A stretch of 64,000 bases of DNA, from NCBI GenBank assembly GCA_963718525.1, contig OY970355.1:640001-704000 (forward strand). The letters are read 5' to 3'. Positions 1 through 64,000 of the stretch are shown here, one piece after another. How positions within the stretch are numbered: position 1 is the first letter of the stretch; every line of letters begins with the position of its first letter. The notes beneath the pieces are model-generated. The model did no database searches, was not told where the DNA came from, and saw nothing but the letters and a program-made list of their open reading frames with translations. The position numbers and the translations under genes are program-made. This DNA comes from Candidatus Dormiibacterota bacterium. GTDB lineage: Bacteria > Chloroflexota > Dormibacteria > Aeolococcales > Aeolococcaceae.

Positions 1-1213
1 GCTGCAGTCGGTCAACCAAGTCGGAGCGCATCTCCGATACGAAGACCTTGCACTGTGACTTGCCTTGACGCTTGGCGAAGTACATTGCGAGGTCGGCGTC
101 GGCAAGCAACGTATTCGGTCTGGGCGAGCCCGACACCGCTGACGAGATGCCGACGCTGACATGGCCGGTGACGTCTTTCCCATCCAGGTTGAGGGGCTCT
201 CGTAGCTTGGCGACGACGCGTTCTGCCGCCGCCAGGGCCGGGACTGCGCCGGTGCCAGGGAGAAGTACGGCGAACTCATCACCGCCGATGCGGGCGACCG
301 TGTCCTCCGGACGGAAACAGCTCACCAATCGCTGCGCCATGGTAACGAGGAACCGGTCGCCCGCTTGGTGACCGAGGGTGTCGTTGATCCGCTTGAAGTC
401 GTCGACATCCAGGTAGAGGACACTGTTGTAATGCTTGCGCCTGCCGGTCACGGCGGCGACCTCCATGCGCTGACGGAAGAGCTCGCGGTTGGCGAGCCCT
501 GTGAGCGGGTCGTGGAGCGCCTGGAAGGTCAGCTGTTGCTCGTACTCGTGGCGTTCGCTGACGTCGCGGATATTGAGGACGATCCCGTCGACGGCTGGAT
601 GGCCGAGGCGGTTGGTCATCCTTCCCGAGACGTGGCGCCAGTCGCCGGTCGGGAGGCGCAGCCGCGCCTCCACGCCAGCAGTACTTCCGATGCCGCCGGT
701 GCTGACTTCGGTCCAGGCCTCTGTGACACGGGCGAGGTCCTCCGGGTGAACGATGTCGCCGAGGCGTGCCGCGTCCAACTCGATGCCGAACTGCTCGCGA
801 AATGCGGGCGTGGCGAAGGTCACTCGAAGGTCGCGGCTGATGACCAGAATGTCGTCGCTGGCGTTCTCCACCAGCGCCAAGAGACGCTCATTCGCCTGTT
901 GGAGCTCGACCTGGGCGGCGTATCGCTGCGCACTCTCCTCGAGCAACCGTCCATTGAGCTCCGTGAGCTCCGCGGTGCGGGCAGCCACACGCTCGTCGAG
1001 CAGGTCCTGAGCGGCTTGCAACTCCTCGGCAAGCATGTTGAGACCGACGATGATCGCGTCAAGGTCGTCGTCGGCCCCCAACACGTTGGCCCGTGCGGAG
1101 AACTCGCCAACGGCCAACCGGGTAAGCAGCGCGAGCGCCTCCGCTATGGCGTCCTCATCGACCTGGGCACCGCGATCGGTGACGCCGATGGTCAGCGGAA
1201 AGACGTCAGCCAT
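1..1213 (-). CDS. PAS + GGDEF diguanylate cyclase with N-terminal coiled-coil/HAMP-like region; 3' end runs off the window
   Basis: Not in the ORF track. Manual minus-strand translation from ATG 1213: MADVFPLTIG...VHPED...IRDVSERH...ALHDPLTGLANR...LYLDVDDFKRINDTLGHQAGD...VARIGGDEFAVLL. Confidence 0.93.
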   Translation of the reverse strand, partial: MADVFPLTIGVTDRGAQVDEDAIAEALALLTRLAVGEFSARANVLGADDDLDAIIVGLNMLAEELQAAQDLLDERVAARTAELTELNGRLLEESAQRYAAQVELQQANERLLALVENASDDILVISRDLRVTFATPAFREQFGIELDAARLGDIVHPEDLARVTEAWTEVSTGGIGSTAGVEARLRLPTGDWRHVSGRMTNRLGHPAVDGIVLNIRDVSERHEYEQQLTFQALHDPLTGLANRELFRQRMEVAAVTGRRKHYNSVLYLDVDDFKRINDTLGHQAGDRFLVTMAQRLVSCFRPEDTVARIGGDEFAVLLPGTGAVPALAAAERVVAKLREPLNLDGKDVTGHVSVGISSAVSGSPRPNTLLADADLAMYFAKRQGKSQCKVFVSEMRSDLVDRLQ

Positions 1214-1320
1214 GCCACGGCATCCGGCTCCGACCGGAACATGCGCATTGGCGCCTGCGACTTGCGCAGTCCGATGAAGAAGTTGGCCATCATGCGCGTG
1301 ACAGCGGATCCGGTGAGCTC
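1192..1320 (-). pseudogene. 5'-truncated C-terminal remnant of a small STAS/SEC14-like protein
   Basis: ELTGSAVTRMMANFFIGLRKSQAPMRMFRSEPDAVAWLTSFR* resembles the 'SRxIANFFxG...PxRxFxxExxAxAWL' tail; in-frame TGA a few codons upstream; overlaps the GGDEF start. Confidence 0.55.
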
Positions 1321-1745
1321 TAATCCGTATGGTCAATTCCCCCCAATCGCGTCACTCCCGCCACACAACCGCAACGCAGCGCACTACTATTCAGCCTGAC
1401 GCGAAACACTCGGCTGTCGTGCTGTCAGCCGGTTCGCGGTAGGGGATGGGTCTTCCGTGGTCTCGATCAGACCGGTGACGGCAGCCGGAAATCTCGGCTG
1501 CGGGTTCGTTGGGGAGGACAGCACGTCCTCTCTTGGTGCCAGCTGCGTCTGCAGCGCCTCGTGCATTGCCGACGGTGACTACTCCGTCACGAACGACGAG
1601 CCGTCCACGCTCATTGAGCGGCGGTGAGCTGCCGAACGGTGCGCCTGAGCATCACACGACACATTGCCTGATATGAACGCGCGTCGATCCCGCGGGACGA
1701 CGTAGCCACCGAAGAACTGTCGATACGAAAGCGAAAGGGGGACAC

Positions 1746-2513
1746 GTGAAACGGATCAGAATCGCCCTTGCGGTCGCGACGCTGGGGCTAGCCGCTATCG
1801 TCGGGAGCTCAACGACGGCGCGAGCCGGCAGCGGCTGCCCCGCACCCGGCGGTGGAATGTGCGACTTCAACTGGTCTGGCTACGCCGCAGTTGCGACGGC
1901 GAGGTTCACTTCTGTGACCGGAAAGTGGGCGGTGCCAAGCGTTACCTGCCAGGGTCTGCCGACCGAAGGGGTGATGACGTGGGTGGGCATGGACGGCTTC
2001 CAGGTTGGTAACAACACGGCGGAGTCCGGCGGCACGTTCGCGCAGTGCAATCAGGGTCAGCCGACCACCTACGACGCCTATTGGTTCATCGAACCCGGTG
2101 GCGTGATCACATCCCTCTATCAGGTATATCCGGGTGACCAGATGCAAGCGACAGTCGCGTACGTCAGCGGCAAGTTCAAGATCACTGTCGCCGATCTGAA
2201 CAAAGGGCACAAGCAGACCAAAACGGTCTCCGAGGTGTGCGCGCCCGGTTGTCAGCGCCAATCTGCAGAGTGGATCGCTGAGGTGCCGTTTGACAACATC
2301 ACTCAGGGCAATCTCCCGGAGTGGAACGCTCCCGGTAACAAGCTGGGGTTCTCCGCGTGTTTCGCGACTGCTGGAGGCAAGAAGCTCGCCATCGGCGGGC
2401 TAGTTAACTACCCGATCGCGGTCTGGGACTCGAGTCAAAACGTACTCGCGTTGCCGACTGTTCTTGGGTCAAAGGGTCAGGGGTTTACCGACCTGTGGGA
2501 GGACGAGAACTAA
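1746..2513 (+). CDS. Secreted G1 family glutamic endopeptidase (eqolisin-like)
   Basis: Signal peptide; NWSGY, WAVPSV, WVGMDG and SAEWIAE motifs; purine-rich RBS before GTG. Confidence 0.88.
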   Translation: MKRIRIALAVATLGLAAIVGSSTTARAGSGCPAPGGGMCDFNWSGYAAVATARFTSVTGKWAVPSVTCQGLPTEGVMTWVGMDGFQVGNNTAESGGTFAQCNQGQPTTYDAYWFIEPGGVITSLYQVYPGDQMQATVAYVSGKFKITVADLNKGHKQTKTVSEVCAPGCQRQSAEWIAEVPFDNITQGNLPEWNAPGNKLGFSACFATAGGKKLAIGGLVNYPIAVWDSSQNVLALPTVLGSKGQGFTDLWEDEN

Positions 2514-3148
2514 GCAATGAACACAAATCCACAACGCAAGGCGCTTTTGACAACGCGCGCAAGCTGGCAGGGCTCGTCGCGCTCGCAGCGCTCATTCCAG
2601 CAGCGGCGTTCGCCGCCACCGCAGTGACAACCCCACCAGGACCCTACACGGCGTGTTCGAGTTCGAAAGAGGTGCTCACGGTCGAGGTCAAGGGTAAGTG
2701 TCCCAGCGGGACCGTTCAGGTAACGATCAATGCCCAGGGCGTCCCCGGTGCAACCGGTGCCCAAGGACCCTCTGGACCGCAAGGTCCTCCCGGGCCCACA
2801 GGACCCCCGGCGAGCGCGTCGGGGGATGTGGTGGTTACTAGCACCACCATGACCGGGGGTTCGGGCGGGAACGGCGTGCCGGGCGGGACATACCAGTGGT
2901 CGATCGCGCTGTGTCCAAGCCCGGGAGAGAGCTATGCGGTTGGTGGTGGCTCGAGCCTTGCCAACGTCCCGACTGACGGCAGCGCCGAAGCCGGCTTCAC
3001 CTTAGAAGAATGACAGCCGCACGACATTGGGACATTGGGCGGAACGGACGCCACCGGATGGTATTCGGACTACCAGGCCAATGGCTACCAGTATCCGAAT
3101 GGCCCGGCCAATTGGACTGTTACGACCTGGGTTATTTGCTCGTTCTGA
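2495..3148 (+). pseudogene. Secreted collagen-like (Gly-X-Y) protein interrupted by an in-frame TGA at 3011-3013
   Basis: Signal-like segment; 8 GXY triplets (GVPGATGAQGPSGPQGPPGPTGPP); CPSPG..AVGGG domain whose frame continues past the TGA as QPHDIG...GWY...WTVTTWVICSF* to 3148. Confidence 0.7.
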
Positions 3149-3163
3149 GAGATTAGGAGAACC

Positions 3164-3592
3164 ATGAGTATTCGACCATACCTTGCTACCGCAGGCGCGG
3201 CCGCCGCTACGGCGCTGTTGATTGGCTCTGCCATCGCTGGCCTCGCCGCCTCCAATGCGACCCCACACGGGTCATTAAAGGCCAGCACAAACTTCGTCAG
3301 CATTCCGGGCGACGGACCCGGGGGGTGCGTGGAGAGTGGTCCGACCGGCGACGTCGTGACCTGTCATGTGACGTTGTCGAACCCGAAGTCCTCAAACGGG
3401 GCGGCAATAACGTGGGCGGTCGTCGGAACCCCGAGCGATACCGACACTGTGACGCCATCAAGTGGCACGCTTGGTGTCGGAAAGTCCGTCAAGGTGACCA
3501 TGGTCACGGGTTGCTATGCGTGGTCCGCTTTCGACTTCCTCGACACGTCGACAGGCCTCTCCGGTGCACCCGTCATGTTCACCTGCGGCTGA
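3164..3592 (+). CDS. Small secreted beta-sandwich (Ig/BACON-like) protein
   Basis: AGGAGA RBS, signal peptide, VTLSN...ITW...TVTPSSGTLGVGKSVKVTM pattern, 4 Cys. Confidence 0.75.
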   Translation: MSIRPYLATAGAAAATALLIGSAIAGLAASNATPHGSLKASTNFVSIPGDGPGGCVESGPTGDVVTCHVTLSNPKSSNGAAITWAVVGTPSDTDTVTPSSGTLGVGKSVKVTMVTGCYAWSAFDFLDTSTGLSGAPVMFTCG

Positions 3593-3602
3593 GCGGAACT
3601 CT

Positions 3603-3628
3603 GAGGGAGGGCGAGCGAGCCCTCCCTC
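3603..3628 (+). terminator. Hairpin after the secreted-protein operon
   Basis: GAGGGAGGGC-gagcga-GCCCTCCCTC perfect 10-bp stem, 11 nt after the stop. Confidence 0.65.
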
Positions 3629-3714
3629 GTCAATATGTCGCGTCTGCGATTCGCAACTTGATAACGAGTTAGCGCTGTGGAGGTATTACTTTCGCTGGGC
3701 TCTATGCTTCAACA

Positions 3715-4483
3715 ATGCCAGTTGGCGCTCGCCTGATTCGCCTCGCGCGGGATGGCACGTGTGAGCACTGCAGTCGCGGAGTTGTCACTGGTGAGATGGC
3801 TTGGTGGACGAGGGGCAAGCCGACTGTAACCTGCCTTGTGTGCCTCCCCGCCGCGGGCGAGCAAGCGCTCCAGATCGCTGACACGCTCGGACCGGCCGCT
3901 TCGGACGTACTGCCTGAGGCCTCACCGGCGCTGCTCGTTACTTCCGACGGAGGATCCTCAATCGACGAAGGCCTGGGAGCGTGGCTCGATTGGCGAGAGC
4001 AAGGTCGCCAAGACGCTCGCCAAGCTCAACCAGGACGACATCGTCGTCCTTCACGACCGAAGGGTTGCTGGCACCCACGGAAACATCGATCACCTCGTGA
4101 TTTGCCCGTCCGGCATTCTCGTTGTCGACAGCAAGCGATACGCGGGTCAGGTCCATACGAAGGACGTCGGTGGGCTCTTAGCTCGCCGAGACATACATCT
4201 GTTTGTAGGACGTCAATAGTGCACGCCCCTCGCGGCGGCGATGAAGTGGCAGGTGGCCGCAGTTCAGGCCGCAATTGAGGGCAATCCAACTCCGGTGCGG
4301 CCCGTCCTCTGTTTCATCGACGCAGAATGGCCATTGTTCGGGGGACCAACGGAGTTCCAAGGGGTGCTCATCGAATCCGATCGATCACTCCGCCGACGTG
4401 CTACCGAAGCAGGCGAGCTGGACGCCGAGGAGGTCTGTCAGATCGCCATGGTTCTAGCCCATCGCCTCCCAGCCTCTGCATGA
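3715..4483 (+). pseudogene. NERD (nuclease-related domain) protein with N-terminal CxxC..CxxC; frameshifted near 3940 and with in-frame TAG at 4217-4219
   Basis: AWERGSIGESKVA...VLHDRR...NIDHLVICPSGILVVDSKRY motif; split across three ORFs (3715, 3836, 4241). Confidence 0.85.
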
Positions 4484-4593
4484 GCATCCGAAGCGCGTGA
4501 GCCTCGACATTCGGTTCGCACAGGGATCTCTCTGATGCTCCCGGCGATGACCGACGGCGATCACTAAGATTCGAGCGCGCCGTCGGCATCGAC

Positions 4594-4606
4594 TAATACG
4601 AAATTG
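4594..4606 (+). repeat. Junction motif copy TAATACGAAATTG, preceded by ATCGAC
   Basis: Lies between convergent genes; 16/19 identical to the 20354-20372 copy. Confidence 0.65.
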
Positions 4607-4762
4607 CGCGCTGCTACGCGCGGCCGATAGCGCGAGCTGTGCAAGGGATTTGAGTCAGTGTCTCTAGCGTCGGATATTAAACGATTCGCTTGTTGTGATC
4701 GCCTGCGAAGGGCCAGAATTGGGTCGCTCGAGTCAATGACTGCGCCGCGCCTTCACGCTGCA

Positions 4763-6811
4763 TCATTCGGTTGTCGGCGCGACGGCGTCGATCACGAAAG
4801 CCAGCCAGAAGGCCTCGTCGAGCCACGCGTCGTAGCGTCCTGACGCACCGCCATGGCCGGCTCCCAAATCGGTCTTGAGCAGGATGGCGGCGTTGCCGTC
4901 GTCAAGCTCGCGTAAGCGAGCGACCCATTTCGCCGGTTCCCAGTAGCCGACGCGTGGATCGTTGAGCCCGGCCGTGACGAGGAGCGCGGGATGCACGGCG
5001 CGGGCGACATTATCGTACGGGGAGTAGCCGCGCATGTACTGGTACGTGGCGGCGTCCTCGGGGTTCCCCCACTCCTCGTACTCGTTCACCGTCAGTGGTA
5101 GGCTCGGGTCGAGCATGGTGGTGAGACAGTCGACGAACGGGACCTGAGCAACCACGGCGGCGCCCAGATCGGGCCGCAGGTTAACGGCGGCTCCCATCAG
5201 TAGTCCGCCAGCGCTGACGCCGCGGATCGCCAGTCGCTCGTGGTTAGTGAAAAGCTGCGCGACCAGGTGGTCGGCACAGGCGCAAAAATCAGTGAAGCTG
5301 TTGCGCTTGTTGAGAAGCTTACCGTCCTCGTACCAGTGCCTTCCCAGTTCGCCACCACCACGCACGTGGGCGATTGCATAAATGAAGCCGCGGTCAAGCA
5401 GGCTCAGCCTTTGGGAGTTGAAGGTCGGATCGACGCAGGATTCGTAGGACCCGTAGCCGTACAGCAGCGCCGGCGCATTGCCGTCCAGCTCAACGTCGCG
5501 CCGGTGGACGTACGAGATGGGCACTCTCACGCCGTCGGCGGCAAGAGCCCAGAGCCTCCCGCTCACAAAGTCGGAGGGGTTGTATCCCCCGAGAACCGGC
5601 TGCTCCTTGACGAGCGTACGCTCGCGCGAATCCATGCCGTAGTCGACCGCCGAGACCGGGGTCACCAGCGACGTGTATGCGAAGCGGAGCGTGTCTGTGT
5701 CCCACTCCGGATTGGGTCCGAATGTAGCTGTGTACACAGGCTCGGGTTGGTCGATGACGTGGGACTCCGCATCGCTCAGCCGTAGGACGCTGAGCCTCTG
5801 CAGCCCATCAGCGCGCTCAGTCAGAACGGCGTGCCGGGCGAAGAGATCCACACGCTCGAGCTTGATTCCATCACGGGGCGGGATGTACTCCCGCCAGTGG
5901 GCACGGCCAGGCGATCCGAATGGCGCTGTCATCAAGCGGAAGTTGACCGCCTCATCATTGGTCACGATGAACAGCCTGTCGCTGTGGTGATCAACCGAAT
6001 ACTCGATGCCCTGTCGGCGTGGCTCGACCACCACAAACTCGCCGGTGGGATCATCGGCACGCAGCAGATGCACCTCGCTGCTGACGCGGCTGTTCAACGA
6101 TATGGCGATGACATCCCGGCTTCGCGTGAGCGCCACAGATGCGAAGAACCGTTCGTCGGCTTCCTGGTAGAGAAGTGCATCCGCGTCGCACGCATCGCCG
6201 ACGTGGTGACGCCATACCTGCCACGGACGCATAGCGGCATCGGTGCGCGTGTAGAAAACGTAGTTGGCGTCGCTCGACCACGCGAGCGAATAGTAGACGC
6301 CATCAATAACGTCAGGAAGATCCGCGCCGGTAATGAGGTCGCGGAACCGCAAGCTATGGAGCTCGCCCCCGCTGAAGTCGACGCTGTACGCGAACAGGGC
6401 GTGGTCCGGGCTTACCACGGCGTCGGCGAGGTGGAAATACGTGTGACCGGCGGCTACAGCATTCTCGTCGAGCAGGATCTGTTCGCCGCCGCCGGCGAGC
6501 CGGCGACGACAGTGCATCGCATACTGGCGGCTTTTGAGAGTGCGCGTGTAGTAGACGTATGGGCCATGACGGATGGGCGCGCTCGTGTCGCTCTGCTGCA
6601 CGCGGGCCACGATCTCCGAGTAGACGCGTTCGCGTAACGGGCCGAGGTGCGCGAGCGCCCGTTCGGTCCATGCGTTCTCGGCCTCGAGGTGGGCGATGAC
6701 AGCTGGATCGTCCCTGTCACGCAGCCAGGCATACTCGTCGATGCGCTCGTCGCCGTGGGCGCGCTGCACGACCGGGTGGCGGGCTGGGATCGGCGGGGAG
6801 GCGCTGTGCAC
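4763..6811 (-). CDS. ptrB: Oligopeptidase B (S9A serine peptidase)
   Basis: DEYAWLRD...AENAW N-terminus; YGYGSY, HVRGGGELG, GVSAGG (Ser), NDPRV (Asp), GHGG (His); likely start GTG 6811. Confidence 0.93.
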   Translation of the reverse strand: MHSASPPIPARHPVVQRAHGDERIDEYAWLRDRDDPAVIAHLEAENAWTERALAHLGPLRERVYSEIVARVQQSDTSAPIRHGPYVYYTRTLKSRQYAMHCRRRLAGGGEQILLDENAVAAGHTYFHLADAVVSPDHALFAYSVDFSGGELHSLRFRDLITGADLPDVIDGVYYSLAWSSDANYVFYTRTDAAMRPWQVWRHHVGDACDADALLYQEADERFFASVALTRSRDVIAISLNSRVSSEVHLLRADDPTGEFVVVEPRRQGIEYSVDHHSDRLFIVTNDEAVNFRLMTAPFGSPGRAHWREYIPPRDGIKLERVDLFARHAVLTERADGLQRLSVLRLSDAESHVIDQPEPVYTATFGPNPEWDTDTLRFAYTSLVTPVSAVDYGMDSRERTLVKEQPVLGGYNPSDFVSGRLWALAADGVRVPISYVHRRDVELDGNAPALLYGYGSYESCVDPTFNSQRLSLLDRGFIYAIAHVRGGGELGRHWYEDGKLLNKRNSFTDFCACADHLVAQLFTNHERLAIRGVSAGGLLMGAAVNLRPDLGAAVVAQVPFVDCLTTMLDPSLPLTVNEYEEWGNPEDAATYQYMRGYSPYDNVARAVHPALLVTAGLNDPRVGYWEPAKWVARLRELDDGNAAILLKTDLGAGHGGASGRYDAWLDEAFWLAFVIDAVAPTTE

Positions 6812-7409
6812 GTGAGAGGAATTCGAACAATAGCGTTCTGGCTGCCCTAGCCGCTCCTTTCCAAGCGAATGCTCGCCGATAAGCGTGAAATGCCGGTGCC
6901 GCTGTGGATGGTCCACCACACGGCTTCAAAGCCGCAACCGGGGCGGGAACTGCAAAGTCAGGTCCTCGCGTCGCTGTTCCACCCTCGTCGGCGGTGGCCA
7001 ATTGGGCGGTCGACACGTCTCGGAGAACGGCAACGTCGACGCCTACAGCCTCAGTTGAAGGTGCGCTTCACATGTGCGTCGGCCGTTTGGAGTGCCGCGC
7101 CGCACCGTGCCGTCGCTTGCGCGGGAGAGGCACCTCAAGTCATCCTTCAACAGTTCGGTGAACGGCAGCGAATCGTCATCCGTTGCGCGCTCTCGTGCAG
7201 CGGTGCGCGCTCCGGACCTGAGGCGCAGCACGCACCGAGGCGCATCGCCCTCGGTCGCCAAGGATGCTCGCGCCACGGCATCCGGCGGCGCGCTCCCGTC
7301 CACGCCATGACCATTGACAAACTCCTATCGATGGGGCGCGCAATCGCTGGCGCGCTCGAGGCATGCGGGTCGTCGGTCACCTGCAGACAGACGACACGTC
7401 GCGCACGGG

Positions 7410-9380
7410 TTATCCCGCTGGCGCGAGCGCTCTCTCGGACGCCATCGGCAGACGGACGGCGAAACACGGAGATCCTGCTTCGTCGTCATACCATGCGTCA
7501 CCCCCTTGGGCAAGCGCCAACCCCCGCACAATAAACAATCCGAGTCCGATACCCCCCGGCTTCTCGGCTCCCCCCGGACGGGAGAACTTCTCGAAGAGCC
7601 GCGTGCGCATGTCGGCACTCACACCGGGACCAGCGTCGCGCACGCAGATAATCACGCCCTCTTCTGCAACCGCGGTGTCAATCCTGATCGGCGGACGACC
7701 GTGGCGAAGTGCGTTCGAGATGTAGTTGTTGAGGATTTGGACGAGGCGAACACGATCGGCCCGGACGAACAGTCGCGGACCACTGGTCTGGATGCCCGCA
7801 GCATCCGCCGGCGTGAGCGAGCCGGTGATTGAGGCGATCGTGGCCTGAACATCGACTACTTCGAGATGCATCGTCATCGAACTTCCATCCAGACGCGCAG
7901 CGGTCAGGAGGTCGTCGATCAGCCGAGCAAGACGTTCCCCATGAGCAGCAATCGCGGCCAAGGCATGGGCGTCGCGTGGCGACGTCAAACCGCCCTCGCG
8001 GTCGTCCCTGAGCGCTTCCGCGTAGCCACGGATGAGCGAGACCGGCCCACGCATTTCGTGAGCAGTCACGGAGAGGACCTCTGCGAGGCCGTCGCTTGCA
8101 CTCCTCAGCGCCACATTGGCTTCGGTGATGATTCGCGCCGCGACCTCCCGCTCCACTTGAGCCTGACGTCTGGCCGTGTGGTCACGGGTGACCTTCGCAA
8201 AGCCGACCAGCACGCCGTCTCGTTTCATTGGGGTGATGACCACATTGGCCCAGAACTGGGTCCCGTCCTTGCGAACCCTCCATCCCTCTTCTTCGTAACG
8301 TCCGGTTGCGGCAGCCTGCTCGAGTTCCTGTTCGGGATGTCGTGCCGCCTGCGCTTCCGGTGTATAGAACACCCGAAAGTGCTGACCGATGATCTCACTC
8401 GCTGCATATCCCTTGATCCGCTCAGCCCCCGGATTCCAGCTTGAGATCACGCCGTTGGGATCGAGCATGAACAGTGCGTAGTCAACCACCGCATCGACGA
8501 GGAGTCGAAACTGTTGCTCCGAGGCCATGAGCGCATCCATGGTTCGTCGCTGTTCCGAGAGGTCTTGGACTTGGAGAAAGAGGTACAGGGGCCGGCCCGC
8601 CGAGTCTCGAATCGGGGCGACGGTACTGAGCACCACTTGTGGCGCATGGTTCCGGATGATCACGTGTTCGAGCTGACTCAGACGACGATCTCGCTTTACA
8701 ACCGTGTCGAAGGCGTCGTTGAGAGCACGAGCCTCGATCGGTGCCAGGAGCTCGGCGTATCGCTTGCCTACGAAGTCTTCGCCAGGTCCACCGAGGAGCC
8801 CGGCCATCGCCCCGTTGAGGCGCACGAACCGTCCGTTGAGGGTCAGCGTTGCCATACCAATCGCGGCTTCGTCGAATGCAGCCCGGAAGCGCTCGATCTG
8901 GTCATCAAAGACCGCTGCTTCCGCTCGTTCGGCGGTGTCGTCGACATCCGCTGCGGGGACGGGCCCAGCGATTGACGATGCGCCCATTAGATCAAGGAGT
9001 GCAGCGGCGAGCACCTTGAGCGAGGTGCCCTTGTCATAGAAGCCCACGGCGCCAAGGGCACGGACCTGTTGCTCGACATCTGAGCCCTCGAAACCCGAAA
9101 AGACAACCACACGCGTCCGGGGAGAGGCCTCTCGGATGAGCGGGAGCGCTTCGATGCCGTCCATTTCCGGCATGGAGATATCCAGGAGCAGCAGGTCGGG
9201 CTGATGCGCGCGCGCCAGGTCGATTGCTTCGCGGCCGTCCCCGGCCTCAGCGACGACCTGCACGACACCGGAACCTTCAAGACGCAGCCGCACGAGATCG
9301 CGCACGTCTGTGGAGTCGTCGACAAGGACGACCCGCCACGGAGTAGGCACTCGGGTACTCCTTGAGGTCCTGATACTCAT
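7410..9380 (-). CDS. Hybrid sensor: REC-PAS-PAS-HisKA-HATPase_c
   Basis: VVLVDD/LLDISMP receiver; two PAS domains (SWNPGAERIKGY, GWRVRKDG); AHEMRGP H-box; N, DAGPG and GIGLGL boxes. Confidence 0.93.
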   Translation of the reverse strand: MSIRTSRSTRVPTPWRVVLVDDSTDVRDLVRLRLEGSGVVQVVAEAGDGREAIDLARAHQPDLLLLDISMPEMDGIEALPLIREASPRTRVVVFSGFEGSDVEQQVRALGAVGFYDKGTSLKVLAAALLDLMGASSIAGPVPAADVDDTAERAEAAVFDDQIERFRAAFDEAAIGMATLTLNGRFVRLNGAMAGLLGGPGEDFVGKRYAELLAPIEARALNDAFDTVVKRDRRLSQLEHVIIRNHAPQVVLSTVAPIRDSAGRPLYLFLQVQDLSEQRRTMDALMASEQQFRLLVDAVVDYALFMLDPNGVISSWNPGAERIKGYAASEIIGQHFRVFYTPEAQAARHPEQELEQAAATGRYEEEGWRVRKDGTQFWANVVITPMKRDGVLVGFAKVTRDHTARRQAQVEREVAARIITEANVALRSASDGLAEVLSVTAHEMRGPVSLIRGYAEALRDDREGGLTSPRDAHALAAIAAHGERLARLIDDLLTAARLDGSSMTMHLEVVDVQATIASITGSLTPADAAGIQTSGPRLFVRADRVRLVQILNNYISNALRHGRPPIRIDTAVAEEGVIICVRDAGPGVSADMRTRLFEKFSRPGGAEKPGGIGLGLFIVRGLALAQGGDAWYDDEAGSPCFAVRLPMASERALAPAG

Positions 9381-9597
9381 ATCTTATGTCAGCGTTGCTA
9401 GCCGGTGCCCACTACTCAGTCTATGTCTCCGTGAGTTCAGGCCGCATATACTAGCATCGAAGTCGTATGATGTGATAGCCTTGCTATCAGGTCAGCTTTT
9501 GAAAGCTGTTGCCCACGGATCCGGTTCGGCTAGGAGGGACCAGCGTCCTCACATCTTGATGGGTTCCTATCATCAACAACATTCGGAGGCAGGCGAC

Positions 9598-9771
9598 ATG
9601 TGCACGAGCTGCGGCTGCGGCGAGGCCAATGTGCGGCATCACGACGGCGACATCACCTACGAAGATCTCGTGAAGGCGGCGTCTGACGCGGGGATTGACC
9701 CCGAGACGGCGGCCGACAACATTCACACCTCCGCCAAACAAGCTCGCGACGGCGGCGCCTCGACCGAGTAG
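9598..9771 (+). CDS. Small Cys/His-rich hypothetical protein (MCTSCGCG...HHDG)
   Basis: GGAGG RBS before ATG 9598; 57 aa. Confidence 0.7.
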   Translation: MCTSCGCGEANVRHHDGDITYEDLVKAASDAGIDPETAADNIHTSAKQARDGGASTE

Positions 9772-9780
9772 CTACCGGAG

Positions 9781-9808
9781 GGGGTGGGGTTCGCCGCGGA
9801 CCCACCCC
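9781..9808 (+). terminator. Hairpin after the small Cys-rich gene
   Basis: GGGGTGGG...CCCACCCC inverted repeat. Confidence 0.4.
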
Positions 9809-9844
9809 CACCTCATCGCGTATTCCAGTACTGCGGGTGACGAT

Positions 9845-10717
9845 GTGAAGCACGATGCATTCCTTCCCAAACGCGCCTCGGTTGGATCGTTCGCGCCCGG
9901 AAGAGCAGCCGCAGCGCGTGCGGCGCGCAACAGCCCTGCAGTGAGGGCACTGGCCCGAGCGGGTCTCGCTGCTCGCGGACTCACTTACCTGATCATCGCC
10001 TCGATCGCGGCCCAAACTGCATTGGGTGGGACGGCTCAAAGCGCCGACCAGCATGGTGCGCTCGAGGATGTCGCATCGCGTCCCTTCGGTCGGGTGCTGC
10101 TCATTGCTATGGCTGCGGGCTTCGCTGCCTATGCACTCTGGCGTTGGTCCGTGGCTACCGTCGGCGGTGTCGGCGCTGGTGCAGAGTCTCGGGCCAAGCA
10201 GTGGGCTCAACGGCTCGGAGCGCTGGCGATGGGTTTCGTCTACGCGGGTCTTTGCATCAGCACCATTCTCGTGGTCACGGGTCGACCGACATCGTCGACC
10301 GCGCAACAGCAGCAAAGCGCGACCGCCCGGCTGCTTGCGCTCCCTTTCGGGCGTGTACTCGTGTTCGCCATCGGCGCCGGCATCGTCGTCGGCGGAGGCA
10401 TCGTTGTCTGGAGAGCGCTTACCCGAAGGTTCGAGAAGAAGCTGGCGACAGAGAAGTTGGGATCGCGGGTGCGACCTTGGGCGATCGGTTTCGGCATTGC
10501 GGGCAACGGCGCAGGGGGGGTCGTGCTCGCCCTGGTTGGGATCTTCTTGATCCAAGCGGTCGCTGCCAACAATGCTCGCGCTTCCAAGGGACTTGACCAG
10601 ACACTGCGCACCGTTGCTCACGCACCTTTTGGTCGTGTGCTGCTAGTCATCGTCACGGCCGGTCTGGTGGCTTATGGTCTGTACTCGTTCGTGGAGATGC
10701 GCTATAGACGGGTCTGA
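9845..10717 (+). CDS. DUF1206 membrane protein
   Basis: LARAGLAARG..Y, three PFGRVLL repeats, GLDQTL, GLVAYGLY..EMRYRRV; likely start GTG 9845. Confidence 0.88.
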   Translation: MKHDAFLPKRASVGSFAPGRAAAARAARNSPAVRALARAGLAARGLTYLIIASIAAQTALGGTAQSADQHGALEDVASRPFGRVLLIAMAAGFAAYALWRWSVATVGGVGAGAESRAKQWAQRLGALAMGFVYAGLCISTILVVTGRPTSSTAQQQQSATARLLALPFGRVLVFAIGAGIVVGGGIVVWRALTRRFEKKLATEKLGSRVRPWAIGFGIAGNGAGGVVLALVGIFLIQAVAANNARASKGLDQTLRTVAHAPFGRVLLVIVTAGLVAYGLYSFVEMRYRRV

Positions 10718-10935
10718 CGCCGGACCGCCCGGGCCGGCCGGCGGGGGATTGGCGCCCGACATCGTGATCCTGTGTTCTCACTGAACTTCGTCAGCCAGCG
10801 TCAAGGGCCATTAATGCTGGACGTCGGCGTGCGAACAGAGCCGACCCGCGCTTGCAAGCGGGCAAGGTGTAGCCGTGGGTACCGCCGGGTACTTCTTTAG
10901 CCGGGCCGCTCCGTCGGCCAAGATTCACCTGAGGA

Positions 10936-11208
10936 GTGACGGTGCCTGTTTTCCTTCGCTGGTTGCTCGTGGACATCATCGTTATACGTCTCTTGCGGCA
11001 TCGCCGACGCCGCCGCTATACGGATCGGTCCTACCCAGTGCGATCGCAGCAGTACAGCCGCTCGGCCGGGCGCGTCTACGGCCCAGCGGCCAGAAATTCC
11101 CGATATGCCCGCCGCAGACGGTTCTCGAGTTGCTCCGGTTGCCTGGTGCTGATCGCCGCCGTGACGCTCGGAATCGTCTTCTTGGGGATACTCGCGCACT
11201 GGGCGTGA
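10936..11208 (+). CDS. Small Arg-rich protein with a C-terminal transmembrane helix
   Basis: GAGGAG upstream; hydrophobic C-terminus GCLVLIAAVTLGIVFLGILAHWA. Confidence 0.5.
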   Translation: MTVPVFLRWLLVDIIVIRLLRHRRRRRYTDRSYPVRSQQYSRSAGRVYGPAARNSRYARRRRFSSCSGCLVLIAAVTLGIVFLGILAHWA

Positions 11209-11290
11209 TAGACATGACACGACATCCGCGATTGCGGCGAGGGGCACAGCTCGTAGCTCGCCACGCGACCCGTGTCCGCCGTGTTGGAGA

Positions 11291-11303
11291 TAATGCCAAA
11301 TTA
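11291..11303 (+). repeat. Junction motif copy TAATGCCAAATTA (exact)
   Basis: Identical at 27492 and 40288. Confidence 0.8.
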
Positions 11304-11539
11304 GCCGCTGCGACGTGTGGCCGTTGGCGAGCGTCGACAAGCGAAAGGAGGCCTTGCGTCCGGCAGCGAGAAGGAGACAGGACGCTTGATACCGCACGTA
11401 TACGCGATCAACTCAAAGCCATCTTTCGCAAATCCCGTGTCGCTGTTGCATAGGATCTTATTCCAGCCACGTAACGAGACGGTTCTATGTCCGACACCGT
11501 ACGGACGCGTGTCGCAGCTCGTTCGCACAGTCGTGGTGG

Positions 11540-12027
11540 CAGATGAACTCAAGAGTGCAGGACCCGTCGAGTGGAACGCAGTTCGCCGCGTTTCTCGGGG
11601 CGGGCTGGACGCAATCGTCGGCGTTGATACAGATGGGGCGATCGTTCTGGTCAATACAAGAGCCGGGTCGCTCATTAGTTACAGCCGAAACGAACTGCTC
11701 GGCCGCCCCGCAGACATCCTTGTGCCAGACGGCGTTCGAGGGGTCCACCCCGCCCATCGTGCGTCGCACCTCCGAAACCCGCAAAGGCGGCCGATGGGTG
11801 CCGGCATGGAGCTAGCCGGCGGGAGGATGGATGGAAGGGAGTCTCGCGCCGAAATCTCGTTGGCATCGATCGAGTTCGACGGCCGGCGCATCGTCTCCGC
11901 CGCGATTCGGGACGTCAGCGAACGCAAGCGCGCCGAGGCCAAGTTTCGAGGCCTTCTCGAGGCTGCTGCGCGAACTGTGTCGCAGCGACGTGGGAGTGCA
12001 CACTCGTCAGGTTGCAAGTGTGTCTAG
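11540..12027 (+). pseudogene. Degenerate PAS-domain sensor fragment
   Basis: DAIVGVD..GAIVLVN...LLGRPADILVP...RPMGAGMEL.G...AEISL...AAIRDVSERKRAEAKFRGLLEAA, breaking off at the start of a second PAS. Confidence 0.75.
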
Positions 12028-12090
12028 AGTGACGACGCTCCTGCCCAACGTCACGCAACAGGTGGGCACCGGTAGCGCGAGTACGGTGGC

Positions 12091-13533
12091 GTGTTGACGT
12101 GCGACAGTGCCGACCCCGTCGTTGAGCTGGTAGATACCTGCCGGCATGCGGTTGACTTGGAGTTGACCGCCGAGGCAATTCCGCACATCGTGTGGATGAC
12201 GGGGCCCGACGGCCTGACGGAATACTTCAATCGGCGTGGCACTGACTACACCGGCCTGCCAGCGAGCGCCAACTACGGCTGGGAGTGGGTGAATCTCATT
12301 CACCCCGACGACGCGGACAGCGCCCGGCGGGGCTGGGGGCATGCAATTCGGACCCAGACGTCATTCCGGATGGAGTATCGGATCCGACGCTACGACGGCG
12401 AATTCCGCTGGCACGCGTTCCGCGGCGACCCTCTTCTCGATCCTAATGGGCATGTAATCAAGTGGATCGGGACTGCCACCGACATCGAGGACGCGAGACG
12501 AGCACAGCGCTCACTGGAGCGCTCAGAGCGGGAGGCAGCCGAGCTTGCAACGTTGCTTGACACACTCCAGGAGACAGCTCCGATCGGGATTGGCTTCGTC
12601 GACCGCGACTTCCGCCTGATCCGCGTCAACGCCGCCCTCGCCGAGGTGAACGGCGCGTCGGCGGAGTCGCACGTCGGCCGACTGGTGAGTGACGTGATCC
12701 CCGAAATCTGGCCGAAGGTGGCTTCGCTGTACCACCACGTGCTCGACACCGGCGAACCTGTCGTTAACCAAGAGGTCAGCGGTCTCACCGCAAGCGATCC
12801 CAGCCGTTCCCACCATTGGCTGACGAGTTACTATCCAGTCCCCCTCGGCGGCGAGATCATCGGAATCGGGATCATCGTCGTGGACGTCACTGAGCGCAAG
12901 GAGGCCGACGAGGCGCGCGACCGGCTCACCCATGCCGCCGTGGCGGCTATGGCCGCCACCGTGGAGGCGAAGGATCCGTACACGGCGGGCCACGAGTTCC
13001 GGGTCGCCGATATCTCCGCAGCCATCGCCCGCGACCTCGGGCTTCGCGAGTTCGATATCGAGGGCATCACACTTGCCGCGCAGATCCATGATCTCGGCAA
13101 GATCGGCGTCCCGGCAGAGATTCTTGCCCGCCCCGGTCAGCTACGCGCAGCCGAGTTCGACCTCGTCCGCACGCATTCTCAAATCGGATTTGACATCGTC
13201 AAGGGCATCGACTTCCCCTGGCCTGTGGCCGAGATGATCCTGCGCCACCACGAGCGCTGCGACGGCAGTGGTTACCCGGACGGACTCCGGGGGAACAAGA
13301 TCGTCCTCGGAGCTCGCATTATCGCCGTCGCCGACACGGTGGAGGCGATGGCGTCACACCGGCCCTACCGCGCAGCCCTCGGGCTCGATGCGGCGCTCGC
13401 TCAGATTCAGGATGGGAGAGGAACTCTTTTCGATGCGGACGTTGTCGACGCGTGTGTCACGCTCTTCCGAACAGGGAGGCTCAGCCTCGGTGAGCGACTC
13501 AATGCAACCGCAGTGCGGCGGCCAGCGCCGTGA
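12091..13533 (+). CDS. PAS-PAS-HD-GYP c-di-GMP phosphodiesterase
   Basis: IHPDD PAS; KDPYTAGH, HDLGK, HHERCDGSGYP and HRPYR motifs. Confidence 0.93.
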   Translation: MLTCDSADPVVELVDTCRHAVDLELTAEAIPHIVWMTGPDGLTEYFNRRGTDYTGLPASANYGWEWVNLIHPDDADSARRGWGHAIRTQTSFRMEYRIRRYDGEFRWHAFRGDPLLDPNGHVIKWIGTATDIEDARRAQRSLERSEREAAELATLLDTLQETAPIGIGFVDRDFRLIRVNAALAEVNGASAESHVGRLVSDVIPEIWPKVASLYHHVLDTGEPVVNQEVSGLTASDPSRSHHWLTSYYPVPLGGEIIGIGIIVVDVTERKEADEARDRLTHAAVAAMAATVEAKDPYTAGHEFRVADISAAIARDLGLREFDIEGITLAAQIHDLGKIGVPAEILARPGQLRAAEFDLVRTHSQIGFDIVKGIDFPWPVAEMILRHHERCDGSGYPDGLRGNKIVLGARIIAVADTVEAMASHRPYRAALGLDAALAQIQDGRGTLFDADVVDACVTLFRTGRLSLGERLNATAVRRPAP

Positions 13534-13904
13534 GGTCATCAAAACCGTAGACGTCCTCGTCTATAGGTGTTGGCGAGGTTGCGCAACCGGTGGCCGCTTC
13601 TAGGGAGCGCCGAAGGGCCTAGGCCGCGTCCGGAAACGTCCCTTGAAGGCGTGCTCCCGGATAAGGCGAAGTGTTCGCTATGCGCCGGTGGGCTGGACGG
13701 GAACGTCCCACCGCGCGCAACCACAGCCGCTGTGAGCGTGACGGTCCACACAACTGCATGAAGGGTCAACGTCCCAGAGAGGCCAGGCAAGCGTGGTCGA
13801 GCTCGACGGCGTGAAGGATCTAACCCGACGACACACCATAGAAGGCAGAATCGCCTGCGCCACCTCCTGGCGTACGGGCTTATGCCCTGGGGCACAACCT
13901 GTGC

Positions 13905-13917
13905 TAATGCCACATTA
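13905..13917 (+). repeat. Junction motif copy TAATGCCACATTA (12/13)
   Basis: Lies between convergent genes (HD-GYP and the Ig/lectin protein). Confidence 0.7.
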
Positions 13918-14128
13918 CCTGATGCTACGTGCGACCGAAAAGACCGATGAAGGCTGCGATTTACGCTAGCATGATGCTGCCCCATCCGCCGACGCTACCC
14001 GGCAGATGGTGGGCAGTCTTGCGTTCACTCGCACTGACTGACTCACAGGCTTCGGCACCGAACACAACGTAAGGCGGTCATCCAGGCTGCAGGGGTAGCC
14101 CACGGTGCATGCTCGATAACAAGGCACC

Positions 14129-16846
14129 TCAACTCGGCTGCACGGCGTCCATCGTGACCGTGCAGAGTGCGGTGCTGTTGTGCGAGCTGACTGCGAGCCC
14201 TTGGAGCATGGGTCCGGAAACACTGAGAGTCACAGTCGAACCTGGGACGAGCGTCCACGTCGCGCCATCGGCCGACGTGTACGCTGTGAACGTCGTCCCG
14301 CTTCGCTCCACCCTGAGGTACGCCGGGACGGTGCCGGACACTGTGTCGATCCGGTTGTCCTGTCCTCCCTGCGCCGTGCGGTCCTGGACGACGATGCCCT
14401 GACCCGGAGTCACGAGCAGCATATAGGCAATCGCGCCAGGATCCGTGCTCGCACGGATCATCACTCCTGCCTTGGCCCAGGAGTTGGTGTCGGCCTGCGA
14501 GATCACGTGCGCGCTCATCGTGCCGCTGCCCGCAAGCGACTGGTAATCGAACTGGAACTGGTCGGCCGTGCCGTGGATATCGCTCCCCGCGCCCGCAATG
14601 GTCCATGTGCCGCCGCTGGACGTTGCGCTGCCCGCAACTGCAGGGCTGCCGATGTCCTGGCATGTCCATCCGCTGGGGCACGTGGGCGGCGGGGGACCCG
14701 ACGTGCCATTGACGACGACATTGTCCATGTCAACGCTGCTCAGCACGGCATTCGTGTGTGCTGTCACGGCAAGACCTTCGAAGGCGTTGGAAGGCATGGT
14801 CAGCGTCTTGGTAGATCCCGGGATCAATGTCCACGTCATCCCGTCTGTGGACGTGTATGCCGTGTAGGTGCTCCCAGCGCGGGCGACCTTGAGATACGTG
14901 GGTACTACCCCACCAACCTTGACCGTGCTCGTGGTACCTCCGGTCGCGGTCCGATAGGCGACGAGGATGCCATTGCCGGGTGTGAGCAGAGCCGAATACT
15001 CAACCGACCCGGGGTCGGTGCTCGCGCGCAGCATCACGCCCGTCTTCGCCCATGCGTTGGTGTCGGTCTGCGATGTGACGTGGGCGCTGATGTTGCCGTT
15101 ACCGGTCAACGTCTGCGCCGCGAAGAAGAACTGGTCGCCCGTGCCGTTGATATCGTTGCCGTCGCCTTGGAGAGTCCAGGCGCCGCCGGGACTCATAAGG
15201 GCACTGCCGGGTGCTGAGACAGCCCCGATATCGCCACACATCCATGGCGACGGACAGGGGATCGGTAGCGGCGCCGGCGGTTGGCTCAGTGTCAGCGCTG
15301 TGGAGTCGAATGTCGCGGTGCTGGTCGACGCACTGGTGTCGGATGCGACGGCGAAGCCAACCAAAGGCGTCGGGCCGAGCGCTGGACTCGCCGACGATCC
15401 GGCCAGCGGCTGCCAGAAGGAACCATCCGTTGACGTATAGGTTGTGAACGTCCCCCCGGAGCTCGCGATCCAGAGGTATGCGGGCGGCGACCCGCCCGTG
15501 GTGGTCAGCAGTGTCGTCTCACTGCCCTGCGAGGCACGGTCGAGAACTTCGAGTCCACCACCCGGCGTCGTGACCGCCCCATAGAACGGCGAACCCGGGT
15601 CCGTCGTCGCGCGGATGATGAGGCCGGCCTGTGCGCCAGTGCTGGCGCTGGTCTGCGATGCGAGGCGCGCGGTGACGCCGGTCCCCGCTGGCAGGGTCTG
15701 CGACAGAAGGTCGAACGAATCGCTGGTGCCGCCAAGGCCGGTCCCGCCACCGTTAATGGTCCATGTTCCTGTGCTGGTTGAGAAGGATTGGCTCCCAACC
15801 GTCGACGGGCTCCCGATATCGGCACCGCTCCATCCGCTCGCGGAGTCGTCAGTCCACATCACCCGGCTCTGGTTCGACACGAATGGGTTCGCGTCGGAGG
15901 CGACGGTGGCGACGACGACATCCTCGCCCTGCCCGGTGCCCACGTAGGAGAACGATGCCCGTCCGTTTGTATCGGTTGTTCCGCTGCCGCTCTGTCCCGC
16001 ATCGGGGCCGCTGATCACCTTGAACGTAACCTGAGCGTTGGGCAGGGCAAAACCGCTGCCGTCAAGCACGGCGGCTGTCTCGGTGACCGGCTGGCCGCCG
16101 AAGATCGTTGCCATGTTTGGGCTGAGTGTTACGGCGGCGTTGTCGGTGGCGGTGGAGCCGATTCGCCGCCACTGGATCGACTCATTCCGGCCTGCGGGGC
16201 AGGCGCCCGAGTCGATGCCGCCCGTGTCGATCACGTGCGTGGCGTCGGTCAGAGTCGTTACCACACCGGCGATCGTGAACGCCACGGTGGGCGCACCGGG
16301 CAGCGGCGTGCAGTTGCCATGCGGTGTGTCGCTGCTGTCGAAATTGTCGTACTTGGGATTGTCGCCGGATGGATTCTCGGCCAGGATGACGCTCTTTCCC
16401 GCCGGCACGGTGAACGAGCCCCAGAGGTTGTACGTCTGCCCGCCCGTTTCACCGGGTCGCACGGCGACGCTAACGTTGCTCACGACGACCGCCGTGGGTC
16501 CGGGGTTGTCGAGACGCACAGCCCCCGTGTCGTAGCACTGCGTGACCGATCCGCACTCGGCGGACTGTGGACTCGTGTTTCCGATAAAGATCGTGTTTGG
16601 CGACCCGTTCCACGGAACGGGAAACGCCGCGGACGGCGTCGGGCTATCTCCGACGTTCTCGGCATATCCGACGGATACGGTCAGCCCGTCCACGGACGAC
16701 ACGGTTCCGGCGGCGGCGGCTCGAAGCGGCGATGCGATCCCGACCCCGACGGTAGCGAAGACAGCAAAGCCCGTCCCAAGGGTCGCGAGAGATTGTCTCC
16801 AGCCCCTTCGCTGCATGTCAGTCCCCCCTGCACCGCTCTCCATCAC
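14129..16846 (-). CDS. Secreted protein with a Big-1 Ig-like domain and three ConA/DUF1349-like beta-sandwich repeats
   Basis: Signal peptide; VTF...G.TDTNGRASFSY Ig motif; three W...DIG...WT..G.G...AKAG.M.R...PG...YTS.DG..W..GLAV repeats. Confidence 0.85.
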   Translation of the reverse strand: MMESGAGGTDMQRRGWRQSLATLGTGFAVFATVGVGIASPLRAAAAGTVSSVDGLTVSVGYAENVGDSPTPSAAFPVPWNGSPNTIFIGNTSPQSAECGSVTQCYDTGAVRLDNPGPTAVVVSNVSVAVRPGETGGQTYNLWGSFTVPAGKSVILAENPSGDNPKYDNFDSSDTPHGNCTPLPGAPTVAFTIAGVVTTLTDATHVIDTGGIDSGACPAGRNESIQWRRIGSTATDNAAVTLSPNMATIFGGQPVTETAAVLDGSGFALPNAQVTFKVISGPDAGQSGSGTTDTNGRASFSYVGTGQGEDVVVATVASDANPFVSNQSRVMWTDDSASGWSGADIGSPSTVGSQSFSTSTGTWTINGGGTGLGGTSDSFDLLSQTLPAGTGVTARLASQTSASTGAQAGLIIRATTDPGSPFYGAVTTPGGGLEVLDRASQGSETTLLTTTGGSPPAYLWIASSGGTFTTYTSTDGSFWQPLAGSSASPALGPTPLVGFAVASDTSASTSTATFDSTALTLSQPPAPLPIPCPSPWMCGDIGAVSAPGSALMSPGGAWTLQGDGNDINGTGDQFFFAAQTLTGNGNISAHVTSQTDTNAWAKTGVMLRASTDPGSVEYSALLTPGNGILVAYRTATGGTTSTVKVGGVVPTYLKVARAGSTYTAYTSTDGMTWTLIPGSTKTLTMPSNAFEGLAVTAHTNAVLSSVDMDNVVVNGTSGPPPPTCPSGWTCQDIGSPAVAGSATSSGGTWTIAGAGSDIHGTADQFQFDYQSLAGSGTMSAHVISQADTNSWAKAGVMIRASTDPGAIAYMLLVTPGQGIVVQDRTAQGGQDNRIDTVSGTVPAYLRVERSGTTFTAYTSADGATWTLVPGSTVTLSVSGPMLQGLAVSSHNSTALCTVTMDAVQPS

Positions 16847-16937
16847 ATGGCGGGCCGCCCGTCAGTGTGGCAGCTTTGCGTGATGCAATACAATCTCGGC
16901 ATCTGAGGGATACAGGGGCGGGCGACCGGAGGGGATC

Positions 16938-19900
16938 ATGGGGGACGCCAACACTGGTGGGCAGTCGCGCGTCATTCGGTCACGCGCGCGGTCAGCCCCG
17001 AGAGGCAGGACGTCCGCGGCAATCGTCGCGGCATTCATCCTGGCGGCCGGGCTGTCCAGCTTCATCTCCGCCGCTCCCCTCGCACGAGCCTCGAGCCCAC
17101 CACCGCAACCCCCGACTGGATTTACACAGACCTTGGTTGCAAGCGGCTTGCCAAACCCGGTGGTGCTTGCCTTCGCGCCCAACGGCGATCTGTGGGTCGG
17201 ATGCCAGGGAGGTTCGATTCGCGTCCTGCACAACGGGGTACTCGAGCCGACGCCCGTGATCACACTGAACGTGGATTCGACCTCGGAACTCGGCCTGCTC
17301 GGCCTCGCGTTCGATCCGAGCTTCGCCACCGACGGCTATTTCTATGTCTCGTACACCGCGGCGAACAAGTTCACCAGGCTGTCTCGGTTCACAGCCGTCT
17401 CCGGGGTCGCCAGCGTGTCGAGCGAGAAGGTGTATGTCCAGGGGGCCCAGCAGCAGACCAACTTCGGCCCCGGTAACGACGTGATGGTGGGACCGAACGG
17501 AAAACTCTGGTGGTCGGTGGGCGGCAACCCATACCCGTGGGGGAACGCCCAGACACTCACCAACATCTACGGCAAGATCATCCGCCTCAATCTGGACGGC
17601 ACGGTGCCGGCGGATAACCCGTTCCTGGATGTCGTCGGCGCGGTCCCGGGTATCTACGCGTGGGGGCTTCGAAATCCCTTCCGCTTCACCTTCCTACCCG
17701 ACGGCAGGATGATGACCGCGGACACGGGGTCTAGCTTCTGGGAAGAGATGGACCGGATTCAGCCGGGGGCCAACTACGGATGGCCGGTGGTCGAAGGCAA
17801 CTGCGGCAGCTGCGGATACGTCAATCCCGTGTACGCGTACGGGCATCTGCCCACCGACGCCGCTGAGTCCGCGATCCTCGCGTACAACGGCGCCGGAACC
17901 AGTCATCCACTTCCGAGCAGCTACGACCACACGGTCTTCTTCGGCGACTACAACCGCCAGGACATCGAAGCCGTGACGTTCGACCCCACCTACCAGACCG
18001 AGACGTCCGATAGCGTCTTCGATACCAACGCCGGCACAATCTCGGACCTCATCGAGGGTCCCGACGGCAGTCTGTACTACCCAGCGATCTACGAAGGCGA
18101 GGTATGGAAGATCAGCGCCTCGGGTCCTTTCACGCCGACGGCTTCGGCCGCGGCGAGTCCCAACGGCGGCCTGGCACCCATCTCCGTGCAGTTCTCATCG
18201 GCGGGCTCGGCCGATCCGTACGGTGCGACCCTCAGCTATTCCTGGAACTTCGGTGATGGATCGCCGGTCGTCCTCGTAGCCAACCCCACGCACACATACA
18301 CCGCCAACGGCACGTTTACGGCAACGCTGACGGTCAGCAACGGAACCTCCATCGCCGTCGCCACGACCAACGTCGTTGTCGGCCGGATGCCACCATCGGC
18401 GAGCATTGCGACGCCCGTAACAGGCTCGACATACAACGCAGGGAGCACCGTCGCGTTCAGCGGCACCGCAACGGATCCGGTTGATGGGACTCTGCCGGCG
18501 AGCGACTACGCATGGCAGGTGGACTTTTACAAGAACGGCGTTGCCCAGCCCTTCTACAACGCCGAGGTGCCGCATCCCTTCCTCGGACCACTGAGCGGCG
18601 AGACCAGTGGCTCCTTTGTCATCCCAGACGACGTATCCCAGGTACCAGGCTCGTTCTACCGCATCACGCTCACCGTGGTGAACTCGGCGGGCATCCCCAC
18701 GGTGGTGACGCGGGACATCCATCCGAACCTCACCAGCTGGACGGCCACCTCGAGCGTTGCAGGGGCCGGTTTCTTTGTCGACGGCATGTGGCAGACAGGA
18801 CCGGACAGCGTCACTGACGTCGTTGGCGTGCCGCACGTCCTCACGGGTTTGGGCTCGGCGCAGATCGTTGCTGGGCAGCGATACCGCTTCACGGGCTGGA
18901 CGGATGGCAGCGCGCTGAACGACGAGTTCACGAGCACTTCGGGCACCGCCACCTATTCGGCCGACTTCGATCCGGTGTCGAGCGCGCTGCCCTCAGGATG
19001 GACCTCCGCCGATGTCGGTGCTCCCTTGATGCCAGGTGAGACCGACTACTCGACGGCAACGTCATCGTTCTATTCGGACGGTGGAGGAATCGATATCGCC
19101 AATATCGGCGCCGCCGAGCAGTTCCACTTCACATATCAGACGCTGAATGGCGACGGCACCATCATCGCCCGCGTTAGGTACCAGACCGATTCGGACCCAT
19201 ACGCGAAGGCGGGTTTGATGATCAAGCAGTCCACAACCGCCGGCTCGCCGGAGGTGGCGTCGTTGATGACGCCGGACGTGAGCCCGAACACGCCCAACAT
19301 CAACGGTATCGGCTGCACACTGACCGACCCGGGCGCTGGATGCGATGCGCCGCTGGACCCGGTCACGCCGATGGTCGGACACGGCATTCGCTTCCAGGCC
19401 AGCAATGGCGCTGACGATGCGATCACGTCGCCGGCGACCCTTGCCGGTTTCACCGATCCCAACAAGTGGCTGAAGCTGCAGCGTGTGGGAAACACGTTTA
19501 CTTCATGGTTCTCGACCAATGGCGGCGCCTGGCAGTTGATCGGATCGACTACGGTGTCGATGAGCGGCCCCGTGCTGATCGGTGTCTTCGAGGACGGGCA
19601 TCAGAACCACCAGGTCACCACCGCCGTTTTCGACAATGTCCGGGTCATCCCTTCCAACGGCCCACCGCCTCCGGAGTGCCCCAGCGGGTGGACGTGCCAA
19701 GACATCGGCACCCCGGTGCTGTCGGGCAATGCCTCGGTGAGTGGCGGCGTCTGGACGATACAGGGCGCGGGCGATGACATTCACGGCACCGCCGACCAGT
19801 TTCAGTTCGACGATGAGGCGCTCGCGGGTAATGGCACGATCAGTGCCGAGGTCGAGACGCAGGGAGACACCAACGCTTGGGCGAAAGCCGGAGTGATGCT

Positions 19901-20234
19901 GCGCACAAGCACCGCGCCGGGCGCGATCGACTACGCGCTGTTGGTGAGTCCTGGTAAGGGCATTGTGGTCGAGGGCCGGACGACGACGGGGGGCAACAAC
20001 AACCGAATTGGTTCCACCGTTGCGTATAGCGGGCTGCCGGTGTTCCTCGAGGTGCAACGAAATGGGAGCACGTTCTCGGCGTATACCTCGACGAATGGGA
20101 CAACGTGGACGCTGGTCCCGGGATCGACGGTGACGGTAACGGTCACCGGGGGCATGCTGGAAGGGCTGGCGGTGACCTCGCATGATGCGGCCGCCCTCTC
20201 CACAGTGACCATGGGCTCGGTCGTCCCAAGCTGA
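16938..20234 (+). CDS. Secreted GSDH-like (PQQ sugar dehydrogenase fold) propeller + PKD + two ConA/DUF1349-like domains
   Basis: ELGLLGLAFDP, GKIIRLNLDG.VPADNPF, GLRNPFR, GANYGWP; PKD YSWNFGDGS; GGAGG RBS. Confidence 0.88.
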   Translation: MGDANTGGQSRVIRSRARSAPRGRTSAAIVAAFILAAGLSSFISAAPLARASSPPPQPPTGFTQTLVASGLPNPVVLAFAPNGDLWVGCQGGSIRVLHNGVLEPTPVITLNVDSTSELGLLGLAFDPSFATDGYFYVSYTAANKFTRLSRFTAVSGVASVSSEKVYVQGAQQQTNFGPGNDVMVGPNGKLWWSVGGNPYPWGNAQTLTNIYGKIIRLNLDGTVPADNPFLDVVGAVPGIYAWGLRNPFRFTFLPDGRMMTADTGSSFWEEMDRIQPGANYGWPVVEGNCGSCGYVNPVYAYGHLPTDAAESAILAYNGAGTSHPLPSSYDHTVFFGDYNRQDIEAVTFDPTYQTETSDSVFDTNAGTISDLIEGPDGSLYYPAIYEGEVWKISASGPFTPTASAAASPNGGLAPISVQFSSAGSADPYGATLSYSWNFGDGSPVVLVANPTHTYTANGTFTATLTVSNGTSIAVATTNVVVGRMPPSASIATPVTGSTYNAGSTVAFSGTATDPVDGTLPASDYAWQVDFYKNGVAQPFYNAEVPHPFLGPLSGETSGSFVIPDDVSQVPGSFYRITLTVVNSAGIPTVVTRDIHPNLTSWTATSSVAGAGFFVDGMWQTGPDSVTDVVGVPHVLTGLGSAQIVAGQRYRFTGWTDGSALNDEFTSTSGTATYSADFDPVSSALPSGWTSADVGAPLMPGETDYSTATSSFYSDGGGIDIANIGAAEQFHFTYQTLNGDGTIIARVRYQTDSDPYAKAGLMIKQSTTAGSPEVASLMTPDVSPNTPNINGIGCTLTDPGAGCDAPLDPVTPMVGHGIRFQASNGADDAITSPATLAGFTDPNKWLKLQRVGNTFTSWFSTNGGAWQLIGSTTVSMSGPVLIGVFEDGHQNHQVTTAVFDNVRVIPSNGPPPPECPSGWTCQDIGTPVLSGNASVSGGVWTIQGAGDDIHGTADQFQFDDEALAGNGTISAEVETQGDTNAWAKAGVMLRTSTAPGAIDYALLVSPGKGIVVEGRTTTGGNNNRIGSTVAYSGLPVFLEVQRNGSTFSAYTSTNGTTWTLVPGSTVTVTVTGGMLEGLAVTSHDAAALSTVTMGSVVPS

Positions 20235-20359
20235 CCCTGGCTGGGCAACCAGGGGGGACGACGACAACTCGTCGAGGCTGGCCACGTGCAGCTGCACTCA
20301 TCGAGAAGGTCTTTTTCAGGTCGGTTGGAGAGTCCTCTGGGCCGCGTCCGGACATTGAC

Positions 20360-20372
20360 CAATACGAAATTA
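20360..20372 (+). repeat. Junction motif copy CAATACGAAATTA, preceded by ATTGAC
   Basis: Near-identical to the 4588-4606 copy. Confidence 0.6.
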
Positions 20373-20720
20373 TTCGTTCTGGTCGCGGCGCCGGATGTTG
20401 GCGGTTCGCCTTCATCGCATCCGTCAACTCCATTTCCTCGATCATCAGCATCGGGTGGTTTCGGCTCTCGCCAATCTCGAAACGCCTCATCCGTTGGCAA
20501 GTTATGATCGGGGAGAGTCTGAGGAGGACGATGTGTACGGGTCGTGGTTAGTCGATCGCGCTGCCGCTCCCCAACGCTGCCTCAGGCCCCGAAGCACTCT
20601 TGGCTCACGACCTGCAACCCGGCGCGGCCATCCGGGGACCTGAGGTGGGCATCACCGCCTGGCTGACATCGTCTCCCAACCAACTGCTTGGGTTTTGCTA
20701 TTGCGAAGGAACACCGCGGC

Positions 20721-21866
20721 GTGGTTCATAGAGCCCGACTCCTGGTCGTCGACGACACACCGGAGAACGCGCATCTCCTCGAAGCCCTGCTGTCCCCGCA
20801 GGGATATTCGGTAGCTCTAGCCTTTTCCGGCGTCGACGGTCTGGAGAAAGTCCGCACCGACCAACCTGACGTCGTCTTACTCGACATTCTGATGCCGGAT
20901 GTCACCGGCTACGAGGTGTGTCGCCGTATCCGGGCCAATCCCTTGACGCGCCTGCTCCCAGTGGTGATGTTGACCTCGAGTGGTGACCAGGACAAGGTCA
21001 ACTCGATCGAGGCTGGCGCCGACGACTTCATCGCTCGACCGTTCGATCCGCGGGAGCTGCTCAGCCGGGTACGGTCGCTCTTGCGCATCAAAGAATATCA
21101 GGACGCTGTCCAAGCTCAAGCCGCGCAACTCGCCGAGTGGAACCAGACCCTTGAGCAACACTTTCAGAGCCAGCTCGAACAGCTCGAGGAACTCGATCGA
21201 CTGCGCCGCGTCTTCTCGCCGCCCATACAACCGATTCATCCCGTCCGACATATCCCAGGCGCGCGTCAGGGCTCGGGACTAGATGGAAGATTCCATCGCG
21301 AAGGCGAATACTGGACCGCCGAGTACGAAGGGAGGGTCCTGCGCCTACGAGACGGCAAAGGGATGCGTGTCCTTGCTCGACTGCTCGCTGACCCGGGGCG
21401 TCCGTTTGCCGCGCTGGATCTCGAGCGGCTCGGCCTGCCAGCGGAGACGTCTACAGCCCGTGCGCTTGCGTCGAGCAATGCCGGCGAACTCCTCGATAAC
21501 GATGCGCGTCGCGCCTACCGGGTGCGTGTCGCGGAGTTGGGCGAGCAAATCGAGGCAGCGGAGACAGAAGGCAGGTCAGATGAAGCGGGTCTCCTTCGCG
21601 AGGAGATGGATTTCATCATCCGTGAGCTCAGCCGGGCTTTCGGTCTGGGGGGAAAGTCGCGCCGCGCGGGATCGATCGCCGAGCGGGCGCGCTTGAATGT
21701 GATGCGCGCGGTGAGGTCGGCGATGGACCGCATTTCCATTGCCGACGCTGCGCTGGGAGCTCATTTGAAGGCGACGATTCACACGGGCACTGTGTGCGTA
21801 TACACGCCCGATCCTCGGGCACTTATCGCCTGGGACGTAAAGAGCGGCGCCGGTCAACGCGGCTAA
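20721..21866 (+). CDS. Response regulator: REC + coiled coil + uncharacterised C-terminal (putative DNA-binding) domain
   Basis: LLVVDD, LLDILMP, GADDFI; C-terminal FHREGEYW...AERARLNV...IHTGTVCVY paralogous to 39677-40252; start GTG 20721 or TTG 20688. Confidence 0.85.
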   Translation: MVHRARLLVVDDTPENAHLLEALLSPQGYSVALAFSGVDGLEKVRTDQPDVVLLDILMPDVTGYEVCRRIRANPLTRLLPVVMLTSSGDQDKVNSIEAGADDFIARPFDPRELLSRVRSLLRIKEYQDAVQAQAAQLAEWNQTLEQHFQSQLEQLEELDRLRRVFSPPIQPIHPVRHIPGARQGSGLDGRFHREGEYWTAEYEGRVLRLRDGKGMRVLARLLADPGRPFAALDLERLGLPAETSTARALASSNAGELLDNDARRAYRVRVAELGEQIEAAETEGRSDEAGLLREEMDFIIRELSRAFGLGGKSRRAGSIAERARLNVMRAVRSAMDRISIADAALGAHLKATIHTGTVCVYTPDPRALIAWDVKSGAGQRG

Positions 21867-22013
21867 ACATCGTTCCCTGCAACGAACGTCGTGTGTCGGC
21901 GACGCCGATCAGAAGCGGCGACGGTCACCTGGGGGCCAGTCTCCTCGCCTGATGCTGGGCGTACGCGAGGGTAGCAACACGCGTTTGAAGATGGTCACTC
22001 GCGCATAAAGGCG

Positions 22014-24092
22014 TCAGCGCCGCATTGCCGTGTGCTCTGCAGTGGGCGGTCCATGAGCGATCTTCTCCGGGCGGTTGCAGTACGAAAGCACCTCAGCCGG
22101 AAACGTCTTGACGTCGATAGGTTTGACGATTACACCCGCAAAGCCAGTGCGCGCGAATCGCTCCCGATCGATCGCCATCACCGATGCTGTCACCGCAACC
22201 ACCGTCGTGCCGGCCGTGGCCGGATCGGCTTTCAGGTGTTCGAGCGCAGTGACGCCGCTCATGCGTGGAAGCTCGATGTCCATGAGAATGATGTCGGGAG
22301 TCGCCCTCACCGCGATTTCGAGTCCACGTTCGGCGTCGACTGCTTCGAGTGTGCGGAAGCCGTAATACCGTAGGAGGTCGCGGGTGAGCGTGAGGTTCTT
22401 CTCGTTGTCCTCGACAATCAGAACCAGCTGACCGGTCGCGCGGGTGGTCACGAGAGCGCTGGCTCCGCTGTCAGAAGCTCGCTCCCAGATGGCTGGATCT
22501 ACCGTTTCGGTGCCCTGATTACCGGTGCTGGATCGACGGGAGCGCGGCAACGTGAACGTAAAAGTGCTGCCCTGCCCGAGTGCGCTCTCCACAGTGAGCC
22601 GTCCGCCGTGCAGCTCGACGAAACGCCGTGACAATGGGAGTCCCAAACCCGTGCCTTCATGCGTGCGGGATCTGCCAACCTGTTCGAAGTCCTCGAATAT
22701 CCGTGCCTGATCCGCGAGTTCGATGCCGACGCCATTGTCGCGTACGGTGATCACAATCGCATCGCCGTAGTGCTGTGCGACGACTTCGATGTGCCCGCCT
22801 CGGTCGGTGAAGTTCAGCGCGTTCGAGAGCAGGTTGAAGAGCACCTGCTTCAAGAGTCGCTCGTCTGCCTCGATGAGGCCAACACTCGGGTCCACCTCGA
22901 GCCGCAGCGTGATGCCCTGCCTCGTGGCTCTCTCGCGCAGGAGCGCCATCGAACTCTGCAGCATGTCGTCCAAAGCGAAGGTGCTGACCTGCAGCTGCAT
23001 CCGCCCCGCCTCGATCTTGGACAGATCGAGGACGTCGTTGATGAGCGTCAACAGATGCCAACCCGACGTCTGGATGGCGGTCACATATTGCATCTGCTTC
23101 TCGTTGAGATCGCCGGCCATCTGCTCGTGCAGAATGTCGGAGAAGCCGATCACTGCATTGAGCGGCGTACGTAGCTCGTGCGACATATTGGCGAGGAACT
23201 CAGACTTGTGCCGGCTGGCCTCTTCAAGCGCCTGATACAGGCGCCCCAGCTCGTCGTTCATTCGATTCAGGTTTGCCGCCAGCTCCCCAAGCTCGTCGCG
23301 GTTAGGCACGTCGACGTGCCCCGAGAAGTCGCCGGAGGCGATCGCCGCCAGCTTCGTGTTCACCTTCCGGATTGGCCCGAGGAGCACTCTTGAGAGAACA
23401 ACAGCGAGGAGCGCAGCCAGCACAGCACTCGCGACCGCAACGCCGATGAAGAGTTGCTGCGAGCCGACAAACGAGGCCTGGTTCTGCGCCGGGAGTTCTC
23501 TCGACAGCGCTTGAGTATCGCTCACCAATGTGTCGGTGTGGGCAGTCAAGACGGCGCTCTCACTTATCTCGGAGGCATTGTTCTCGTAGGTTCCATTCAA
23601 ATCGCCGAAGACCAGGTTCGAGATCCCAAGCGAGATCGCACCGTATTCGGAGTTGATGTCGCCCAGGAGGCGCAGTTCGCTGGACGGGGGCGTGAAACCG
23701 AGCTCGCCTAGCTGTGTTTTCGGCTCCATTAACTCAAGTGTTGATGCGATCTCCCCGTCATCCTCGGCGAGTTGAGGGAGCGAAGCGTTCTCACTCGATG
23801 CTGCACAGTTTGCGTTGAGGAAACATGCAGTGATGAGCTCGCTCCGGCCCTGCAACTCGATGCCGAGCTGCACGCTGTCGACCTCGAGCTGCTGGTATGC
23901 GGCCAGGCGTTGTGGCAGTTGACTGAGCGTGTTGGCACGGCTGTTCGACTGACTCATGACGCCCAGACCCAAGGCGCCGACGGTGATGAGCAAGATGACA
24001 ATGACCGCAAAGGCAAACAGAAGTTTGCGTTGCACGGAGGTGGAAATGCGCGCGACGGCGCGTACCAGCACGTTGTCAGCGAGCGCAGTCAC
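22014..24092 (-). CDS. Membrane sensor hybrid histidine kinase (2TM-HAMP-HisKA-HATPase-REC)
   Basis: NRDELGELA HAMP; ANMSHELRTPLN; NLLSNA, DNGVG, GTGLGL; C-terminal VLIVED/ILMDI receiver. Confidence 0.94.
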   Translation of the reverse strand: MTALADNVLVRAVARISTSVQRKLLFAFAVIVILLITVGALGLGVMSQSNSRANTLSQLPQRLAAYQQLEVDSVQLGIELQGRSELITACFLNANCAASSENASLPQLAEDDGEIASTLELMEPKTQLGELGFTPPSSELRLLGDINSEYGAISLGISNLVFGDLNGTYENNASEISESAVLTAHTDTLVSDTQALSRELPAQNQASFVGSQQLFIGVAVASAVLAALLAVVLSRVLLGPIRKVNTKLAAIASGDFSGHVDVPNRDELGELAANLNRMNDELGRLYQALEEASRHKSEFLANMSHELRTPLNAVIGFSDILHEQMAGDLNEKQMQYVTAIQTSGWHLLTLINDVLDLSKIEAGRMQLQVSTFALDDMLQSSMALLRERATRQGITLRLEVDPSVGLIEADERLLKQVLFNLLSNALNFTDRGGHIEVVAQHYGDAIVITVRDNGVGIELADQARIFEDFEQVGRSRTHEGTGLGLPLSRRFVELHGGRLTVESALGQGSTFTFTLPRSRRSSTGNQGTETVDPAIWERASDSGASALVTTRATGQLVLIVEDNEKNLTLTRDLLRYYGFRTLEAVDAERGLEIAVRATPDIILMDIELPRMSGVTALEHLKADPATAGTTVVAVTASVMAIDRERFARTGFAGVIVKPIDVKTFPAEVLSYCNRPEKIAHGPPTAEHTAMRR

Positions 24093-24158
24093 AACTTCAC
24101 CGCCGGCATCCTCCCTCGGAGCGCCTCCGCTGTGGAGTTGGCAACAGGTTGGTCGCGC

Positions 24159-25991
24159 TTAGGACCAACGCCAGTTCTCCGGGTAGATTTGCAAAATCGG
24201 ATCCTGGGGGAATGTGCCTTGTAGGTCCTTATTGACCATGGAGAGCTGCCCGTACGCGACCGGAAGCCAGATGACCGGCAGTCGCTTCGCGATGTAGTCC
24301 TCGTACGTGTACAAGGCCGACACGTTGCTACTGAATTCGGTGGCCAGGATGTCGCTCTCGGCCTGCTGGTCGCAGTAACCGCCGCTGTCAGCTCCGGCAA
24401 CCATTTGGTTGTTGGCGGGTCCGGTGCACGCCCAGAGTTCATCGCCGGTTGGGTAGTAATCAGGTGCGTAGAACCAGCCAGCGCCCCAGAACTCCATGTC
24501 CCAGGTGCATGAGGCTCCCCCGCACGGGACCGCGCTCGCAATGACGGTGTTGAACGGCGCAGTGCTCAGTTTGATCTGAATGCCAGCCAGCGCGAAGTCC
24601 GTCTTGAACTGGGCCATCTCCTGGTCGAGAGCTGGCGTCCCGCTGATGTACTGAAGGCTGAACGAGGCCTTGGCTCCCATGGGGACGCCGGCGCCGCACT
24701 GGCCGGTGCCGGTGCCCGGACTGGTGCACGTGCTGACTCCCCCGGCGTTGACCGTCCACCCGTTCGCCTGGAGCAGCGACACGGCCTTGCTCGGGCTGTA
24801 TGGGTACGGGTTGCTCCGCTCGAACGAATCGACGAAGGGCGAGGACGGCTTGGTCGGGACCGGGCCGTAGGTGGGATAGCCGTAGCCGAAGAATGCCTTA
24901 CTGATGAGGGTGTTCTGGTCGACCAGATCCTGCATAGCTTGCCGGAAATACAACTGGCTGAAGATTGGCCCGCTGGTTAGGTTGCTGAAGTTCTCCGGAA
25001 TGTAGGTGATCTGCCAAGCCGTCCACGGTTGGAAGCTGTAGATGCCATTCAGGGAGGCTCTTTGCAGGACGTCGCCGTCGGGAATGTATCCGTAGTCGAT
25101 CGTGGTGTCGGCAACCGAGGTTGCCGCCTTGAGCTGGTTGAACTCGGCGGTGTCCTCGGTGAACGGCACCTCGTTGAACTGGGTCAGAGTCGGCTTGACC
25201 GGTCCGCCGTAGCCGGGGTTCGGTACCATCGAGACGTTGCCGGCGGTGTCCATCGACTTCAGTCTCCACGGGCCCGAGACCACCTGCCAGAGCGGGTTCG
25301 TGTCGTAGGTCGCGATGGACTTCAACTCAAAATCGAGGAGCTTGTAGACCGCCACCGCGCCGGCGGTGGTTTCGTCGTAGTTACCGACCGCGCCCGTCGG
25401 CAACTCCTTGTCCCAGACGTGCTGGGGGAGCGGGGTGATCTGGCTCAGCTCGTTGTATGTGAAGAAGTACGAGCCGTAGGCCTGGGTGAGGTTGAAGGTG
25501 ATCTGCAGCGGGTTAGCCGGGTTGATCGTCGTGCTGCTCACGTTGTCTGGATAGTCGCCCGGCGAGTAGCCCGCCCAGTTGTTCTTGTTGGCAGTGACCA
25601 GGTTCTGCCAGAACTGGATGTCACGCGCGGTGATCTGGGTCCCGTCCGACCACTTCCATCCCTTGAGTGTGACGGTGACCGTCTTGCCTTCCGAGGAGTA
25701 GATGGGCGAATCGGCAAGGCTGAGGCTAGTGTTCAACTTGACCTGGCCGTTGGTGCCGAACCAGTAGAGCGGCCGGTACATCAGGTACTGGAACTGGCTC
25801 AAGGTCCCGGTATTGAAGTCCTGGTAGCGCACAAGGGGGAAGATGTAGTTCGGTTGCGCCCCCGGTGTCTCCGCGAAGGTAGCCGTGGTCTTCTTGACCA
25901 TCGGACCCGTGGGGGCACCGCTGCCGCATGCCGCGAGCAGAATCGCCCCCAAAGCGACCACCGTGGGCCATCCCCTGGCCGTCTTGGCCAT
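24159..25991 (-). CDS. Family 5 (Opp/Dpp) ABC substrate-binding lipoprotein, with no adjacent permease
   Basis: Lipobox LLAAC; MYRPLY, WSDG..ITARD, VSGPW, FRQAMQ motifs. Confidence 0.9.
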   Translation of the reverse strand: MAKTARGWPTVVALGAILLAACGSGAPTGPMVKKTTATFAETPGAQPNYIFPLVRYQDFNTGTLSQFQYLMYRPLYWFGTNGQVKLNTSLSLADSPIYSSEGKTVTVTLKGWKWSDGTQITARDIQFWQNLVTANKNNWAGYSPGDYPDNVSSTTINPANPLQITFNLTQAYGSYFFTYNELSQITPLPQHVWDKELPTGAVGNYDETTAGAVAVYKLLDFELKSIATYDTNPLWQVVSGPWRLKSMDTAGNVSMVPNPGYGGPVKPTLTQFNEVPFTEDTAEFNQLKAATSVADTTIDYGYIPDGDVLQRASLNGIYSFQPWTAWQITYIPENFSNLTSGPIFSQLYFRQAMQDLVDQNTLISKAFFGYGYPTYGPVPTKPSSPFVDSFERSNPYPYSPSKAVSLLQANGWTVNAGGVSTCTSPGTGTGQCGAGVPMGAKASFSLQYISGTPALDQEMAQFKTDFALAGIQIKLSTAPFNTVIASAVPCGGASCTWDMEFWGAGWFYAPDYYPTGDELWACTGPANNQMVAGADSGGYCDQQAESDILATEFSSNVSALYTYEDYIAKRLPVIWLPVAYGQLSMVNKDLQGTFPQDPILQIYPENWRWS

Positions 25992-26166
25992 CGTCACGGA
26001 AGGAATATACCGAGACCCCAGACCTCCTGCAGCGCTCAATCATCAGCCATCACCTCACCTGTCACACCAGTGATGCGTTAGCACTAGGTCCGATTCCCGC
26101 GCCGTGCCCCGTACGGGCCGCTCCTTGCCTTGTGACGACGGAGCACGGCGCGGACCGCGATGGTCG

Positions 26167-27141
26167 CTAGCCCTCGATGTTGACCACGAAGCCGTGGAAG
26201 TAAGCGGTGGGGCTTTCGATGTACAAACCCACCACGACGTCACCGTTTGGGCTGATGTTCTTGATAAACGTTCCGTCGCCGGCACCCGTACCCGCATGCG
26301 GGTCGTCAAGGGGCGTGAACTGCCAGTCGCGCAGGAGCCACCCACGCGTCACGCCGCTACTGTTGATGATGGTGCCGTCGATGCTTCCGCTGTTCGAGAT
26401 CGCGCTCGGCGTCGTGCCCTGTCCGGCGCCGCTGCCGGCTCCCGGAGCGTTGATGGTCGTGAAATTCCCTGACGTGTCAACGAAGCCGTAGCTGACGTTG
26501 TGATTGTCGATATACTCTCCGACGATTACTCCCGCGTCGTTCTCACCGGTTAGGATCGTGCCCTGGCCGCTGCCGACGCCGGCGTGAGGCGCATTCACCG
26601 TAGTGAAGACGCCACCGTTGTCCACGAAGCCGTGGTTGACGTTGTGGCTGTCGAGGTACTGGCCGACAACCACGCCCTCGTCGTTGATACCCTCAGGAAT
26701 CGTCCCGGCGCCGCCCGAGCCCACCTTCGGGTCGTTGATGACGCTGAAGGCGCCTCCGGGCCTTCGCACGAAGCCGTGCCAGATCCCGTTGGCGTCGATG
26801 TATGCGCCGGCGACGGTGTCCGCGTTGTTGATGCCGGACGGGAACGTAACCCCGGACGCCCCCGGGTAGTCGAACTTGACGACACATCCTCCGGACGTGA
26901 CGTAGCCATGATAGCCACCCCCGGCGTCCAGATACGTACCCGTCATGACCCCGGCGTCATTAACGCCGTTGACGTAGCTCCCGAACTTTCCGACGTTAAC
27001 GGTGAGGTATTGCAGCAACCTATGTGCTGCCTGAGCCGGCAACGACGACGAGGCCGTGAGGGCGACTGCAGCACTCGCTGCCGCTGCCGCTACAACAAAC
27101 GTCTTACGCTTGCCGTTGTTGACATCAGTCTGACCTGACAT
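26167..27141 (-). CDS. Secreted HAF/DUF3466-like repeat protein
   Basis: Signal peptide; about six repeats of G(I/V)N(D/N).G..(V/A)G.Y.D....HGFV; likely start ATG 27141. Confidence 0.82.
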   Translation of the reverse strand: MSGQTDVNNGKRKTFVVAAAAASAAVALTASSSLPAQAAHRLLQYLTVNVGKFGSYVNGVNDAGVMTGTYLDAGGGYHGYVTSGGCVVKFDYPGASGVTFPSGINNADTVAGAYIDANGIWHGFVRRPGGAFSVINDPKVGSGGAGTIPEGINDEGVVVGQYLDSHNVNHGFVDNGGVFTTVNAPHAGVGSGQGTILTGENDAGVIVGEYIDNHNVSYGFVDTSGNFTTINAPGAGSGAGQGTTPSAISNSGSIDGTIINSSGVTRGWLLRDWQFTPLDDPHAGTGAGDGTFIKNISPNGDVVVGLYIESPTAYFHGFVVNIEG

Positions 27142-27225
27142 GACCACACCTCGCTGCGGGCTGGTCGTTAGTGTGACGGCCGAGTTGCCCGCGTCCACTT
27201 GGTCAGGCGGTCACCCGAGGTGCAC

Positions 27226-27250
27226 GCATGTTCATACGCATTGAACATGC
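27226..27250. promoter_or_regulatory. Palindromic operator GCATGTTCA-tacgcat-TGAACATGC
   Basis: Perfect 9-bp inverted repeat upstream of the HAF-repeat gene; second copy at 37591. Confidence 0.72.
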
Positions 27251-27491
27251 CAATACCGGCCCTGCAGTCACCGGCCTGCAACGCTAGTTCGGGGCCTGTT
27301 GCGGACGTCCGAGCGCCCTAGACGCGAGGGGGTTCACCGCCATTGAGCCCTTAGAATTCGCGTGGCCGCCAGCAGCCCGGTTAGAGCAGCCCCGCACTTG
27401 TGCGCAGGCCGCCATGTGACGACAAGATCGGTCACGAGCCTGTGGCGGATCCAGGATTCTAGGCTTACGACTCCCTGGACGCGGGAAGAGC

Positions 27492-27504
27492 TAATGCCAA
27501 ATTA
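27492..27504 (+). repeat. Junction motif copy TAATGCCAAATTA (exact)
   Basis: Separates the RR/HK/SBP/HAF module from the sugar operon; ACCGACTAATC follows (TAAT at +98). Confidence 0.8.
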
Positions 27505-27651
27505 CACGTTCCGATGTGCGCCTCCTGAATTCGCGGTGAGACCTTCGACGTCAAGATCTGACCCAGCTTATCGGCTGCTCCGCACCGACTAATCGGGGTA
27601 GTGGGAGCTACCGCCGTCGCTAGACATAGCAACGAGACGATTTCGCCCGCG

Positions 27652-28509
27652 CTAGTCCCGATTCATCGCTTCCACGCTCGCAACCTCAGAGATGACCCCT
27701 TCCAACACATGGCGACTCTGCGCCGCCATCGCCCCTGGGTCTCGATCGGTCTCATCCAGCTCGACGGTCCACCACGGTAGATCGTTCACTGCGGCCAATT
27801 CCCGCACGACCCCGCGGATGTCAACAATGCCCTCGCCGAGGGGCAGGAATCGGCCGTCCGCGTAATCCTTGAAGTGCACATACTCGACGCGGTCACGATA
27901 GTCACGAACGATTACAGCAGCATCGCCGCCGCCCGCCACGAGGTGCGCCGTGTCGGGGCACAGGGAGATCTCGGTCAGGTCGAGAATGCGAGACAGCTGC
28001 TCGGGGCTTTCGCTAATCGTGCCCAGATGCGGATGGTACGCCGCGCGCAATCCGTGGGTCTCGGCGAGCCTGACGACCCGGTCGAGTGACTTCGCGAGCG
28101 CCTCGTAGTCAGCGTCGCGTGGGCCCTCGGCGCGAATGGCACCCCCGCCGACGACAAAGAACATTGCGCCAAATCGTTGCGCCGATTTCATCGCCACCTC
28201 GAGACGCGCGAATTCGTCGTGCGCTACATCAGCGTAGATGAAGCTCGCTCCGCTGTAGACGGCGACCAACACCAACCCCGTATCTCGCATGAGCGTGTCA
28301 AAGCGCGCCGGCTCATTTGCGTAGCGTTGCAAATTGCCGTCGAAGATTTCGAAGCCCGCGTAGCCAGCGCGGGCAATGTCGCGCAGCGCCTGCTCATCAG
28401 AGCCATGAGTCAGGTAGAAGAGGTCGCGCGGGGACGTGACCCCGCTGGGGTGCCCGACGACGCCACCCCAGGTGTTGGTTTGGTAAGCGAGGCGCGGGGT
28501 GCTGATCAG
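27652..28509 (-). CDS. IolE-like sugar phosphate isomerase/dehydratase (xylose-isomerase-like TIM barrel), probable CTG start
   Basis: AYQTNTWGG, GYAGFEIF, YHPHLGT, CPDTAH, YVHFKD, FLPLGEG, VELD; frame stays open 59 codons upstream of the track's TTG. Confidence 0.85.
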   Translation of the reverse strand: MISTPRLAYQTNTWGGVVGHPSGVTSPRDLFYLTHGSDEQALRDIARAGYAGFEIFDGNLQRYANEPARFDTLMRDTGLVLVAVYSGASFIYADVAHDEFARLEVAMKSAQRFGAMFFVVGGGAIRAEGPRDADYEALAKSLDRVVRLAETHGLRAAYHPHLGTISESPEQLSRILDLTEISLCPDTAHLVAGGGDAAVIVRDYRDRVEYVHFKDYADGRFLPLGEGIVDIRGVVRELAAVNDLPWWTVELDETDRDPGAMAAQSRHVLEGVISEVASVEAMNRD

Positions 28510-28513
28510 GTTG

Positions 28514-29962
28514 CTATTCCTCAGCCGTCGCCAGGAGTGCGGCCGACTCGCGCAGTGCCTGCGGACGCCGGTTGTCGATCCATTTCATCGCGACGAAACC
28601 GATGACCATCCAGGCGATGAAGATGTATGGGACGATGTTGAACGGGAAGGCAGGAATCGGCCAGAACGTAACCCATAGCACCGGGAGCAACAGAAGGGTG
28701 CCGAGGATTGGAATCACCCCATGGCGCCAAATGTTGAACTCGTCCCGCCTCATGCGGCGGAAGAAGACGACGAGCGCGATGTTGGCAATTCCATACATGA
28801 CGATGAGGCCGACCGTAATTACTGTGCCGAGGAAGCCGAAGACTAGTCCGCCACCGAGCCAGATGCCGACTATGGCCATGAGCCCGAGGCTCAGAATGGT
28901 TTGCACGTGTATGGCCGTTGAAGGTGTGCGGTGTACTGGATGAACTCGGGTCAACGGAGCCGGCAACGCGCCGCCGCGAGCCATGGTGTAGGCAACCCTC
29001 GAGCCGGCGTTGGTGGCGGCAATGCCAATCGCGAGAGCGCCGTTGAGCAGGGCGATGAAGATCAGAAACCACACCGGTCCCCAGAGCTTATGCGCCAGAA
29101 CGTAGTACGGATTCGCATTGGTCGCGAACGCAGCGAGGTTTGATGTTCCCCATCCGATCGCACTCGCATAGGACATGAAGATGAAGAACACCCCAACCAT
29201 GACAACCGAGAGCATGATGGCCTTGGAGAGAAACTCCTTTGGTCTGCGTGTCTCCTCGGCCAAAGGAGCGGCCGACTCGAACCCGCTGAGGGCGGTGATG
29301 GAGAAGGCGACGCCGTAGAGGATGCCCGAGATGCCCGTCGGGCTCGTCCCGGGATTCAGCGGCGCGGTGGCACTGGAGCCTGGGCCGGGATGGATAAGGA
29401 AGGTGATCCCGAGCGCGAACACGAGGAGGAGCTCAAGGGATCCCATGATGACTGCGGTACGCGTGCTGATGCGTATGCCCCGGTAGGTAAGCCCCCAAAC
29501 CAGGAGGATGAACGCCCCCCCAAAGACCCACCAGGGGATATTGATGCCGGTGTTGGTCTGCAGGATGTCCGCCATGAGGAACCCAAGGAAGCCAAGCACG
29601 GCGGGTGGCGTCAGCGGGTCATAAGCGAAGTAACTCCACGCGGTGAGGAATCCCCAGCGGGGTCCGAGCCCTTGGCCCACGAACGTGAAATAGCCACCGC
29701 TCGACGGGATGTAGCGAGAGAATTCGGCAACCGTGTTCGCGATGACAAGTCCGACCAAGACAGCCAGAGCGAGCGATATCGGCATGGCTGCGCCGGCGTT
29801 GAGGGCGATGAGCGGAAAGAGAAACACGACGCTGACTGACGGACCCATGTGGGTGATGGCCTGGAACAGCACATCCACCAGTCCGAGTGCTCCGCGATGC
29901 AGCTGTGTAGCTTCGGCGCGAACGGTCTGCACGCCCGTGACAGGTGCCACAGTCTCACTCAT
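28514..29962 (-). CDS. APC-family amino acid/amine permease
   Basis: About 12 TM helices; PSSGGYF and SGFESAAPLAEET motifs; ATGA overlap with the upstream gene. Confidence 0.92.
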   Translation of the reverse strand: MSETVAPVTGVQTVRAEATQLHRGALGLVDVLFQAITHMGPSVSVVFLFPLIALNAGAAMPISLALAVLVGLVIANTVAEFSRYIPSSGGYFTFVGQGLGPRWGFLTAWSYFAYDPLTPPAVLGFLGFLMADILQTNTGINIPWWVFGGAFILLVWGLTYRGIRISTRTAVIMGSLELLLVFALGITFLIHPGPGSSATAPLNPGTSPTGISGILYGVAFSITALSGFESAAPLAEETRRPKEFLSKAIMLSVVMVGVFFIFMSYASAIGWGTSNLAAFATNANPYYVLAHKLWGPVWFLIFIALLNGALAIGIAATNAGSRVAYTMARGGALPAPLTRVHPVHRTPSTAIHVQTILSLGLMAIVGIWLGGGLVFGFLGTVITVGLIVMYGIANIALVVFFRRMRRDEFNIWRHGVIPILGTLLLLPVLWVTFWPIPAFPFNIVPYIFIAWMVIGFVAMKWIDNRRPQALRESAALLATAEE

Positions 29963-31260
29963 GACGCGTGCTCGGCTGCGATCTGAACGGTCTTCGGCAA
30001 CAGGTGATGGATCACCTTGCGGTAGGCAGCGGCAATCTGGTCGCATTGACTATCGGTGAGGTTCGACGGCACCGCCATGAGGACACCACGGGAGAAGATT
30101 TCGTCTGACTTAGGAAGCGCTCCCTTCTCGTACGAGTACTGGCTCTGGGCGTTCTCTGGCGCATCCCATGGCCAACTGCTGCCAGGGACGTAACCAACCT
30201 TGCGAGTCAGCATCGGCATCTGTGAGTAGATGTGGGTGCCATACGTCGCGACATGGTGAGTCCACTCTGGGACGCCTTCCGCACGAAGCGCCTCCGCGGC
30301 TTTCCTGGCCGCCTCCTCGGTTGGCCAATACGTAACCATGAAGCTTCCGCTCAAGCTGTCTGCGGTCGCGTGCGGCCTGAAGCGGATCCCCTCAATACCT
30401 GCCAATCCCTCTTTGATGCGCTGCTGCGCATGCTGCATGCTCTCGATGATCTTGGGGAGTTTGGGAATCTGAGCGGCGGCCATGGCTTGGACGAGTGGGC
30501 TGAGAAGGCGGCCTTCGCCCCACATGACATCGTCTCCAGGGACATACGTCACCTTGTGCATGATCCTGGTCAACCCAGCGTCACGAGCAATCTCTGCGCG
30601 GGCGCCGAGACCCTTGTCATTGGAAATCATGAACCCGCCGACATATCCGGTAGCGTGTTTGTTGTATTGAAGACTGAAGACACCGATGTCTCCGAAGAGG
30701 CCGACGAATTTCCCGTTGTATTTGCCACCGGAGTCTTGAGCGCAATCCTCAATGACCCGTAGCTTGTGGCGCCGTGCCACTTCCATCAGCGGAGCGACAT
30801 TCGCAGCCGCGCCGAGCATGTGAACCACGATGACGGCTTTGGTACGACGTGTGATCTTCCGTTCCATGTCGGCTGGATCCATGCCGAGGTCTTCGCCGAC
30901 CTCGACGAGAACGGGGATGGCGCCATGGGCAACCACGCAGGTGACCGTCGGGATCCAACAGATACCCGGCACGAGCACCTCCATCCCTGGACCGATGTCG
31001 AGTGCCTTTATGGCCGCGAACAACCCCCCGGTGCCGCTGTTGACGGCGGCAGCCCACCTCGCGGAGAAGAATTGACGCGCAATCGGTGGAAGATCGTCTG
31101 CGAGTCCGTGTCTGCGTTCGAGCGCTTCGATGACCAGCCGCCGTTCGTCGGCATCGATGAAATGTGTTCCTGGCCACTCGCGTCCCAGTGGCTCCGTGAT
31201 CAGACGCGGGCCACCATCGATTGCCAGGGCCTCTCGCTCTCCGATGCTAAGTGTTGTCAC
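29959..31260 (-). CDS. DegT/DnrJ/EryC1/StrS PLP aminotransferase
   Basis: NSGTGGL, VHMLG, IEDCAQ, FSLQYNK (PLP Lys); GGAGG RBS before GTG 31260. Confidence 0.92.
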   Translation of the reverse strand: MTTLSIGEREALAIDGGPRLITEPLGREWPGTHFIDADERRLVIEALERRHGLADDLPPIARQFFSARWAAAVNSGTGGLFAAIKALDIGPGMEVLVPGICWIPTVTCVVAHGAIPVLVEVGEDLGMDPADMERKITRRTKAVIVVHMLGAAANVAPLMEVARRHKLRVIEDCAQDSGGKYNGKFVGLFGDIGVFSLQYNKHATGYVGGFMISNDKGLGARAEIARDAGLTRIMHKVTYVPGDDVMWGEGRLLSPLVQAMAAAQIPKLPKIIESMQHAQQRIKEGLAGIEGIRFRPHATADSLSGSFMVTYWPTEEAARKAAEALRAEGVPEWTHHVATYGTHIYSQMPMLTRKVGYVPGSSWPWDAPENAQSQYSYEKGALPKSDEIFSRGVLMAVPSNLTDSQCDQIAAAYRKVIHHLLPKTVQIAAEHAS

Positions 31261-31288
31261 GGCGCCAATCCTCCGGTTACAGCATTCA

Positions 31289-32386
31289 TCATGCGATCGG
31301 GACGGAGGTCCTCTCTGTTGAGGAACTCCGCACAATTGCTTCAATCAACTTCAGCGTTCGGTGTCCATCCGCGAAGGTCGCATAGGTGACCGGAGGCATC
31401 ACTCGCGGATCCAGGATTCGCTGATAGACGCTGGCCATGGTGCGCACGAGAGCGTCGCGCCATCCAAAGACGTGCCCAGCAGGTAGGGGGTCGTCGGGAG
31501 TCATGGTTGCATCGCGCATCAGCCACTGATTGGCTCCATCTCGCCGACCCAACCACAAACGATCGGGATCCTCTTGCGACCATGCGAGCGAAGCCTTCGA
31601 CCCGCTGACCTCAAACCACAGATGGTTCTTTCGGCCGGCGCTGACCTGAGACACCACCAAGCTGCCAATCCCGCTGTTGTTCAGTTCGAACGAGATGACA
31701 CCGCAGTCATCGAGCTCAGCGGCGTGCCACGCCCCATTGGCCCCCATGCGTCGCTCTGGAACAGCGGCTCGCAAGCGACCGGACACACTCGTGATTGCAC
31801 AATTTGTGACGTGCTCCACGAGGTCGAACCAATGGCTCCCGATATCGGCGACGGCTGCGGACAGGCCGGCTTCGGTTTGGTTGAGCCGCCAGTTGTGATC
31901 AGTGGCGTGCAAGAGCCAGTCTTGCGTGTAGGCGCCGTGAGCCAGGTAGACATCCCCGATCTCGCCTCGCTGGATGAGCGCGCGAGCGTGCTGTATGAGA
32001 GGGTACCCGCGATAGTTGAAGTTGCAGGCGTGGACGAGCGAGGCTGCCTCAGCGCGTTGCAGCAATACCAAGGTCTCATCGGAGGTTGTGGCAAGTGGCT
32101 TCTCCGCCACAACGTGCTTGGCGTGCTCCAACGCGGAGAGGCAGAGTTGGAAGTGTTCGCTGTTCTTCGTGCAGACGTGGACCACGTCGACGTCGGGACT
32201 CTCGACCAGGGTTGCATGGTCGGCCGCAGTCCTGATGTTGTGTTGCGTGGCAAAACGCTGCGCCCGCTCAGGGATGCCACTTGAGACGGCGACAACTGCA
32301 ACCCCCGGTATGGTGGACAGAGCAAGAGCATGCTCATGAGCCATCCACCCGGTACCGAGAATCGCTGCACGAATCACGACGTCCAC
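31289..32386 (-). CDS. Gfo/Idh/MocA NAD(P)-dependent oxidoreductase
   Basis: ILGTGWMA, HVVAEKPL, NFNYR, DIGSHW, SQVSAGRKN, LPAGH. Confidence 0.92.
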   Translation of the reverse strand: MDVVIRAAILGTGWMAHEHALALSTIPGVAVVAVSSGIPERAQRFATQHNIRTAADHATLVESPDVDVVHVCTKNSEHFQLCLSALEHAKHVVAEKPLATTSDETLVLLQRAEAASLVHACNFNYRGYPLIQHARALIQRGEIGDVYLAHGAYTQDWLLHATDHNWRLNQTEAGLSAAVADIGSHWFDLVEHVTNCAITSVSGRLRAAVPERRMGANGAWHAAELDDCGVISFELNNSGIGSLVVSQVSAGRKNHLWFEVSGSKASLAWSQEDPDRLWLGRRDGANQWLMRDATMTPDDPLPAGHVFGWRDALVRTMASVYQRILDPRVMPPVTYATFADGHRTLKLIEAIVRSSSTERTSVPIA

Positions 32387-33342
32387 CAGGGGTGAGGGCG
32401 AGGCTCGGTAAACAAACAGTCTTTCAGAAACACCACGGCTTGCGACAACCCCTCATCTGGAGAGGCGAGGATGTCTTCGTGCTCGATGCTGATGACGTCG
32501 TCATAGCCCACCTCGCGGAGGGCGCCGAAGAACCGCTTCCACAACAAGCTGTCGTGACCGTGACCAACGGTCCGAAAAGACCACGAACGCGCCTCGATCT
32601 TCTCCAGAGGGGTCGTGTCGAGGACGCCATTGCGACGGACAGCCTCGGAATTGAAGTCGACGTCCTTGGCGTGAACGTGGTACGTGGCATCGCCAAGCGT
32701 GCGCACGGCCACGACTGCGTCGATGCCCTGCCAGAAGAGATGACTCGGATCGAGGTTGGCGCCGATTTCGCCACCCACCGCTTCCCGAAGCCGGAGCAGG
32801 GTCGCGGGGTTGTAGACGACAAAGCCGGGGTGCATTTCAAAGCAGAGCTTGCGAACCCCGTGGTTGCGAGCAAACGTCGCTTGCTCCTTCCAATAGGGGA
32901 TGACCACGTCCTCCCACTGCCAGTTGAGGATGGTCAGATAGTCGGTGGGCCACGCACAGGTCACCCAGTTCGGTTGCTTTGACGCGGGCGAGTCTCCTGG
33001 GCACCCCGAAAAGAGCGTCAGCCTTTCCACATCAAGGCGCTCGGCGAGCAAGACTGCCTGCTCGAAAACGCGATGGTGTTCTCGGGCAACGTCGCGATTT
33101 GGATGCAGAGGGTTGCCATGACACGCGAGGGCGCTGATGGTCAGACCACGCCTGTCCAGCGCATGTCGATACTCCTTGAGCTTCGTCGCATCGGCCAGCA
33201 ATTCATCGGCAGGGCAATGTGTGTTCCCGGGATAGTTGCCGGCGCCGAGCTCGACGGCGGTCAACCCGAGGGCGGCGATCCGGTCGAGGGCATCCTCAAA
33301 GCGCAGATGCTGGAGTACGACGGTGAAGACTCCGAGCTGCAT
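32374..33342 (-). CDS. Sugar phosphate isomerase/epimerase (AP-endonuclease-2/xylose isomerase TIM barrel)
   Basis: CHGNPLHP, FSGCPG, EMHPG, DPSHLFWQG, HVHAKD, SIEHED. Confidence 0.92.
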   Translation of the reverse strand: MQLGVFTVVLQHLRFEDALDRIAALGLTAVELGAGNYPGNTHCPADELLADATKLKEYRHALDRRGLTISALACHGNPLHPNRDVAREHHRVFEQAVLLAERLDVERLTLFSGCPGDSPASKQPNWVTCAWPTDYLTILNWQWEDVVIPYWKEQATFARNHGVRKLCFEMHPGFVVYNPATLLRLREAVGGEIGANLDPSHLFWQGIDAVVAVRTLGDATYHVHAKDVDFNSEAVRRNGVLDTTPLEKIEARSWSFRTVGHGHDSLLWKRFFGALREVGYDDVISIEHEDILASPDEGLSQAVVFLKDCLFTEPRPHPWWTS

Positions 33343-33347
33343 GATGT

Positions 33348-34556
33348 CTAGTTCTGAACGCCCAGCGGCCACAATTGGTAGAGCTCACCCATGACCAGGG
33401 CGGCCGAACCAATCACACCGGCGTCATCACCAAGTTGGGACCGACAGATGACGATGTCACGAGTTGCGAGCGGAAGCGAGCGTCGATAAATAGCTTCGCG
33501 GATTGCTGCAAGCAGAAGGTCCCCGATTTTCGCCACACCGCCTCCGATGACGATCAGTTCGGGGTTGTAAAAGTTCACCAGGCTGGCGAGCACGCGACCA
33601 ATCGCTCGTCCCGATTGGCGAACAATCTCGGCGACCACGGGATCGCCTTCGGCGAGTGCGACTCCGAGGTCGACCGCGGTCACCGCCAACTCCTTCGAGC
33701 GCCGCACCAAGATTTCGCTGAGCTGCTCGTTGGCCAGCCGCTCCGCTGTCTTCCCCAGCGCCCATCCGCCCGCGATCAACTCGAGGCAGCCGAGATTCCC
33801 GCACCGGCACACGGTGGGGTCGTCACCCACCGCGATGTGGCCGATGTCACCGGCTGAGCCTTGGGCGCCTCGATAGATCTTCCCGTGGCTGACGATGCCG
33901 CATCCAATCCCACTACCGAGCTTGACGAAGATGAAGTTCTGCGCATCGCGACCCGCGCCCGCCCAGCGCTCGCCCGTGATCATCATGTTCACGTCGTTAT
34001 CGACAAACACCGGACAGCCGAACTCCCCTTCGAGGTACTCGCGTATCGGGAAAAGATGCCAGCCGGGCATGATCGGAGGAGAGACCGGCCGACCGGTCGC
34101 GAACTCGACAGGGCCGGGGATGCCCATGCCAATGCCCTTCAGCGATTGGCGAGTGAGCCCTGACTCATCCAAGGCGCGTTCCACGTCAGCTCGTGCAGCG
34201 CTCATGACCGCAGCCGGTCCGTCGCGTACGTCGATCTCGCGCGACAGGTGGCAAATCGGCTCGGCGTTCAAATTGGTGACCGCCACGTCAAGGCTCGTCG
34301 CGCCGAGGTCGATGCCGATCAGGTAGCCGCTCTCTTTCGCGAAGCGGACGCGGCTCGGGGGCCTCCCGCCACTCGATGCGCCGGTGCCGACCTCTTCGAG
34401 GAAGTGCTGATCGAGGAGCGACTTCAGCGTGGCCGAGACTTTGTTGCGGCCTAACCCGGAACGCTGAGCAAGTTCCAGCCGAGAGATTTCTCCAGCCTCC
34501 CGCACGATCGCAACGAGGCGAGCCTCCTCTCCGGATTCGATCTGGGGCTCATACAT
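33348..34556 (-). CDS. ROK family transcriptional regulator
   Basis: HTH (SRLELA..SGL), GGRP, GIDLG, DNDVN, GDIGH, CRCGNLGCLE; start ATG 34556 (the track's TTG 34595 is the -35 box). Confidence 0.93.
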   Translation of the reverse strand: MYEPQIESGEEARLVAIVREAGEISRLELAQRSGLGRNKVSATLKSLLDQHFLEEVGTGASSGGRPPSRVRFAKESGYLIGIDLGATSLDVAVTNLNAEPICHLSREIDVRDGPAAVMSAARADVERALDESGLTRQSLKGIGMGIPGPVEFATGRPVSPPIMPGWHLFPIREYLEGEFGCPVFVDNDVNMMITGERWAGAGRDAQNFIFVKLGSGIGCGIVSHGKIYRGAQGSAGDIGHIAVGDDPTVCRCGNLGCLELIAGGWALGKTAERLANEQLSEILVRRSKELAVTAVDLGVALAEGDPVVAEIVRQSGRAIGRVLASLVNFYNPELIVIGGGVAKIGDLLLAAIREAIYRRSLPLATRDIVICRSQLGDDAGVIGSAALVMGELYQLWPLGVQN

Positions 34557-34566
34557 TCGGGTCGGG

Positions 34567-34595
34567 ATTCTAAGGCGGAAGTTGCACGATGTCAA
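34567..34595 (-). promoter_or_regulatory. Sigma70-type promoter TTGACA-N17-TAGAAT for the ROK operon
   Basis: Minus strand TTGACA tcgtgcaacttccgcct TAGAAT; ATG 10 nt after the -10 box. Confidence 0.8.
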
Positions 34596-35110
34596 TCAAA
34601 AGTCTGTCGCGACTGTGCAGAAGTCGGGAGTTCGTGGGCTGAAGGGTGGCGTCGCCGAATTGACCTCGGGCGTGAGGCTCCCCGTAGGTCGGCGCCGATC
34701 GGCCCGACCCGGCCCCCGAATGGCGTCCTGAGGCGGCGCCTCGTATGCGCACCTTCGGATGAAGGTGCGATCCGTCCCTGGCGCTGGGTAGGTGCCGCGC
34801 GGGCCACCCGCCAGGGCGCCGCCTCGATGGTGTCGAGGAGCGTCGTCTTGAGGGGAGGGGCCAGGCAAACCTCGCGGGCGACTAGGTGGCGGTCGTCGAC
34901 GCCGATTCAGGGGGTTATATCGGCCTTGCCCGGCCCCACTCTCGACGATACAGACCTCCGGCGATCCTGGCAGTGCGCCCGGTCACAAGCGGGCATTGAC
35001 TTCCAGCAGCGATCGGCCATCGACTAATCCAAAGCGCGGCAACCATTCACTGGGTGTTAACTGCAGCGGATCGCACCCGAGGGAGCATCGGTCGTATTGA
35101 CATTTGCACC

Positions 35111-37564
35111 TCAGTGATGGAGCGGTATCAGCGAGACCGTGTCGTCCAGGTTGACGACGTATGCAGTGCCGTCGCCCTCATCGACGGCGACGTTCCACGG
35201 CGAGCGTCCAACCGCAACCTGTGGCGGTGTTTGGTCACAGCCGCTGTGGTCCCCAGCGTTACAGGTCGACCCGTTGATCACCGTAACGCTCGTGTCCTGC
35301 ACATTGGTGACGTAGATCGTGTCTGTGGCGGCATCGAGCGCGATACCGATCGCGCCGTATCTGGCCGCGACGATTGGCGGCGTCTGGCCGCAGCCCGAGG
35401 TGTCGGATCCATTGCACGTGGCGCCGTTGATGATCGAGATCGTGCCCTGGAGGTCGCCCTGCTCGTGGTTCGCGACGTAGACGGTGTCGGTTTTCGGGTC
35501 AATCGCAAGCTCGCGGGGGTCCTCGCCAACGGTGATCGTCGCTGGTGTCTGGCTGCAGCCCGATGTGTCTGCTGCATCACAGGTCTTGCCGTTGATCACA
35601 TACACCGTGTCGGCGGTCTGGTTCCCGTAGTCGACGTTGGTGACGTAGAGAGTGTTGGTTCCCTGGCCGATGGCGACAGAGAGATCTGAGCCATTGACAG
35701 CGTCCGACTGTCCGACGTGCAGGGTCGCCGGCGTCTGGCCACAGCCAGTGGCATGTTCTGCGTCGCAGGTGGCTCCATTGAACACCGCAATGAGATTTGG
35801 CCCGCTGCTGGTGAGGACGGTGACGTACACGGTGTCAGTCGCAGGATCGACCGCGATACCATCGGGGTTTCCACCCGGGACGTTTAGCGTTTCGACCCGT
35901 GTGCAGCCCGCTTGGTTGGCGGCGTTGCACGAGTCAGCGTTGATCACCGAAACAGCGCCGCCCGAACCCGGGCCGGTGCCGTGGTCGGCGACAAAGACGG
36001 TGTGCGTTCGCTGATCGACAGCCACAGCGACCGGATTCGGGCCTACCGCTGCAGTCGACGGTGGCGTTGCGCACCCAGCGAGCCGATGGGCGTTGCAGGC
36101 GCGGGTGTCGATCAGCGCCACGGCGTTCGCACCGGAGGTCACGTAGGCGGTGTGGACCGTCGCGTCGACGGCGAGCCCGAAACCGTGCGGTATCAACACC
36201 GCGGGTGCCGGTCGGCGACATCCGCTCGTATTGTCGGCGTCGCACCGTGAGGCGTCGATGACCGAGACGTCGTTGCTCACCTGGTTCGCTGCGTACAGCG
36301 TCTGGGTCAGCATATTCACGGCTACGAACTCCGGATCCTCACCGGTGTGGATGGTCGGTGGGTTGAGGGTTGCACACGCTGCCAGCTGACGGCCGTTGCA
36401 CACCTGCGTGTCGATCACCGAGAGGTCATCGTCTCCCTGGTTGACCACGTAGACCGTGTGGAGCGGGACATCGACGGTCAGGAAGAAGGCGACTTCGAAA
36501 GGCTGAGGAGGGGCCACGACCACAATGCCGCGCTTTTGGAACGCACACTCCGCCAGGTCACTCGCGTTACACGAACGCCCGTCGAACGCGGACATGGTCC
36601 CGCCCCCCGATTGGGTCGAATAGTCGGCCGTGTAGATCGTGTCGTTCGCGGCATCCACGGTGACGCCACTGACCGCCGGAGCTCCGCTGAGCATTCCGAC
36701 CGTGCCGCAGCCCGTCTGCACGGTCGCATTGCACGTGTTCGTGTCGAACGCAGAGACTCCGCCGTTTTCAGCCACGTAGGCTGTGTGCGTTGACTGGTTA
36801 ACTGCGATGTCGCCTGGGCCGCCTCCGACCGTTACCGTCGGTGGAGTCTGGCGCGAACACCCCGTCAGGTCGGCCGCGTTACACGTCAACGAGTTGATCA
36901 TCGACACGATGTCGCCACCGAGGCTAGTGACGTACACGGTGTGATTCGAGGAATCGGCGAAGATCCCGAACGGGAATGACCCAACCCGCACCCTCGCCGG
37001 TGTCTGGTCACACCCCCATGTCACGCGTCCGTTGCAGATCGCGCCATTGAACACAGACACCGCGTTGGTGGTCCCGCTATTGCCATTGACGGTGACGTAC
37101 ACGGTGTCGGTGACTTGATCAACGGTGATCGTCGACGGCATGTTCCCAACCCTGATCGTGGGCCATGGCCCCTCGCACCGCGAGACGTTCTGCGCCTGGC
37201 AGTGGCGTCCGTCGATCACCGACACTGTGTCGCCGCCAGGGCTCGTGCCGTTTGCATTGCTGCCGTTCGCTGAATAGATCGTGTCAGTAGCGGGGTCGAT
37301 CGCCAGCGCGGATGGGCCTACCTTCACAGGCGCCGACCCCACCAAAGCGGACCCAAAGCTGCCACTTGGGTTCGTGGACGTCGCGCCCCGTACTGCCCCC
37401 GCCGCGCTGGATCGTTCGGCGTGGGTCACGGCGCGTGACGTCGCGCCTGCTTGAATCGACCCTCCGGCCGCCGTGAACAGGACCGCGATCACAGCGCCTA
37501 CCAGGGAACGGTGCCTCTCTAGACGCATGATCCACCTCCTTGCTGCTCCCATACGACCCCGCAA
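35111..37564 (-). CDS. Secreted YncE/YVTN-type beta-propeller repeat protein with Cys-pair loops
   Basis: Signal peptide; many repeats of T.YV.N....VSVI...(T/R)C(N/D)xxxxxGC...P.T..VG..P..(I/V)A(V/I)D. Confidence 0.85.
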   Translation of the reverse strand: MRGRMGAARRWIMRLERHRSLVGAVIAVLFTAAGGSIQAGATSRAVTHAERSSAAGAVRGATSTNPSGSFGSALVGSAPVKVGPSALAIDPATDTIYSANGSNANGTSPGGDTVSVIDGRHCQAQNVSRCEGPWPTIRVGNMPSTITVDQVTDTVYVTVNGNSGTTNAVSVFNGAICNGRVTWGCDQTPARVRVGSFPFGIFADSSNHTVYVTSLGGDIVSMINSLTCNAADLTGCSRQTPPTVTVGGGPGDIAVNQSTHTAYVAENGGVSAFDTNTCNATVQTGCGTVGMLSGAPAVSGVTVDAANDTIYTADYSTQSGGGTMSAFDGRSCNASDLAECAFQKRGIVVVAPPQPFEVAFFLTVDVPLHTVYVVNQGDDDLSVIDTQVCNGRQLAACATLNPPTIHTGEDPEFVAVNMLTQTLYAANQVSNDVSVIDASRCDADNTSGCRRPAPAVLIPHGFGLAVDATVHTAYVTSGANAVALIDTRACNAHRLAGCATPPSTAAVGPNPVAVAVDQRTHTVFVADHGTGPGSGGAVSVINADSCNAANQAGCTRVETLNVPGGNPDGIAVDPATDTVYVTVLTSSGPNLIAVFNGATCDAEHATGCGQTPATLHVGQSDAVNGSDLSVAIGQGTNTLYVTNVDYGNQTADTVYVINGKTCDAADTSGCSQTPATITVGEDPRELAIDPKTDTVYVANHEQGDLQGTISIINGATCNGSDTSGCGQTPPIVAARYGAIGIALDAATDTIYVTNVQDTSVTVINGSTCNAGDHSGCDQTPPQVAVGRSPWNVAVDEGDGTAYVVNLDDTVSLIPLHH

Positions 37565-37590
37565 ATAAGGCGTTCACTCCGCGGGTACGA

Positions 37591-37611
37591 ATGTTCAGAG
37601 GCATTGAACAT
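37591..37611. promoter_or_regulatory. Palindromic operator ATGTTCA-gaggcat-TGAACAT
   Basis: In the divergent intergenic region; matches the 27228-27248 palindrome, including GCAT in the spacer. Confidence 0.72.
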
Positions 37612-37656
37612 CTCCGACGGGGGGTCGATACTTGCCGCAGGAAGCGTGTTGCAGCA

Positions 37657-40252
37657 ATGAACCTGCCGACCCAGCAGACCCCGTTTATTGGGCGGGTGCT
37701 CGAACTCCGTTCAGCTGGCGCCCTGCTCCGCGCTCACCGGCTGCTGACGCTCGTTGGCGCCGGCGGCTCAGGAAAGACACGGCTCGCGGTGCAACTCGCC
37801 GCTGGGGCAGGCGAGCGGTTCCCTGACGGTATCTTCTGGGTACCGCTAGCATCCGTTCGCGACCCCGACCTGGTAGAGCAGACCATCGCCCGATCCGTCG
37901 GCGCCAACATTGAGCTCGTTGAGCACCTGACCGGTAAGCGCGTCCTCTTGGTCCTGGACAATATGGAGCAGGTCGTGGCGGCGGCGGACATGCTGGGGTT
38001 GCTCCTCGGGGCGTGTCCCAGCCTCCATGCGCTCGTGACGAGCCGAGAGCCGCTGCGCATCGCCCCCGAGCAGCGCTTCACCGTGGATACGCTCAGCACC
38101 CCTGACGCGGTTGCGCTCTTCAACGAGCGGGCCCGCGCAGTGGATTCGACGTTCGTGGAGGACGCGACGGTGGAGGCCATCTGCAGGCGGCTCGACTGCC
38201 TGCCACTTGCCGTCGAGCTCGCAGCCACTCGGGTCAACGTGCTGACACCCGACGTCCTCCTCGCGCAACTCGAGCGCCGCCTGCCGCTCCTCACCGGCGG
38301 ACGGCGTGACATGCCCGAGCGCCATCAGACGCTGAGAGCGACGATCGAATGGAGCGAGGATCTGCTGCAAGCAAGTGAACGGTCCATCTTCCATCGTCTC
38401 GCGATCTTCCCGGCGAGCTTCGATCTTTGGGCTGCGGAAGCGGTGTGTATGACAAACCTCGCGGCCCTCTCCTCGCTCGTCGACAAATGCCTGGTGACTC
38501 GCACAAGTGGCAATCGCTTCGCGCTGCTGGAGACAGTCCACGAGTTCGCAGACGAGCACTTGACCCCGAGCGAGCGAGACGAACTCGCCTGCCGGCATGC
38601 GGAGTACTTCGTTGTGGCCGCCGAGGTTGCGTCAGGTGCCCAGAGTTGGCCCACCAACCCTGAGACTTTTGGGAAGCTGGACGACGACATCGCGAATCTC
38701 CGCGCAGCGCTCGCGTGGACGCGGTCGAAAGGCCTGAACGAGCTGACGCTTCGGCTTGGGATCGCGCTCTCCAGGTACTGGATCGATCGGGGTCATCGCC
38801 ACGATGCCTGCACATGGCTTGAGAGCGCACCGCTCACTGACGCCGCAGTTCCTACACCGCTTCGCGCAGCATCCCTGGAGGCAGCTGGGCTGATCGACTA
38901 CTTCGTGGCCGCCGCTTACGACGAGGCGGAGCAGTACTACAGGCAGAGCCTGGCGCTCTATCGCCAGCTCGGAAACGAGCAACAGGTTGCGTTCCTGCTC
39001 AACCGTGTTGGTCGCATCGCGATGTTGCGTGCAGATCTCGTCAAAGCCAACAGCTTTCATCTCGACGCGCTGGCGTTGTACGACGAGATGGCCGATAACG
39101 CCGGGCGTGCAGCGACGCTGCACCTGCTCGCTGAAGCCGCGTCCAGGCAGCGCCGATTTGAAGATGCCGAGCGGCTCTTTACAGAGGCGATTCGCTTGGC
39201 GCGTACGGCGTTTCCGGGACAGGTTCGGCACTCGCTGCACAGCCTCGGTGATCTCGAACTCGACCGCGGCAACTATGGATGTGCGTTCGGGTACTACCAG
39301 GAGAGCCTGGAGCTGACCAGCAGGAGCGAGCGCCGCAGCCTCATCCTGCGCGTCGCGGGGTTCAGCAGCGCCCTCGCTGGTCTGGGTGCGTACCCTCTCG
39401 CAGCGCGGCTCTGGGGTGCCGTCGACGCCAATGAGCGCACGCTAGGTTTTCGCATGCTCTCCGACGAGCGAAAACGCTATGAACGATGGGCAGACACCAC
39501 ACGGAGTCGAACTCGGTGAACAGGCGTTCCGCGCCGCCTTTACGGAGGGCGCGGGCCTTCAGATTGAGGAGGCGCTCAGCGAGGCGGCGGGGTACACCGC
39601 CGCGGCGCTAATACAACCCGGTCGCCCTGCGCCACCCGTCGCCGGCGGTTTGGCCCTTTCAACTGAAGCCGGAAGGTTCGAGCAAGAGGGAGAATACTGG
39701 ACGATCGAGTACAACTCGAGGATCCTGCGGGTTCGGGATAGTAAGGGAGTTCGTGTGCTCGCCTATCTCCTCGCCGACCCGGAACGTCCGTATACCGCTC
39801 TGGACCTCGAGCGGCTGGGCGCACCCGGAGGCGAGGTAATCGCTCGAGCGGTTGCCTCGGGCGACGTGGGCGAGCTCCTCGATGACGAGGCGCGGAGAGC
39901 ATACCGGGCTAGAGTTGCGGAGCTGCATGAGGCGATCGAGGTAGCTGAAATCTGGGGTAAGCCAGAGGAGAGCGGCCTCCTGCGCGAAGAGATGGACTTC
40001 ATCACCCACGAGCTGAGCAGAGCACTCGGGCTGGGAGGGCGACCGCGCCACGCGGGATCGATTGCTGAGCGGGCTCGGTTGAATGTCACGCGGGCGGTGA
40101 GGTCGGCGATGCTGCGCATCTCCTCAGTCGACGCCGCCCTCGGGGGTCATCTCAACGCGACCGTCCACACGGGAACCGTTTGCGTATATCGCCCAGACCC
40201 CCGAGCAACCGTTGTTTGGCATGTTGCGATCGGCGTCGCTCAACGCCTCTAA
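37657..40252 (+). pseudogene. STAND-type ATPase (NB-ARC-like)-TPR regulator with C-terminal domain, frameshifted near 39505
   Basis: NLP...FIGR, GAGGSGKTRLA, LVLDNME, TSRE, LDCLPLAVELAA, TPR helices; continuation VELGEQAF...FEQEGEYW... lies in another frame (ORF 39479-40252). Confidence 0.85.
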
Positions 40253-40287
40253 AGATTCGCTCGTCCGACAGTGCCGGACCCGCAACC

Positions 40288-40300
40288 TAATGCCAAATTA
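40288..40300 (+). repeat. Junction motif copy TAATGCCAAATTA (exact)
   Basis: 36 bp after the ATPase stop; ACCGACTGATC follows (TGAT at +99). Confidence 0.8.
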
Positions 40301-40688
40301 GCTGTTCAAGCTCTCTCAGGTGGGCTCCAGGGTTGCGAATTCAACAGCGGTGTCTGATCGGGTCGACTCCGGGGCTGAGGACCGACTGATCTGAAACGCG
40401 CCACGTCGCATCTCGCGAGTTAGAGGTCAACCGCTCTCACAATTGATCAACGCACTGTCCGTCCCCGCAAGATGATGCGCGAGGGACGGGGGAGCAGTTC
40501 GGGATGCGCGCGGGGATGCTCGCCATATCCGACGATCTCACCAGAGGAGCCGTGTTCCAGGCCGCCAAAGCTTCGTCTGGACTGGCAATACGGCAAAACG
40601 ACGTCACACACGCGGGCTGGCGCCGAGATGCTGTTCGCGCGCTTGAACATCGCGGCACGGTCGCCGCAGCAAGCATTGCATAGCCGGA

Positions 40689-41490
40689 GTGGTCGGTAGT
40701 TCGACGTCAAGCGGGCCAATCAGCCTCGGCGTCAAGAAACGTCTTATCATTCGGGTTCCAGTGGGCGAGGCTATCGACGACGAGCTAGTCGAATTCTATT
40801 ACCAATGGAACCGCTTCGAGAAGACCAATGACGTCGAAATAATCGACTTCGACCTCTTGCAGCGCTCGGCCGATTTTCCCGGCGCGTTCAATACACGAGA
40901 GGATGCCGCAGCCCTTGGATCCGCGGCGACCCCGAGTGCACCATCCTCCACGAAGTTGGTGGGCACGTCCTGCAGGCAGCGGCCTGGAAGGAACGACTGA
41001 AGGCGGGTGCGATGCCGCCCGTATGTGGATTAACTACGCTGCATGGTCCCGAGAGCTACGTTCAGGAGGGGGTGGCCGAGACCTTGTCCTGGTTCTTCCG
41101 CGCCCACTCCTGTGTGAGGCAGGCGAACTCGCCGTGCGCCTCCACTGCATGTCGGAGTTGTATTGGAACGATGCCTTCATCATGGCGGGTCGAGGTCGAT
41201 CTGCTGACGAGGTCCTTAAGTTTCTCGACGACCACATGCTGACCTACCGGACCCCTGAGCAACGGCGCAAGCGCCTCGAGACCGCCACACAAGATCCCCT
41301 ATCGCGGGCGTACCTGTACTCGTATGGGATTTCGATATACCACCATCGTCTCTTTGCAGAGCACTCCAGCCCCGACCAGAACCGCAACTATCTAGCGCAT
41401 GTCTTCGGCAGGACATACTCCTATCGAGATCTTGCTCGCTCGTACGACGGTTGGCACGGTCAGTCGAACGATCGGGTACAAGGCTACTGA
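40689..41490 (+). pseudogene. Fragments of unknown gene(s)
   Basis: Protein-like stretches (RLIIRVPVGEAIDDELVEFYYQW...; ELYWNDAF...AYLYSYGISIYHHRLF) in broken frames; no family recognised. Confidence 0.35.
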
Positions 41491-41523
41491 GGCTCCTCGC
41501 CAGCCTCGACATGTGCCGGTCTG

Positions 41524-41766
41524 CACATACGGGTACGGCTCGTCGAGCGGCCGCTCTCGGAACTCGGCAAGCTCCTCGTCGAGCAGCGCGCAGATCCGGC
41601 TCACCTCGCTGCGGCTGATGCTGCAGCCTCCCAGCGCGGCCATGAGGTCGTCGACCTTGCGGGTGCTGGTGCCGAGCACGTAGGCCTCCTGGACCACCGC
41701 GGTGAGTGCTCGGTCGATGCGTCGCCGTGGCTCGAGCAAGGTCGGGAAGAAGCTGCCCGTGCGCAC
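41524..41766 (-). mobile_element. IS256-family transposase internal fragment
   Basis: RTGSFFPTLLEPRRRIDRAL..VVQEAYVLGTSTRKVDDL...ISRSEVSRIC..LDEE...FRERPL..PYPYV; no ends or DDE completion. Confidence 0.9.
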
Positions 41767-42029
41767 GCCGCGCTCGTCGATGGATTTCCAGCTCGACGAC
41801 GGCGGCATCTGGGCCGTGGGCGAGTGCGCAGTGTGTGGGCGGGCGTTCTGCGCCATAACGAAGAATGGAAAGGTGCGGCCGTACAAGCGATCGGACGACT
41901 GCCTCCAGAGACAACATCATCGCCACCGTTCGCGCCGCACAAGAATTACTTACCGAAGCGTTGCGCGTGTTGGAGAAGTTGGAATGACCGAATCGGCATC
42001 ACCAGACGGCTACGGTCTTGGGGACAAAT

Positions 42030-42549
42030 TCACCACCTCGTCGAGTTATCTGTGATTGCGCTGCCCTTGCTCCGGCCGTTGCGCGCACTCCGCTTGTTGA
42101 GGGTGGTCAATATCTTCAGGGCCGGTCTGATTCTGACCAATGCCCTTCGACGCCTTCGCGGAGTACTAACCCATCACGGATTGCACTACGCACTATTCGT
42201 CGTCCTCGGGGTCGTCGTCGTGTGCGCCGCTCTTGAGTTCGAGTTCGAAGACGGGACCCACGGAGCGAACATCCAAAACTTCGGCGATGCCCTATGGTGG
42301 GCGATCGTCACGGTTACGACCGTTGGCTATGGCGACAAGTTTCCCGTGTCTGCGGGCGGCCGGGGGGTTGCTGTCGTGCTGATGCTTGTCGGGATCGGCC
42401 TGATTGGAATCCTAACCGCTACGGTCGCGAGCTTCTTCATCGGGCAAGGAGCTGATGAAGAGAAGGCGGCGCTGCAGCAGCGCCTCGACAGGATCGAGGG
42501 GATGCTGGGGCAAATCCTCGCTGGACGGACCGAATCGGACGATGGTTAA
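42030..42549 (+). pseudogene. 5'-truncated voltage-gated potassium channel (S4 + pore)
   Basis: LRPLRALRLLR S4; DALWWAIVTVTTVGYGD selectivity filter; S1-S3 missing. Confidence 0.8.
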
Positions 42550-42885
42550 CCGACCAAGGAAATACCCAGCGCAGATCGGCTGCTGGAAAGATGCCGCCCT
42601 CTCTGGGCGCAGACGCAAGATCCGATGCCATCCAGGAAGCGAACTCACCGCGCCGCGCCATACGTGCTCGCGCCAGGCGAGATCCGCCGGAGCCCGCTGT
42701 CCGTGCCGAGCGTCAAGGGCCGATTCGTCCGATACCGCTGGGCTGGTCACCGTGTGCGAGGGGACGCTGGCACCCTGGAAGCCGGGCCCACCACTGCACC
42801 TGCACACGTCAAGTATCAACCGAAGCCGTGTCAAGGATCAGCCGCACCCCTCTTGTCAGGAATCAGCCGGATCTATACATCACAT

Positions 42886-42915
42886 TGGTTGGGGAGAGAG
42901 GATTCGAACCTCTGA
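42886..42915 (-). other. tRNA 3'-end fragment (T-arm + acceptor 3' strand + CCA), att-like
   Basis: Minus strand TCAGAGGTTCGAATCCTCTCTCCCCAACCA; no D-arm or anticodon arm upstream. Confidence 0.8.
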
Positions 42916-43096
42916 TGGCTGATCCAGATTACTCGTTCCTCGTTGCACCTCCTGAAATAGCCGGTGCCCCGCCTGGTCGCGAAGCTGCGCTCACATCCGG
43001 GAGACGGGGATTATCTCCACGCCCGCTAGGTCGATCTCACGTTCGGCTGCAAACTGCTACGACCGGTACGTAGCAGCAGGCAAGTCCGGCCGCGAT

Positions 43097-43552
43097 TCAT
43101 TTCGTGACTGCGAGCGCGTCGCGCATCCAGGGTGGCAGAGTGATGCGACCTTTGCCATTCGGATCGATCGCTACATAAACATTGCGACCGACAGCGATGA
43201 CTTTATCCTCATCGATCATGCGGAAGCCGAGCTCGAGAGACGAGGTTCCCAATCGTAGGCATCCGACCTCGAGCACAATCTCGTCGTCGAACTGCGCAGG
43301 CTTGAGGTACCGGCACGTTGCCTCGACTACAACCAAGTCGAGCCCACGCTGGTGTATCGCGCTCCAGTCACCTACGGCCGTCCGCAAGTACTCAACCATG
43401 CCCATATCAAAGTACTCGAAGTAGCGCGAGTGGAAGACATATCCTTGGGGATCGCACTCGCTATAACGCACCCGAAACGGCCAACGATGCCCTAGGGTTC
43501 TCGTGGTGAGCCGGTCAAGCACCTTTGACGGATCAGATTGGATAGAAGCCAC
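43097..43552 (-). CDS. Acyl-CoA thioesterase (4HBT/YbgC hot-dog fold)
   Basis: RVRYSECDPQGYVFHSRYFEYFD...RYLKPAQFDD. Confidence 0.9.
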   Translation of the reverse strand: MASIQSDPSKVLDRLTTRTLGHRWPFRVRYSECDPQGYVFHSRYFEYFDMGMVEYLRTAVGDWSAIHQRGLDLVVVEATCRYLKPAQFDDEIVLEVGCLRLGTSSLELGFRMIDEDKVIAVGRNVYVAIDPNGKGRITLPPWMRDALAVTK

Positions 43553-43656
43553 CCCTCTACGTCGTCCGCTCCGTCCTAACGAAAGTCAAGACGAGGCCCC
43601 GTCGGTATGGTCAAGGTCGACGGGTCTCATGGGGCAGGCGCGGCTCGGGCGCGACT

Positions 43657-44151
43657 TCACGCATGATCGAGCCCGCGATCTGCGCGGCGGAGCGCGACCC
43701 CCTCGACCGCGTTCACGATTGACGAGTACCCGGTGCACCGACACAAGTTGGAGCTGACGGACTCCCGAATGGCAGAGCGCGAAACACCTGCGGGCGATGA
43801 TGCCAGGCACGCGTAACTCACCACTAACATCCCTGACGTGCAGAAGCCACATTGAAAGGCGTTGTTGTGGAGGAAAGAGGCTCGAAGTTCCGTGGCCAGC
43901 TCGCGATCCAGGAAATCAAGTCCTTCTACCGTCACCACTCGGTGACCCCGTGCCTTCCACAACGGCACGAGACAACTCCTCACCGGCTGCTCATCGACGA
44001 GGACTGTGCAGGCACCGCATACGCCGTGTTCACAAATTGTGTGGCCACCTTGGAGACGGATCTTGTCTCGCAGGAAGTCACTCAGTGACCAGTAGAGCGG
44101 CACTTCTATCGCACATTCGACGCCGTTGATGGTGATAGTTTCGCTATCCAT
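43657..44151 (-). CDS. Molybdenum hydroxylase 2Fe-2S subunit (CoxS-like)
   Basis: CEHGVCGACTV..SC, TVEGL, QCGFCTSG, NLCRCTGY; start ATG 44151. Confidence 0.93.
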   Translation of the reverse strand: MDSETITINGVECAIEVPLYWSLSDFLRDKIRLQGGHTICEHGVCGACTVLVDEQPVRSCLVPLWKARGHRVVTVEGLDFLDRELATELRASFLHNNAFQCGFCTSGMLVVSYACLASSPAGVSRSAIRESVSSNLCRCTGYSSIVNAVEGVALRRADRGLDHA

Positions 44152-44989
44152 TGGTTCCACTCCTCGCGAGCGTGTTCCGAGTGGTCCAGGCTCGCTCGAC
44201 CAGAATCTCCGCGACCCACTCCGCAGAGAAGCCTGACTGGACCATCGCTTCTTCAACTCCGGCTCTGACCTCGTCGCGCAGCTGCGCACGGTTCGCCAAC
44301 CGGCCGACCTGGATCAAGCCCGCGCTGCCATCTCGTACCGCAAATGCGATCCGGCCGCTCTGAGCTTCGCCTCCAGCTGTTGGAATTGCCAACGCCGCGG
44401 CCAGAACGGGCACCCACGTCCCCTGCTCCCCAACCTCAAAGAAGTCCCACCCGTCGAGCCCGTCCTGCAGAGGCACCTCAAGGTGCGTGAGCAGCAGGAC
44501 TGATGTGTCGCGCTCTGGTCGCATCGAGCGGAGCTCGAGCCCGGTCAGCCTCCGGGTCTCCCCCCATGAATCGAGGACGACGGCCGCGCCACCACATGCC
44601 ATGATCGCGAGCGGGATCTCCGCGGTTGGCGACCCATGGAAGAAGTTGCCGCCCGCAGTCGCGAGGGTCCGTATCGGACCGACAGCGACCTGCGATGCCG
44701 CTTTTGAGACGAGTCCCCCATTGCCTTCGAGTGAAGTTGCGGCTAGCTCGGCCAGGGTCATGCAGCTGCCGACTGCCAGCATCGCACCGTCATCCACTGA
44801 GTGGGCACGATGAAGCTCGCTCACACCCGAGAGGTCAATAAGGCATGTGGGGCGCCGGTAACCCAAGCGCAGCTCGTAGAGCAGCCCCTGGCCGCCGGCG
44901 ACGAACATTGCCTCCGGGTGTTCCCGCCACATCGCTACGGTTTCGGCGACCGTTGTCGGACACAGGTACTCAAGCGGATAGAACTTCAT
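44144..44989 (-). CDS. Molybdenum hydroxylase FAD subunit (CoxM-like)
   Basis: AGGQGL, LIDL, IRTLATAGGN. Confidence 0.85.
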   Translation of the reverse strand: MKFYPLEYLCPTTVAETVAMWREHPEAMFVAGGQGLLYELRLGYRRPTCLIDLSGVSELHRAHSVDDGAMLAVGSCMTLAELAATSLEGNGGLVSKAASQVAVGPIRTLATAGGNFFHGSPTAEIPLAIMACGGAAVVLDSWGETRRLTGLELRSMRPERDTSVLLLTHLEVPLQDGLDGWDFFEVGEQGTWVPVLAAALAIPTAGGEAQSGRIAFAVRDGSAGLIQVGRLANRAQLRDEVRAGVEEAMVQSGFSAEWVAEILVERAWTTRNTLARSGTNG

Positions 44990-47487
44990 GCGTCGCCTGC
45001 CCCCAGCCCCACCGGTTGGGTTTGGTTGCAGAGGTGCTGCCAGTCGAGACAGGCGTGAACAAAGTCTCGATGGTGGAGCGGCAGTTCGTTGACCACGAAT
45101 CCAACGGGTCGCAGGGCATCGCTGAGTGCTGTCGCGATTGCGGCAGGTGCACCGATCGGCCCATCTTCGCCCCCCCCGCGCACCCCAAAGACATTCCCAG
45201 GCGAGAGGGTCTCGACGTGCAAGACCTCAATCTCAGGGACGTCGGTAGCGCGTGGGGTTCGGTAGCGGAAGAGATCAGTTGCGCCGGACTGCCCTGCGTC
45301 GTTGAACTCGATGAACTCGAGGAGCGCCTGGCCCAGTCCTTGCGCCACGCCTCCACGAACCTGCTCGTCGAGCAGGGCTGGATTTATGACGCGGCCGGAG
45401 TCACCGACAACGACGTACTTACGGAAGCGGATCTCACTCGTGAGCGTGTCCACAGCGCACACAACCCCGTGCCAGGCGTAGGGCGACGTGAATGGCTTCG
45501 CCGGTCGAAAACTGCTAACGGCCGACAACCCCGGTGTGATTCGGCGGGGGAGACGGCTCATCTGGAAGTACGCGACGCGGCACACATCTTCAAGCGACAC
45601 CACGCGGCCATCGAGTGCTCGAACGCCTTCCGCAGTCAGGCTGACTTCTCCGTCGGTGCCAAGGAGCGACGCCCCAATGTCCTTGATTTTCCCGGCTAGT
45701 TCCTCTGCTGCCGTGACAACAGCGCCGCCACTGATCACCGAGACGCGACTGCCCCATGATCCGGAGCCGTAGTGGGCGCTTCCCGAGCTGTTGCCGGCGA
45801 CCCGCACACATCGTGGGTCGATGCACAGCACCTCACTGACCATCTGCGCGAACGTCGTCTCATGAGCCTGTCCGGAGGACGCGGCGGCGATACGGACATC
45901 GACTGAGCAGTCCGGGTTGACCCGGACATACGCTTCCTCCCAATCCGTTACGGCTCTCACGCCCAGGCCGTCCATCGAGACGGCCGATGGCTCCGCTACT
46001 GCCGATAGCCCAATGCCGATCAGGACGCGGTCGTGCCGGCGCCGGCGCTCCTCCCGCTCCTCGCAGACCGCGCGATAGTTGAGATGCTCAAGCGTCATGG
46101 CAAGTGCCGTGCGGTACTGCCCGGCGTCATAGTGAACGCCTGCGGAATTTGGACCTGTCTGCATCTCCGGCAAGAGATTGAGCTCCTGCACCGCTGCAAA
46201 GTCCTGTCCCACTGCCCATGCCACATCCTGAAGTACCCGCTCCACCACGAAGACGCCAACTGGTGCAGCCACGCCGCGGTAAGTGCCGCCCGTTGGCTTG
46301 TTGGTCATGACGGCGCGGGTGTGATAGGAGTATTCCCCGAGGTCATAGATTGAGGGAAGACGGAAGGGCAGGGCGGCCGCCTCAACCGCCGACGAGAGCG
46401 GCGAGTACGAGTACGCTCCAGCGTCACTCGTGGAGTCCACATGGAAGGCGACGATGCGACCGGTGGAGTCATACGCGGCCACCACATCATTGACTTCCCG
46501 TCGAGCCTGAATACCATTTTGGAGATGTTCAACAGATGTCTCGAGCCATCTGACTGGGCGTCCCGTATGCATGGCAAGGAGGCAAACCGCAATTTCCTCC
46601 CTCTGCGCACCGATCTTCGCCCCGAAGCCGCCTCCTACATCGGGTGCAACGACCTCGATGTTCAACTCTGGCAAATGGAGCACGTCGGCTAGCACGCGGC
46701 GAAGCATGAGCGGGGTCTGTGTGCTCGCGGTGACCTTCAGCGTGCCATGAGTCCAGACGGCTAGGCACCCTCGTGGTTCCATGGGCATCGCGGAGATGCC
46801 GGCGGTCATGAAGCGCGTCTGAAGATTCTGATCTGCGGACATCTCACGGACCCGCTGCGCGAGGCTCTCAGACGTGATGCCAGTTGCCTCGGTCGGATAC
46901 GACCCCTCGGCGCCATCCGCGCGCGTCCCTACGGCTTCGTAGAGAATGTTCGAGCCCAGATCGTTGTACAAGATGGGCACCCGATCAGACGCGCTCCCGG
47001 CGACGAGTGCATCGACCACCACCGGAAGCGGATCGATCTTCACGACCACGTGCTGGGCCGCTGCCTCTGCCTCAGAGCGATCCGGTGCCGCGACGATTGC
47101 TACCGGGTCCCCGATGTATCGGACCTTCTCCACGGCCAAGCACCAGAACTTCGGGTTTGCGTGGGTTGGGATTTCCCAGTGCGCGGGCATCGGGGCGCTC
47201 AGTGAGGCGACATCGAGGCCTGTCATACCCACGACGTCAGGCCGATGCGGCGTCGTCGCGCGTGTCAGGTCAACCTCTCGGAGCAGGCCGTGCGCGATCG
47301 TACTCCGCACGAATATCGCCTCCAGTGCTCCCTCCGCGTCAACATCCGCAAGGTATGCTGCCGCGCCGCGTACGAATCTGGCGGCGTCGATGCGAGGAAC
47401 GCTGCTCCCCACGACTGATTCGGAGCCCGACGCCTCAGCGAGACCCCACCGCTCCGCTGACTGGTTTCCTGATCTCAACTCCTTCAC
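44986..47487 (-). CDS. Xanthine-dehydrogenase-family molybdopterin subunit (CoxL-like, not form I CO dehydrogenase)
   Basis: VRSTIAHG, PMEPRG, DVGGGFGAK, TYRGVA, SSGQAHET, GSWGSR, QVRGG..QGLG, VRGGGE. Confidence 0.93.
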   Translation of the reverse strand: MKELRSGNQSAERWGLAEASGSESVVGSSVPRIDAARFVRGAAAYLADVDAEGALEAIFVRSTIAHGLLREVDLTRATTPHRPDVVGMTGLDVASLSAPMPAHWEIPTHANPKFWCLAVEKVRYIGDPVAIVAAPDRSEAEAAAQHVVVKIDPLPVVVDALVAGSASDRVPILYNDLGSNILYEAVGTRADGAEGSYPTEATGITSESLAQRVREMSADQNLQTRFMTAGISAMPMEPRGCLAVWTHGTLKVTASTQTPLMLRRVLADVLHLPELNIEVVAPDVGGGFGAKIGAQREEIAVCLLAMHTGRPVRWLETSVEHLQNGIQARREVNDVVAAYDSTGRIVAFHVDSTSDAGAYSYSPLSSAVEAAALPFRLPSIYDLGEYSYHTRAVMTNKPTGGTYRGVAAPVGVFVVERVLQDVAWAVGQDFAAVQELNLLPEMQTGPNSAGVHYDAGQYRTALAMTLEHLNYRAVCEEREERRRRHDRVLIGIGLSAVAEPSAVSMDGLGVRAVTDWEEAYVRVNPDCSVDVRIAAASSGQAHETTFAQMVSEVLCIDPRCVRVAGNSSGSAHYGSGSWGSRVSVISGGAVVTAAEELAGKIKDIGASLLGTDGEVSLTAEGVRALDGRVVSLEDVCRVAYFQMSRLPRRITPGLSAVSSFRPAKPFTSPYAWHGVVCAVDTLTSEIRFRKYVVVGDSGRVINPALLDEQVRGGVAQGLGQALLEFIEFNDAGQSGATDLFRYRTPRATDVPEIEVLHVETLSPGNVFGVRGGGEDGPIGAPAAIATALSDALRPVGFVVNELPLHHRDFVHACLDWQHLCNQTQPVGLGAGDA

Positions 47488-47948
47488 TGCCTTCCTCTTC
47501 CACCGCTTCCAGAAGCCTGAACTTGTGGAACGTCTACAACCGCCGTCGCCTCGATTTCGATCAAAAACTCAGGACGCACAAGACGCTGCACCACGAGAAG
47601 AGTATTGGCCGGGTACACATGCTCCGGGAAGTAGGTGTCAAACAGCCGCGCCCGAGTTTCGTAGAACAGCGGAATGTCTTCCGCCCGAGTCAAGAAGGTC
47701 GTGAACTTGACGACGTCTCCGAGACTGCTCCCTGCGGCTGAAAGTACGCGTCCAAGATTCTCGAAGACGACCTCGGTTTGGCGCCCGAGATCGCCTTCTC
47801 CCTGCAGGTTTCCATCGATATCGACAGCCACCTGTCCCGCTACGAAGGTCGCGGCCCCACCCCGCATCGTCACGGCATGTGAGTACGCGCCGAGAGGAGC
47901 CCCAACCCCCTCCGGATTCACAAAGTATTCCAAATGTTTAGTGGCCAC
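47484..47948 (-). CDS. RidA/Rid family enamine/imine deaminase
   Basis: YSHAV, VAGQVA, R..F...YPANTL, LIEIEATA. Confidence 0.9.
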   Translation of the reverse strand: MATKHLEYFVNPEGVGAPLGAYSHAVTMRGGAATFVAGQVAVDIDGNLQGEGDLGRQTEVVFENLGRVLSAAGSSLGDVVKFTTFLTRAEDIPLFYETRARLFDTYFPEHVYPANTLLVVQRLVRPEFLIEIEATAVVDVPQVQASGSGGRGRQ

Positions 47949-47976
47949 TCGCGTTCAACTGCCTCCCGTCAACGTG

Positions 47977-48864
47977 CTAAGCATGAGTCAGATACGGCGA
48001 AACGGACGGGTCGCCAAAGAGGGGATTATGAGCACCTTCGATGAAGTCGCATACCAAAGAGTTGAACAAGTTCGGATACTCCAAGAACGGCAGGTGCCCG
48101 CACCGCGGGAGGATGGTGAGGTGTGACTGCGGGATGCGTGCTGCCCCCCACGCGGCTGTCTCCGGGGAGCATCTGGGGTCCTCGCGCCCCGAAATGACGA
48201 GCGTCGGCACGCGTATCTCGCCGAGCCGATCGACTACTCGCTGCTCGGGCGGCGCGGGCCGACTACGCAGATCATCCAGAAGCGCCTCGTAGAAGGCTTG
48301 TACCTCTGGGAGCGCGTAGGAAGTCAGTTGCGGCAGCAACACCTCCTCTGGCACCGAGCGTGCATCCCAACAAATGCGAGCCAGCCGGGCTCGACAGCTC
48401 TCGAGTGACGCATGTTTGATGGCTGTCATGGCGTTCTGGTAGGTGTCCGAGTACATCTTCCGCGCAGCCTCGTCCGCTGTGAAACAGCTGCCGCTTCCAA
48501 CAATGACGAGACCCTTAACGCGGTCGGGCATGCGGAAGTACACAAGAGCAGCGATCAGAGCACCCACGGAGCTGCCTACGATCGTGACGCTCCCGAGAGC
48601 AAGTGCATCCATGACTGCGCAGATGTGCGTGGTGAGGGCTCCGCGAAAATCTCTATCCAGCACCTCACTTACACTGGTAAAGCCATGCCCAAGAAGATCC
48701 GGCGCGACCACCGTGTGCCTCTGCCCTAGGTCTGCTACGTTGCGGAGCCACAAATCTGCCGAAAGGCCCACTCCGTGAAGGAGCAGGACGGCATCGCCGT
48801 CACCATCGACGAGATATCGCGTGCGGACATCGCCGGCCCGCAAGTACATGGCCCGCATCGCCAC
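47977..48864 (-). CDS. Alpha/beta hydrolase (amidohydrolase or C-C hydrolase-like)
   Basis: LLHG, DLLGHG, GSSVG nucleophile elbow, GRED, CGHLP. Confidence 0.9.
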   Translation of the reverse strand: MAMRAMYLRAGDVRTRYLVDGDGDAVLLLHGVGLSADLWLRNVADLGQRHTVVAPDLLGHGFTSVSEVLDRDFRGALTTHICAVMDALALGSVTIVGSSVGALIAALVYFRMPDRVKGLVIVGSGSCFTADEAARKMYSDTYQNAMTAIKHASLESCRARLARICWDARSVPEEVLLPQLTSYALPEVQAFYEALLDDLRSRPAPPEQRVVDRLGEIRVPTLVISGREDPRCSPETAAWGAARIPQSHLTILPRCGHLPFLEYPNLFNSLVCDFIEGAHNPLFGDPSVSPYLTHA

Positions 48865-48915
48865 TAAGCTCCAGCTTCGGCAAACCGGTAACGGACGGCC
48901 GTCAAGAGAGCCTCG

Positions 48916-50391
48916 TCAGGGCGCACTTGGGCGCACCGCTGGTTGTCCACTGTCCGCCACGCTTCCGTCTCGGGGGAGACCGGCACGGAGGTTCCCCAAG
49001 CGGCGACGGGCCAGGACCAGATACAATCCGCCGCCGACCACTGGAGCGACGAACCAGGAGAGGTCTCCGCCATTGACAGCATTCGCAATGGGTCCGACCC
49101 AGAACGTCAGATTGGCGAAGGGGACTGCCACGGCGGCGCCCACCAGCCAGCTCACCAGGCCGGGCCAATTCCACGAGCCGTACATGCCGTTAGGTTTGAA
49201 TATCTCGGCCGTCACGTAATGGCGACGGCGGACGAAGTAGAAGTCGACCAGGTTCACGGCCGACCACGGCAGGAGGAAGAGCACTGCGACTGACAAGAAG
49301 TCACCAAAGACGCCGAAGAAGCTGTTCGCGTAGGCTATCGATGCAGCTAGTGCGAGCGCGAAGACCGGTACCATCGCAACGATCCGCGCCGTGCAACTCT
49401 TGGTCACCGCGAACCGCGGGTTAAGCGATTGGACAAGGCTCAAGGCCGTGTTCACGCCTGCGTAAAGTGAGAATGAACCTTGAAGGACCGTGACAATGCA
49501 TGTCACTGTCACAAACAACCAGGCAAACCAGAGTCCCAGTCCGCTCACCACCGTGAAGAGCGCACCGAAAACGTCCGGGGTGTAGCGGAACTCGACACCG
49601 AGGAGGGCTCCAAATACGAGAAGCCACAGTTCGCCCACCCAGATACCGAGATACGTCCATCCCGAGACGGCCCCAACACTCACGTCCGGCCTGAGGTACC
49701 TTGAATAGTCGGCTACATAAGGCGCGTATCCGGCGGCAAAAATGAAACTGAAGGATATGGTCCCCAGAAAGAGCCCCAAAGAGAAGGAACCACCGAGAGG
49801 AACTGACCCCCCGTTCGGAAGAGTGTTGTGAAAGATCAGCGTAAGAAACGCCACGAGGTACACAACGATCGCAACAACCGTCAGGACCTTACCAAGGGCG
49901 TGTGAGAAGTTGTAGCCGAACAGGGCCACCAGCGCGCAAAGCACCGCTATCACAACGGTGAGGAAAATCACACTGAGGCTAGGGGCTCCGCCAACGACGA
50001 GCAGGGCCGAGGCCGATGGGTTAGATGCAAAGAATCCAATATAGATGAATTCCGCCATAATCATCGCGAAAATAGATCCGCGGAATCCAAACTGCGCCCG
50101 CGATTGAATCATTTGGGGAATGCCTAAGGTCGGGCCTTGGGCGGCGTGAAAGGCCGCGAGCGCACAGCCTCCCGAGAGACCGATCACCATCGCGACCACG
50201 GTCCAGATGAAACTGGCGCCCGGCGATACAAACAGGGCGCCGGCACCAATACTGGCTACCACGACGCCTCCACCAAAGAAGAGCGTGAACATGTCCCGAG
50301 GCCGTCCGTGGCGCTCATTCAACGGGATGAAATCGATCGAGTGTTCCTCGATGGCGAGCATGTTGGTAGCCCCAGTCGTGGTCTCCGGCAT
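48916..50391 (-). CDS. NCS1 purine-cytosine permease family transporter
   Basis: IEEHSIDFIP..ERHG, GIPQMIQSRAQFG, YVADYSRY, PWSAVNLVDFY; GGAGG RBS before ATG 50391. Confidence 0.93.
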   Translation of the reverse strand: MPETTTGATNMLAIEEHSIDFIPLNERHGRPRDMFTLFFGGGVVVASIGAGALFVSPGASFIWTVVAMVIGLSGGCALAAFHAAQGPTLGIPQMIQSRAQFGFRGSIFAMIMAEFIYIGFFASNPSASALLVVGGAPSLSVIFLTVVIAVLCALVALFGYNFSHALGKVLTVVAIVVYLVAFLTLIFHNTLPNGGSVPLGGSFSLGLFLGTISFSFIFAAGYAPYVADYSRYLRPDVSVGAVSGWTYLGIWVGELWLLVFGALLGVEFRYTPDVFGALFTVVSGLGLWFAWLFVTVTCIVTVLQGSFSLYAGVNTALSLVQSLNPRFAVTKSCTARIVAMVPVFALALAASIAYANSFFGVFGDFLSVAVLFLLPWSAVNLVDFYFVRRRHYVTAEIFKPNGMYGSWNWPGLVSWLVGAAVAVPFANLTFWVGPIANAVNGGDLSWFVAPVVGGGLYLVLARRRLGNLRAGLPRDGSVADSGQPAVRPSAP

Positions 50392-50534
50392 GGCTAAACC
50401 TCCGCCTCTCGACCAGATGGATGGGTTGCAGCGATTCGCTTGTGCACGCGTTTCTCCTGATAAAAGGGGGCAGCCGGCCGATGATCGGGCGGAGTGTAGC
50501 GACCACAGGATTGCTCCGTCAAGGGAAACGGGCA

Positions 50535-50565
50535 GTTCTGATCCAAAATCAGCATCCAAAATCAG
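50535..50565. promoter_or_regulatory. Candidate GntR operator (TGAT-N5-ATCA; tandem ATCCAAAATCAG x2)
   Basis: Direct repeat at 50541-50552 and 50554-50565; 15/17 match at 53984-54000. Confidence 0.6.
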
Positions 50566-50745
50566 GAGGGCTCAGGCCGGAGCTTGTCCATCCCCCGGGC
50601 TGCCAGTTCAGGGCATCAGCTGTTCGAATGTGCCGCGACGGGCGCTCTCGTCGCGGTAGGCTTGCTCGTCATGGGTACGCGGGCGGCGCCTCGAAGCCTG
50701 GGAACTCCTCCAGCGAACATTGGGTCATGGGTGAGCGGGCTGGCC

Positions 50746-51462
50746 ATGTCATCCGCGGCGCCGAGCGTCGGCATCCCTGGGACGCGCCACAAGCTTGGCC
50801 ACGAGGTCAGTAGGTACATCCGCGACGCCATCTTGAGTGGAGCGTTTGTTCCAGGTCAGCGAATGGGTGTCCATGATCTCGCCGAGTCTCTGGGAGTAAG
50901 CACGATGCCGGTGCGAGAGGCCCTCGTCACGCTCGCCAACGAGGGCTTACTTGACGTGTTGCCACGTCGCGGGTTTCGCGTTGCCTGGCTGCGCCAGACA
51001 GACCTCCGCGACGTTTACCAGATTCACGCGTTCGTTTCGGGGCTACTCGCCGGATATGCAGCGACGGTAATCAGCTCAAGCCAGATCGCCGAGCTGCGAG
51101 AAATCGACGAGCGCATCGGCCGGCTCGAACGGCGGCGGCTGAGTTCCGTCGAGCGCTCGGAGCGCATCGAGGAGCTGAATTTCAAGTTCCACCGCACGAT
51201 TAACTTGGCGACCGACCACGGGCGGTTGCACTGGTACCTTCGCACCGCCGATCGATATATCCCACGACGATTCCACACGAGGATCGTTGGGTGGGACGAG
51301 ACCACCGTTCACGGTCACGCCGAGATCATCAGCGCACTCGAAAGGCACAACTCTCGTCGAGCAAGGCGCCTGGTGGAGACGCACATTTCAACTGCGGGCG
51401 ACCTGATCATCGCGAATCTCGACAAGCTCGGCCTGTGGTCGGCCGACGGTCCCGGCTCGTGA
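50746..51462 (+). CDS. GntR (FCD) transcriptional regulator
   Basis: IRDAILSG...LAESLGVSTMPVREAL..LANEGL; N..FH and H..II..L motifs; likely start ATG 50746. Confidence 0.92.
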   Translation: MSSAAPSVGIPGTRHKLGHEVSRYIRDAILSGAFVPGQRMGVHDLAESLGVSTMPVREALVTLANEGLLDVLPRRGFRVAWLRQTDLRDVYQIHAFVSGLLAGYAATVISSSQIAELREIDERIGRLERRRLSSVERSERIEELNFKFHRTINLATDHGRLHWYLRTADRYIPRRFHTRIVGWDETTVHGHAEIISALERHNSRRARRLVETHISTAGDLIIANLDKLGLWSADGPGS

Positions 51463-51517
51463 CGGCTAACTGCGCCACCGTGAACGATCGGCTGAAGAGG
51501 ACGATGCCAATACCACT

Positions 51518-53905
51518 TCAGTATGACCGCGGCATGTCGAGCACATTGTGCCCGAGATACGCGAGCACGAGGTTGTTCGGCACCGGCGCGTTCAGGTACA
51601 GCCGCGTCTCACGGAACTTCCGCTCGATATCAAAATCGGCTGCGAATCCCCATCCTCCATGAGCGTCGAGGCAGGCATTAGCTGCTTGCCATGAGGCCTC
51701 GGATGACAGCAGCTTTGCCATGTTCGCTTCTGGCCCGCAGGGGCGTCGCGCGTCGAAGAGCGACGCGGCCTTCCAGCGCATGAGGGACGCCGCCTCAATG
51801 GCCGCGTGGGCGCGCGACAACGGGAACTGGACGCCTTGATTGGCTCCGATGGGGCGGCCGAACACCTCACGCTGCCTAGAGTAGGCACTTCCGGTTCGAA
51901 CAAACCACCGCCCATCTCCGATGCATTCGGATGCGATGAGAATCCGCTCCGCATTCATCGACTCTATTAGATAGCGGAATCCGAGGCCCTCGTCACCGAC
52001 GAGAGCGTCCTCCCCAACTTCAAGGCCGTCGAAGAAAACCTCGGTGGTCAGGTGGTTGCTCATCGTCTTCAACGGCCGGACAGTCAGCTGTTCGCCGGCG
52101 AGGCGCATGTCAATCAGAAAAACAGATAGACCCTCCTGACTGCGGGTTCCACTCGTGTTTTGGGATGTTCGGGCGATCAGCATCATCAGGTCGGAATGCT
52201 GCGCCCTCGAGATGAAAACCTTCTGTCCATTGATCCGCCAACCTCCATCGATCCGCTCGGCGGTTGTTGTGATGGCTGTCGTGTCAGAACCAGATGTGGG
52301 CTCTGTGACACCGAAAGCCTGCAGCCGCAGAGCTCCGGCAGCGATTTGCGGTAGCCAGCGCGACTTCTGCGCCTCGCTGCCAAATCGCAGGAGTGTTCCC
52401 ATCGTGTACATCTGCGCATGACAAGCGGCAGCGTTGCCCCCTGACGAATTGATCTCTTCGAGGATGACGCCTGCCGCTGAAAGCCCGAGTCCGCCTCCGC
52501 CGAATTCACTCGGAATCAGAACTGCCAGCCAGCCCTGCTTGGTCACCTCCGCGACGAACGTCTCCGGGTACTGGTCGGGTTCTAGTCCACGCCAATACGA
52601 CGCAGGGAAGCCCGCGCACAGCTGTGCAACCGCCGAGCGTATGTCGCGGAATTGCTCCGCCTCGTCGAACCACATCCCTCGACTTCCAATGGATGATGAC
52701 ACTGGATCAACGCTTCGTCCGAATGTCGCGCGGGCTATGCGATTGCCGCCCAGTTCGGCCAGCACTTCGTTGGTATGCTCGCCAAGCGCCGGAACGTTTC
52801 CGGTAGGCGCGTCAACTCCCGCGAGGTTGAATGGCGGTCGCAGCGCGGGCACCGGCCCAGTGGGCGTAGACACTTCAAACCAGCGGTCCCGAGAGGCCAG
52901 TTGCACATGCGCCGCTAGGCCCGCGACATCGTTGACGACGCCATATGGAATATCGCCAGCATCAAGAGCGCGTAGGACCGTCGGAAGATCTCTCGTAGCG
53001 AGGCGCTCCTCGACCAATCGCTCTAGGCTCACGCGATTCGTCACGCGCAATTCGTTGGTGCGATATCGGGGATCCTGCACCAATCCTGGATCCTCAAGCA
53101 ACCCGGTGCAGAACGCTTGCCACTGAGCTGCGGTATGCACAGCCAAGTTCACCATCCGGCCGCCCGCGACCGGATATGGGCCGTAGGGGCAGATGCTGTT
53201 GTGCCGCATGCCTGTGCGGACCGGCTCTTGTCCCGTATACATGCGATGGTAGAGCGGAGTCATCATCCACTCAGCAAGACAGTCAAGCATTGCAATATCA
53301 ATCCGGATCCCTTCGCCCGTCCGGTGTCGCTGGAGGAGGGCGGCGAGTACCGCGCTCAGCGCATACATCCCTGAGGAGATGTCCGCGATCGAGATGCCAA
53401 CCTTGGCAGGCTCGCTCGGACTGCCGGTGACCGAAACGACCCCGGCCTCCCCTTGGATCAACAAGTCGAAGCCCTTACGCTGCGCCTCCGGGCCAGACGT
53501 CCCGTAGGCAGTGATCCCGCAGACTATGAGCCCCGGCCAACGAGCGTGCAGGTGATCCCAGCCTAATCCCAGCCGCTCGATGCCTCCTGGTCCGAGGTTG
53601 TGGACCAAGACATCGGCGCCGGCGAGCAGGCTCTCCAGAGCCGCCAGGCCGGCGGCGGAAGCCAAGTCAAGGACGACGCTGCGTTTACCTCGGTTCAGCC
53701 AGACGAAGTAGGCGGAGTCGCCATGCACGACGGAGTCGTAGCCGCGCGCGAAGTCGCCTCCGCCTGGCCGTTCGATTTTGACGACGTCGGCTCCCAGGTC
53801 AACAAGATGGCGGGTACACAGGGGTGCTGCCACGGCCTGCTCCAGCGCCACTACTCGGAGGCCGCGAAGAGGTGGCGTGCTGATGAGAGGATGGCTACCG
53901 CTCAT
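51518..53905 (-). CDS. Fused CaiB/BaiF (family III) CoA-transferase + acyl-CoA dehydrogenase
   Basis: N-half LEQAVAAP..DLGADVVKIE..GDFAR..NRGKRS, ADISSG; C-half GVTEPTSGSD, NGQKVFIS, ERILIA, REVFGRPIG.NQ, HGGWGF. Confidence 0.9.
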   Translation of the reverse strand: MSGSHPLISTPPLRGLRVVALEQAVAAPLCTRHLVDLGADVVKIERPGGGDFARGYDSVVHGDSAYFVWLNRGKRSVVLDLASAAGLAALESLLAGADVLVHNLGPGGIERLGLGWDHLHARWPGLIVCGITAYGTSGPEAQRKGFDLLIQGEAGVVSVTGSPSEPAKVGISIADISSGMYALSAVLAALLQRHRTGEGIRIDIAMLDCLAEWMMTPLYHRMYTGQEPVRTGMRHNSICPYGPYPVAGGRMVNLAVHTAAQWQAFCTGLLEDPGLVQDPRYRTNELRVTNRVSLERLVEERLATRDLPTVLRALDAGDIPYGVVNDVAGLAAHVQLASRDRWFEVSTPTGPVPALRPPFNLAGVDAPTGNVPALGEHTNEVLAELGGNRIARATFGRSVDPVSSSIGSRGMWFDEAEQFRDIRSAVAQLCAGFPASYWRGLEPDQYPETFVAEVTKQGWLAVLIPSEFGGGGLGLSAAGVILEEINSSGGNAAACHAQMYTMGTLLRFGSEAQKSRWLPQIAAGALRLQAFGVTEPTSGSDTTAITTTAERIDGGWRINGQKVFISRAQHSDLMMLIARTSQNTSGTRSQEGLSVFLIDMRLAGEQLTVRPLKTMSNHLTTEVFFDGLEVGEDALVGDEGLGFRYLIESMNAERILIASECIGDGRWFVRTGSAYSRQREVFGRPIGANQGVQFPLSRAHAAIEAASLMRWKAASLFDARRPCGPEANMAKLLSSEASWQAANACLDAHGGWGFAADFDIERKFRETRLYLNAPVPNNLVLAYLGHNVLDMPRSY

Positions 53906-53983
53906 TCGTGCCCCCGGACAGCCCTGAATTCGACACTAATGACTCACCATCACATCGTCGTTCGGCAGACCGCGGCCACTCAT

Positions 53984-54000
53984 GTTCTGATCTAATATCA
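53984..54000. promoter_or_regulatory. Second candidate GntR operator GTTCTGATCTAATATCA
   Basis: In the divergent promoter region; matches 50535-50551. Confidence 0.55.
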
Positions 54001-54100
54001 TACTTACCCAACCCGATGAGCACCGAGGGGAACTCGGATCGATATAGTCTGACGAGCTAAGCCGGCTCGGCGGCGGGGAGAATAGTCAGGAGGTTCTGGC

Positions 54101-55105
54101 GTGATGACTTCGGCCACGATGGAGCTACGAGAGATGGTCCGCTTCAGACCGCGCCGGTTGGCGCATGGCAACTTCTTCGTGAGCGACCTTGAGAGATCCA
54201 CCTCCTTCTATGTCGACGTCTGCGGACTCAACCTCGTCTATCGAGAGCCTGGAATCCACGCTAACTTCCTCAGCAACGGTAGCAGTCATCACGACGCCGC
54301 TCTGATGGAGATATCGCGGGAAGCCAGGGTCGGACGGGGTGGCCATGTTCAGGTGCCGGCCGGGCGGGGGCGCACCCCGGGACTGAACCACGTCGCCTTC
54401 GAGATGGAGAACGAGGCGCTCCTGGTTGCTGCCTATCGGCGAGCGGTAGCGGCGCATGTTCCCATTCACCGCACCGCCGATCATCAGATCTCTCATAGCG
54501 TCTATCTCTTCGATCCCGATGGCAACTACCTCGAGATCTACTGGGACGCGACCAAGGACTGGCGCGGTGTCTACAAGGCAAATGAGAATGAACTCCTGAC
54601 GGCAACGTGGGATCCTAACGCCGCGGCTCCCTCAGATGACCGCAATTACAATCCAGATCCCCAGTACTCGACGGTGCCAGCAGCTCTTCTGCATCCAAAA
54701 CGGACGTCCCGCGCCGCTCTGCTCACCCCTGATGTCCAAAGGCTTCAAGACTTCTACGTCCAGATCGTCGGGCTCGACGTTGTAGCCGAAGATCCGGAGA
54801 GTAGATATGTAACGCTTGCCGGTACTGTTGACGGTCAGGACATTTCGCTTTTGGTGACGCACGATGGGCGGAAAGGCTTGCACCACTTCAGCTTCGAGCT
54901 CGAGGAGGAGGCGGAACTAGCGGATGCGATCGGAAGATTGAAGGCAGGCAGGATTCCTATCCTCGCGGAGATCGACAACCCGACCAAGCACAGCGTGGCG
55001 ATTGCTGATCCGGACGGCATTGTCCTCGAGTTCTTTGTGAAGCGCCGGGTTCCGCTCTCGGCTTATGCCCCTGCTGAAAATGAGCCGATTGAGTTTGTGG
55101 TTTAG
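54101..55105 (+). CDS. Two-domain VOC protein (extradiol dioxygenase-like)
   Basis: LAHGN, HHD, GLNHVAFE, H..SHSVY..DPDGN.LE; AGGAGG RBS. Confidence 0.87.
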   Translation: MMTSATMELREMVRFRPRRLAHGNFFVSDLERSTSFYVDVCGLNLVYREPGIHANFLSNGSSHHDAALMEISREARVGRGGHVQVPAGRGRTPGLNHVAFEMENEALLVAAYRRAVAAHVPIHRTADHQISHSVYLFDPDGNYLEIYWDATKDWRGVYKANENELLTATWDPNAAAPSDDRNYNPDPQYSTVPAALLHPKRTSRAALLTPDVQRLQDFYVQIVGLDVVAEDPESRYVTLAGTVDGQDISLLVTHDGRKGLHHFSFELEEEAELADAIGRLKAGRIPILAEIDNPTKHSVAIADPDGIVLEFFVKRRVPLSAYAPAENEPIEFVV

Positions 55106-55187
55106 GTGCCGGCGGAGTGCCTAAGGTCGATCACCAAATTCCGCCGGATTTGCAACGACCTCTAGCGATCTCGGCTGAAGCCGCGAA

Positions 55188-56366
55188 GTGAGACCTGGAC
55201 ACGCGGAGATCGTCGGCGGTGGGCTGGCTGGGTTGACCGCAGGCTTGGCGCTGGCAAAGAGCGGCTGGCGCGTGCGAGTCCATGAACGCTCCCCCGAGTT
55301 GCGGGAGATCGGCGCTGGTCTGTACCTCAAAGAGAACAGCCTGCGAGTCCTTGAGCGGCTGGGTGTCTTTGACGAGGTTGCAGCTCACGGTGTCCGTCTA
55401 GAGAGAATGGATATCCATGACGTGGATCGAGATCGCTGGTTGATCCGCGAGGTCAGTCAGCTTCGCGTGTATAACGTCGTCCGTACGGCGTTGCACCGCA
55501 CGCTTGCGCAGGCGGCGGTTGCGCGCGGAGCCGAAGTCCTGACTAGCTCCACGGGAGTCCACGCAGAGCCTTCGGGTCGGCTCCGTCTGGCCTCGGGAGA
55601 GACGGTAACCGCTGACTTGGTGGTCGGGGCGGACGGGATTTACTCGAAGATCCGCGAATCGGTCCGCCTCGGTCGCGCACTGCGGATCCTTCCCGAAGGC
55701 GGCACCCAACTCTTAGTGAAGCGAACCGAAGCTGAGTCAAAGGCTTGGAGCGTCGAACACTGGTCGGGCAAGCTCCGGATGCTAACCACCCCATGCAGTG
55801 CTACCGACACGTATGTCGCGCTTATGGGTCCCGAATCGGACAAGCGCGCGTCAGCGGTGCCGATCGACAAGCGACGTTGGTCGAACGCTTTTCCCAATCT
55901 CATCGACATAGTCGGGAGGATGGGCGACAAGGATGGAGTCCACCACACAAACGTGAAGGTCGAGACGCGAGGCTGGGCATCAGGCAAAGTAGCAATCGTA
56001 GGCGACGCGGCGCACGGGCAACCGCCAAACCTTGGCCAGGGCGCCGGGCTCGCCATCGCGAACGGGTTGGCGCTTGCCGACATGCTCCAGCGGTACGACA
56101 CGGTCGAGGAAGGTCTCCTCGCATGGGAGGCAACCTTTCGTCCGGTGGCCATGGCAACGCAGCGTTGGTCCTGCTGGTATGGCAACCTCGCCTACCGGTG
56201 GCCGACCAGGCTGGGCAACTACCGCATGCCGGCACTTGAGGGGATCAATGCCTTTCCGCCGCTCGGCAATCGCTATTTCTGGCTCTGGCAAGGCGGCCTT
56301 TCCGACTACAAACAGCCGCGCTCGCTCACCAAAGCGCTCCGTGTGCACCGGCGCGACAAGGCCTAA
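55188..56366 (+). CDS. FAD-dependent monooxygenase, MHPCO (3-hydroxypyridine-carboxylate ring-cleaving oxygenase)-like
   Basis: AEIVGGGLAG, HERSPELR.IGAGLY, GADG, R....PC....Y..LM.P..D.R...VPID...W...FP, GDAAH..P.LGQGAG. Confidence 0.85.
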   Translation: MRPGHAEIVGGGLAGLTAGLALAKSGWRVRVHERSPELREIGAGLYLKENSLRVLERLGVFDEVAAHGVRLERMDIHDVDRDRWLIREVSQLRVYNVVRTALHRTLAQAAVARGAEVLTSSTGVHAEPSGRLRLASGETVTADLVVGADGIYSKIRESVRLGRALRILPEGGTQLLVKRTEAESKAWSVEHWSGKLRMLTTPCSATDTYVALMGPESDKRASAVPIDKRRWSNAFPNLIDIVGRMGDKDGVHHTNVKVETRGWASGKVAIVGDAAHGQPPNLGQGAGLAIANGLALADMLQRYDTVEEGLLAWEATFRPVAMATQRWSCWYGNLAYRWPTRLGNYRMPALEGINAFPPLGNRYFWLWQGGLSDYKQPRSLTKALRVHRRDKA

Positions 56367-56442
56367 TTCCGCGCCTTCGTGTCGAGAGGTCGCGATGGGG
56401 TGTCGTGATGATCCATCGACGCGTTCCTACTCGATTTCGCCG

Positions 56443-57288
56443 TCAATGTGCGCCGGTTAGAGGCGTCACCAACCTGCCGAGGCCCTGCACCTCGACCTCG
56501 ACGACATCCCCGGGCTTCATCCACACTTTGGGATCACGACCCTGAATAACGCCTTCTGGCGTGCCCGTGGCAATGAAGTCACCGGGCTCCAGGGTCACAT
56601 ACTGACTGATGTAGCTGACGAGAGCGCGAACGCTGAACAACATATCTGATGTCGTGGAATCCTGCCGCAGCTCGCCGTTGAGCCAGCTCCGGATCGTGAG
56701 GTTCTGCGGATCGTCTACCTCGTCGGCTGAGACCAACTCGGGGCCTACGGGAAGAAAGCCGTCGAGCATCTTCCCGAGCAGGTACTGGCTGGTGCGGAAC
56801 TGGAGGTCCCGCGCTGACAGGTCATTGCAGTTGCAGTAGCCCCAGACATGGTCAAGAGCCTCCGCCTCTGACACCCGACGAGCGCGTCGACCGATGACCA
56901 CCCCGAGCTCCGCCTCATAGTCGTACTCGCGAACATCAGCAGGCAGCGTCACCGGTGATCCCGACGCGACGAGGGCATTGTTGAACTTAGAGAACAGCGT
57001 GGGAGTCGAAGTCGGCGTGAGGCCGATTTCGGCGGCGTGACGCCGATAATTCATACCGACGCAGAGGAGTTTGCCTGGCAACGGCACGCATAGGCCGTTG
57101 GTGCCAAGGTGGGTCGCCAAACGACCTACAGTCGCTGCGCGCTCAGCACGTATTCGAGCCCTTTCGCCGCCTGTAACAAGCTCACTCACAGAACGCGGCG
57201 CATCCCCGTCGGTTAATATGGCCCAACCCTCCGGCCGTCGGATCGCGAGCCGTGGGCCATGCTCGGTAATGAGTCCTGTGACGCGCAT
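56443..57288 (-). CDS. Fumarylacetoacetate hydrolase family protein
   Basis: CVGMNY..H, DYEAELG, NDLSARD, GK, GDFIATGTPEG. Confidence 0.93.
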   Translation of the reverse strand: MRVTGLITEHGPRLAIRRPEGWAILTDGDAPRSVSELVTGGERARIRAERAATVGRLATHLGTNGLCVPLPGKLLCVGMNYRRHAAEIGLTPTSTPTLFSKFNNALVASGSPVTLPADVREYDYEAELGVVIGRRARRVSEAEALDHVWGYCNCNDLSARDLQFRTSQYLLGKMLDGFLPVGPELVSADEVDDPQNLTIRSWLNGELRQDSTTSDMLFSVRALVSYISQYVTLEPGDFIATGTPEGVIQGRDPKVWMKPGDVVEVEVQGLGRLVTPLTGAH

Positions 57289-57497
57289 AGGTACGCTTCT
57301 CCGGGGTCTTCTTCACGTTGTCGATGGGGTCGCGCGATGGTGGATAATGAGTTTCGCATAACCACGTGGCAGTGGCGTCTTTAGGAGCGCCGAGCTCCAT
57401 GGCGCGGCTCAGCGCGCTGGATTTCCGCACACCGCCGCGCTAGAATCCTGTAGGCCTGCGCTTGAGGCGCGTCGAACCGGGCTCGGAGGGTTGGAGA

Positions 57498-58100
57498 GTG
57501 TCCTGGAACATCAGTGGGTCGTACTTCGAGACCTGCTCGTGCAACGTGGTCTGCCCATGCACCGCGTAGCTCGCGCTTGGCGCCACACTCGATCGCTGCA
57601 AGGTCACACTCGTCTTCAATGTCCACAATGGAGACGTCGAAGGCACCCACGTCGGCGGCCTGACGGTGGCGGCGATCGTCGATACACCGAAGGTCATGAC
57701 CGACGGAAACTGGCGCGTCGGCGTGTTCATCGATGCTGCCGCTTCTGATGAGCAAGCGGAGAAGCTCGGTGGCGTCTTCTCCGGTGCGCTGGGCGGACCG
57801 ATGGCTGCCCTCGGGCCGCTGATCTCGGAGAATCTCGGCGTGCAGCGGGCTCCGATCGAGGTGCGTGAAGACGGGCTGCGCCACTCGATTCGGATCGGTG
57901 ACGCTGTGGACTTCGAGATCGAAGATGTCGTGCCATTCGGGGTGGAGAACGGCCAGCCCGCAAAGCTCACCGGTATCTTTCATCCGGCCGGTTCGGAGTT
58001 GACAGTGGCTCGGGCGACGCGGTCGAAGATCGATGGGTTCGGGATCGCGTACGAGGCCAAGGCTGCCTTCTCGACATCGAACTTCTCGTGGTCGGCCTAG
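57498..58100 (+). pseudogene. DUF1326 metal-binding protein with in-frame TAG at 57567-57569
   Basis: GTG SWNISGSYFETCSCNVVCPCTA*LALGATLDRC... continues in frame into ORF 57666-58100. Confidence 0.85.
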
Positions 58101-58936
58101 ATACCGTCGAGTCCACGTCCCTCGCGCAGAAGCAGCGCAACTCAGAGGGTCTGGCTCAACTCTTCGCCGCCGTGCGAACGCGCCTCGGCCTGGTCGCACT
58201 GCTGTTCGTGCTCGCGGGTCTCGCCTGGTGGGCCACCGTCAATCAGATGGCTGGCATGGACGCAGGTCCAGGCACAGACCTTGGGGCGCTCGGATGGTTT
58301 CTCGGCGTATGGGTGGTGATGATGGCCGCAATGATGTTTCCATCGGTTGCACCGACGGTGGCGCTATATGCACGGCTGACGCGCCAGCGCAGCCCGGTGC
58401 GGCCGCTCCTCTTCGCCTTCGCGTACCTGGCCGTGTGGGCCACCGTTGGACTGCTCTCGTACGGCCTCTTCGAGGTGGGCAAGACGTGGTTCGGGTCCCA
58501 GCTGGCCTGGAATGCCGGCGGGCGATGGGTCGCGGCGTCGATCCTTGCAGCGGCGGCGGTCTACGAACTGACACCGCTGAAGAACGTGTGCCTGGGGAAG
58601 TGCCGGAGCCCTCTCGGCTTCCTACTCGGCAACTGGCGTGACGGGGGGACTGGCGCGATCGAGATGGGAGCGAGGCACGCTGCCTGGTGCGTCGGGTGCT
58701 GCTGGGCGCTGATGGCGGCGCTGTTCGCTCTGGGCGTGATGAGCCTTGTCTGGATGGCGGTGGTTGCCGCACTCATTACGGTGGAAAAGACCATTCCGTG
58801 GCGTCGGCCGGTCGTGTGGGGGACGACCGCCATCCTGTTGGCGCTGGCCGTCATGGTAGCTGTCGCGCCGCACTCGGTGCCTGGGCTGGTCGTGCCTGGA
58901 AGCGCGGGGATGAGCACCATGGGGACGATGCATTAG
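58088..58936 (+). CDS. DUF2182 predicted metal-binding integral membrane protein
   Basis: WVVMMAAMMFPS, YELTPLK..CL..CR.P, CVGCCWALM, GVM...WM, EK. Confidence 0.92.
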   Translation: MVGLDTVESTSLAQKQRNSEGLAQLFAAVRTRLGLVALLFVLAGLAWWATVNQMAGMDAGPGTDLGALGWFLGVWVVMMAAMMFPSVAPTVALYARLTRQRSPVRPLLFAFAYLAVWATVGLLSYGLFEVGKTWFGSQLAWNAGGRWVAASILAAAAVYELTPLKNVCLGKCRSPLGFLLGNWRDGGTGAIEMGARHAAWCVGCCWALMAALFALGVMSLVWMAVVAALITVEKTIPWRRPVVWGTTAILLALAVMVAVAPHSVPGLVVPGSAGMSTMGTMH

Positions 58937-59024
58937 GGGCTGGCATCGATTCGTTTGCCCGACGAGCGCCGCCGCCGTCCGATCGGCGTATCGTCGATCG
59001 ACTTCTGGCTAAGAGGCGTTTGAA

Positions 59025-59681
59025 ATGCACTTCACCCGATTGAGCGAATCCGACGAATACCAGCGTCAGCGCGAGGAGCTACGGGTCGCCGAATTGGATC
59101 TCATTGATCAGGCCGAACGCGTGGCTGCATTGCGGCGCACGCTGCCGGCAGACACTGTTGTCGACGACTACCAGTTGATCGACGTCGCGAGCGGCGATCA
59201 CGTGCAGCTCTCGGAACTGTTCAGTGCTCCGGGCCGGCCACTGATCCTGTATCACTTCATGTACGGCAAAGCCCAGACGGACCCATGCCCGCTGTGCACG
59301 ATGTGGATCGACGGGTACAACGCAGCGGTGCCACATCTCACGCAGAACGCGGACTTCGTCGTGGTCGCTGCGGCTGATCCCGCCGCCATCGCAGCCCACG
59401 CGGCGTCTCGCGGCTGGAACAACCTGCGCCTGCTGAGCGCCGGCGGCACCACCTACAAGTACGACCTCGGCAGCGAGGACGCCGATGGCACCCAGATCGA
59501 GTCAATCTCGGTGTTCACTCACGCCGACGACGGTACCGTGCGTCACGTCTACTCCAAGGGGGCGCAGATGGCTGACGATCGACGCGAGCGGGGCATCGAT
59601 CTGCTGACGCCGGTCTGGAATCTCCTTGATCTCACACCGAATGGCCGCCCGCTCGACTGGTACCCCTCGTTGCACTACTAG
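59025..59681 (+). CDS. DUF899 thioredoxin-like protein
   Basis: R..L..AE..L......A.RR.LP, L.ELF, YHFM, CPLC, WNLLDLTP.GR. Confidence 0.92.
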   Translation: MHFTRLSESDEYQRQREELRVAELDLIDQAERVAALRRTLPADTVVDDYQLIDVASGDHVQLSELFSAPGRPLILYHFMYGKAQTDPCPLCTMWIDGYNAAVPHLTQNADFVVVAAADPAAIAAHAASRGWNNLRLLSAGGTTYKYDLGSEDADGTQIESISVFTHADDGTVRHVYSKGAQMADDRRERGIDLLTPVWNLLDLTPNGRPLDWYPSLHY

Positions 59682-59704
59682 TCGTTTCTATCTTTCGCAA
59701 AGAC

Positions 59705-59717
59705 TGATGCCACAGTA
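59705..59717 (+). repeat. Degenerate junction motif TGATGCCACAGTA
   Basis: 11/13 to the 13905 copy; ATCGACTGATC follows (TGAT at +99). Confidence 0.5.
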
Positions 59718-60055
59718 TCCCCTCCACCTCCAGGCCCTGCGCCACGAGCGTGCTGAACTCCGGAGGGTGGGCTAACCCGCCGAACCCGCTCTAGGTCATC
59801 GACTGATCCAGGCGACGCCGCCGCGAGAGGCTCCGGGATGGCACCTCGGTGGTTCCGTGGGCGCTTCCGGCGGGCAGCGGCCGCCGGTTCCTCGCCCTAG
59901 CCGCCAGCCGAAGCCCAGCCAGGCTGGTCCCCCGTCGTGTCGCCGCTGACGATCGCGCCGAATGGCGCAAGCGGTCCAATCGGCTGAGGGCAAGGTCAGC
60001 GTGGTACCGTCCCCGGTCACAGACGCGCGGCGTCCGGTAAGAAGCGCAACAGGGG

Positions 60056-63000
60056 GTGACGGCCATGTTCAGAGGTACTGCGGGACATCGTGACCGACAC
60101 TATCCGGGATTCCTGAGCTATCGCCGGCGTGCAGCCCTCCTGGCCGCTGCGACCGGGGTGCCGCTCGTGATGATTGGGCAGGCGAGCGGCGTCGGCGCGG
60201 CCTCGTCAGCTACGCCGACGCCGGCCGCGGCGAATCAGCCGATGACCGCCGCACTTGCCGCGCAGCTGTCGACGAATGTGAACCAGCGCGTGATCGTCAT
60301 CCTCAAGGGTCAGTTCGCGGCAGCCCCCGTGGGCAGCGCTCAGGCTGGAGCGCGGGCTTCGGCGATCGCGGCTGTCCAGGCGCCTCTGATGAGTGAGCTC
60401 CAGCAGGTGCATGCGACCCACATCAAGAACTACCAGCTCGTCGATTCGCTGGCCGCAACCGTGTCGAGCGGAGAGAAGACACGCCTTGAGGCGAATCCCG
60501 CGGTTGCGGAGGTGATCCCCGACGTGACCATTCATGGGGCACAGCCTGAAGCGGCTCCCGCAGCAGCGTCTCCAACGACCGCTGCGCCCGCCTCGCTGAC
60601 GCCGAACGTGCTCCCGGGCGCGTGCTCGGCCACTACACCACAGCTCGCTCCGGAAGGGCTCAGCCTGACCAACACGGACAGCGACACCTCCGGGCAGCCG
60701 ACGGCGCGATCCCTCGGCATCACCGGCGCGGGCGTCAAGGTCGCCTGGATAGCCGATGGCATCGACCCCAACAACATCAACTTCATCAGGGCGAACAACA
60801 CGTCCGCGTTTGTTGACTACCAGGACTTCACAGGGGACGGTCCCGGGCAGCCCACCAACGGTGACGAGGCCTTTCTCGACGCCAACACCATCGCCGGGCA
60901 GGGACTGCACACCTACGACGTGAGTCAGTTCTCGGCTCAGCCGGACCCGACCGCGTGCAACATCCGCATCGAGGGGGTCGCCCCGGGTGCGAGTTTGGTC
61001 GGGCTCGACGTCTTCGGCACCTTCGAGGACACCACCGAGTCCAACTTCCTGCAGGCGATCAACTACGCGGTCGAGACCGACCACGTCAACGTCATCAATG
61101 AGTCGTTCGGGAGCAACCCGTTCCCCGACATCACGTCGCTCGACGTGACCAAGCAGTTCGATGACGCAGCGGTTGCCGCGGGTGTCACCGTCGCCGTGTC
61201 GTCGGGCGACGCCGGTTCGACCAACACGATTGGCTCGCCGGCTACGGATCCGAACGTCATCGATGTGGGCGGCTCGACGCAATTCCAGTTCTATGCCCAG
61301 ACCAATTACGCCGCCGCCGACTACTTCGCGACCAACGGCTGGCTCAACAACAACATCAGCTCGCTGAGCTCGGGTGGCTACAACCAGGCCGGCGCGACGG
61401 TCAACCTTGTGGCGCCAGGTGACCTCAGTTGGGCCTCGTGCGACGCGAGCCCGGTGTTTTCGGGTTGCGTGAACTTCAAAGGCCAGTCGTCGCCGGTCGA
61501 GGAGGCTGGCGGGACCAGCGAGTCCTCGCCGTTCGTGGCCGGCGCCGCCGCCTTGGTCATCCAGGCGTACCGCAACACCCATGGCGGTGCGACCCCCACG
61601 CCTGCCCTCGTCAAGCAGATCCTCGACAGCACGGCGACCAACCTCGGTGCTCCCGCAACCGAGCAGGGCGCGGGTCTCCTCAACAGCTACAAGGCCGTCC
61701 AGCTGGCGGAGTTTGTTAGCACTGCCGATGGGTCGCCGTCGCCGACCGGCGAGACCTTGCTGACGTCGACAGCCCAGCTCAACGCAGTTGCGGCGCCCGG
61801 CACCAAGGAGACGTTCCCGGTGATGATCACGAACACCGGGCAGTTCACCCAGACGGTGCATCTCAAGGGCCGGGCGTTGGGCAAGGATGCCAACGTCCAG
61901 ACGGGCAGCGTCACGCTTAATGACGCCACGAGTCCGCAGTTTGTGAACTATCAGGGAATCACGAATAACTACGGCACCTTCACCTTCACCGTGCCCACGG
62001 ATCAGGACCGGCTCGACGCGTCGATCGCCTACCCGGGGAATCCCGCAAAGGGGAACAACCAACGAGTGCGATTGATCCTCATCGATCCCAATGCCAACTT
62101 CGCCGCACACTCGCTCCCGCAGGGCGTCGGCAACTTCGGCAGCGTCGATGTCATCGCGCCGGCTGCGGGCACGTGGACGGGCGTGATCTTCAGCGACGAC
62201 GCGTCGCACAACGGAACCAACGGTGCGGTCCCGTGGCGGGTCGCCACGCAGGACTACGTCACGTTCGGCTCGATCAACCCGGCGACGATCGTGATTCCCA
62301 AGGGAGCCACCAAGAAGGTGGTGGTGACCGAGAAGACGCCGGGATCCGCAGGCGACGCGAGCGGCTCGATCGTCCTGACGTCCGACTACGGACTTGGAGG
62401 CACCACCTCGATTCCGGTCACGCTGCGGAGCCTGATCAAGTTCTCGAAGAACACCGGCTCGTTCAAGGGTGTGCTGACCGGAGGCAACGGACGCCCAAAC
62501 GGTGAGGGCCAGATCGACTACTACTCGTTCATCGTCGGCGCCGGGACGAACAACATCACCGCCGACGTCAGCTTGACCAATGACGCCGGAGATCCGGTCG
62601 GCGCATACCTGGTCAGCCCGGATGGCACCGTGCTTGGCTACGGACAGAACAGCATTAACGGCAGCCAAGGGCTGTCGCTCACGGCGTACACGGCGAATCC
62701 CGCAGCGGGCACATGGACGCTCGTCGTCGACTTCGCCGAACCGGTTGCGGGTGACGAGGTCTCGCAACCCTTCACCGGGACCGTCAAGTTCAACAACGTG
62801 AGCGTCAGCGCGTCGGCACTACCCGACTCGACAAGCACGACCCTTCCCGCGGGGACGCCGGTCACCGTACCTGTCACGATCATCAACAACGGCACCCAGG
62901 CGGAGGACTTCTTCGTCGATCCACGGCTGAGCACCAGCGAAACGGTCTCGCTGGCTCCCTTCAGCCAGGCTTCGGGCCTCGCCCTTCCGTTGGTCGTCGG

Positions 63001-63523
63001 GTCCCCCGTATGGTTCATGCCGACGGAGTCGTCGTCCGTCTCCGTGACCGCGACCGCGTCCCTGCCCATCGAGTTCGACTTCGGCCCGAATCAAGGAGAT
63101 CCGGATCTCGTGAGCTCCATCGGAACGTCGCCGTCCGGCTCGTACACCCCGTCAGGAGGTGAGCTCAACAACGGTTTCTGGTTCGCAACACCGAGCGAAA
63201 TCGGGCCGTATCCCTCCGGGGCTCCGGCGGGGACTGTGAGTATGGCGATGTCGGCCACCATCAGATCCTTCGACTCGACGATGACCTCGACGACTGGTGA
63301 CCTCGAACCGGCGTCACTCAACCCGGCGACGACGTTCTCGCCGATCGTCATCAACCCGGGCCAGTCGGCGATCGTCAACGTGACCATCACGCCGTCGGGG
63401 ACGTCGGGCACGCAGGTCGAAGGCAACCTCTTCATCGACGATTTCCTGGCGAACGTCCCCCCGTACGGCCAGCAGGGGGCCAACGAGCTCACCGGTCTGC
63501 CGTACGCCTACACGATCGGCTGA
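60056..63523 (+). CDS. Secreted subtilase-fold serine peptidase (I9-like propeptide, C-terminal beta domains) with sedolisin-type catalytic residues
   Basis: [58 protein letters not shown]. Confidence 0.9.
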
Positions 63524-63553
63524 GGCGATCAACTGACCAGCTGAGTCATTGGC

Positions 63554-63583
63554 AAGGCCCGGACCGCGGGAGGTCCGGGCCTT
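63554..63583 (+). terminator. Intrinsic terminator-like hairpin
   Basis: AAGGCCCGGACC-gcggga-GGTCCGGGCCTT perfect 12-bp stem after the peptidase stop. Confidence 0.75.
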
Positions 63584-64000
63584 CGCCTGTCGAGCACATT
63601 CGGAGGCCTCAGCTGTTGCGAGCATGGGAGGTGTGAGTAACAGCGCGGCCCTTTTCCGTTGCGGTAGAACGGATTTCGGCACTGCGCGTGCGCCGACCGG
63701 CAAGCTATTTCGCGGTCGCCGCTCTCGGTGCAGGGTCGGCGCGCAGCCCGCAACTCGCGCACTTCCAAAGGGCGCGGAATCGCACGTCGGCGGCGTGGAG
63801 GTGAGGGCGCTCGCCCTGCATATCGGTGTATGTCAGCGGAATGACACGACGCGCGCCACACCGGCTGCACTGAAGGTCAGCCATGGACCCGAGTCTCCAA
63901 AGGCCAGGTGACGGGCCGATCGCCGATGTTGTAACGGGTGCGAACCGGAACTCCCGAGGCCGGGGTTGCGTCCCGGATGCGTTAACCCCGCCTTCATCAA

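Follow-up and report, generated by a model that had tools for sequence, protein, structure and literature searches.

Co-oriented junction elements in a tRNA-Gln-anchored genomic island of a Candidatus Dormiibacterota bacterium as probable attachment sites of serial site-specific recombination

Integrons consist of arrays of attC sites headed by one recombinase, and clusters of attC sites without an integrase are called CALIN. A dif-like site measures 28 bp, a 6-bp centre being flanked by two 11-bp arms, and in pdif modules the sites alternate in orientation. Among tRNA-targeting islands, a class 'A' was reportedly named by Williams in 2002 for att sites centred on the anticodon. For Ca. Dormibacterota, uncultured bacteria of soil and permafrost, we know of no described means of gene exchange, and a limited search of the literature on Dormibacterota and genomic islands returned nothing about islands such as the one described here. 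The available text of the Islander survey counts, in a total of 3919 islands, only four tandems with at least three members, and omits the Xer and integron subclasses by design (PMC4383910). Tycheposons of Prochlorococcus are presented, in the available part of their description, as tRNA-adjacent islands in which successive integrations push older elements inward (bioRxiv 10.1101/2020.12.28.424599).

The window analysed here, a stretch of 64,000 nucleotides, lies in a system of tRNA-anchored island accretion that is a new variant with an integron-like layout. It resembles Islander-type islands in its intact tRNA end, its displaced, co-oriented 3' tRNA fragments and, in some relatives but not in the present genome, a tyrosine recombinase beside the tRNA, and class 'A' in particular in a predicted crossover within the anticodon loop, the stem serving as inverted repeat. 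With tycheposons, as far as the available description extends, it shares the tRNA-adjacent island, the scatter of partial tRNAs and degenerate elements and the cargo modules of adaptive genes; set against that same description it belongs to another phylum and habitat, has a conserved three-box junction of 110 nt instead of tRNA snippets, and shows no replication or helicase module. As in integrons, one recombinase heads an array of co-oriented sites between unrelated cassettes and, as in CALIN, the array outlasts the loss of the integrase, which is the case in the present genome (G000). In contrast to integrons, the cassettes are multi-gene modules of 1–20 kb with genes on both strands, and their platform is a tRNA gene. 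The Xer-type enzyme and the recombinase-less modules bounded by short sites are reminiscent of the pdif/Xer modules of Acinetobacter plasmids and of IMEX, whereas the tRNA-derived site, the uniform orientation, the chromosomal array and the dedicated recombinase set the system apart from these.

The 13-mer TAATGCCAAATTA, here called box A, occurs exactly three times in the window (at 11291, 27492 and 40288, each on the + strand), and not at all in any of 100 shuffles of the window. Further copies, also on the + strand, have one mismatch (13905) or three mismatches apiece (4594, 20360 and 59705); position, spelling and strand of all seven are as given in an earlier, sequence-only reading of this DNA. 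According to a codon-usage gene caller made for this analysis, all seven sites are intergenic, as that reading had it, with the copy at 13905 flanked by convergent genes and those at 40288 and 59705 located 36 and 24 nt past stop codons. When up to three mismatches are allowed, eight matches are observed in the window (GC 60–66% along its length) against 2.24 expected, so the three-mismatch sites are not significant on their own; the eighth match, at 62089, lies inside a gene and was counted as chance. Two of the three-mismatch sites are independently supported: 59705 has boxes B and C downstream (see below), and 20360 coincides exactly with the left end of a block that is also present in the related genome G050, where it starts at a recognised core. 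In the whole genome (3,336,189 bases), box A with at most one mismatch is found six times, each on the + strand, between 651,291 and 728,124.

Box A is the first part of a directional, approximately 110-nt element, in which it is followed by ATCGGCTGATCCG (box B) and CATCGACTGATC (box C), located about 60 and 95 nt 3' of the core and forming direct repeats of the same half-site. The core itself is an imperfect palindrome, GC-TRAT-GCCAMAT-YA, which can be parsed in two ways: as a 5-nt centre between 5-nt arms or, like an anticodon arm, as a 7-nt loop closed by a stem of about 4 nt. What the sequence-only reading had taken for degenerate partner arms is better described as a short palindrome, CTRAT-N5-ATYAG, plus the two accessory direct repeats downstream. 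The enriched 10-mers GGGCCGTAGG, GAACGTAACC, CTCGACCAAT and ATCGACTAC, also considered as element parts, proved to be coding or paralogous sequence. A model of the element, R1, was built from training copies and searched genome-wide with E values. Three full junction elements of the window, all on the + strand, were among these training copies: 27484..27607 (E 1.6e-18), with box A at 27492-27504, a box B-like stretch and box C CGACTAATC at 27586-27594; 40282..40410 (E 7e-21), with box A at 40288-40300 and box C CGACTGATC at 40383-40391; and 59697..59827 (E 5e-18), with the core variant TGATGCCACAGTA at 59705-59717 and box C at 59800-59808. Seven element copies folded as RNA gave z scores from -1.55 to +1.59, no better than shuffles, and in such folding the sites, unlike those of integrons, have no hairpin signal.

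The remaining sites, again on the + strand, are reduced or diverged. At 11291..11324 (R1 E 0.15, model positions 11-44 only), a solo core consists of exact box A and about 20 nt of conserved post-core sequence, boxes B and C being absent. A second solo core, TAATGCCACATTA at 13900..13934 (R1 E 0.13), is the left border of module 13998-20344, which is common to the relatives G016 and G010; the block shared with G016 begins 93 nt past this core. The diverged junction element at 20355..20465 (R1 E 0.08), with the core CAATACGAAATTA, forms the left end of a response-regulator/histidine-kinase/solute-binding module, and homology to G050 starts at +11 relative to the core in both genomes, the G050 core being a recognised one. 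A partial element at 35020..35110, made up of box C and 80 nt beyond it, without box A, matches G010 at 83% over 92 nt and shares homology with the left end of the module that carries the CHAP gene in relatives. At 4594..4606, TAATACGAAATTG, with ATCGAC in front, has 11 bases in common with the 20360 core; R1 has no match there at E<=10, and the site stays a candidate diverged core. A truncated Mutator-family transposase fragment (41392..41886, - strand; Pfam PF00872, profile positions 84-165 of 379) is located within the island, outside the att system.

Genome-wide, an island of about 160 kb with low GC (62–63.5%, against 66.3% for the genome) holds at least 12 co-oriented element copies, located from 585 to 743 kb. 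The 12 best R1 matches (E<=0.015; five are training copies) lie without exception on the + strand, within 584,713-743,366, so that a whole-genome scan for density and strand, as the sequence-only reading had suggested, finds the motif on a single strand and confined to one island. The cargo of the island includes carbon-monoxide-dehydrogenase-like operons, two-component systems, and sugar, peptide and aromatic catabolism. Of 42 genomes in the genus, 26 have element arrays (25 of 41 without the present one), their absence from the other 16 being uncertain because most genomes of the genus are incomplete Ca. Dormibacterota MAGs. Within each genome the copies are clustered and co-oriented: contig G050:C7 has 11, all +, G005:C2 has ten, all -, and G016:C1 holds 11 of the 12 R1 matches of its genome, all -. 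When 11 arrays were searched with nhmmer, 79 of 80 hits were on the strand of their own array.

The end of the island is formed by the single tRNA-Gln(CTG) gene (743,711-743,785 of the genome), on the strand opposite to the array and 345 nt past the last element copy. This is about 40 kb outside the window, in which no tRNA genes were found. Of 11 array stretches compared, six reach the corresponding end, and in all six the array stops at an opposite-strand tRNA-Gln(CTG) gene; the intact gene forms the island end in G005, G050, G016, G010 and G011, as it does in G000. Box A sits in place of the anticodon stem and 7-nt loop of the tRNA-Gln, an arrangement that, with the tRNA anchor, does not support the origin from dif, pdif or loxP arms proposed by the sequence-only reading. 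Directly left of the core, four of 42 box-A copies in relatives carry the 3' half of the tRNA with at least 33 of 35 bases; the half is decayed in one (G005_66877) and missing from 37, from which it follows that not all junctions arose by classical integration into the tRNA. The adjoining 13-mer is exact or has one or two changes, and the commonest core centre is GCCAMAT, the tRNA centre being CCAGAAT. In the window, a displaced tRNA-Gln 3' half (reverse complement; 42886..42935, + strand, blastn), co-oriented with the array, is fused to the tRNA-like core variant TGATCCAGATTA, which is followed by the post-core signature CTCGTTCC. A blastn comparison of the tRNA-Gln gene with the genome gives 92.5% over 40 nt at this junction; in the fragment 42890-42928, the match to the tRNA extends to the end of TGATCCAGAAT and no further. 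Only two of six tRNA-half junctions have inverted ATCARCCG repeats to the left of the half, and these are therefore no general arm feature. The sequence-only reading had contained neither this junction nor boxes B and C nor the partial copy at 35020-35110. Compared with Islander islands, an array here has ten or more junctions with one small, Xer-like recombinase, most junctions are without a tRNA fragment and the core centre is unlike that of the tRNA; a tandem array in the Islander sense has an integrase and a tRNA fragment for every member.

Comparison of relatives reveals gain, loss and reordering of modules with breakpoints at the motif, as the sequence-only reading had anticipated. Homology begins precisely at gCTAATGCC in four relatives, and homologies of the left flank stop at -1 to +16 of the core. 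Among 131 blocks shared between genomes (262 ends), the interval from -2 to +18 of a core holds 15 left ends (0.4 expected) and not a single right end, and 22 right ends lie 12-268 nt ahead of a core, counts which are not independent, as the genomes are kin and one module enters several pairs. The module 20360-27492 recurs in G050 flanked by two cores, with both neighbours different. A block shared with G016 stops 21 nt ahead of the 59697..59827 element, and some block borders are 90-350 nt off a core. The motif is strand-polar and marks junctions between unrelated modules, as had been claimed. Contigs of the public runs X2, X3, X5 and X20 over 9000-28900 contain no joint at a core. The cover of the X2 and X3 contigs drops past about 20,300; such a hole is no proof.

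A 313-aa Xer-like tyrosine recombinase (PF00589) is encoded about 150 nt from the tRNA-Gln(CTG) gene in G005, G050 and G016. In relatives, its gene is adjoined by a NikA-like ribbon-helix-helix gene at the tRNA-proximal end of the array, and a pair of boxes B and C is located between the start of the recombinase gene and the tRNA. Orthologues with at least 58% identity share a contig with array copies, a few kb apart, in G017:C184, G004:C7, G053:C10 and G042:C9; there is one per array, and tblastn over 815 kb of arrays detected no further recombinase fragments. This linkage agrees with the module capture by a tyrosine recombinase put forward earlier. The nearest families are XerA, XerC and XerD, with profile scores far under the cut-offs (XerC, 89.5 bits versus 335; XerD, 81.1 versus 329.6); in contrast to integrons the enzyme is not of the IntI type (TIGR02249, 50.3 bits versus 265; NF011946, 19 versus 435). 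Together with the common orientation of the sites, these scores speak against the dif-type array of the sequence-only reading. The tRNA-proximal gene of G011, considered as an integrase, is an IS481-type transposase, and a second, unrelated PF00589 pseudogene is present within the G005 array. The recombinase gene is absent from the window, as had been observed, and has also been lost from the present genome, where a 2.9-kb deletion left its first 45 nt; neither PF00589 nor PF00665 has a match at 600-750 kb. Two paralogues are encoded elsewhere in G000, 42% (at 1.50 Mb) and 37% identical, either of which might be its XerC/D. Since the recombinase gene is deleted, the array in G000 is probably frozen, unless the 42% paralogue substitutes.

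We consider it likely that the 13-mer is the strand-exchange core of att junctions that stem from repeated rounds of site-specific recombination at the only tRNA-Gln(CTG) gene. The array-linked Xer-like recombinase would bind the core sites and insert, exchange and delete multi-gene modules, boxes B and C being its putative accessory binding sites. Every module would carry at its left end a core followed by boxes B and C, and modules without a recombinase gene would be moved by the enzyme in trans, the outcome being a co-oriented array in which lower-GC accessory DNA adds up to about 160 kb. A more specific proposal, which we put forward tentatively, is a cassette-capture platform on a tRNA gene, where one Xer-like recombinase and a NikA-like helper would shuffle recombinase-less modules by acting on double-stranded sites that imitate the anticodon arm of tRNA-Gln. 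The GCCAMAT sites would then be a compatibility class apart from the CCAGAAT of the tRNA, which would permit cassette traffic in the array without breaking the single-copy tRNA-Gln(CTG) gene. Alternatively, the array may be composed only of decayed self-sufficient integrative elements, each of which would have entered the tRNA-Gln gene by means of its own integrase and later lost integrase and tRNA fragment to erosion, and which were never cassettes moved in trans; we judge this possible, if rather doubtful. Both tandem growth of islands at tRNA genes and a scatter of partial tRNAs are known, as far as the available texts on Islander (PMC4383910) and tycheposons (bioRxiv 10.1101/2020.12.28.424599) describe them, and the PF00589 pseudogene of G005 and the one decayed tRNA half are also in favour of this reading. 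However, the tRNA halves are bimodal (near perfect or absent, with a single intermediate) next to a well-preserved 13-mer, the arrays hold no extra recombinase fragments, modules are as small as 1 kb, and the usual core centre differs from that of the tRNA.

The other readings are much less probable. The intergenic position, the short palindrome (TAAT-N5-ATTA) and the nearby direct-repeat half-sites would suit an operator or promoter element through which a transcription factor controls island genes, and the B-C pair ahead of the recombinase gene could also serve autoregulation. Such an element is hard to reconcile with strict co-orientation regardless of the direction of neighbouring genes, sites between convergent genes or just past stop codons, homology breaking exactly on the site, tRNA halves fused to it and restriction to one island, and we hold this function to be highly improbable, in line with the sequence-only reading. 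Sigma-54, -10/-35 and archaeal TATA readings were dropped because spacing and strand, judged by eye, do not fit. A dif/pdif-type array, with dif-like XerC/XerD sites and modules moved by the housekeeping Xer pair, could draw on the Xer-like nature of the linked enzyme and on the two G000 paralogues; it is very unlikely, given a site from the tRNA anticodon arm, sites in a single orientation, a dedicated, array-adjacent recombinase under the XerC and XerD cut-offs, and an anchor at a tRNA gene instead of the terminus (the turning points of cumulative GC skew are near 1.0-1.25 and 2.45 Mb, the island being at 0.58-0.74 Mb). A conserved, multi-copy, noncoding unit of about 110 nt might also be a dispersed REP- or MITE-type repeat or a small RNA gene, but inverted ends are absent, the copies keep to one orientation and one region, and this explanation appears extremely unlikely; an Rfam search of the window gave no family match.

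With att junctions of serial recombination at tRNA-Gln as the preferred reading, about 5% of the genome is accessory DNA ordered by one sequence-defined recombination site. The site, in the form of model R1, is a searchable marker of a genus-wide flexible gene pool and, with the recombinase, provides a candidate enzyme-plus-site pair. If the modules truly move in trans, the integron principle would have been invented a second time and independently, here with multi-gene cassettes and double-stranded sites.

The 13-mer core of the junction element (box A, TAATGCCAAATTA) is found exactly at positions 11291, 27492 and 40288 of the window, each time on the + strand, as the sequence-only reading had reported. 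None of 100 dinucleotide shuffles contained any match to TAATGCCAAATTA, and when up to three mismatches are allowed the window holds eight matches for 2.24 expected. Exact and one-mismatch copies are therefore far beyond chance, while three-mismatch copies require independent support. The whole genome (3,336,189 bases) contains six copies with at most one mismatch, all on the + strand and all within 651,291–728,124, so the motif is not genome-wide; the even spread that would have spoken against an array of module junctions is not what is found. The GC content is 66.3% for the genome and 62–63.5% for the 600–750 kb region around the motif. The cumulative GC skew of the genome does not close: its minimum lies at about 1.0–1.25 Mb and its maximum near 2.45 Mb, implying either that the replichores are very unequal or that the signal is weak; across the island (0.58–0.74 Mb) the skew is flat.

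Un-gapped comparison of the flanks revealed a second motif, CGACTRATC, located 82–95 nt 3' of four box A copies, and a third, GGCTGATCC-like motif between the 13-mer and CGACTRATC. The element consensus, drawn from ten aligned copies (A2) and from a set of 51, starts with CTaATGccA.aTTA..CgttC, followed by some 35 variable nt, tGAactC...gcat.G.cTGAtCc, about 18 nt and cATCGACTAatcc. For 42 copies the core consensus is GC-T(A/G)AT-GCCA(A/C/G)AT-(T/C)A, then nyCGyTCy. The half-site GnCTRATCC is repeated directly in the downstream boxes B and C, and a B-C pair is additionally present between the start of the recombinase described below and the tRNA. Scanning the genome with R1, a sequence-only model of the element, gave 12 matches at E≤0.015 (five training copies and seven new ones), all on the + strand and inside 584,713–743,366 of the genome. 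An Rfam search matched no family, and seven copies folded no better than shuffled sequence. The element is read as a DNA-level feature, predicted to bind protein.

Of 24 genomes sampled from the same genus, 8 contain the 13-mer (A or C at position 9), once each; none of 16 from a neighbouring family has it, and the reversed control pattern is absent from all of these genomes. R1 matches are present in 26 of the 42 genomes of the genus, counting the one containing the window (G000). An order-wide sample gave matches in 14 of 25 genomes of the genus, none of 51 from other genera of the family and one, weak, among 44 from the other family. The genomes compared are MAGs, 61–92% complete, and the gene calls are home-made. 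Per genome, the copies are confined to one stretch and share a single strand, with 79 of 80 nhmmer hits in 11 oriented stretches on the array's own strand. Arrays in relatives contain 11 copies in 90 kb (G050:C7), 10 in 42 kb (G005:C2) and 11 in 85 kb (G016:C1). The sole place with overlapping + and − matches, G010:C12:376350–376554, could represent two elements head to head or the result of an inversion at a core.

Several left borders of shared DNA coincide with the core. Alignments with four relatives are unrelated as far as gCTAATGCC; past it, identity exceeds 90% over 900 nt or more. When 61 copies are compared all against all, most right-hand homologies begin within −3 to +18 of the core, and the six short left-hand homologies reaching it end at −1 to +16. 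Blocks (≥600 nt, ≥75% identity) shared by pairs of the 11 arrays number 131. Of their 262 ends, 15 are left ends at −2 to +18 of a core, for 0.4 expected, and 22 are right ends 12–268 nt ahead of one, for about 4 expected; these counts exceed the independent events, since the same module is counted in several pairs of related genomes. No right ends of these blocks fall at −2 to +18 and no left ends at −300 to −6. The module at 20360–27492 (response regulator, hybrid kinase, solute-binding protein and an unknown) has a counterpart in G050 that lies between cores 39953 and 49366, the neighbours differing on both sides. Homology runs, in both genomes, from +11 of the core to about 250 nt short of the next one, which validates the diverged site at 20360 proposed earlier. 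Borders are less exact for the blocks that G010 and G007 share, which start 160–345 nt past a core or end 74–245 nt short.

The left end of a CHAP-gene module is contiguous in G010 (core, box C with the next 90 nt, gene). G000 has the part that begins with box C at 35020–35110 and the remainder 38 kb leftward, at 636,759–637,068 of the genome (window −3241 to −2932); the module is split and permuted, not merely interrupted. Other cargo includes adjacent genes for a molybdopterin-dehydrogenase large subunit and an FAD-binding subunit (44144–47412, by Pfam) and, beyond the window at 74972–78919 (genome about 714,972–718,919), unannotated ORFs of 866, 162 and 289 residues with the size pattern of a large/small/medium subunit operon; together they suggest paralogous CO-dehydrogenase-like genes carried as separate modules. 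The ORF with the window's highest coding score (1155 residues, 60056–63523) starts 340 nt past the junction at 59705 and matches no Pfam family at E≤0.001.

Six of the 11 stretches reach the array end, and each of these arrays ends at a tRNA-Gln(CTG) gene that lies on the other strand. In G000 this gene (743,711–743,785 of the genome, opposite strand to the array) is located 345 nt past the last copy and is the sole CTG isoacceptor among 47 tRNA genes. Beyond it, the DNA is syntenic in all compared genomes; inside the array only scattered blocks are in common, in differing order. Among 42 box A copies from 11 arrays, four are directly preceded on the left by the tRNA-Gln 3' half (reverse complement) with 33 or more of 35 bases conserved; one is preceded by a decayed half, and the other 37 score as random sequence does. 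The cores of the four are TGATCCAGAATTA (twice), TGATGCCAAATCA and TGATGCTAGATCA; they align with TGATCCAGAATCA of the tRNA itself, an alignment by which box A takes the place of the anticodon stem-loop. One tRNA-half junction in the window, missing from the earlier list of sites, is at 42886–42935 (3' half, 92.5% over 40 nt, then TGATCCAGATTA and the post-core signature CTCGTTCC). The halves are bimodal, perfect or gone, and the adjoining 13-mer is nearly invariant, which argues that boxes A to C are functional and kept by selection. ATCARCCG, which is the box B half-site in reverse complement, is present in three or four copies to the left of the tRNA half in the window (42800–42885), as also at a G012:C2 junction (oriented position 14001). 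These repeats are seen at only two of six tRNA-half junctions and could represent the opposite arm of a single element family.

In G005, G050 and G016 the tRNA is flanked on its array side by a PF00589 gene, whose start codon is about 150 nt away. The protein has 313 residues, with R...HxxR...Y motifs by eye, and scores best with XerA (119.5 bits, cut-off 220), XerC (89.5, cut-off 335), XerD (81.1, cut-off 329.6) and integron integrase (50.3, cut-off 265); among solved structures, archaeal XerA and E. coli XerD are the closest. G017:C184, G004:C7, G053:C10 and G042:C9 each carry both array copies and an orthologue (identity 58% or higher). In G012, G020, G008 and G021 the orthologue is split, truncated or broken by stop codons. 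The neighbouring gene in G005 encodes a NikA-like ribbon-helix-helix domain (37.9 bits, cut-off 27). Both genes are lost from G000: its match to G005 breaks off 214 nt beyond the last core and resumes 45 nt into the recombinase gene, continuing across the tRNA, with 2.9 kb absent in between. Recombinase paralogues are still present at 1.50 Mb (42% identity) and 0.176 Mb (37%). In G011:C14 an IS481-family transposase is inserted right beside tRNA-Gln (record L021:5991–7205), the recombinase position in other genomes, and the same IS end adjoins a displaced tRNA half in G003. The array recombinase of record L082, labelled a Candidatus Saccharimonadales MAG, is 95% identical to the Dormibacterota version; L082 matches G045:C65, so this is probably a binning or labelling error, not transfer.

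The sequence-only reading had proposed a dif/Xer-type cassette array. Module capture by a tyrosine recombinase is supported; a dif-type origin of the site is not. At least one tested defining feature of dif/pdif systems fails, the XerC and XerD scores (89.5 of 335 and 81.1 of 329.6 bits) being below cut-off. At least one tested feature likewise fails for integrons and for classical tandem arrays. We propose that a simple Xer-like tyrosine recombinase would take the symmetric anticodon arm for its core site, the overlap being the 7-nt loop region. This would be the common, anticodon-centred class of integration into tRNA genes, which accounts for 2083 of 3919 islands in Islander (PMC4383910). 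Junctions with a tRNA half would record exchange with the tRNA gene itself, and the majority, with no tRNA half and a different centre (GCCAMAT), would fit exchange between in-array or module-borne sites. Modules lacking a recombinase gene may be remains of formerly autonomous elements; that they were moved in trans, integron-like, is a tentative reading to which we give somewhat less than even weight.

Accretion at tRNA genes with scattered partial tRNAs is already known from Islander and from tycheposons (bioRxiv 10.1101/2020.12.28.424599). The Dormibacterota arrays differ from these in their length, with ten or more junctions where Islander has four tandems of three or more, and also in having a single recombinase per array, the conserved three-box junction, a core class of non-tRNA type, a Xer-like enzyme and another phylum.

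Follow-up and report, generated by a model that had tools for sequence, protein, structure and literature searches.

Does a single uncharacterized protein domain, attached to two different sensory systems, read one palindromic operator in front of genes for secreted repeat proteins? The question is raised by two gene modules in a 64,000-nt window of a Candidatus Dormiibacterota genome (the window being the whole stretch of DNA analyzed here), for which an initial annotation had proposed just such wiring. Taking the sequences together with structure predictions, we consider it fairly probable that a divergent OmpR-fold output domain binds an operator with the core GTTCA-N7-TGAAC.

Two modules with different inputs share a C-terminal domain

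The regulator of module A is a response regulator of 381 amino acids (P0157; positions 20721 to 21866, plus strand) composed of a REC domain (PF00072, 96.3 bits; cut-off, 30.2), a long signaling helix, a disordered linker, and the shared domain at its C terminus (copy A, 21285 to 21863, plus strand; row 2 of alignment A1). In a full-length model, the helix spans residues 110 to 165 and is followed by the domain fold. Three further genes of the module lie on the minus strand: a hybrid histidine kinase with Pfam matches to HAMP, HisKA, HATPase_c, and REC (22014 to 24092), an extracellular solute-binding protein of family 5 (24159 to 26039; PF00496, 126.5 bits), and a secreted HAF-like repeat protein (P0004; 26167 to 27141, from translation), the first gene downstream of the palindrome termed site A. 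The orthologous locus, L009, has the same gene order, with the solute-binding protein kept. The kinase is likely the last gene of an operon starting at site A, and the solute-binding protein is its probable ligand-binding partner.

In module B, a secreted multi-YVTN beta-propeller repeat protein of 805 amino acids from its ATG (35111 to 37528, minus strand; NCBIfam and Pfam matches) is the putative target of site B. It scored 28.6 bits on TIGR02276 (cut-off, 27.85), 3.9e-20 on a YncE-like model (below the equivalog cut-off), and 8.5e-9 on a lactonase propeller. Both targets had been described as secreted beta-propellers, which holds for the YVTN protein. At its N terminus, the HAF-like protein has a hydrophobic, signal-like stretch, and GxND.GVxVG.Y.D....HGFV repeats are seen by eye only; P0004 matched 0 Pfam and 0 NCBIfam families at E ≤ 0.1, any curated HAF repeat model included, and a paralogous target at locus L050 gave a weak DUF3466 match (E 0.0065).

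Divergent from the propeller gene lies the gene for a probable STAND NTPase-TPR-domain regulator (37657 to 40252, plus strand; 864 amino acids if read through an extra base at 39510). The protein scored under the cut-offs for NB-ARC (22.6 bits; cut-off, 23.5) and NACHT (22.4 bits; cut-off, 26.7) and above that for TPR_12 (43.7 bits), and a Walker A motif, GAGGSGKT, is readable; the paralogue at L051 exceeds the NACHT cut-off (30.7 bits). Because of the 1-nt insertion at 39510, the STAND-TPR frame ends at 39519, split from its domain, which lies in another frame (39479 to 40252). The extra base is absent from three orthologues, as an alignment gap, and from contigs of three other DNA runs (X2, X3, and X4). 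Intact single STAND-domain open reading frames of 886 to 907 amino acids, with lengths counted from the earliest start codon in the open frame, are found at L034, L035, and L037. The description of a STAND-TPR protein ending in the domain is right for its parts and for the orthologues, but not for the window's own reading frames. Contigs from an RNA library (run X14) partly cover both genes and the region between them; being only 90 to 95% alike, they come from a relative, and they are uninformative on starts, strand, and transcription.

The C-terminal domains of the REC protein (P0001) and of the module B regulator (the domain frame, P0003) are 67% identical over 212 amino acids (E 1e-86), and no Pfam or NCBIfam model matches either, in line with the proposal that both regulators end in highly similar, uncharacterized domains. 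The inputs differ as had been proposed: Pfam matches indicate, in one module, a REC domain accompanied by a solute-binding protein and a hybrid kinase and, in the other, a probable STAND NTPase with TPRs.

An identical palindrome lies upstream of both secreted-repeat genes

Site A (ATGTTCA-TACGCAT-TGAACAT, 27228 to 27248, no strand) and site B (ATGTTCA-GAGGCAT-TGAACAT, 37591 to 37611, no strand) both match ATGTTCA-N7-TGAACAT exactly. When up to two mismatches were allowed, these were the only two matches in the window (shuffled sequences, n = 100: mean 0.03, with 0 of 100 reaching two). Across the whole genome (3,336,189 bases), they were the sole matches at up to one mismatch, confirming that the exact palindrome occurs at these two positions and nowhere else. 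The likely ATG of the repeat-protein gene (27141, preceded by GAGGTG) lies 86 nt downstream of site A. Site B sits in the 128-nt gap between the divergent YVTN and STAND genes, 62 nt from the YVTN-gene ATG (37528, minus strand, preceded by GGAGG) and 45 nt from the STAND-gene ATG (37657, plus strand). Scans around both palindromes found 0 sigma-70-like promoters and 0 terminators.

The genome has four copies of the shorter core, GTTCA-N7-TGAAC, with no excess above background relative to other spacings (1 to 5 copies each); what is non-random about these sites is their location, not their number. Three of the four adjoin three close domain paralogues that are 70 to 71% identical to the window's module B copy. 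The fourth adjoins a ∼40-nt remnant of the 3' end of a domain gene (56 of 73 bases, E 4e-11). With ∼2% of the genome lying within 6 kb of a domain gene, the estimated probability that three of four random sites would fall there is ∼4e-5. All four cores are ∼60 to 110 nt upstream of genes encoding proteins with signal-like N termini. A more distant paralogue in the same genome (L006, 44% identical) also has a HAF-like gene downstream; GTTCA-N7-TGAAC is absent there, and only GC-rich inverted repeats are present.

Each site in the window is accompanied by a second, degenerate palindrome 4 nt away. On the gene side of site A, GGTCA-N7-TGCAC (27209 to 27225, no strand), read from the sequence, aligns with the perfect proximal palindrome of class-2 sites. 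On the propeller-gene side of the site B core, GTTCA-N7-GGTAC (37572 to 37588, no strand) was recognized from the sequence and the alignment of site regions.

The shared domain is predicted to adopt an OmpR/PhoB-type fold

The shared domain, about 190 amino acids long, has 10,339 representative relatives, counted as clusters at 50% identity, in many architectures. Its fusion partners include REC, STAND/AAA_16-TPR, FHA, PadR, cyclase, and other modules, with the domain C-terminal and rarely N-terminal; these architectures are those expected of an output domain. Existing labels of 10 relatives read hypothetical, TPR, and in one case "serine/threonine protein kinase," and the ESM Atlas matches were all to "hypothetical protein" clusters. 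No description of the domain was found in the literature with the terms tried.

The initial annotation had raised the possibility of a winged helix-turn-helix, and modeling bears this out. The AlphaFold (AF2) model of copy B (m45d7d7d22669; P0006, 39662 to 40249, plus strand; pLDDT 86.7) predicts an N-terminal beta-sheet, a three-helix winged helix-turn-helix, and a C-terminal beta-hairpin wing, and the full-length REC-protein model reproduces the same fold. A helical hairpin of about 75 amino acids is inserted in the model between helix 2 and the putative recognition helix. The insert corresponds to positions ∼39833 to 40060, the putative recognition helix to ∼40061 to 40129, and the wing to ∼40178 to 40228.

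In a second structural search, 30 of the best 50 PDB entries were OmpR/PhoB/ToxR/CadC-type DNA-binding domains (Z 6.7 to 8.2, rmsd 2.7 to 3.8), which aligned 84 to 96 of their 93 to 108 domain residues over model residues 2 to 177-189 (for full-length PDB chains, counting the DNA-binding part only); since Z values of 7 to 8 are in this tool's middling range, we read the model as suggesting a domain that works like those of OmpR/PhoB, with homology short of proof. A search independent of Foldseek placed seven OmpR-type entries among its best 50. Foldseek itself returned no match at E ≤ 0.001, and its weak best rows belonged to the OmpR-type family, AfsR and EmbR among them.

No sequence model of the OmpR family picks up the domain. 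None of the genome's five domain genes was among the 21 matches to Trans_reg_C (PF00486) at E ≤ 10, and 0 of 33 family members matched at that threshold; P0001 and P0003 had no match at E ≤ 0.01. Comparison of alignment A1 with 16 OmpR-type domains of the same genome by hhalign aligned the N-terminal 53 residues in the expected register (E 0.0034), and the C-terminal part aligned on the wrong segment and not significantly (E 0.11). A search of PDB sequences with the family profile yielded nothing below E 0.2.

The palindrome accompanies close relatives of the domain in other genomes

Among 16 loci with close relatives of the domain, drawn from other genomes and metagenomes, 15 show the co-occurrence of palindrome and domain on which the proposed pairing depends; the sole locus lacking the core is on a contig that ends before the expected position. 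Together, the related loci contain 20 core sites, representing 15 distinct 41-mers, in 156,309 bases. In these same bases, control patterns with spacers of N4, N5, N8, N9, or N10 occurred 0 times, that with N6 once, and everted and reversed patterns 0 times. Because the related loci are kin and largely syntenic, part of this conservation reflects shared descent; in class-2 loci, the entire intergenic region is conserved, site and surroundings alike. In the module A orthologue (L009), the half-sites are kept and five of the seven spacer bases and the distal flank are changed. Orthologous counterparts of site B are present at L012, L034, L035, and L037. Relative to the regulator gene, the site is 5.4 kb away in a convergent arrangement, in a divergent arrangement, or immediately downstream, depending on the module; it tracks the target gene rather than a fixed regulator position.

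The link between palindrome and secreted-repeat gene is limited to a close subfamily, at least about 59% and mostly at least 65% identical to the query. Three relatives that are 42 to 46% identical (in genomes G110, G114, and G115) have neither a core site nor a secreted-repeat neighbor. Across genomes, the domain occurs patchily. In a class sample, 6 of 61 genomes carry it, a tally that counts the window's own genome and rests partly on two genomes flagged as unpublished (G102 and G118). A profile search with 29 candidates scored per genome detected it in 3 of 81 genomes of a phylum sample. The core pattern occurs 0 to 9 times per genome in that sample (which includes the unpublished G038), so its mere presence is uninformative. 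A relative in G058 had no orthologue in four related genomes.

The putative recognition helix, ERARLNV[T/M/V]RAVRSA, is nearly identical across the four groups of regulators that have this core in common. Its ERAR motif is invariant across the very diverse family in alignment A1, which is unusual for specificity-determining residues and counts against the reading favored here.

Other readings of the palindrome

The palindrome might instead be the operator of another transcription factor, with the domain acting otherwise, for example by contacting RNA polymerase or a secreted-protein pathway. DNA binding by the domain is, after all, something we infer, and a family-wide invariant ERAR would suit a conserved contact with a protein or with RNA polymerase. 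Cores also occur without an adjacent intact regulator, namely the fourth genomic site, L011 site a, and L012 site b, although the three paralogues could serve such orphan sites in trans. Each genomic core nevertheless adjoins a domain gene or its remnant, the domain is predicted to fold like a DNA-binding domain, and no other regulator gene is common to modules A and B and a third module; we judge this alternative unlikely.

Two further readings seem to us highly improbable, and about equally so. One takes the palindrome for an RNA-level element, a hairpin in the target 5' leader or at the regulator 3' end that serves as an attenuator or as a processing or stability signal. The class-2 element begins at the regulator stop codon and hence is probably transcribed, the hairpin appears in minimum-energy folds, and a symmetric change from TGTTCA/TGAACA to CGTTCA/TGAACG preserves pairing; a dimeric DNA-binding protein, however, predicts symmetric changes equally well. 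Folding energies are unremarkable (z -0.4 to -0.9), the stem amounts to 5 to 7 AU-rich pairs with no T-run, the half-site sequence itself is conserved beyond what pairing demands, and the module B site lies between divergent start codons. The other takes the palindrome for a relic of module duplication, promoter DNA copied along with the regulator and propeller genes and having no specific function. The modules are indeed paralogous: module B adjoins the third module at L034, L035, and L037, and the site regions of every module can be aligned into a single homologous composite. Yet the regulators have diverged to 67 to 71% protein identity, and flanks and spacers have diverged as well, while 5+5 (up to 7+7) bases remain exact. 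Neutral decay would not keep perfect two-fold symmetry, and the control patterns are essentially absent from the same 156 kb. Binding of the core by the shared domain is the reading that we develop below.

A model for two inputs with one output

We propose that the shared domain is a divergent OmpR/PhoB-fold winged-helix output carrying a helical hairpin insert, and that, in its close subfamily, a probable dimer with two-fold symmetry would read GTTCA-N7-TGAAC. The operator would often be double (GTTCA-N7-TGAAC-N4-GTxCA-N7-TGAAC, with palindromes 21 bp apart) and placed ∼60 to 110 nt upstream of secreted YVTN-propeller or HAF-like genes. In module A, the solute-binding protein and hybrid kinase would phosphorylate the REC domain, and the regulator would then act at site A on the operon of the HAF-like, binding-protein, and kinase genes; since this operon includes the kinase and the binding protein, the regulator would feed back on its own sensor. 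In module B, the STAND NTPase with its TPR sensor would switch on through nucleotide exchange and oligomerization, and the regulator would then control, from site B, both its own promoter and the divergent propeller gene. As to the sign of regulation, we lean slightly toward activation.

Should the domain bind the site, soil and sediment bacteria would have thousands of proteins, now called "hypothetical" or "TPR repeat," that could be recognized as transcription factors; many of these are large STAND/AAA_16-TPR proteins of ∼1100 amino acids or response regulators without a known output. An uncultivated lineage would gain an operator and a regulon made up of secreted YVTN-propeller and HAF-like proteins, and one genome would be seen to exchange a single output domain between phosphorelay and STAND sensing. 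It would further show that an OmpR-fold domain can be naturally remodeled to read palindromes. A bolder extension, which we regard as doubtful though worth stating, is that these modules are the founding example of a large unnamed superfamily. There, the hairpin would replace the helix 2-3 loop and give a two-fold dimer reading inverted rather than direct repeats, the domain would serve as a plug-in output for REC, STAND, FHA, PadR, cyclase, and membrane-anchored sensors, and the near-invariant ERAR..NVTRA helix would read a GTTCA-like half-site in much of the family.

Relation to known regulators

The closest parallel is the OmpR/PhoB effector domain (Trans_reg_C, PF00486; for example, PhoB, GlnR, SaeR, and BaeR), nearly the whole of which is matched when the predicted domain is superposed on it; in module A, the shared domain is also C-terminal to REC. 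In JGI, the orthologues carry the label "DNA-binding response OmpR family regulator," which may rest on the REC part alone. Unlike OmpR/PhoB domains, the shared domain escapes the Pfam model, carries its ∼75-amino-acid helical hairpin where they have a short loop between helices 2 and 3, and turns up in fusions with STAND, FHA, PadR, and other modules as well. Direct repeats are the sites of canonical OmpR/PhoB members. Binding to direct or tandem repeats is reported for PhoP, KdpE, and RstA (PMC4832192, PMC3264566, PMC4117788), in contrast to the inverted repeat found beside the shared domain.

For module B, the SARP regulator AfsR offers a precedent, joining an OmpR-type DNA-binding module to a STAND NTPase (NOD) and TPRs that are reported to inhibit the DNA-binding part until ATP binds (PMC10936776); by analogy, such inhibition is a plausible model for module B. 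AfsR is reported to have an N-terminal DNA-binding domain followed by a BTAD and, as a side-by-side dimer, to contact direct repeats that overlap the -35 element (PMC10936776), whereas the shared domain is C-terminal, has no BTAD match beside it, has its helical element as an insertion within the domain, and accompanies a palindromic site. No BTAD (PF03704) was detected in P0001, P0002, or P0003 at E ≤ 0.01 or in 40 sampled relatives at E ≤ 1e-5. The output of MalT is a helix-turn-helix of the LuxR/GerE type, as in LAL regulators, for which neither P0002 nor P0003 had a Pfam match. MalT-type STAND factors, as reported (PMC4381067; for a TPR-sensor STAND protein, PMC6468293), share with module B the order of NTPase, sensor repeats, and C-terminal output, and their inducer-dependent multimerization is the activation logic that might be expected there by analogy. 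The DNA-binding domains of ToxR and CadC were also among the structural matches (Z 6.7 to 7.3). In those proteins, an N-terminal winged helix precedes the membrane helix; in a distant member of the present family (L047, positions 6912 to 7733), the order is reversed, with the membrane helix at the N terminus.

Two regulators share a C-terminal domain and a palindromic site

The module A response regulator (381 aa; 20721-21866, plus strand; REC, 96.3 bits) ends in about 190 residues with no match in Pfam or NCBIfam. Three minus-strand genes converge on it, encoding a secreted HAF-like repeat protein (26167-27141, the first of the three), a family-5 solute-binding protein (24159-26039), and a hybrid histidine kinase (22014-24092). 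Site A, ATGTTCATACGCATTGAACAT (27228-27248), precedes the ATG of the HAF-like gene by 86 nt. In module B, a secreted multi-YVTN propeller gene (35111-37528, minus strand) diverges from a STAND NTPase-TPR gene (plus strand, start at 37657), and site B, ATGTTCAGAGGCATTGAACAT (37591-37611), lies in the 128-nt gap between them. The initial annotation had described the same palindrome in both modules and a highly similar domain in both regulators, and both descriptions held: the two palindromes are exact copies, and the two domains are 67% identical over 212 residues. With one mismatch allowed, no further copy of the palindrome was detected in the 3.34-Mb genome, and two copies were reached in none of 100 shuffles of the window.

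The module B regulator had also been described as a STAND ATPase-TPR protein ending in the shared domain. This is the case in orthologues; in the window, the STAND-TPR frame runs only to 39519, and the domain is encoded in a different frame. Alignment to three orthologues placed one extra base at 39510. Uninterrupted ORFs of 886 to 907 aa in the relatives L034, L035, and L037, together with contigs from three other DNA runs (all 95 to 99% alike) that do not contain the extra letter, identify the fusion as the native state; an assembly error or a strain-specific lesion must account for the break in the window. In the orthologue L012, an in-frame stop (L012:4858-4860) separates the TPR part from the domain, such that this regulator is broken in two ways in two genomes.

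An unannotated domain family with a predicted winged-helix fold

The shared domain has 10,339 representatives at an E value of ≤0.001 and 1,014 at ≤1e-30 (clusters at 50% identity), and its position is nearly always C-terminal. Among 40 sampled relatives, it comes after AAA_16 or STAND plus TPR proteins (∼1100 aa), REC, PadR, cyclase plus NB-ARC, or AhpC/redoxin; an N-terminal placement was seen with an AAA_16-TPR protein and with an alpha/beta hydrolase. FHA was present in 2 of 33 aligned family members. Source names are hypothetical or TPR proteins, with all Atlas clusters named "hypothetical," and no paper on this domain was found in the limited library searched. Distribution within the lineage is patchy: 6 of 61 sampled class genomes carry the domain, including the window's own and two flagged unpublished (G102 and G118), and the query used on this sample had no match in the same-genus genome. 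In one 273-aa member (L047:6912-7733, genome G115), an N-terminal membrane helix would anchor the domain in the membrane; this member adjoins a gene for a 795-aa protein that is heavy-metal P-type ATPase-like by translation.

A winged helix, which the initial annotation had raised as a question, is supported by an AlphaFold model from a 33-sequence alignment (mean pLDDT, 86.7, confident), which resembles OmpR/PhoB-type DNA-binding domains. The model begins with three strands, a helix (residues 28-38), a short strand, a second helix (46-50), and a weakly predicted stretch, and continues with a long helical hairpin (75-97 and 101-121), a GLGGR linker, two helices (134-156 and 158-167), and a beta-hairpin (173-189). 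The full-length REC protein model shows the same arrangement after a 55-residue signaling helix and a disordered linker. Foldseek with the domain model gave no match at an E value of ≤0.001, and OmpR-, KdpE-, PhoB-, GlnR-, and AfsR-type DNA-binding domains recur in its weak top rows. The top 50 of an all-against-representatives structural search included the DNA-binding domains of BaeR, GlnR, CssR, AdeR, CpxR, VicR, and ArlR, with matches that span model residues 2 to ∼180 and align 84 to 93 residues, almost the entire target domain; the other rows were generic helical hairpins on residues 58-132. In a second structural look, 30 of 50 entries were OmpR/PhoB/ToxR/CadC-type domains (Z, 6.7 to 8.2; rmsd, 2.7 to 3.8 Å). 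At these middling Z scores, we read the model as a complete OmpR-type winged helix with a ∼75-aa insertion between helix 2 and the recognition helix.

Homology to the OmpR/PhoB family was not confirmed by sequence methods. Trans_reg_C matched none of the five genome copies of the domain at an E value of ≤10 and none of the 33 family members, the family profile had no match in the PDB, and hhalign aligned the domain to OmpR-type domains over the N-terminal half only, in the expected register (E value, 0.0034). In our classification, the domain therefore "works like" an OmpR/PhoB effector domain and is not counted as belonging to the Pfam family: the predicted fold is alike, whereas the insert and the lack of a Pfam match set it apart.

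Core sites lie in front of secreted repeat-protein genes in the close subfamily

Five copies of the domain are encoded in the genome: two in the window, two distant (42 to 44% identical), and a third close copy (71% identical) in an intact 876-aa STAND-TPR-domain protein (1838364-1840994). The 10-base core, GTTCA-N7-TGAAC, occurs four times, including the two window sites; this count is not above that of other spacings (1 to 5), and the signal lies in the location of the sites. Another secreted YVTN propeller gene begins 100 nt downstream of the third site, which itself directly follows the third regulator's stop codon. The fourth (2244229) precedes by 106 nt a gene whose 564-aa product has a signal-like N terminus; before this site lie ∼40 nt with homology to the 3' end of a regulator gene of this kind (56/73 bases; E value, 4e-11). 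Two ORFs adjoining this remnant are transposase-like, judged from translation; in this region (G000:C1:2241429-2244240), the regulator was apparently lost to an insertion, with the operator and target gene left in place. At G000:C1:599234-603294, the distant paralogue L006 (958 aa; 44% identical) is also followed by a secreted HAF-like repeat gene (L050), and the core is absent from the 236-nt gap between them.

Among 16 related loci (five in GTDB genomes, each a Dormibacteria-type MAG, and the other eleven of metagenome origin), the core was detected in 15, a count that overstates independence because all loci are kin and several are near-identical (L010/L040/L043, L034/L035/L044, and L009/L038). 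These loci (156,309 bases) contain 20 sites in 15 distinct 41-mers; control spacings gave 0, 0, 1, 0, 0, and 0, and everted and reversed controls gave 0. In the sole exception, the module A orthologue L038, the contig ends inside the HAF-like gene, so the expected site position falls outside the sequence. At L036, the exact core fronts another gene, and a one-mismatch version fronts the propeller gene. The co-occurrence of palindrome and domain in other genomes, a check proposed in the initial annotation, was seen in the close subfamily. Three relatives elsewhere (42 to 46% identical) have neither the palindrome nor a secreted repeat-protein neighbor, and the domain's link to both is limited to the close subfamily.

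Putative operator anatomy and proposed mechanism

Oriented on the target gene, the site regions yield the composite GTTCA-N7-TGAAC-N4-GTxCA-N7-TGAxC-GCCTGA, that is, two 17-bp palindromes offset by 21 bp (two helical turns). Part of it, TGAAC-ATTC-GTTCA, was counted 13 times across the related loci. Modules A and B have a perfect distal palindrome and a degenerate proximal one (27209-27225 and 37572-37588). The third-module type has a perfect proximal palindrome and retains just the right half of the distal one, as the remainder overlaps the last codons of the regulator. By our own reading of module B, 17 nt separate the proximal half-site from a following TATGGG; the site would then occupy the -35 position, as in PhoB- or SARP-type activation. 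Module A does not have this spacing, and a promoter scan near the sites found none.

The shared domain is probably the DNA-binding output of both regulators. The REC and signaling helix of the module A regulator (20721-21200) are 73 to 77% identical to those of REC-adenylate cyclases (∼585 aa); this likeness suggests a parallel dimer with the cyclase replaced by the domain, apparently through a swap of outputs on a cyclase-type receiver. A two-fold dimer would fit the inverted repeat. The STAND version would follow AfsR (PMC10936776) or MalT logic, with the output released or assembled on nucleotide exchange.

The putative recognition helix is nearly identical across all four regulator groups, which fits the shared core. 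Among less likely readings, a different protein might bind the site. The repeat might instead function in RNA, but its folding energies are unremarkable (z, -0.4 to -0.9). Finally, it might be a relic of duplication. The most informative pair among the related loci is module A and its orthologue L009: their half-sites match exactly, the spacers differ at 5 of 7 bases, and the distal flank cannot be aligned.

Further observations

A one-mismatch core, GTTCACCGCCATTGAGC, is present at 27332-27348, in the same intergenic region as site A and ∼100 nt distal to it; it may be meaningless, with 1.4 such sites expected by chance per whole window. In genome G058, GCTGTTCACCGTTGTGACGCCGTCCTTCACGCC (L052:5026-5090) directly follows the stop codon of a stand-alone member of the family, 66 nt before the next gene, and contains TTCAC twice, 21 bp apart. 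These repeats may hint that distant members, too, read GTTCA-like half-sites; no orthologue of this member was found in four related genomes for footprint comparison. Metagenome contigs L034 (1174-8875), L035, and L037 carry module B next to the third module, in the order propeller, site, regulator B, regulator 3, site, propeller; 1.16 Mb separates the two modules in the genome of the window.

Between modules A and B, the minus strand (27652-34595) encodes two xylose-isomerase-like TIM-barrel proteins, an amino-acid permease, a DegT/DnrJ-type aminotransferase, a GFO/IDH/MocA oxidoreductase, and a ROK-family regulator. This cluster resembles a pathway for sugars, aminosugars, or aminocyclitols and appears to have no relation to the finding. 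On the upstream side of the regulator of module A, 16938-20234 encodes a 1098-aa protein with glucose/sorbosone dehydrogenase, PKD, and Ig-like domains, and in L009 a YVTN propeller gene occupies its place.

Follow-up and report, generated by a model that had tools for sequence, protein, structure and literature searches.

A repeated-box signal of roughly 110 bases at gene-block borders in Dormibacterota, a candidate one-sided tyrosine-recombinase site

The window analysed here is a 64-kb stretch of a Dormibacterota genome, and together with three further Dormibacterota loci (L002, L007 and L013) it makes up a data set of four genomes and about 114 kb. Short sites, each built around a junction motif that we call the core, separate unrelated gene blocks along this DNA (Table 1). 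All nine window sites lie outside the 39 listed genes, where 17% of positions are expected outside (p about 1e-7), and three of the nine are flanked by converging gene ends. Site orientation is independent of the neighbouring genes, and all 21 sites in the data set are co-oriented (9 of 9 in the window, 6 of 6 in L002, 4 of 4 in L007 and 2 of 2 in L013).

Table 1. Positions of cores, boxes and repeats in the window, with the tRNA junction.
Feature	Position	Strand	Remark
Unit 1 core: left box, overlap TGCCAAA (27495-27501), inverted right box	27486..27510	+	
Unit 1 DR1 position (+67), weak	27553..27564	+	from alignment; outside this unit's three best matrix matches
Unit 1 DR2, the second motif, an unpaired direct box copy (+98)	27584..27594	+	
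Unit 2 core, overlap TGCCAAA	40282..40306	+	
Unit 2 DR1 (+67; 32 bp ahead of DR2)	40349..40360	+	best upstream match, low score
Unit 2 DR2 (+99)	40381..40391	+	
Unit 3 core, overlap TGCCACA	59699..59723	+	
Unit 3 DR1 (+68)	59767..59778	+	best upstream match, low score
Unit 3 DR2 (+99)	59798..59808	+	
Simple core, ideal left box, overlap TACGAAA, without DR1/DR2	4588..4612	+	no unit body upstream
Second simple core, overlap TACGAAA, without DR1/DR2	20354..20378	+	
Core without direct repeats, overlap TGCCAAA	11285..11309	+	
Core without direct repeats, overlap TGCCACA	13899..13923	+	
Lone box, then about 85 bp that are 85-89% identical to post-DR2 DNA of L002, L007 and L013	35019..35110	+	
Displaced tRNA-Gln(CUG) 3' half, ending in the anticodon loop (6/7 loop bases)	42885..42928	-	
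Right box of a core plus the first part of a unit body, directly adjoining the tRNA fragment	42929..42960	+	island left junction; rest decayed

A second motif, A(C/T)CGACT(A/G)ATC, occurs exactly four times in the window (27584, 35019, 40381 and 59798), each time on the + strand. Its 10-nt form, AYCGACTRAT, is found five times against 0.44 expected on both strands, a figure that is post hoc. Measured from T to T, the second motif follows the junction motifs at 27492, 40288 and 59705 by 98, 99 and 99 bp, which confirms the 98/99-bp spacing proposed in an earlier note on this DNA; the spacing also holds in other Dormibacterota genomes. The lone copy reported at 35019 is indeed present on the + strand. 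The copy described as fused to the arm at 4588 is fused to a core, with one mismatch, but it is not the only such case, a second one at 20354 having been missed.

A GTDB scan for the motif pair that admitted T-T spacings of 84-114 returned 14 matches. Three are from Dormibacterota and have a spacing of 98, but they represent one homologous unit. The other 11 lie in AT-rich unrelated genomes at spacings scattered over 85-114 (none at 98 or 99, one at 96), and we rejected them as chance matches on account of their 27-44% GC, scattered spacing and lack of a full-length HMM match. The spacing was also assessed with matrices trained on the window alone, seeking the best second motif over +20..+300 from nine held-out cores at the three Dormibacterota loci, none of them picked by the scan. 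Six of the nine have the second motif at 95-100, one has it at 67 and two have none.

By its sequence, the second motif is the last of four repeated putative protein-binding boxes in a signal of roughly 110 bases. A box of about 10 bp (consensus AWCGRNTRAT) flanks a variable 7-nt overlap in the junction motif as an inverted pair (TRA-N7-TYA). The second motif repeats that box once more, in direct orientation and with no partner. With a matrix made from the reverse-complemented right arms of cores alone, 11 of 11 second motifs rank in the top 0.01-0.54%. An inverted partner box stands beside none of the 11 (best background percentile 4-66%); for comparison, the leave-one-out right-box score is at least 5.7 bits in 14 of 17 cores. 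The composite site of about 110 bp first proposed, a core plus an accessory element, is thus supported by the copied core box in 11 of 11 cases and by the held-out spacing of 95-100. The companion idea that ATCGAC is a dif-like 6-bp crossover spacer is not supported: the second motif copies the core box and lacks an inverted partner, and ATCGAC is the outer part of the putative binding box.

With a spacer of 7 there are 11 strong inverted box pairs, while spacers of 4-6 and 8-10 give 0-1 each; since the matrix was trained on 7-spaced cores, this count shows that other spacings are absent and does not prove 7. Of 20 cores, 19 have seven nucleotides between TRA and TYA, a spacer of 6 gives no strong pair, and among 17 cores the overlap takes seven different 7-mer forms between constant flanks. 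A weaker copy of the motif (DR1), 31 or 32 bp ahead of the second motif (DR2), outscores all other upstream positions in 7 of 11 cases and is weak in several copies. Relative to the core, DR1 falls at +64..68 and DR2 at +95..100. Simple cores with the TACGAAA overlap carry these repeats in none of four cases, versus 10 of 14 for the other cores (Fisher p 0.023). To the left of the cores, no conserved arm was found beyond the 6-nt box.

The sequence between core and second motif had been described as largely unrelated. This is true among the three window interiors, which resemble each other at chance level (z 0.8, -0.1 and 2.0), but not across genomes, where 9 of 15 pairs of window and other-genome interiors were matched by at most 1 of 200 shuffles; the interior also holds the weak motif copy. 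An attC-like hairpin, which the earlier note had suggested looking for, is rejected on the basis of the folding of six single strands (z -0.36 to 1.14), of 0 consensus pairs over 10 units, and of a second motif that is a direct and not an inverted copy.

In three copies of one unit, from three genomes, homology breaks at the core: identities are 0.53-0.62 upstream (random mean 0.50, maximum 0.63), 0.91-0.96 in the interior and 0.85-0.98 past DR2; the upstream neighbour differs in each genome, and only one neighbour ends in an ideal box. One unit with three upstream neighbours at >90% identity implies recent exchange at cores that are not at a tRNA. Three related units have interiors at 0.73-0.74 and downstream DNA at 0.53-0.65 over 40 bp, and at 35019 homology with other genomes begins at the second motif; both observations are compatible with crossover at the second motif. 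A local alignment that made 35019 a truncated unit was dropped, its upstream match being equalled by 208 of 1000 random segments. Unit HMMs were reciprocal across genomes and recovered all three window units (E 6e-8 to 2e-4), and an interior-only HMM found one of these at E 0.009, a second at E 1.6 and the third not at all. Searches for similar DNA in plasmids and phages yielded short chance or generic tRNA matches, nothing more.

One window core is joined to the displaced 3' half of tRNA-Gln(CUG) at the anticodon loop, which by its sequence reads as a classic integrase junction. For tyrosine integrases, an anticodon loop serving as 7-bp overlap and displaced tRNA fragments are standard (PMC8371274, PMC4383910). 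The window fragment (42885-42928) matches L007 17207-17259 at 94%; that locus has an intact tRNA-Gln(ctg) at 17216-17290 and its site array 7 kb 3' of it, and no integrase was found between this tRNA and the last unit. The right box at the 42929 junction scores 13.2 bits (top 0.005%), and the decayed unit at 42920 resembles the unit 1 body at z 5.1. Scored without regard to the overlap, the tRNA arm comes 38th and 49th among 228,708 positions; the overlap at the tRNA junction is 6 bases, not 7, and the tRNA right box alone is in the top 3%. The bases following the second motif look like the start of the tRNA loop, and most core overlaps are unlike that loop. A tRNA fragment lies on the left side of 1 of 20 cores, and a T-loop pattern beside only one core. 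ARAGORN detected no whole tRNA in the 64-kb window, so that a restored tRNA at the far end of the array would be expected past position 64000, and Rfam gave no window family at gathering score and none around the tRNA fragment at E 1.

No tyrosine recombinase gene was found in the window and the three loci with Pfam (50 and 53 ORFs), among 20 ORFs compared with NCBIfam and 42 with PHROGs, or by a motif scan of all frames of at least 80 aa. None was found in the eight complete window modules, which keep their putative att sites. Also not found were intI in the 114 kb (DNA that excludes the ends of the window array and of L002), a Tn3 transposase adjoining any unit, and SE, GInt or RIT recombination gene sets within modules. 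Separately, the window holds a transposase fragment (41392-41886, PHROG 2331), which we take to be IS256-like and which has no link to the sites.

We consider it reasonably probable that the unit of about 110 bp is a one-sided, double-stranded tyrosine-recombinase site and that integrase-less modules are moved through it in trans. For protein binding, cut positions and recombination itself, the box layout would predict the following. Two recombinase monomers would bind the inverted boxes and exchange strands across the 7-nt overlap, and two further monomers would sit on the direct repeats at +64..68 and +95..100, shaping the synapse. The repeats may act like DR1/DR2 of the Tn4430 IRS and probably favour excision between head-to-tail sites. 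A module would then be a gene block of 2.6-17 kb between two cores, with the overlap, right box and accessory repeats at its start and the left box at its end. Excision would give a circle with one whole site, which could then integrate at a further core or at the primary target, the anticodon arm of tRNA-Gln(CUG), and arrays would extend in tandem 3' of this tRNA. The presumed enzyme would be a 'simple' arm-less tyrosine integrase acting in trans. Several observations speak against this model. The search for a tyrosine recombinase gene came up empty in these 114 kb, a single core of 20 has a tRNA fragment to its left, most overlaps depart from the tRNA loop, the tRNA junction shows 6 overlap bases rather than 7, and the homology pattern at 35019 and among the three related units would also suit crossover at the second motif. 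Neighbouring cores, moreover, frequently differ in their overlaps, and exchange that depends on homology in the classical way should not join such pairs.

A non-autonomous mini-element or empty cassette is an unlikely alternative. The 98-bp piece would have the junction motif as its left end and the second motif as its right end, both ending in a TRAT repeat, and would excise as a circle with a fused junction (4588, 20354); longer elements would carry cargo between such ends. The TRAT repeat is present at both ends, related units have unrelated flanks, at 35019, where the break falls on the second motif, a near-copy of the common overlap comes next, and the post-second-motif bases resemble the start of the tRNA loop; however, a right box follows none of the 11 second motifs, and independent insertions would not share one direction (21 of 21) or sit only at block borders. 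Boxes are fused to cores at 4588, 20354, L002 11791 and L007 9995, yet three of these match at the box alone and 20354 has no match, with a unit body upstream in none of the four. The three copies of one unit, moreover, are alike downstream but have three different upstream sides, one of which ends in an ideal box.

We give little credence to the idea that the units are no more than remnants of ordinary islands that target tRNA genes, namely their left ends (attL plus an arm region), accreted and decayed as in CIMEs, with no present reshuffling. It would fit the tRNA junction at 42920, the decayed copies there and at L007 1149, and the failure to find an integrase nearby, and tandem accretion with integrase-less members has been described (PMC5704250, PMC3146451). 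The arrays described there carry a target-gene end at each border, which is absent at 19 of 20 cores here; spacing and boxes have been held under selection as interiors drifted to 49-74% identity, and the unit shared at >90% identity by three genomes has a different upstream neighbour in each.

Host XerCD acting on dif-like module borders, as in Acinetobacter pdif/dif islands, with the second motif as accessory element, seems very improbable: linear multi-gene module arrays without a dedicated recombinase are known (PMC12907356) and XerCD would account for the enzyme not being found, but dif has a 6-bp centre and 11-bp arms (PMC12907356) against 7 nt in 19 of the 20 cores, the two boxes here follow a single consensus, and a junction at the anticodon loop of a tRNA speaks for an island integrase. 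Equally far-fetched is a regulator looping DNA over 98 bp, which intergenic, partly palindromic motifs at fixed spacing would suit as operators, but which is at odds with site orientation independent of flanking genes, with the three window sites between converging 3' ends, with breakpoints and a tRNA junction at the core, and with no promoter-like site found around unit 1; the same low standing goes to the large serine recombinase whose gene lies between two L013 units, which is split into two frames (ORFs 351-941 and 748-2235), is unmatched in the window, in L002 and in L007, and does not fit an inverted pair around 7 variable bases, a tyrosine-family layout (PMC2847244).

If the tyrosine-recombinase reading is taken further, the array could be an integron-like platform of Dormibacterota, a possibility that we advance tentatively and consider somewhat doubtful. 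A chromosomal array anchored at tRNA-Gln(CUG) would hold multi-gene cassettes with a double-stranded resolvase-style site in place of the attC hairpin, one trans-acting tyrosine recombinase would excise and reorder whole operons, and overlap variants and simple TACGAAA cores would set pairing and direction. The unit provides a searchable, precise signature of module borders for an abundant uncultured soil phylum, and suggests a route by which whole operons (for inositol use, PHA synthesis, signalling and secreted proteins) pass between these genomes. Should the enzyme be identified, the overlap variants that occur naturally would offer a ready set of candidate orthogonal sites, and same-box accessory repeats would become testable outside TnpI and IntI1.

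The literature searched, which was thin on subscription papers, describes neither this motif nor arrays of this kind in Dormibacterota. Features previously known only separately are combined here: accessory repeats arranged as in a resolvase site, an array resembling that of an integron, and a landing site at a tRNA. The Tn4430 TnpI/IRS system is similar in having 110-116 bp with an inverted core pair and two same-box direct repeats on one side, placed head-to-tail; IRS is a 116-bp site in which IR1-IR2 and DR1-DR2 share a common 9-bp sequence (PMC2847244). It is described as a single site in a Tn3-family transposon beside tnpI, with 6-bp staggered cuts, that resolves cointegrates (PMC2847244), whereas here many sites border cargo modules, with an apparent 7-nt variable overlap and one tRNA junction, and neither a Tn3 transposase nor TnpI was found. 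Integron attI1 is likewise used as double-stranded DNA and has L/R boxes in inverted orientation together with the repeats DR1 and DR2 (PMC8946536), and integron arrays share the co-oriented exchangeable units, attI-flanked cassettes being able to excise (PMC12901181). Unlike integrons, the present arrays have no attC hairpin and no intI that we could find, and their modules are blocks of several genes that may face either way and carry their own regulators. The attI1 repeats lie much nearer the core than those of the present unit.

Islands and CIMEs targeted to tRNA genes, and for example the Dehalococcoides ssrA islands, share the displaced tRNA 3' fragment at an anticodon-loop junction and integrase-less modules in series downstream of one RNA gene (PMC4383910, PMC5704250, PMC3146451). 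Their borders are described as copies of the target-gene end, in contrast to the other overlaps found at 19 of 20 cores here, and the Dehalococcoides island enzyme is given as a serine recombinase. Acinetobacter dif/pdif islands also string modules of diverse cargo into linear arrays that contain no enzyme dedicated to them (PMC12907356); their sites are 28 bp with a 6-bp centre, they are not known to have accessory direct repeats at +67/+98, and they lack a tRNA junction. SE, GInt, RIT and Tn554 differ from the present modules in that they hold three or four recombination genes internally. They are alike in their short imperfect end repeats and in 6-7 nt spacers free to differ (PMC10214605, PMC5385486), and since those spacers need not match, a comparable freedom could explain the unlike overlaps of neighbouring cores in these arrays.

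The earlier note had placed a second motif, A(C/T)CGACT(A/G)ATC, at a fixed distance from the junction motif, and the window bears this out: four exact copies occur, all on the + strand, and three of them follow a junction motif at T-to-T distances of 98, 99 and 99 bp. The ten-base form is found five times, against 0.44 expected. Since this form was derived from the same window copies, a test on other genomes was needed; a GTDB genome scan with the gap left free for spacings of 84-114 returned 14 loci. Three are from Dormibacterota (L002, L007 and L013), with a spacing of 98 in each, and represent a single unit in three copies; the remaining 11, from AT-rich genomes with spacings of 85-114, were discarded as chance. 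Applied to the three Dormibacterota loci, window-only matrices, whose output also held reversed core readings and three weak chance matches, placed the best second motif at 95-100 in 6 of 9 further genuine cores and at 67 in one, with none in two, and the spacing enrichment thus extends beyond the window. For an HMM built from five non-window units, the highest-ranking matches were the three units of the window. Non-coding DNA common to the window and these loci is 85-94% identical, and one named homologue of the window DUF899 protein (86%) is from Candidatus Dormibacteria; a shared phylum is therefore probable.

Alignment of 17 independent cores gives a left box, TRA, seven variable bases, TYA and a right box, with an inverted partner box of at least 5.7 bits in 14 of the 17 (leave-one-out). 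The reversed right-arm consensus reads AACGGATAAT and the second motif ATCGACTAAT. Scored with a matrix derived from right arms only, all 11 second motifs rank within the top 0.01-0.54% of background, so the second motif (DR2) repeats the core box in direct orientation; an inverted partner box beside it was found in none of the 11 cases. A weaker copy (DR1) stands 31-32 bp upstream; in 7 of 11 cases nothing upstream matches better, and in L007 the copy is perfect. The unit spans about 110 bp, combines an inverted core with two direct repeats and has a GAAYTC block near +50. An attC-like hairpin is contradicted by single-strand folding, in which no strand did better than shuffles, and by the alignment, which holds no consensus pairs.

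Three copies of one unit are 0.91-0.96 identical in the interior and 0.85-0.98 past the second motif, whereas upstream of the core they are no more alike than random sequence; the core is the exchange point there. One core right box (top 0.005%) is joined directly to the 3' half of a tRNA-Gln(CUG), 94% identical to the intact L007 gene and ending within the anticodon loop; a unit body follows (z 5.1 against unit 1, core 27492; z above 4 in 2 of 17 comparisons). With its loop taken as the overlap, the anticodon arm of the tRNA also matches the core pattern (ranks 38 and 49 of 228,708), and the L007 array lies 7 kb 3' of tRNA-Gln in the same relative orientation as in the window. According to passages of PMC8371274 and PMC4383910, it is standard for tyrosine integrases that an anticodon loop serves as the 7-bp overlap and that a displaced fragment marks the island end. 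A junction in the anticodon loop puts the crossover in the junction motif's seven bases, and ATCGAC loses the role of crossover spacer. The proposed composite site of about 110 bp stands, as inverted core and direct repeats. Of 20 cores, a single one is flanked by a tRNA, and the overlap there is one base short. That the 98-bp piece from core to second motif is itself mobile seems unlikely; this reading is kept alive by 35019, where homology to other genomes starts at the second motif, and by three related units with little in common past that motif.

Sites and associated features in the window and three Dormibacterota loci.
Sequence	Position	Strand	Feature
Window	4594, 11291, 13905, 20360, 27492, 40288, 42920, 59705	+	Junction-type cores (n = 8)
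Window	35019	+	Lone second motif, no core
Window			Block contents: peptidase and kinase; PAS/HD-GYP; two DUF1349 proteins; two-component set
Window			Block contents, continued: inositol-type operon; beta-propeller and TPR pair; ion channel; molybdoenzyme and aromatic catabolism cluster
Window	14129-16846, 16938-20234		Divergent large secreted proteins, DUF1349-like repeats in common (70% DNA identity); fill one module exactly
Window	20547-20556	-	Good opposite-strand box about 190 bp past core 20360; may be chance
Window	21285-21870, 39671-40256		Paralogous segments in two different modules (72% identical): C-terminal part of response regulator and stand-alone 257-aa ORF; common domain without family match
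Window; L002	35025-35110; 10099-10185		About 85 non-coding bp after box, 85-89% conserved in four genomes; precedes beta-propeller (window) or CHAP (L002/L007)
Window	41392-41886		Transposase fragment (PHROG 2331), presumably IS256-like, within small module 40288-42920
Window	42885-42928		tRNA-Gln fragment
Window; L007	42820-42884; 15900-17210		Insertion-sequence-like end with two TGTCA repeats, adjoining tRNA-Gln 3' end in both genomes; whole rve/HTH transposase element in L007, which we take to be IS481-type, with 16 bp of tRNA end duplicated on far side; seems a second system targeting tRNA-Gln
L002; L007	1-5225; 6150-9978		Common PHA synthesis block (phaB-like reductase, phaC, HTH), core at its end in both; one 330-bp piece inverted between genomes
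L002	11630-11654		Additional symmetric core, overlap CGAGAAG wholly unlike others, 161 bp upstream of TACGAAA core at 11797
L013	351-2235		Large serine recombinase in two frames, HNH-like matches near C-terminus, carried as module with a unit on either side; not matched in window, L002 or L007

All nine window sites lie between genes, compared with 17% of positions (p about 1e-7, for a list of 39 ORFs that leaves out two family-less ORFs overlapped by cores). The sites divide the window into blocks of 2.6-16.8 kb, each coherent in content, and site orientation is uniform within each contig (21/21) regardless of gene direction. An array consisting of nothing but relic island ends fits less well, and we give it slightly less credence than a mobile 98-bp piece. 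Overlaps often differ between neighbouring cores, which requires that exchange either accept mismatches or bypass neighbours in favour of sites that match; the relevant part of PMC5385486 reports mismatch-tolerant exchange for GInts.

Architecture, orientation, borders, breakpoints and the tRNA junction are as read from the sequences; for binding, cutting, circles and enzyme, we infer a scheme that is probably, though by no means surely, correct. One simple tyrosine integrase, of the class that PMC8138268 describes, in the part consulted, as lacking an arm-binding domain, would bind all four boxes and exchange strands at the core, the direct repeats would guide synapsis, and modules without an integrase would be cut out, then inserted at other cores or at tRNA-Gln. 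Against this scheme, no tyrosine recombinase gene was found across the 114 kb of the window and three loci; the single tRNA flank, with its short overlap, and the differing overlaps of neighbours also speak against it. Host XerCD fits less well and is very improbable, as is, to the same degree, a regulator or serine recombinase.

No account of the motif or array was found in the literature searched. Unlike dif, the unit does not have the defining 6-bp centre; unlike attC, it forms no hairpin; and unlike IRS, it has no Tn3 context. The array differs from classic tandem islands, as the target repeat is not present at every border, and from SE, GInt and RIT elements, as recombinase genes do not lie inside. 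An active phylum-specific cassette platform is conceivable, though we lean against it. In its inverted core and two direct repeats, the unit resembles the Tn4430 IRS, for which the relevant section of PMC2847244 gives a length of 116 bp, 9 bp common to IR1-IR2 and DR1-DR2, and direct repeats that limit recombination to head-to-tail sites; attI1 likewise has DR1 and DR2, according to an excerpt of PMC8946536. We conclude that the unit acts as IRS/attI-type sites do, within an array resembling CIMEs or dif modules.

Follow-up and report, generated by a model that had tools for sequence, protein, structure and literature searches.

An uncultured bacterium of soil type carries an accessory cluster of roughly 14 kb, which raises the question of which compound it probably degrades and how closely its route resembles pathways already described. 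In the window, by which we mean the whole analysed stretch of 64,000 nucleotides, Pfam and NCBIfam searches recovered all 12 genes that the first-pass annotation had listed, at the same coordinates, and the cluster borders it had drawn (43097..57288) hold, since the neighbouring genes have no relation to it (to the left they encode a K+ channel and hypothetical proteins, to the right PpoB2 and DUF899). We found that a minus-strand operon lies in the left-hand part, with an NCS1-family permease (48916..50391; Pfam Transp_cyt_pur, E 4e-35) whose reading frame is open to 50559 and whose likely start, from the translation, is the Met at 50391. A 4HBT/YbgC thioesterase (43097..43552; Pfam 4HBT, E 2e-15) is the final gene of this operon, and 4-base overlaps join the FAD-subunit to the Mo-large-subunit gene and the latter to the Rid gene, so that these genes read as a single operon. 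The thioesterase passes an NCBIfam cut-off (TIGR00051, 73.3 vs 68.7 bits), and the other 11 of the 12 proteins match no named NCBIfam family at the curated cut-off.

The substrate class is indicated by two oxidative enzymes. The group A flavin monooxygenase (55188..56366, plus strand; FAD_binding_3) belongs to the MHPCO-related family, with MHPCO as its top PDB match (E 6.8e-64, 219 bits) and the next family at 2e-19. We observed that it is 39% identical to the monooxygenase of plasmid pAL1 and 38% to that of plasmid pRLCBG43 (BG43), whose genes sit beside annotated 3-hydroxy-4-quinolone dioxygenases, and by sequence these 4-quinolone 3-hydroxylases are about as close to it as MHPCO is. All of its relatives that can be identified by record annotation or paper are pyridine-, pyridone- or quinolone-ring enzymes, and the large subunit of the Mo hydroxylase has quinoline 2-oxidoreductase as its closest solved relative (E 1.9e-94). 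Together these relationships support an N-heteroaromatic reading, which makes the degradation of such compounds, as initially annotated, very probable, and the substrate is most likely of the pyridine (pyridinol) type.

Alignment bore out the MHPCO motifs given in the first-pass annotation, with HE.S.ELR..GAG.YL, PC...Y..LM and VPID...W...FP common to both proteins, as well as the substrate-site differences (GTQL vs LIRL and HTNV vs KYET, the latter of each pair in MHPCO). A vitamin B6-type route, which had served as the comparator, would cast the monooxygenase as a ring-opening MHPCO-like oxygenase on a 3-hydroxypyridine carboxylate and the alpha/beta hydrolase as an (acylaminomethylene)succinate hydrolase, with the CoA module taking the succinate derivative. 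This comparator proved wrong, and we consider such a route highly improbable, even though no solved protein matches better than MHPCO (219 bits), whose Tyr223 and Arg211 are kept, and a substituted succinate would be a fitting substrate for a CoA-transferase and ACAD pair. By established chemistry, a Mo hydroxylase cannot place the meta-hydroxyl that MHPCO requires. The MHPCO active-site residues Tyr82, Arg181 and Tyr270 are replaced by Glu, Gln and Asn, and the conserved neighbour is a dedicated ring-cleavage dioxygenase. In addition, Pfam shows no other families of the B6 pathway here: its GMC oxidase, class II aldolase-type decarboxylase and 3HCDH-type dehydrogenase are absent from the cluster and its flanks, and where monooxygenase homologues do lie beside such genes (L041, L037), they belong to a different clade of the tree. 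Tyr82 is described as important for substrate deprotonation (PMC6180312), and KnmB1, 45% identical to MHPCO, shows that simple hydroxylation of a pyridine also occurs among the relatives of MHPCO (PMC9838390). In a quick tree, the monooxygenase belongs to a distinct clade of 15 rows (SH-aLRT 96), apart from the pAL1/BG43 clade, from L030 and from the amidohydrolase-associated clades, so that its regiochemistry is not assigned by phylogeny; we propose it as a candidate pyridone/pyridinol hydroxylase of the MHPCO-related family.

The Mo hydroxylase, encoded on the minus strand, comprises a [2Fe-2S] small subunit (43657..44151; Pfam Fer2_2, E 3.5e-22, and Fer2; frame open to 44289, with the Met at 44151 as likely start from the translation), an FAD-binding medium subunit (44144..44989; Pfam FAD_binding_5, E 5e-27) and a molybdopterin-binding large subunit of the xanthine oxidase family (44986..47487; Pfam Ald_Xan_dh_C, MoCoBD_1, MoCoBD_2). 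Its top NCBIfam match, under the cut-off, is an archaeal glyceraldehyde dehydrogenase model, and the small subunit shares 36% identity with the one that takes the QoxS position in pAL1. Most such Mo hydroxylases attack next to the ring nitrogen, and NicC and HpaM carry out decarboxylative hydroxylation of hydroxypyridine carboxylates, with NicD acting in deformylation. A route through a 2-pyridone, which we judge unlikely, would accordingly combine Mo hydroxylation beside the ring nitrogen with monooxygenation to 2,3- or 2,5-dihydroxypyridine, perhaps from a hydroxypyridine carboxylate in the manner of NicC and HpaM, followed by VOC cleavage and deformylation by the alpha/beta hydrolase. The closeness to quinoline 2-oxidoreductase speaks for it, as does Arg197 of the monooxygenase, the counterpart of MHPCO Arg211, which is invariant within the clade, is Phe in the pAL1 enzyme and would be compatible with a carboxylate-bearing substrate. 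Against it, the nic and pic routes require a maleamate amidase and an isomerase, both absent from the cluster by Pfam, and would leave the FAH enzyme without a role, and NicC is a far weaker PDB match to the monooxygenase than MHPCO (E 3e-17 vs 7e-64). NicD-type deformylases are themselves alpha/beta hydrolases, as stated in the kpi report (PMC7356986), but the cluster's hydrolase does not match the NicD-position gene of a Variovorax nic-like cluster at E 1e-5, the sole match in that record lying elsewhere.

Directly upstream of the monooxygenase gene lies that of a two-domain VOC protein (54101..55105, plus strand; Pfam Glyoxalase in two stretches), and the two stand side by side in the window, in the related MAG locus L001 (VOC 96% identical) and, at 46% and 48% identity, in metagenome locus L022. 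In six homologue pairs, both members have the same reported length of the longest contig. We observed that H22, H97, E145, H63, H64 and Y135 do not vary across the 22 family members compared, with the His/His/Glu iron triad located in the N-terminal domain. The predicted structure (pLDDT 93.4) gave catechol 2,3-dioxygenases as its top Foldseek matches (TM 0.62-0.67, identity 15-17%), which suggests a type I extradiol dioxygenase fold. The invariant triad and the modelled fold thus support an active enzyme, and we propose the VOC protein as a candidate ring-cleavage dioxygenase.

For the alpha/beta hydrolase (295 aa; 47977..48864, minus strand; Pfam Abhydrolase_1), the top solved relatives are meta-cleavage-product hydrolases (CumD, E 1.5e-21), which also speaks against the B6 comparator, and we propose that the ring-cleavage product is its substrate, with a deformylase or C-C/C-N hydrolase activity. 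The FAH-family hydrolase (281 aa; 56443..57288, minus strand; Pfam FAA_hydrolase, E 1.5e-71) has HpaG, 2,4-diketo-3-deoxyrhamnonate hydrolase, the acylpyruvase FAHD1 and a maleylpyruvate hydrolase among its PDB relatives and is 42% identical to the L030 FAH and 41% to that of pAL1, and it may be an acylpyruvate (3-formylpyruvate-type) hydrolase. The Rid/YjgF-family protein (47484..47948, minus strand; Pfam Ribonuc_L-PSP, E 5e-24) had been called RidA; the family stands, but it is not a standard RidA, as the canonical arginine is absent (YPAN vs YPAR in the T. thermophilus homologue 2CSL). The same arginine is missing in four further Rid genes (two in L030, one in pAL1 and one in L007), and we propose the protein as a candidate enamine/imine deaminase.

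Such genes also bear on a bicyclic quinoline or 4-quinolone route like the pAL1 quinaldine pathway, with anthranilate-type lower steps. pAL1 has neighbouring Mo hydroxylase and monooxygenase genes, the latter encoding the 39% identical enzyme, and its lower operon also holds Rid, FAH and thioesterase genes. Nevertheless, we give this route only the faintest probability. The window lacks a Hod/AqdC-type dioxygenase and, by Pfam, an aryl-CoA ligase and a salicylyl/aminobenzoyl-CoA hydroxylase, the alpha/beta hydrolase has no BLASTP match at E 1e-3 to the pAL1/BG43 proteins in the Hod, Amq, AqdA and AqdC positions, and the Mo large subunit shares no more than 28% identity with that of pAL1. NCS1 permeases, moreover, suit small polar heterocycles.

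The best comparator, judged by Pfam families that are widespread among catabolic clusters, appears to be the kpi cluster of Arthrobacter sp. IN13, reported in 2020 as a 4-hydroxypyridine pathway (PMC7356986). Its description lists KpiA (PF01494), placed nearest a 4-quinolone 3-hydroxylase, the cytosine/purine-type permease KpiP (533 aa), KpiB (PF00561, 295 aa), KpiC (PF01979), KpiD (PF01557, 288 aa) and the FadR-type regulator KpiR1. Five of these six families recur in the window (monooxygenase, NCS1 permease, 295-aa alpha/beta hydrolase, FAH and FadR/GntR regulator), whereas the amidohydrolase-type dioxygenase KpiC is replaced by the two-domain VOC extradiol dioxygenase, and the three-subunit Mo hydroxylase, Rid protein, thioesterase and CoA-transferase/ACAD fusion have no counterpart in the kpi cluster as described there. 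The cluster therefore does not match kpi gene for gene, and calling it undescribed was an overstatement, given the five shared families (PMC7356986). In the same account, deamination of 3-formiminopyruvate is proposed to be spontaneous and KpiD to hydrolyse 3-formylpyruvate, which fits the Rid and FAH pair. Metagenome locus L030 is an independent parallel to the gene combination: its core resembles kpi (genes for an alpha/beta hydrolase, Amidohydro_1, a monooxygenase, FAH and GntR), and it also encodes an NCS1 permease, a Mo hydroxylase of three subunits and two Rid proteins. Identities between its proteins and the window's are low, at 22-43% (alpha/beta hydrolases 22%, permeases 26%), which counts against the kpi-like reading.

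Our preferred reading, held at slightly less than an even chance, takes the cluster for a catabolic island that is distributed horizontally, is controlled by GntR and serves to degrade a small N-heteroaromatic compound, with a core like the kpi pathway. The route most likely resembles the 4-hydroxypyridine pathway with another ring-opening enzyme and several added genes, and we infer all of its steps from the observed gene families and gene order. The NCS1 permease would take up the heterocycle, the Mo hydroxylase would add an oxo group to a ring carbon to give a pyridone, and the monooxygenase would hydroxylate the carbon adjoining the C-O, yielding a vicinal dihydroxypyridine, with 3,4-dihydroxypyridine as the model compound. 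Extradiol cleavage by the VOC dioxygenase, in the role of the Arthrobacter KpiC, would open the ring, the meta-cleavage-hydrolase-like alpha/beta hydrolase would take off an N-formyl or N-acyl group, the arginine-less Rid protein would hydrolyse an enamine/imine of the 3-formiminopyruvate type with release of ammonia, and FAH would cleave a 2,4-diketo acid to pyruvate and formate or another acid. Of the handling of a ring-opened enamine and acid claimed initially, the Rid and FAH roles are thus plausible, and the least certain step is that of the CoA fusion and thioesterase, which probably handle a ring-substituent carboxylic acid or a dicarboxylate product.

The CoA fusion (51518..53905, minus strand; Pfam CoA_transf_3 and ACAD) joins a family III CoA-transferase (residues 13-378) to an acyl-CoA dehydrogenase (residues 419-770), with PDB matches to the CaiB/BaiF family (E 1.7e-66) and to the ACAD 1WS9 (E 3e-56), and it is 91% identical over its full length in L001. 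The kpi scheme assigns no step to an ACAD domain or a thioesterase. A furoyl-CoA dehydrogenase-like route would employ both: the CoA-transferase would activate a heterocyclic carboxylate, aromatic or partly saturated, the ACAD would dehydrogenate it, the Mo hydroxylase would hydroxylate the CoA ester, and the thioesterase would free the hydroxy acid for degradation by the monooxygenase and VOC protein. This fits the thioesterase gene ending the Mo hydroxylase operon, the synteny of the fusion gene beside a promoter region with a shared palindrome, the existence of CoA-ester Mo hydroxylases (4-hydroxybenzoyl-CoA reductase matches the large subunit at E 1.6e-44) and sub-threshold NCBIfam matches of the ACAD domain to prolyl-carrier-protein and cyclohexanecarboxyl-CoA dehydrogenases. 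We nonetheless hold it improbable, as the large subunit is much nearer to quinoline oxidoreductase (1.9e-94), and homologous ACAD and CoA-transferase pairs in Chloroflexota MAGs adjoin mesaconyl-CoA-hydratase-like, HpcH-lyase-like and PrpD-like genes, which indicates aliphatic C4-C5 dicarboxylates.

Finally, the cluster may be a mosaic of separate modules rather than one pathway, namely an operon of Mo hydroxylase, Rid, hydrolase and permease, FAH together with the paired VOC and monooxygenase, and a general dicarboxylate CoA module, to which we assign a small probability. ACAD and CoA-transferase occur elsewhere in unrelated contexts, and in four retrieved loci whose Mo large subunits show 37-39% identity, none of the other cluster genes is present. 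L001 shows only part of the cluster, in the order FAH, monooxygenase, VOC, CoA fusion, GntR, NCS1 and alpha/beta hydrolase, where its contig ends before the positions of the Mo genes; in the rest of that genome, the closest match to the Mo large subunit reaches 32% identity. Yet these seven syntenic genes come from all three putative modules, and L030 independently joins the same families. Among 41 relatives and 301 phylum genomes, the monooxygenase turned up once per set, both times only in the window's own genome, and the cluster was not found in the 340 other sampled relatives; close Mo large-subunit homologues (best other match 39%) and the monooxygenase were not found in the same sampled relatives, which also argues against separate modules. 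A further point against them is regulatory. The GntR/FCD (FadR-type) regulator (50746..51462, plus strand; Pfam GntR, E 3e-17, and FCD, E 2e-11; frame open from 50584, with the Met at 50746 as likely start from the translation) is separated from the permease operon by the operator-like palindrome CTGATCCAAAATCA (50538..50551), and CTGATCTAATATCA (53987..54000) lies between the CoA fusion and VOC genes, so that both divergent promoter regions carry palindromes of the same type, in a pattern derived from these two sites themselves. These motifs weakly suggest shared GntR control of a single island. In L001, a close relative, the equivalent places hold a copy of the former with one mismatch and an identical copy of the latter.

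We found that the genes of the degradation cluster listed in the first-pass annotation are all present at window 43097-57288, where Pfam matches define 12 genes in four transcription units. The first unit is a minus-strand operon encoding an NCS1 permease, an alpha/beta hydrolase, a Rid (Ribonuc_L-PSP) protein, the Mo large, FAD and [2Fe-2S] subunits of a Mo hydroxylase, and a hotdog thioesterase, with 4-base overlaps between the FAD and Mo large-subunit genes and between the Mo large-subunit and Rid genes. The second is a divergent gene for a GntR/FCD regulator, the third a minus-strand gene whose 795-aa product fuses a family III CoA-transferase with an acyl-CoA dehydrogenase (ACAD), and the fourth a divergent pair, running from a two-domain Glyoxalase-family (VOC) protein to a flavin monooxygenase, followed by a convergent FAH gene. 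Likely starts shorten three of the ORFs (FeS subunit, 44151; permease, 50391; regulator, 50746). The genes flanking the cluster are unrelated to it, GC content varies little over the window (0.60-0.66), and among the cluster proteins the thioesterase alone scores above a curated NCBIfam cut-off, the other 11 lying below that of every named family. A putative operator palindrome, CTGATC(C/T)AA(A/T)ATCA, occurs once in each divergent promoter region (n=2), with no further exact copy elsewhere in the 64-kb window, and the pattern is present at both equivalent places in L001, the syntenic locus of a related Dormibacteraeota MAG; because the pattern was derived from the same two sites it was used to find, this evidence is only suggestive. 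That the cluster is a mosaic of separate modules, a reading against which the palindrome at both divergent promoters would speak, seems improbable. Directly right of the cluster (58088-59681) lie one gene of the PpoB2 copper-chaperone family and one of DUF899, the latter containing a two-mismatch copy of the palindrome (59241-59254) that is probably due to chance.

The cluster serves, with good probability, the catabolism of an N-heteroaromatic compound, and to this extent the first-pass interpretation is supported; its choice of the vitamin B6 pathway as comparator is not. For the route itself we tentatively favour, at slightly short of an even chance, a scheme like that of kpi, the 4-hydroxypyridine cluster of Arthrobacter sp. 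IN13. Under such a scheme a heterocycle would be taken up, the Mo hydroxylase would convert it to a pyridone, the monooxygenase would turn the pyridone into a vicinal dihydroxypyridine, and the VOC enzyme would carry out extradiol ring opening, after which the alpha/beta hydrolase would remove an N-formyl or N-acyl group and the Rid protein would release ammonia from the enamine. The FAH protein would then split the diketo acid into pyruvate and a small acid, and the CoA fusion and the thioesterase would handle a side-chain or dicarboxylate product.

The flavin monooxygenase carries PF01494, and its relatives are pyridine/quinolone hydroxylases. Its best match across the PDB is MHPCO (E 6.8e-64, 219 bits), followed by the next family at 2e-19 and NicC at 3e-17, and the PDB alignment bears out every MHPCO motif named in the first-pass annotation. 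MHPCO Tyr223 and Arg211 are kept, Arg181 is replaced by Gln and Tyr270 by Asn (we take Arg181, Arg211 and Tyr270 to be active-site residues), and Tyr82 lies opposite Glu where the alignment is gapped. Tyr223 and Tyr82 of MHPCO are described as important for substrate deprotonation (PMC6180312), and KnmB1, 45% identical to MHPCO, illustrates that MHPCO relatives may merely hydroxylate pyridine rings (PMC9838390). MHPCO has its FAD motifs in common with the window enzyme, and the Mesorhizobium loti B6 pathway, like the cluster, includes an alpha/beta hydrolase and is under a GntR-type regulator, but Tyr82, Arg181 and Tyr270 are replaced and the cluster contains a separate ring-cleavage dioxygenase. 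Furthermore, neither the cluster nor its flanks encode a GMC pyridoxine oxidase, a class II aldolase-type decarboxylase, a 3HCDH-type dehydrogenase or a lactonase. With three of five MHPCO active-site residues replaced and no other B6-pathway families in the cluster, the vitamin B6 comparison falls away and kpi fits instead; a ring-opening oxygenase of the B6 type, for which the closeness to MHPCO might speak, is very improbable. Distant monooxygenase homologues (36-41% identical) occur in three other loci, L041:3892-14827, L037:6551-14781 and L028:3221-9484, beside some of GMC oxidoreductase, class II aldolase-type, 3-hydroxyacyl-CoA-dehydrogenase-type and 'AA_synth' genes, L028 combining the class II aldolase type with Rieske and LigB genes. 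Such neighbours are what one would expect in genuine clusters for vitamin B6 (MHPC) degradation.

Equally near to the window enzyme are the monooxygenases of two quinoline-type plasmids. That of the quinaldine plasmid pAL1, whose gene is flanked by those of the quinaldine Mo hydroxylase and of an annotated 3-hydroxy-2-methylquinolin-4-one dioxygenase, is 39% identical to the window enzyme, and that of the alkylquinolone plasmid pRLCBG43 (BG43), encoded beside aqdC1, is 38% identical; we take these to be the proteins named Moq and AqdB. The window stretch GQPPNLGQG resembles AQPPYLGQG of pAL1 and not AMAPALAQG of MHPCO. Like the window, pAL1 links the monooxygenase to a three-subunit Mo hydroxylase and has Rid, FAH and thioesterase genes too, whereas pAL1 and pRLCBG43 proceed through cofactor-less alpha/beta-hydrolase-fold dioxygenases, then an amidase and an anthranilate-CoA route. 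No homologue of their ring-opening dioxygenase, amidase or anthranilate-CoA enzymes was found in the window, and the window alpha/beta hydrolase has no BLASTP match to pAL1 or BG43 proteins at E 1e-3. A bicyclic quinoline route, suggested by the shared hydroxylases and set against these missing downstream enzymes, is the reading to which we give the least credence.

The monooxygenase was further placed in a quick maximum-likelihood tree of 41 rows with SH-aLRT support only. An NGR234 plasmid homologue considered as a stand-in for MHPCO was rejected as it is not an orthologue, so the tree leaves out MHPCO, KpiA, NicC and HpaM. The window enzyme falls in a distinct 15-row clade (support 96) that includes a VOC-adjacent homologue from the metagenome locus L022, apart from the pAL1/BG43 clade, from the homologues whose neighbours resemble those of vitamin B6 loci (L041, L037), and from homologues beside small VOC/THI5-type transporter genes and beside amidohydrolases. 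Every clade with an identified enzyme is separate from it in this tree, built without KpiA and MHPCO, and therefore the family assignment is right but homology does not fix the specific reaction. Two further candidates were rejected: a urate/purine (HpxO-type) route, as HpxO is matched only weakly (115 bits; cut-off 500) and VOC and FAH go unexplained, and an oxidative pyrimidine route, which explains neither VOC nor FAH.

Upon comparison with kpi, we observe a family-level correspondence for most functions. The 2020 kpi study (PMC7356986, Vaitekunas et al. 2020) describes KpiA (PF01494) as hydroxylating 4-hydroxypyridine and places it nearest a 4-quinolone 3-hydroxylase; KpiC (PF01979, Amidohydro_1) opens the 3,4-dihydroxypyridine ring, KpiB is a PF00561 alpha/beta hydrolase of 295 aa, cleavage of formylpyruvate is the proposed role of KpiD (PF01557, 288 aa), the permease KpiP (533 aa) is of the cytosine/purine type and the regulator KpiR1 of the FadR type, and deamination of the enamine is called 'probably spontaneous'. 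The alpha/beta hydrolase, FAH, NCS1-type permease and FadR/GntR families are all in the window locus, again at family level only. Five of six functions fall in the same family, KpiC excepted, a likeness known at family level only, and lengths are similar (KpiP 533 against about 491-547 aa, KpiB 295 against 295, KpiD 288 against 281). The proposed window route would have in common with the described kpi logic a hydroxylation next to C-O, extradiol opening, deformylation and formylpyruvate hydrolysis. None of the 12 cluster proteins matches PF01979 in Pfam; where the described kpi locus has KpiC, the window has the two-domain VOC protein beside the monooxygenase gene. Additionally, the window has a Mo hydroxylase of the xanthine oxidase family, a Rid protein, a thioesterase and the CoA-transferase/ACAD, all four of which are absent from kpi as described there. 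In the same source, PydA and PydB of Rhizobium sp. TAL1145 (acting on 3-hydroxy-4-pyridone from mimosine) are cited as a dioxygenase and a hydrolase for 3,4-dihydroxypyridine; compared by description only, PydA belongs to the LigB family (PF02900), whereas the window enzyme is a VOC protein (PMC7356986). In the searchable open-access literature, a query for a VOC-type dihydroxypyridine dioxygenase or a Mo-linked 4-pyridone cluster surfaced only the kpi paper, and PMC7356986 was alone in giving a gene-level account of this chemistry.

The VOC protein has a best PDB sequence match of only E 7e-7. Its structure model (pLDDT 93.4) retrieves catechol 2,3-dioxygenases, the top Foldseek matches, and homoprotocatechuate dioxygenase, with TM 0.62-0.67 at 15-20% identity, and the Atlas agrees. 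H22, H97, E145, H63, H64 and Y135, all in the N-terminal domain, are invariant in 22 of 22 family members, and H22, H97 and E145 are the putative metal ligands; the first His is missing from the C-terminal domain. The two-domain fold and 2-His-1-carboxylate pattern of type I extradiol dioxygenases are thus both present, the His/His/Glu set being common to the VOC protein and to the catechol 2,3- and homoprotocatechuate 2,3-dioxygenases. The catalytic domain of the classical enzymes is C-terminal, whereas the conserved metal residues of the VOC protein lie in the N-terminal domain. Homologues of 45-72% identity are numerous in metagenomes under generic names only. The gene lies directly upstream of the monooxygenase gene, and the pair is adjacent in the window, L001 and L022. 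Six VOC/monooxygenase homologue pairs have matching longest-contig figures (30264, 14423, 3976, 17364, 43240 and 16103), which suggests that each pair shares a contig, adjacency being unproven. The most testable novelty is this pairing of a VOC-type dioxygenase with an MHPCO-family hydroxylase.

The Mo hydroxylase shows the complete build of the xanthine oxidase family, with 2x[2Fe-2S], FAD_binding_5, and hammerhead and two MoCoBD domains. Alignment with pAL1 reveals GGGEDG near the C-terminus of the large subunit, presumably the Gly-Gly-Glu stretch, and YRGVAAP, which we assume to stand in place of the CO-dehydrogenase Cys loop. The large subunit is nearest quinoline 2-oxidoreductase (1.9e-94), with CO dehydrogenases ranking lower; it is only 26-28% identical to the large subunits of pAL1 and of the metagenome locus L030. 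A 2-pyridone route, which the nearest match might be taken to indicate, is unlikely. A heteroaryl-CoA route, for which the CoA fusion and thioesterase might be adduced, is likewise improbable, 4-hydroxybenzoyl-CoA reductase being well behind as a large-subunit match.

Although the first-pass annotation named the deaminase candidate RidA, only its membership of the Rid family holds: the score against TIGR00004 (67.6) is under the cut-off of 106, and the protein reads YPAN where 2CSL reads YPAR, with Asn in place of the canonical arginine, so that it is not an archetypal RidA. That arginine (Arg105 in E. coli numbering) presumably binds the substrate carboxylate. It is missing in all five Rid proteins compared, with the motifs PAN (window 47484-47948), PAS (L030:925-1341), PPN (L030:5144-5626), PAM (L099:2137-2535, apparently the pAL1 locus) and PPN (L007:3570-3944). 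The genes of the window, L030 and L099, four in all, belong to loci for the catabolism of aromatic or heterocyclic compounds. The best solved relatives of the alpha/beta hydrolase are meta-cleavage-product hydrolases (CumD, 1.5e-21), and the enzyme would therefore suit an aza-analogue of a meta-cleavage product. The FAH protein resembles HpaG, a 2,4-diketo-acid hydrolase, acylpyruvase FAHD1 and a maleylpyruvate hydrolase. The fused CoA-transferase/ACAD architecture is rare, recurring in a handful of database proteins; in Chloroflexota MAGs the homologous ACAD and CoA-transferase are separate neighbouring genes adjoining mesaconyl-CoA-hydratase-like, HpcH-lyase-like and PrpD-like genes, which hints at a C4-C5 dicarboxylate substrate for the CoA module. 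The ACAD domain (window 51518-53905; P0275, P0278, P0303, P0326) belongs to a subfamily with 55-68% identity among bacteria, and two proteins labelled fungal (Gonapodya, Hyaloraphidium) reach about 56%; other members are fused to MaoC-type hydratase domains and not to a CoA-transferase.

We next describe the distribution of the cluster. L001 has the order FAH, monooxygenase, VOC, CoA fusion, GntR, NCS1 and alpha/beta hydrolase, and the Mo genes are not visible there because the contig ends after the first 117 residues of the hydrolase; in the rest of that genome the best match to the Mo large subunit reaches 32% identity. Within L001:6613-15376 the genes for the permease, the regulator and FAH are each broken into two or three reading frames and the monooxygenase is 70% identical with length changes, with VOC (96%) and the CoA fusion (91%) intact; the frame changes may reflect either errors of long-read assembly or the onset of gene decay. 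L001 alone is syntenic among the 14 genome loci found via the CoA fusion. Of 41 relatives and of 301 phylum genomes, one each contains the monooxygenase, both times the window's own genome, and among the same 300 other phylum genomes no match to the Mo large subunit exceeds 39% identity; the cluster therefore behaves as an accessory island. Four of those 300 hold large subunits of 37-39% identity, and the other cluster genes are absent from all four loci fetched.

Among 80 metagenome loci found by monooxygenase alignment, a VOC neighbour occurs in L022 only and a comparable gene set in L030 only, and none of the 12 longer homologue loci annotated contains a Mo hydroxylase or two-domain VOC. 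Plasmid searches with VOC, the Mo large subunit and the alpha/beta hydrolase returned no kpi-like or matching cluster, the best matches being 25% (full-length), 36% and 35% identical, respectively. None of 401 Actinomycetota genomes sampled held a VOC homologue, and in the family of a Gordonia genome 1 of 401 did (36% identity, on a 2.7-kb contig with no usable context). L030 (59-18458, Ga0116230_10001184) is itself a kpi-like cluster using an amidohydrolase-type enzyme. Its genes encode an esterase, a Rid protein, NCS1, an HpaB-type oxygenase, a second Rid, IclR, GntR, an alpha/beta hydrolase, Amidohydro_1, an MHPCO-family monooxygenase, FAH, CoxE/CoxD-like proteins and a three-subunit Mo hydroxylase; identity to the window counterparts is low. 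As L030 independently unites them, the combination of a kpi-type core with a Mo hydroxylase, Rid and NCS1 recurs, and L030 may be related to the kpi locus of Arthrobacter, being more complete and including an additional Mo step.

Cofactors, alkaloids, agrochemicals and drugs contain pyridine rings, yet to our knowledge genes for hydroxypyridine breakdown come from few cultured bacteria only. Taken jointly, the cluster might encode the entire conversion of a non-hydroxylated pyridine-type compound into pyruvate, formate and ammonia, with three steps new at the gene level, as an accessory island of an uncultured Dormibacteria-like soil lineage, a conjunction we regard as rather unlikely in full. 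Within it, the Mo hydroxylase would make the pyridone with which kpi starts; the domain-swapped VOC protein would be a third non-homologous dihydroxypyridine opener, after the LigB-type PydA and the amidohydrolase-type KpiC; and the arginine-less Rid would be the long-missing 3-formiminopyruvate (enamine) deaminase. If true, this would add a new enzyme family for dihydroxypyridine ring opening, supply a gene for the deamination left to spontaneous chemistry in the 2020 kpi study, link Mo-dependent ring hydroxylation into a kpi-type pathway, and indicate that a poorly known uncultured lineage carries pyridine-breakdown capacity as a mobile accessory trait. Since hundreds of metagenomic VOC members carry only generic names, assaying one would annotate many.

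Elsewhere in the window, 37540-39519 encodes a 659-aa STAND-type NTPase with weak NB-ARC/NACHT matches and TPR repeats, followed by two ORFs without a Pfam match. A 1155-aa ORF at 60056-63523, with no Pfam match at E 1e-5, is overlapped by a long antisense ORF (60206-62767). Finally, two large divergent genes at 14129-20234 encode proteins of 905 and 1098 aa with Big_1, PKD, glucose/sorbosone dehydrogenase and DUF1349 domains, which look like secreted or surface proteins.
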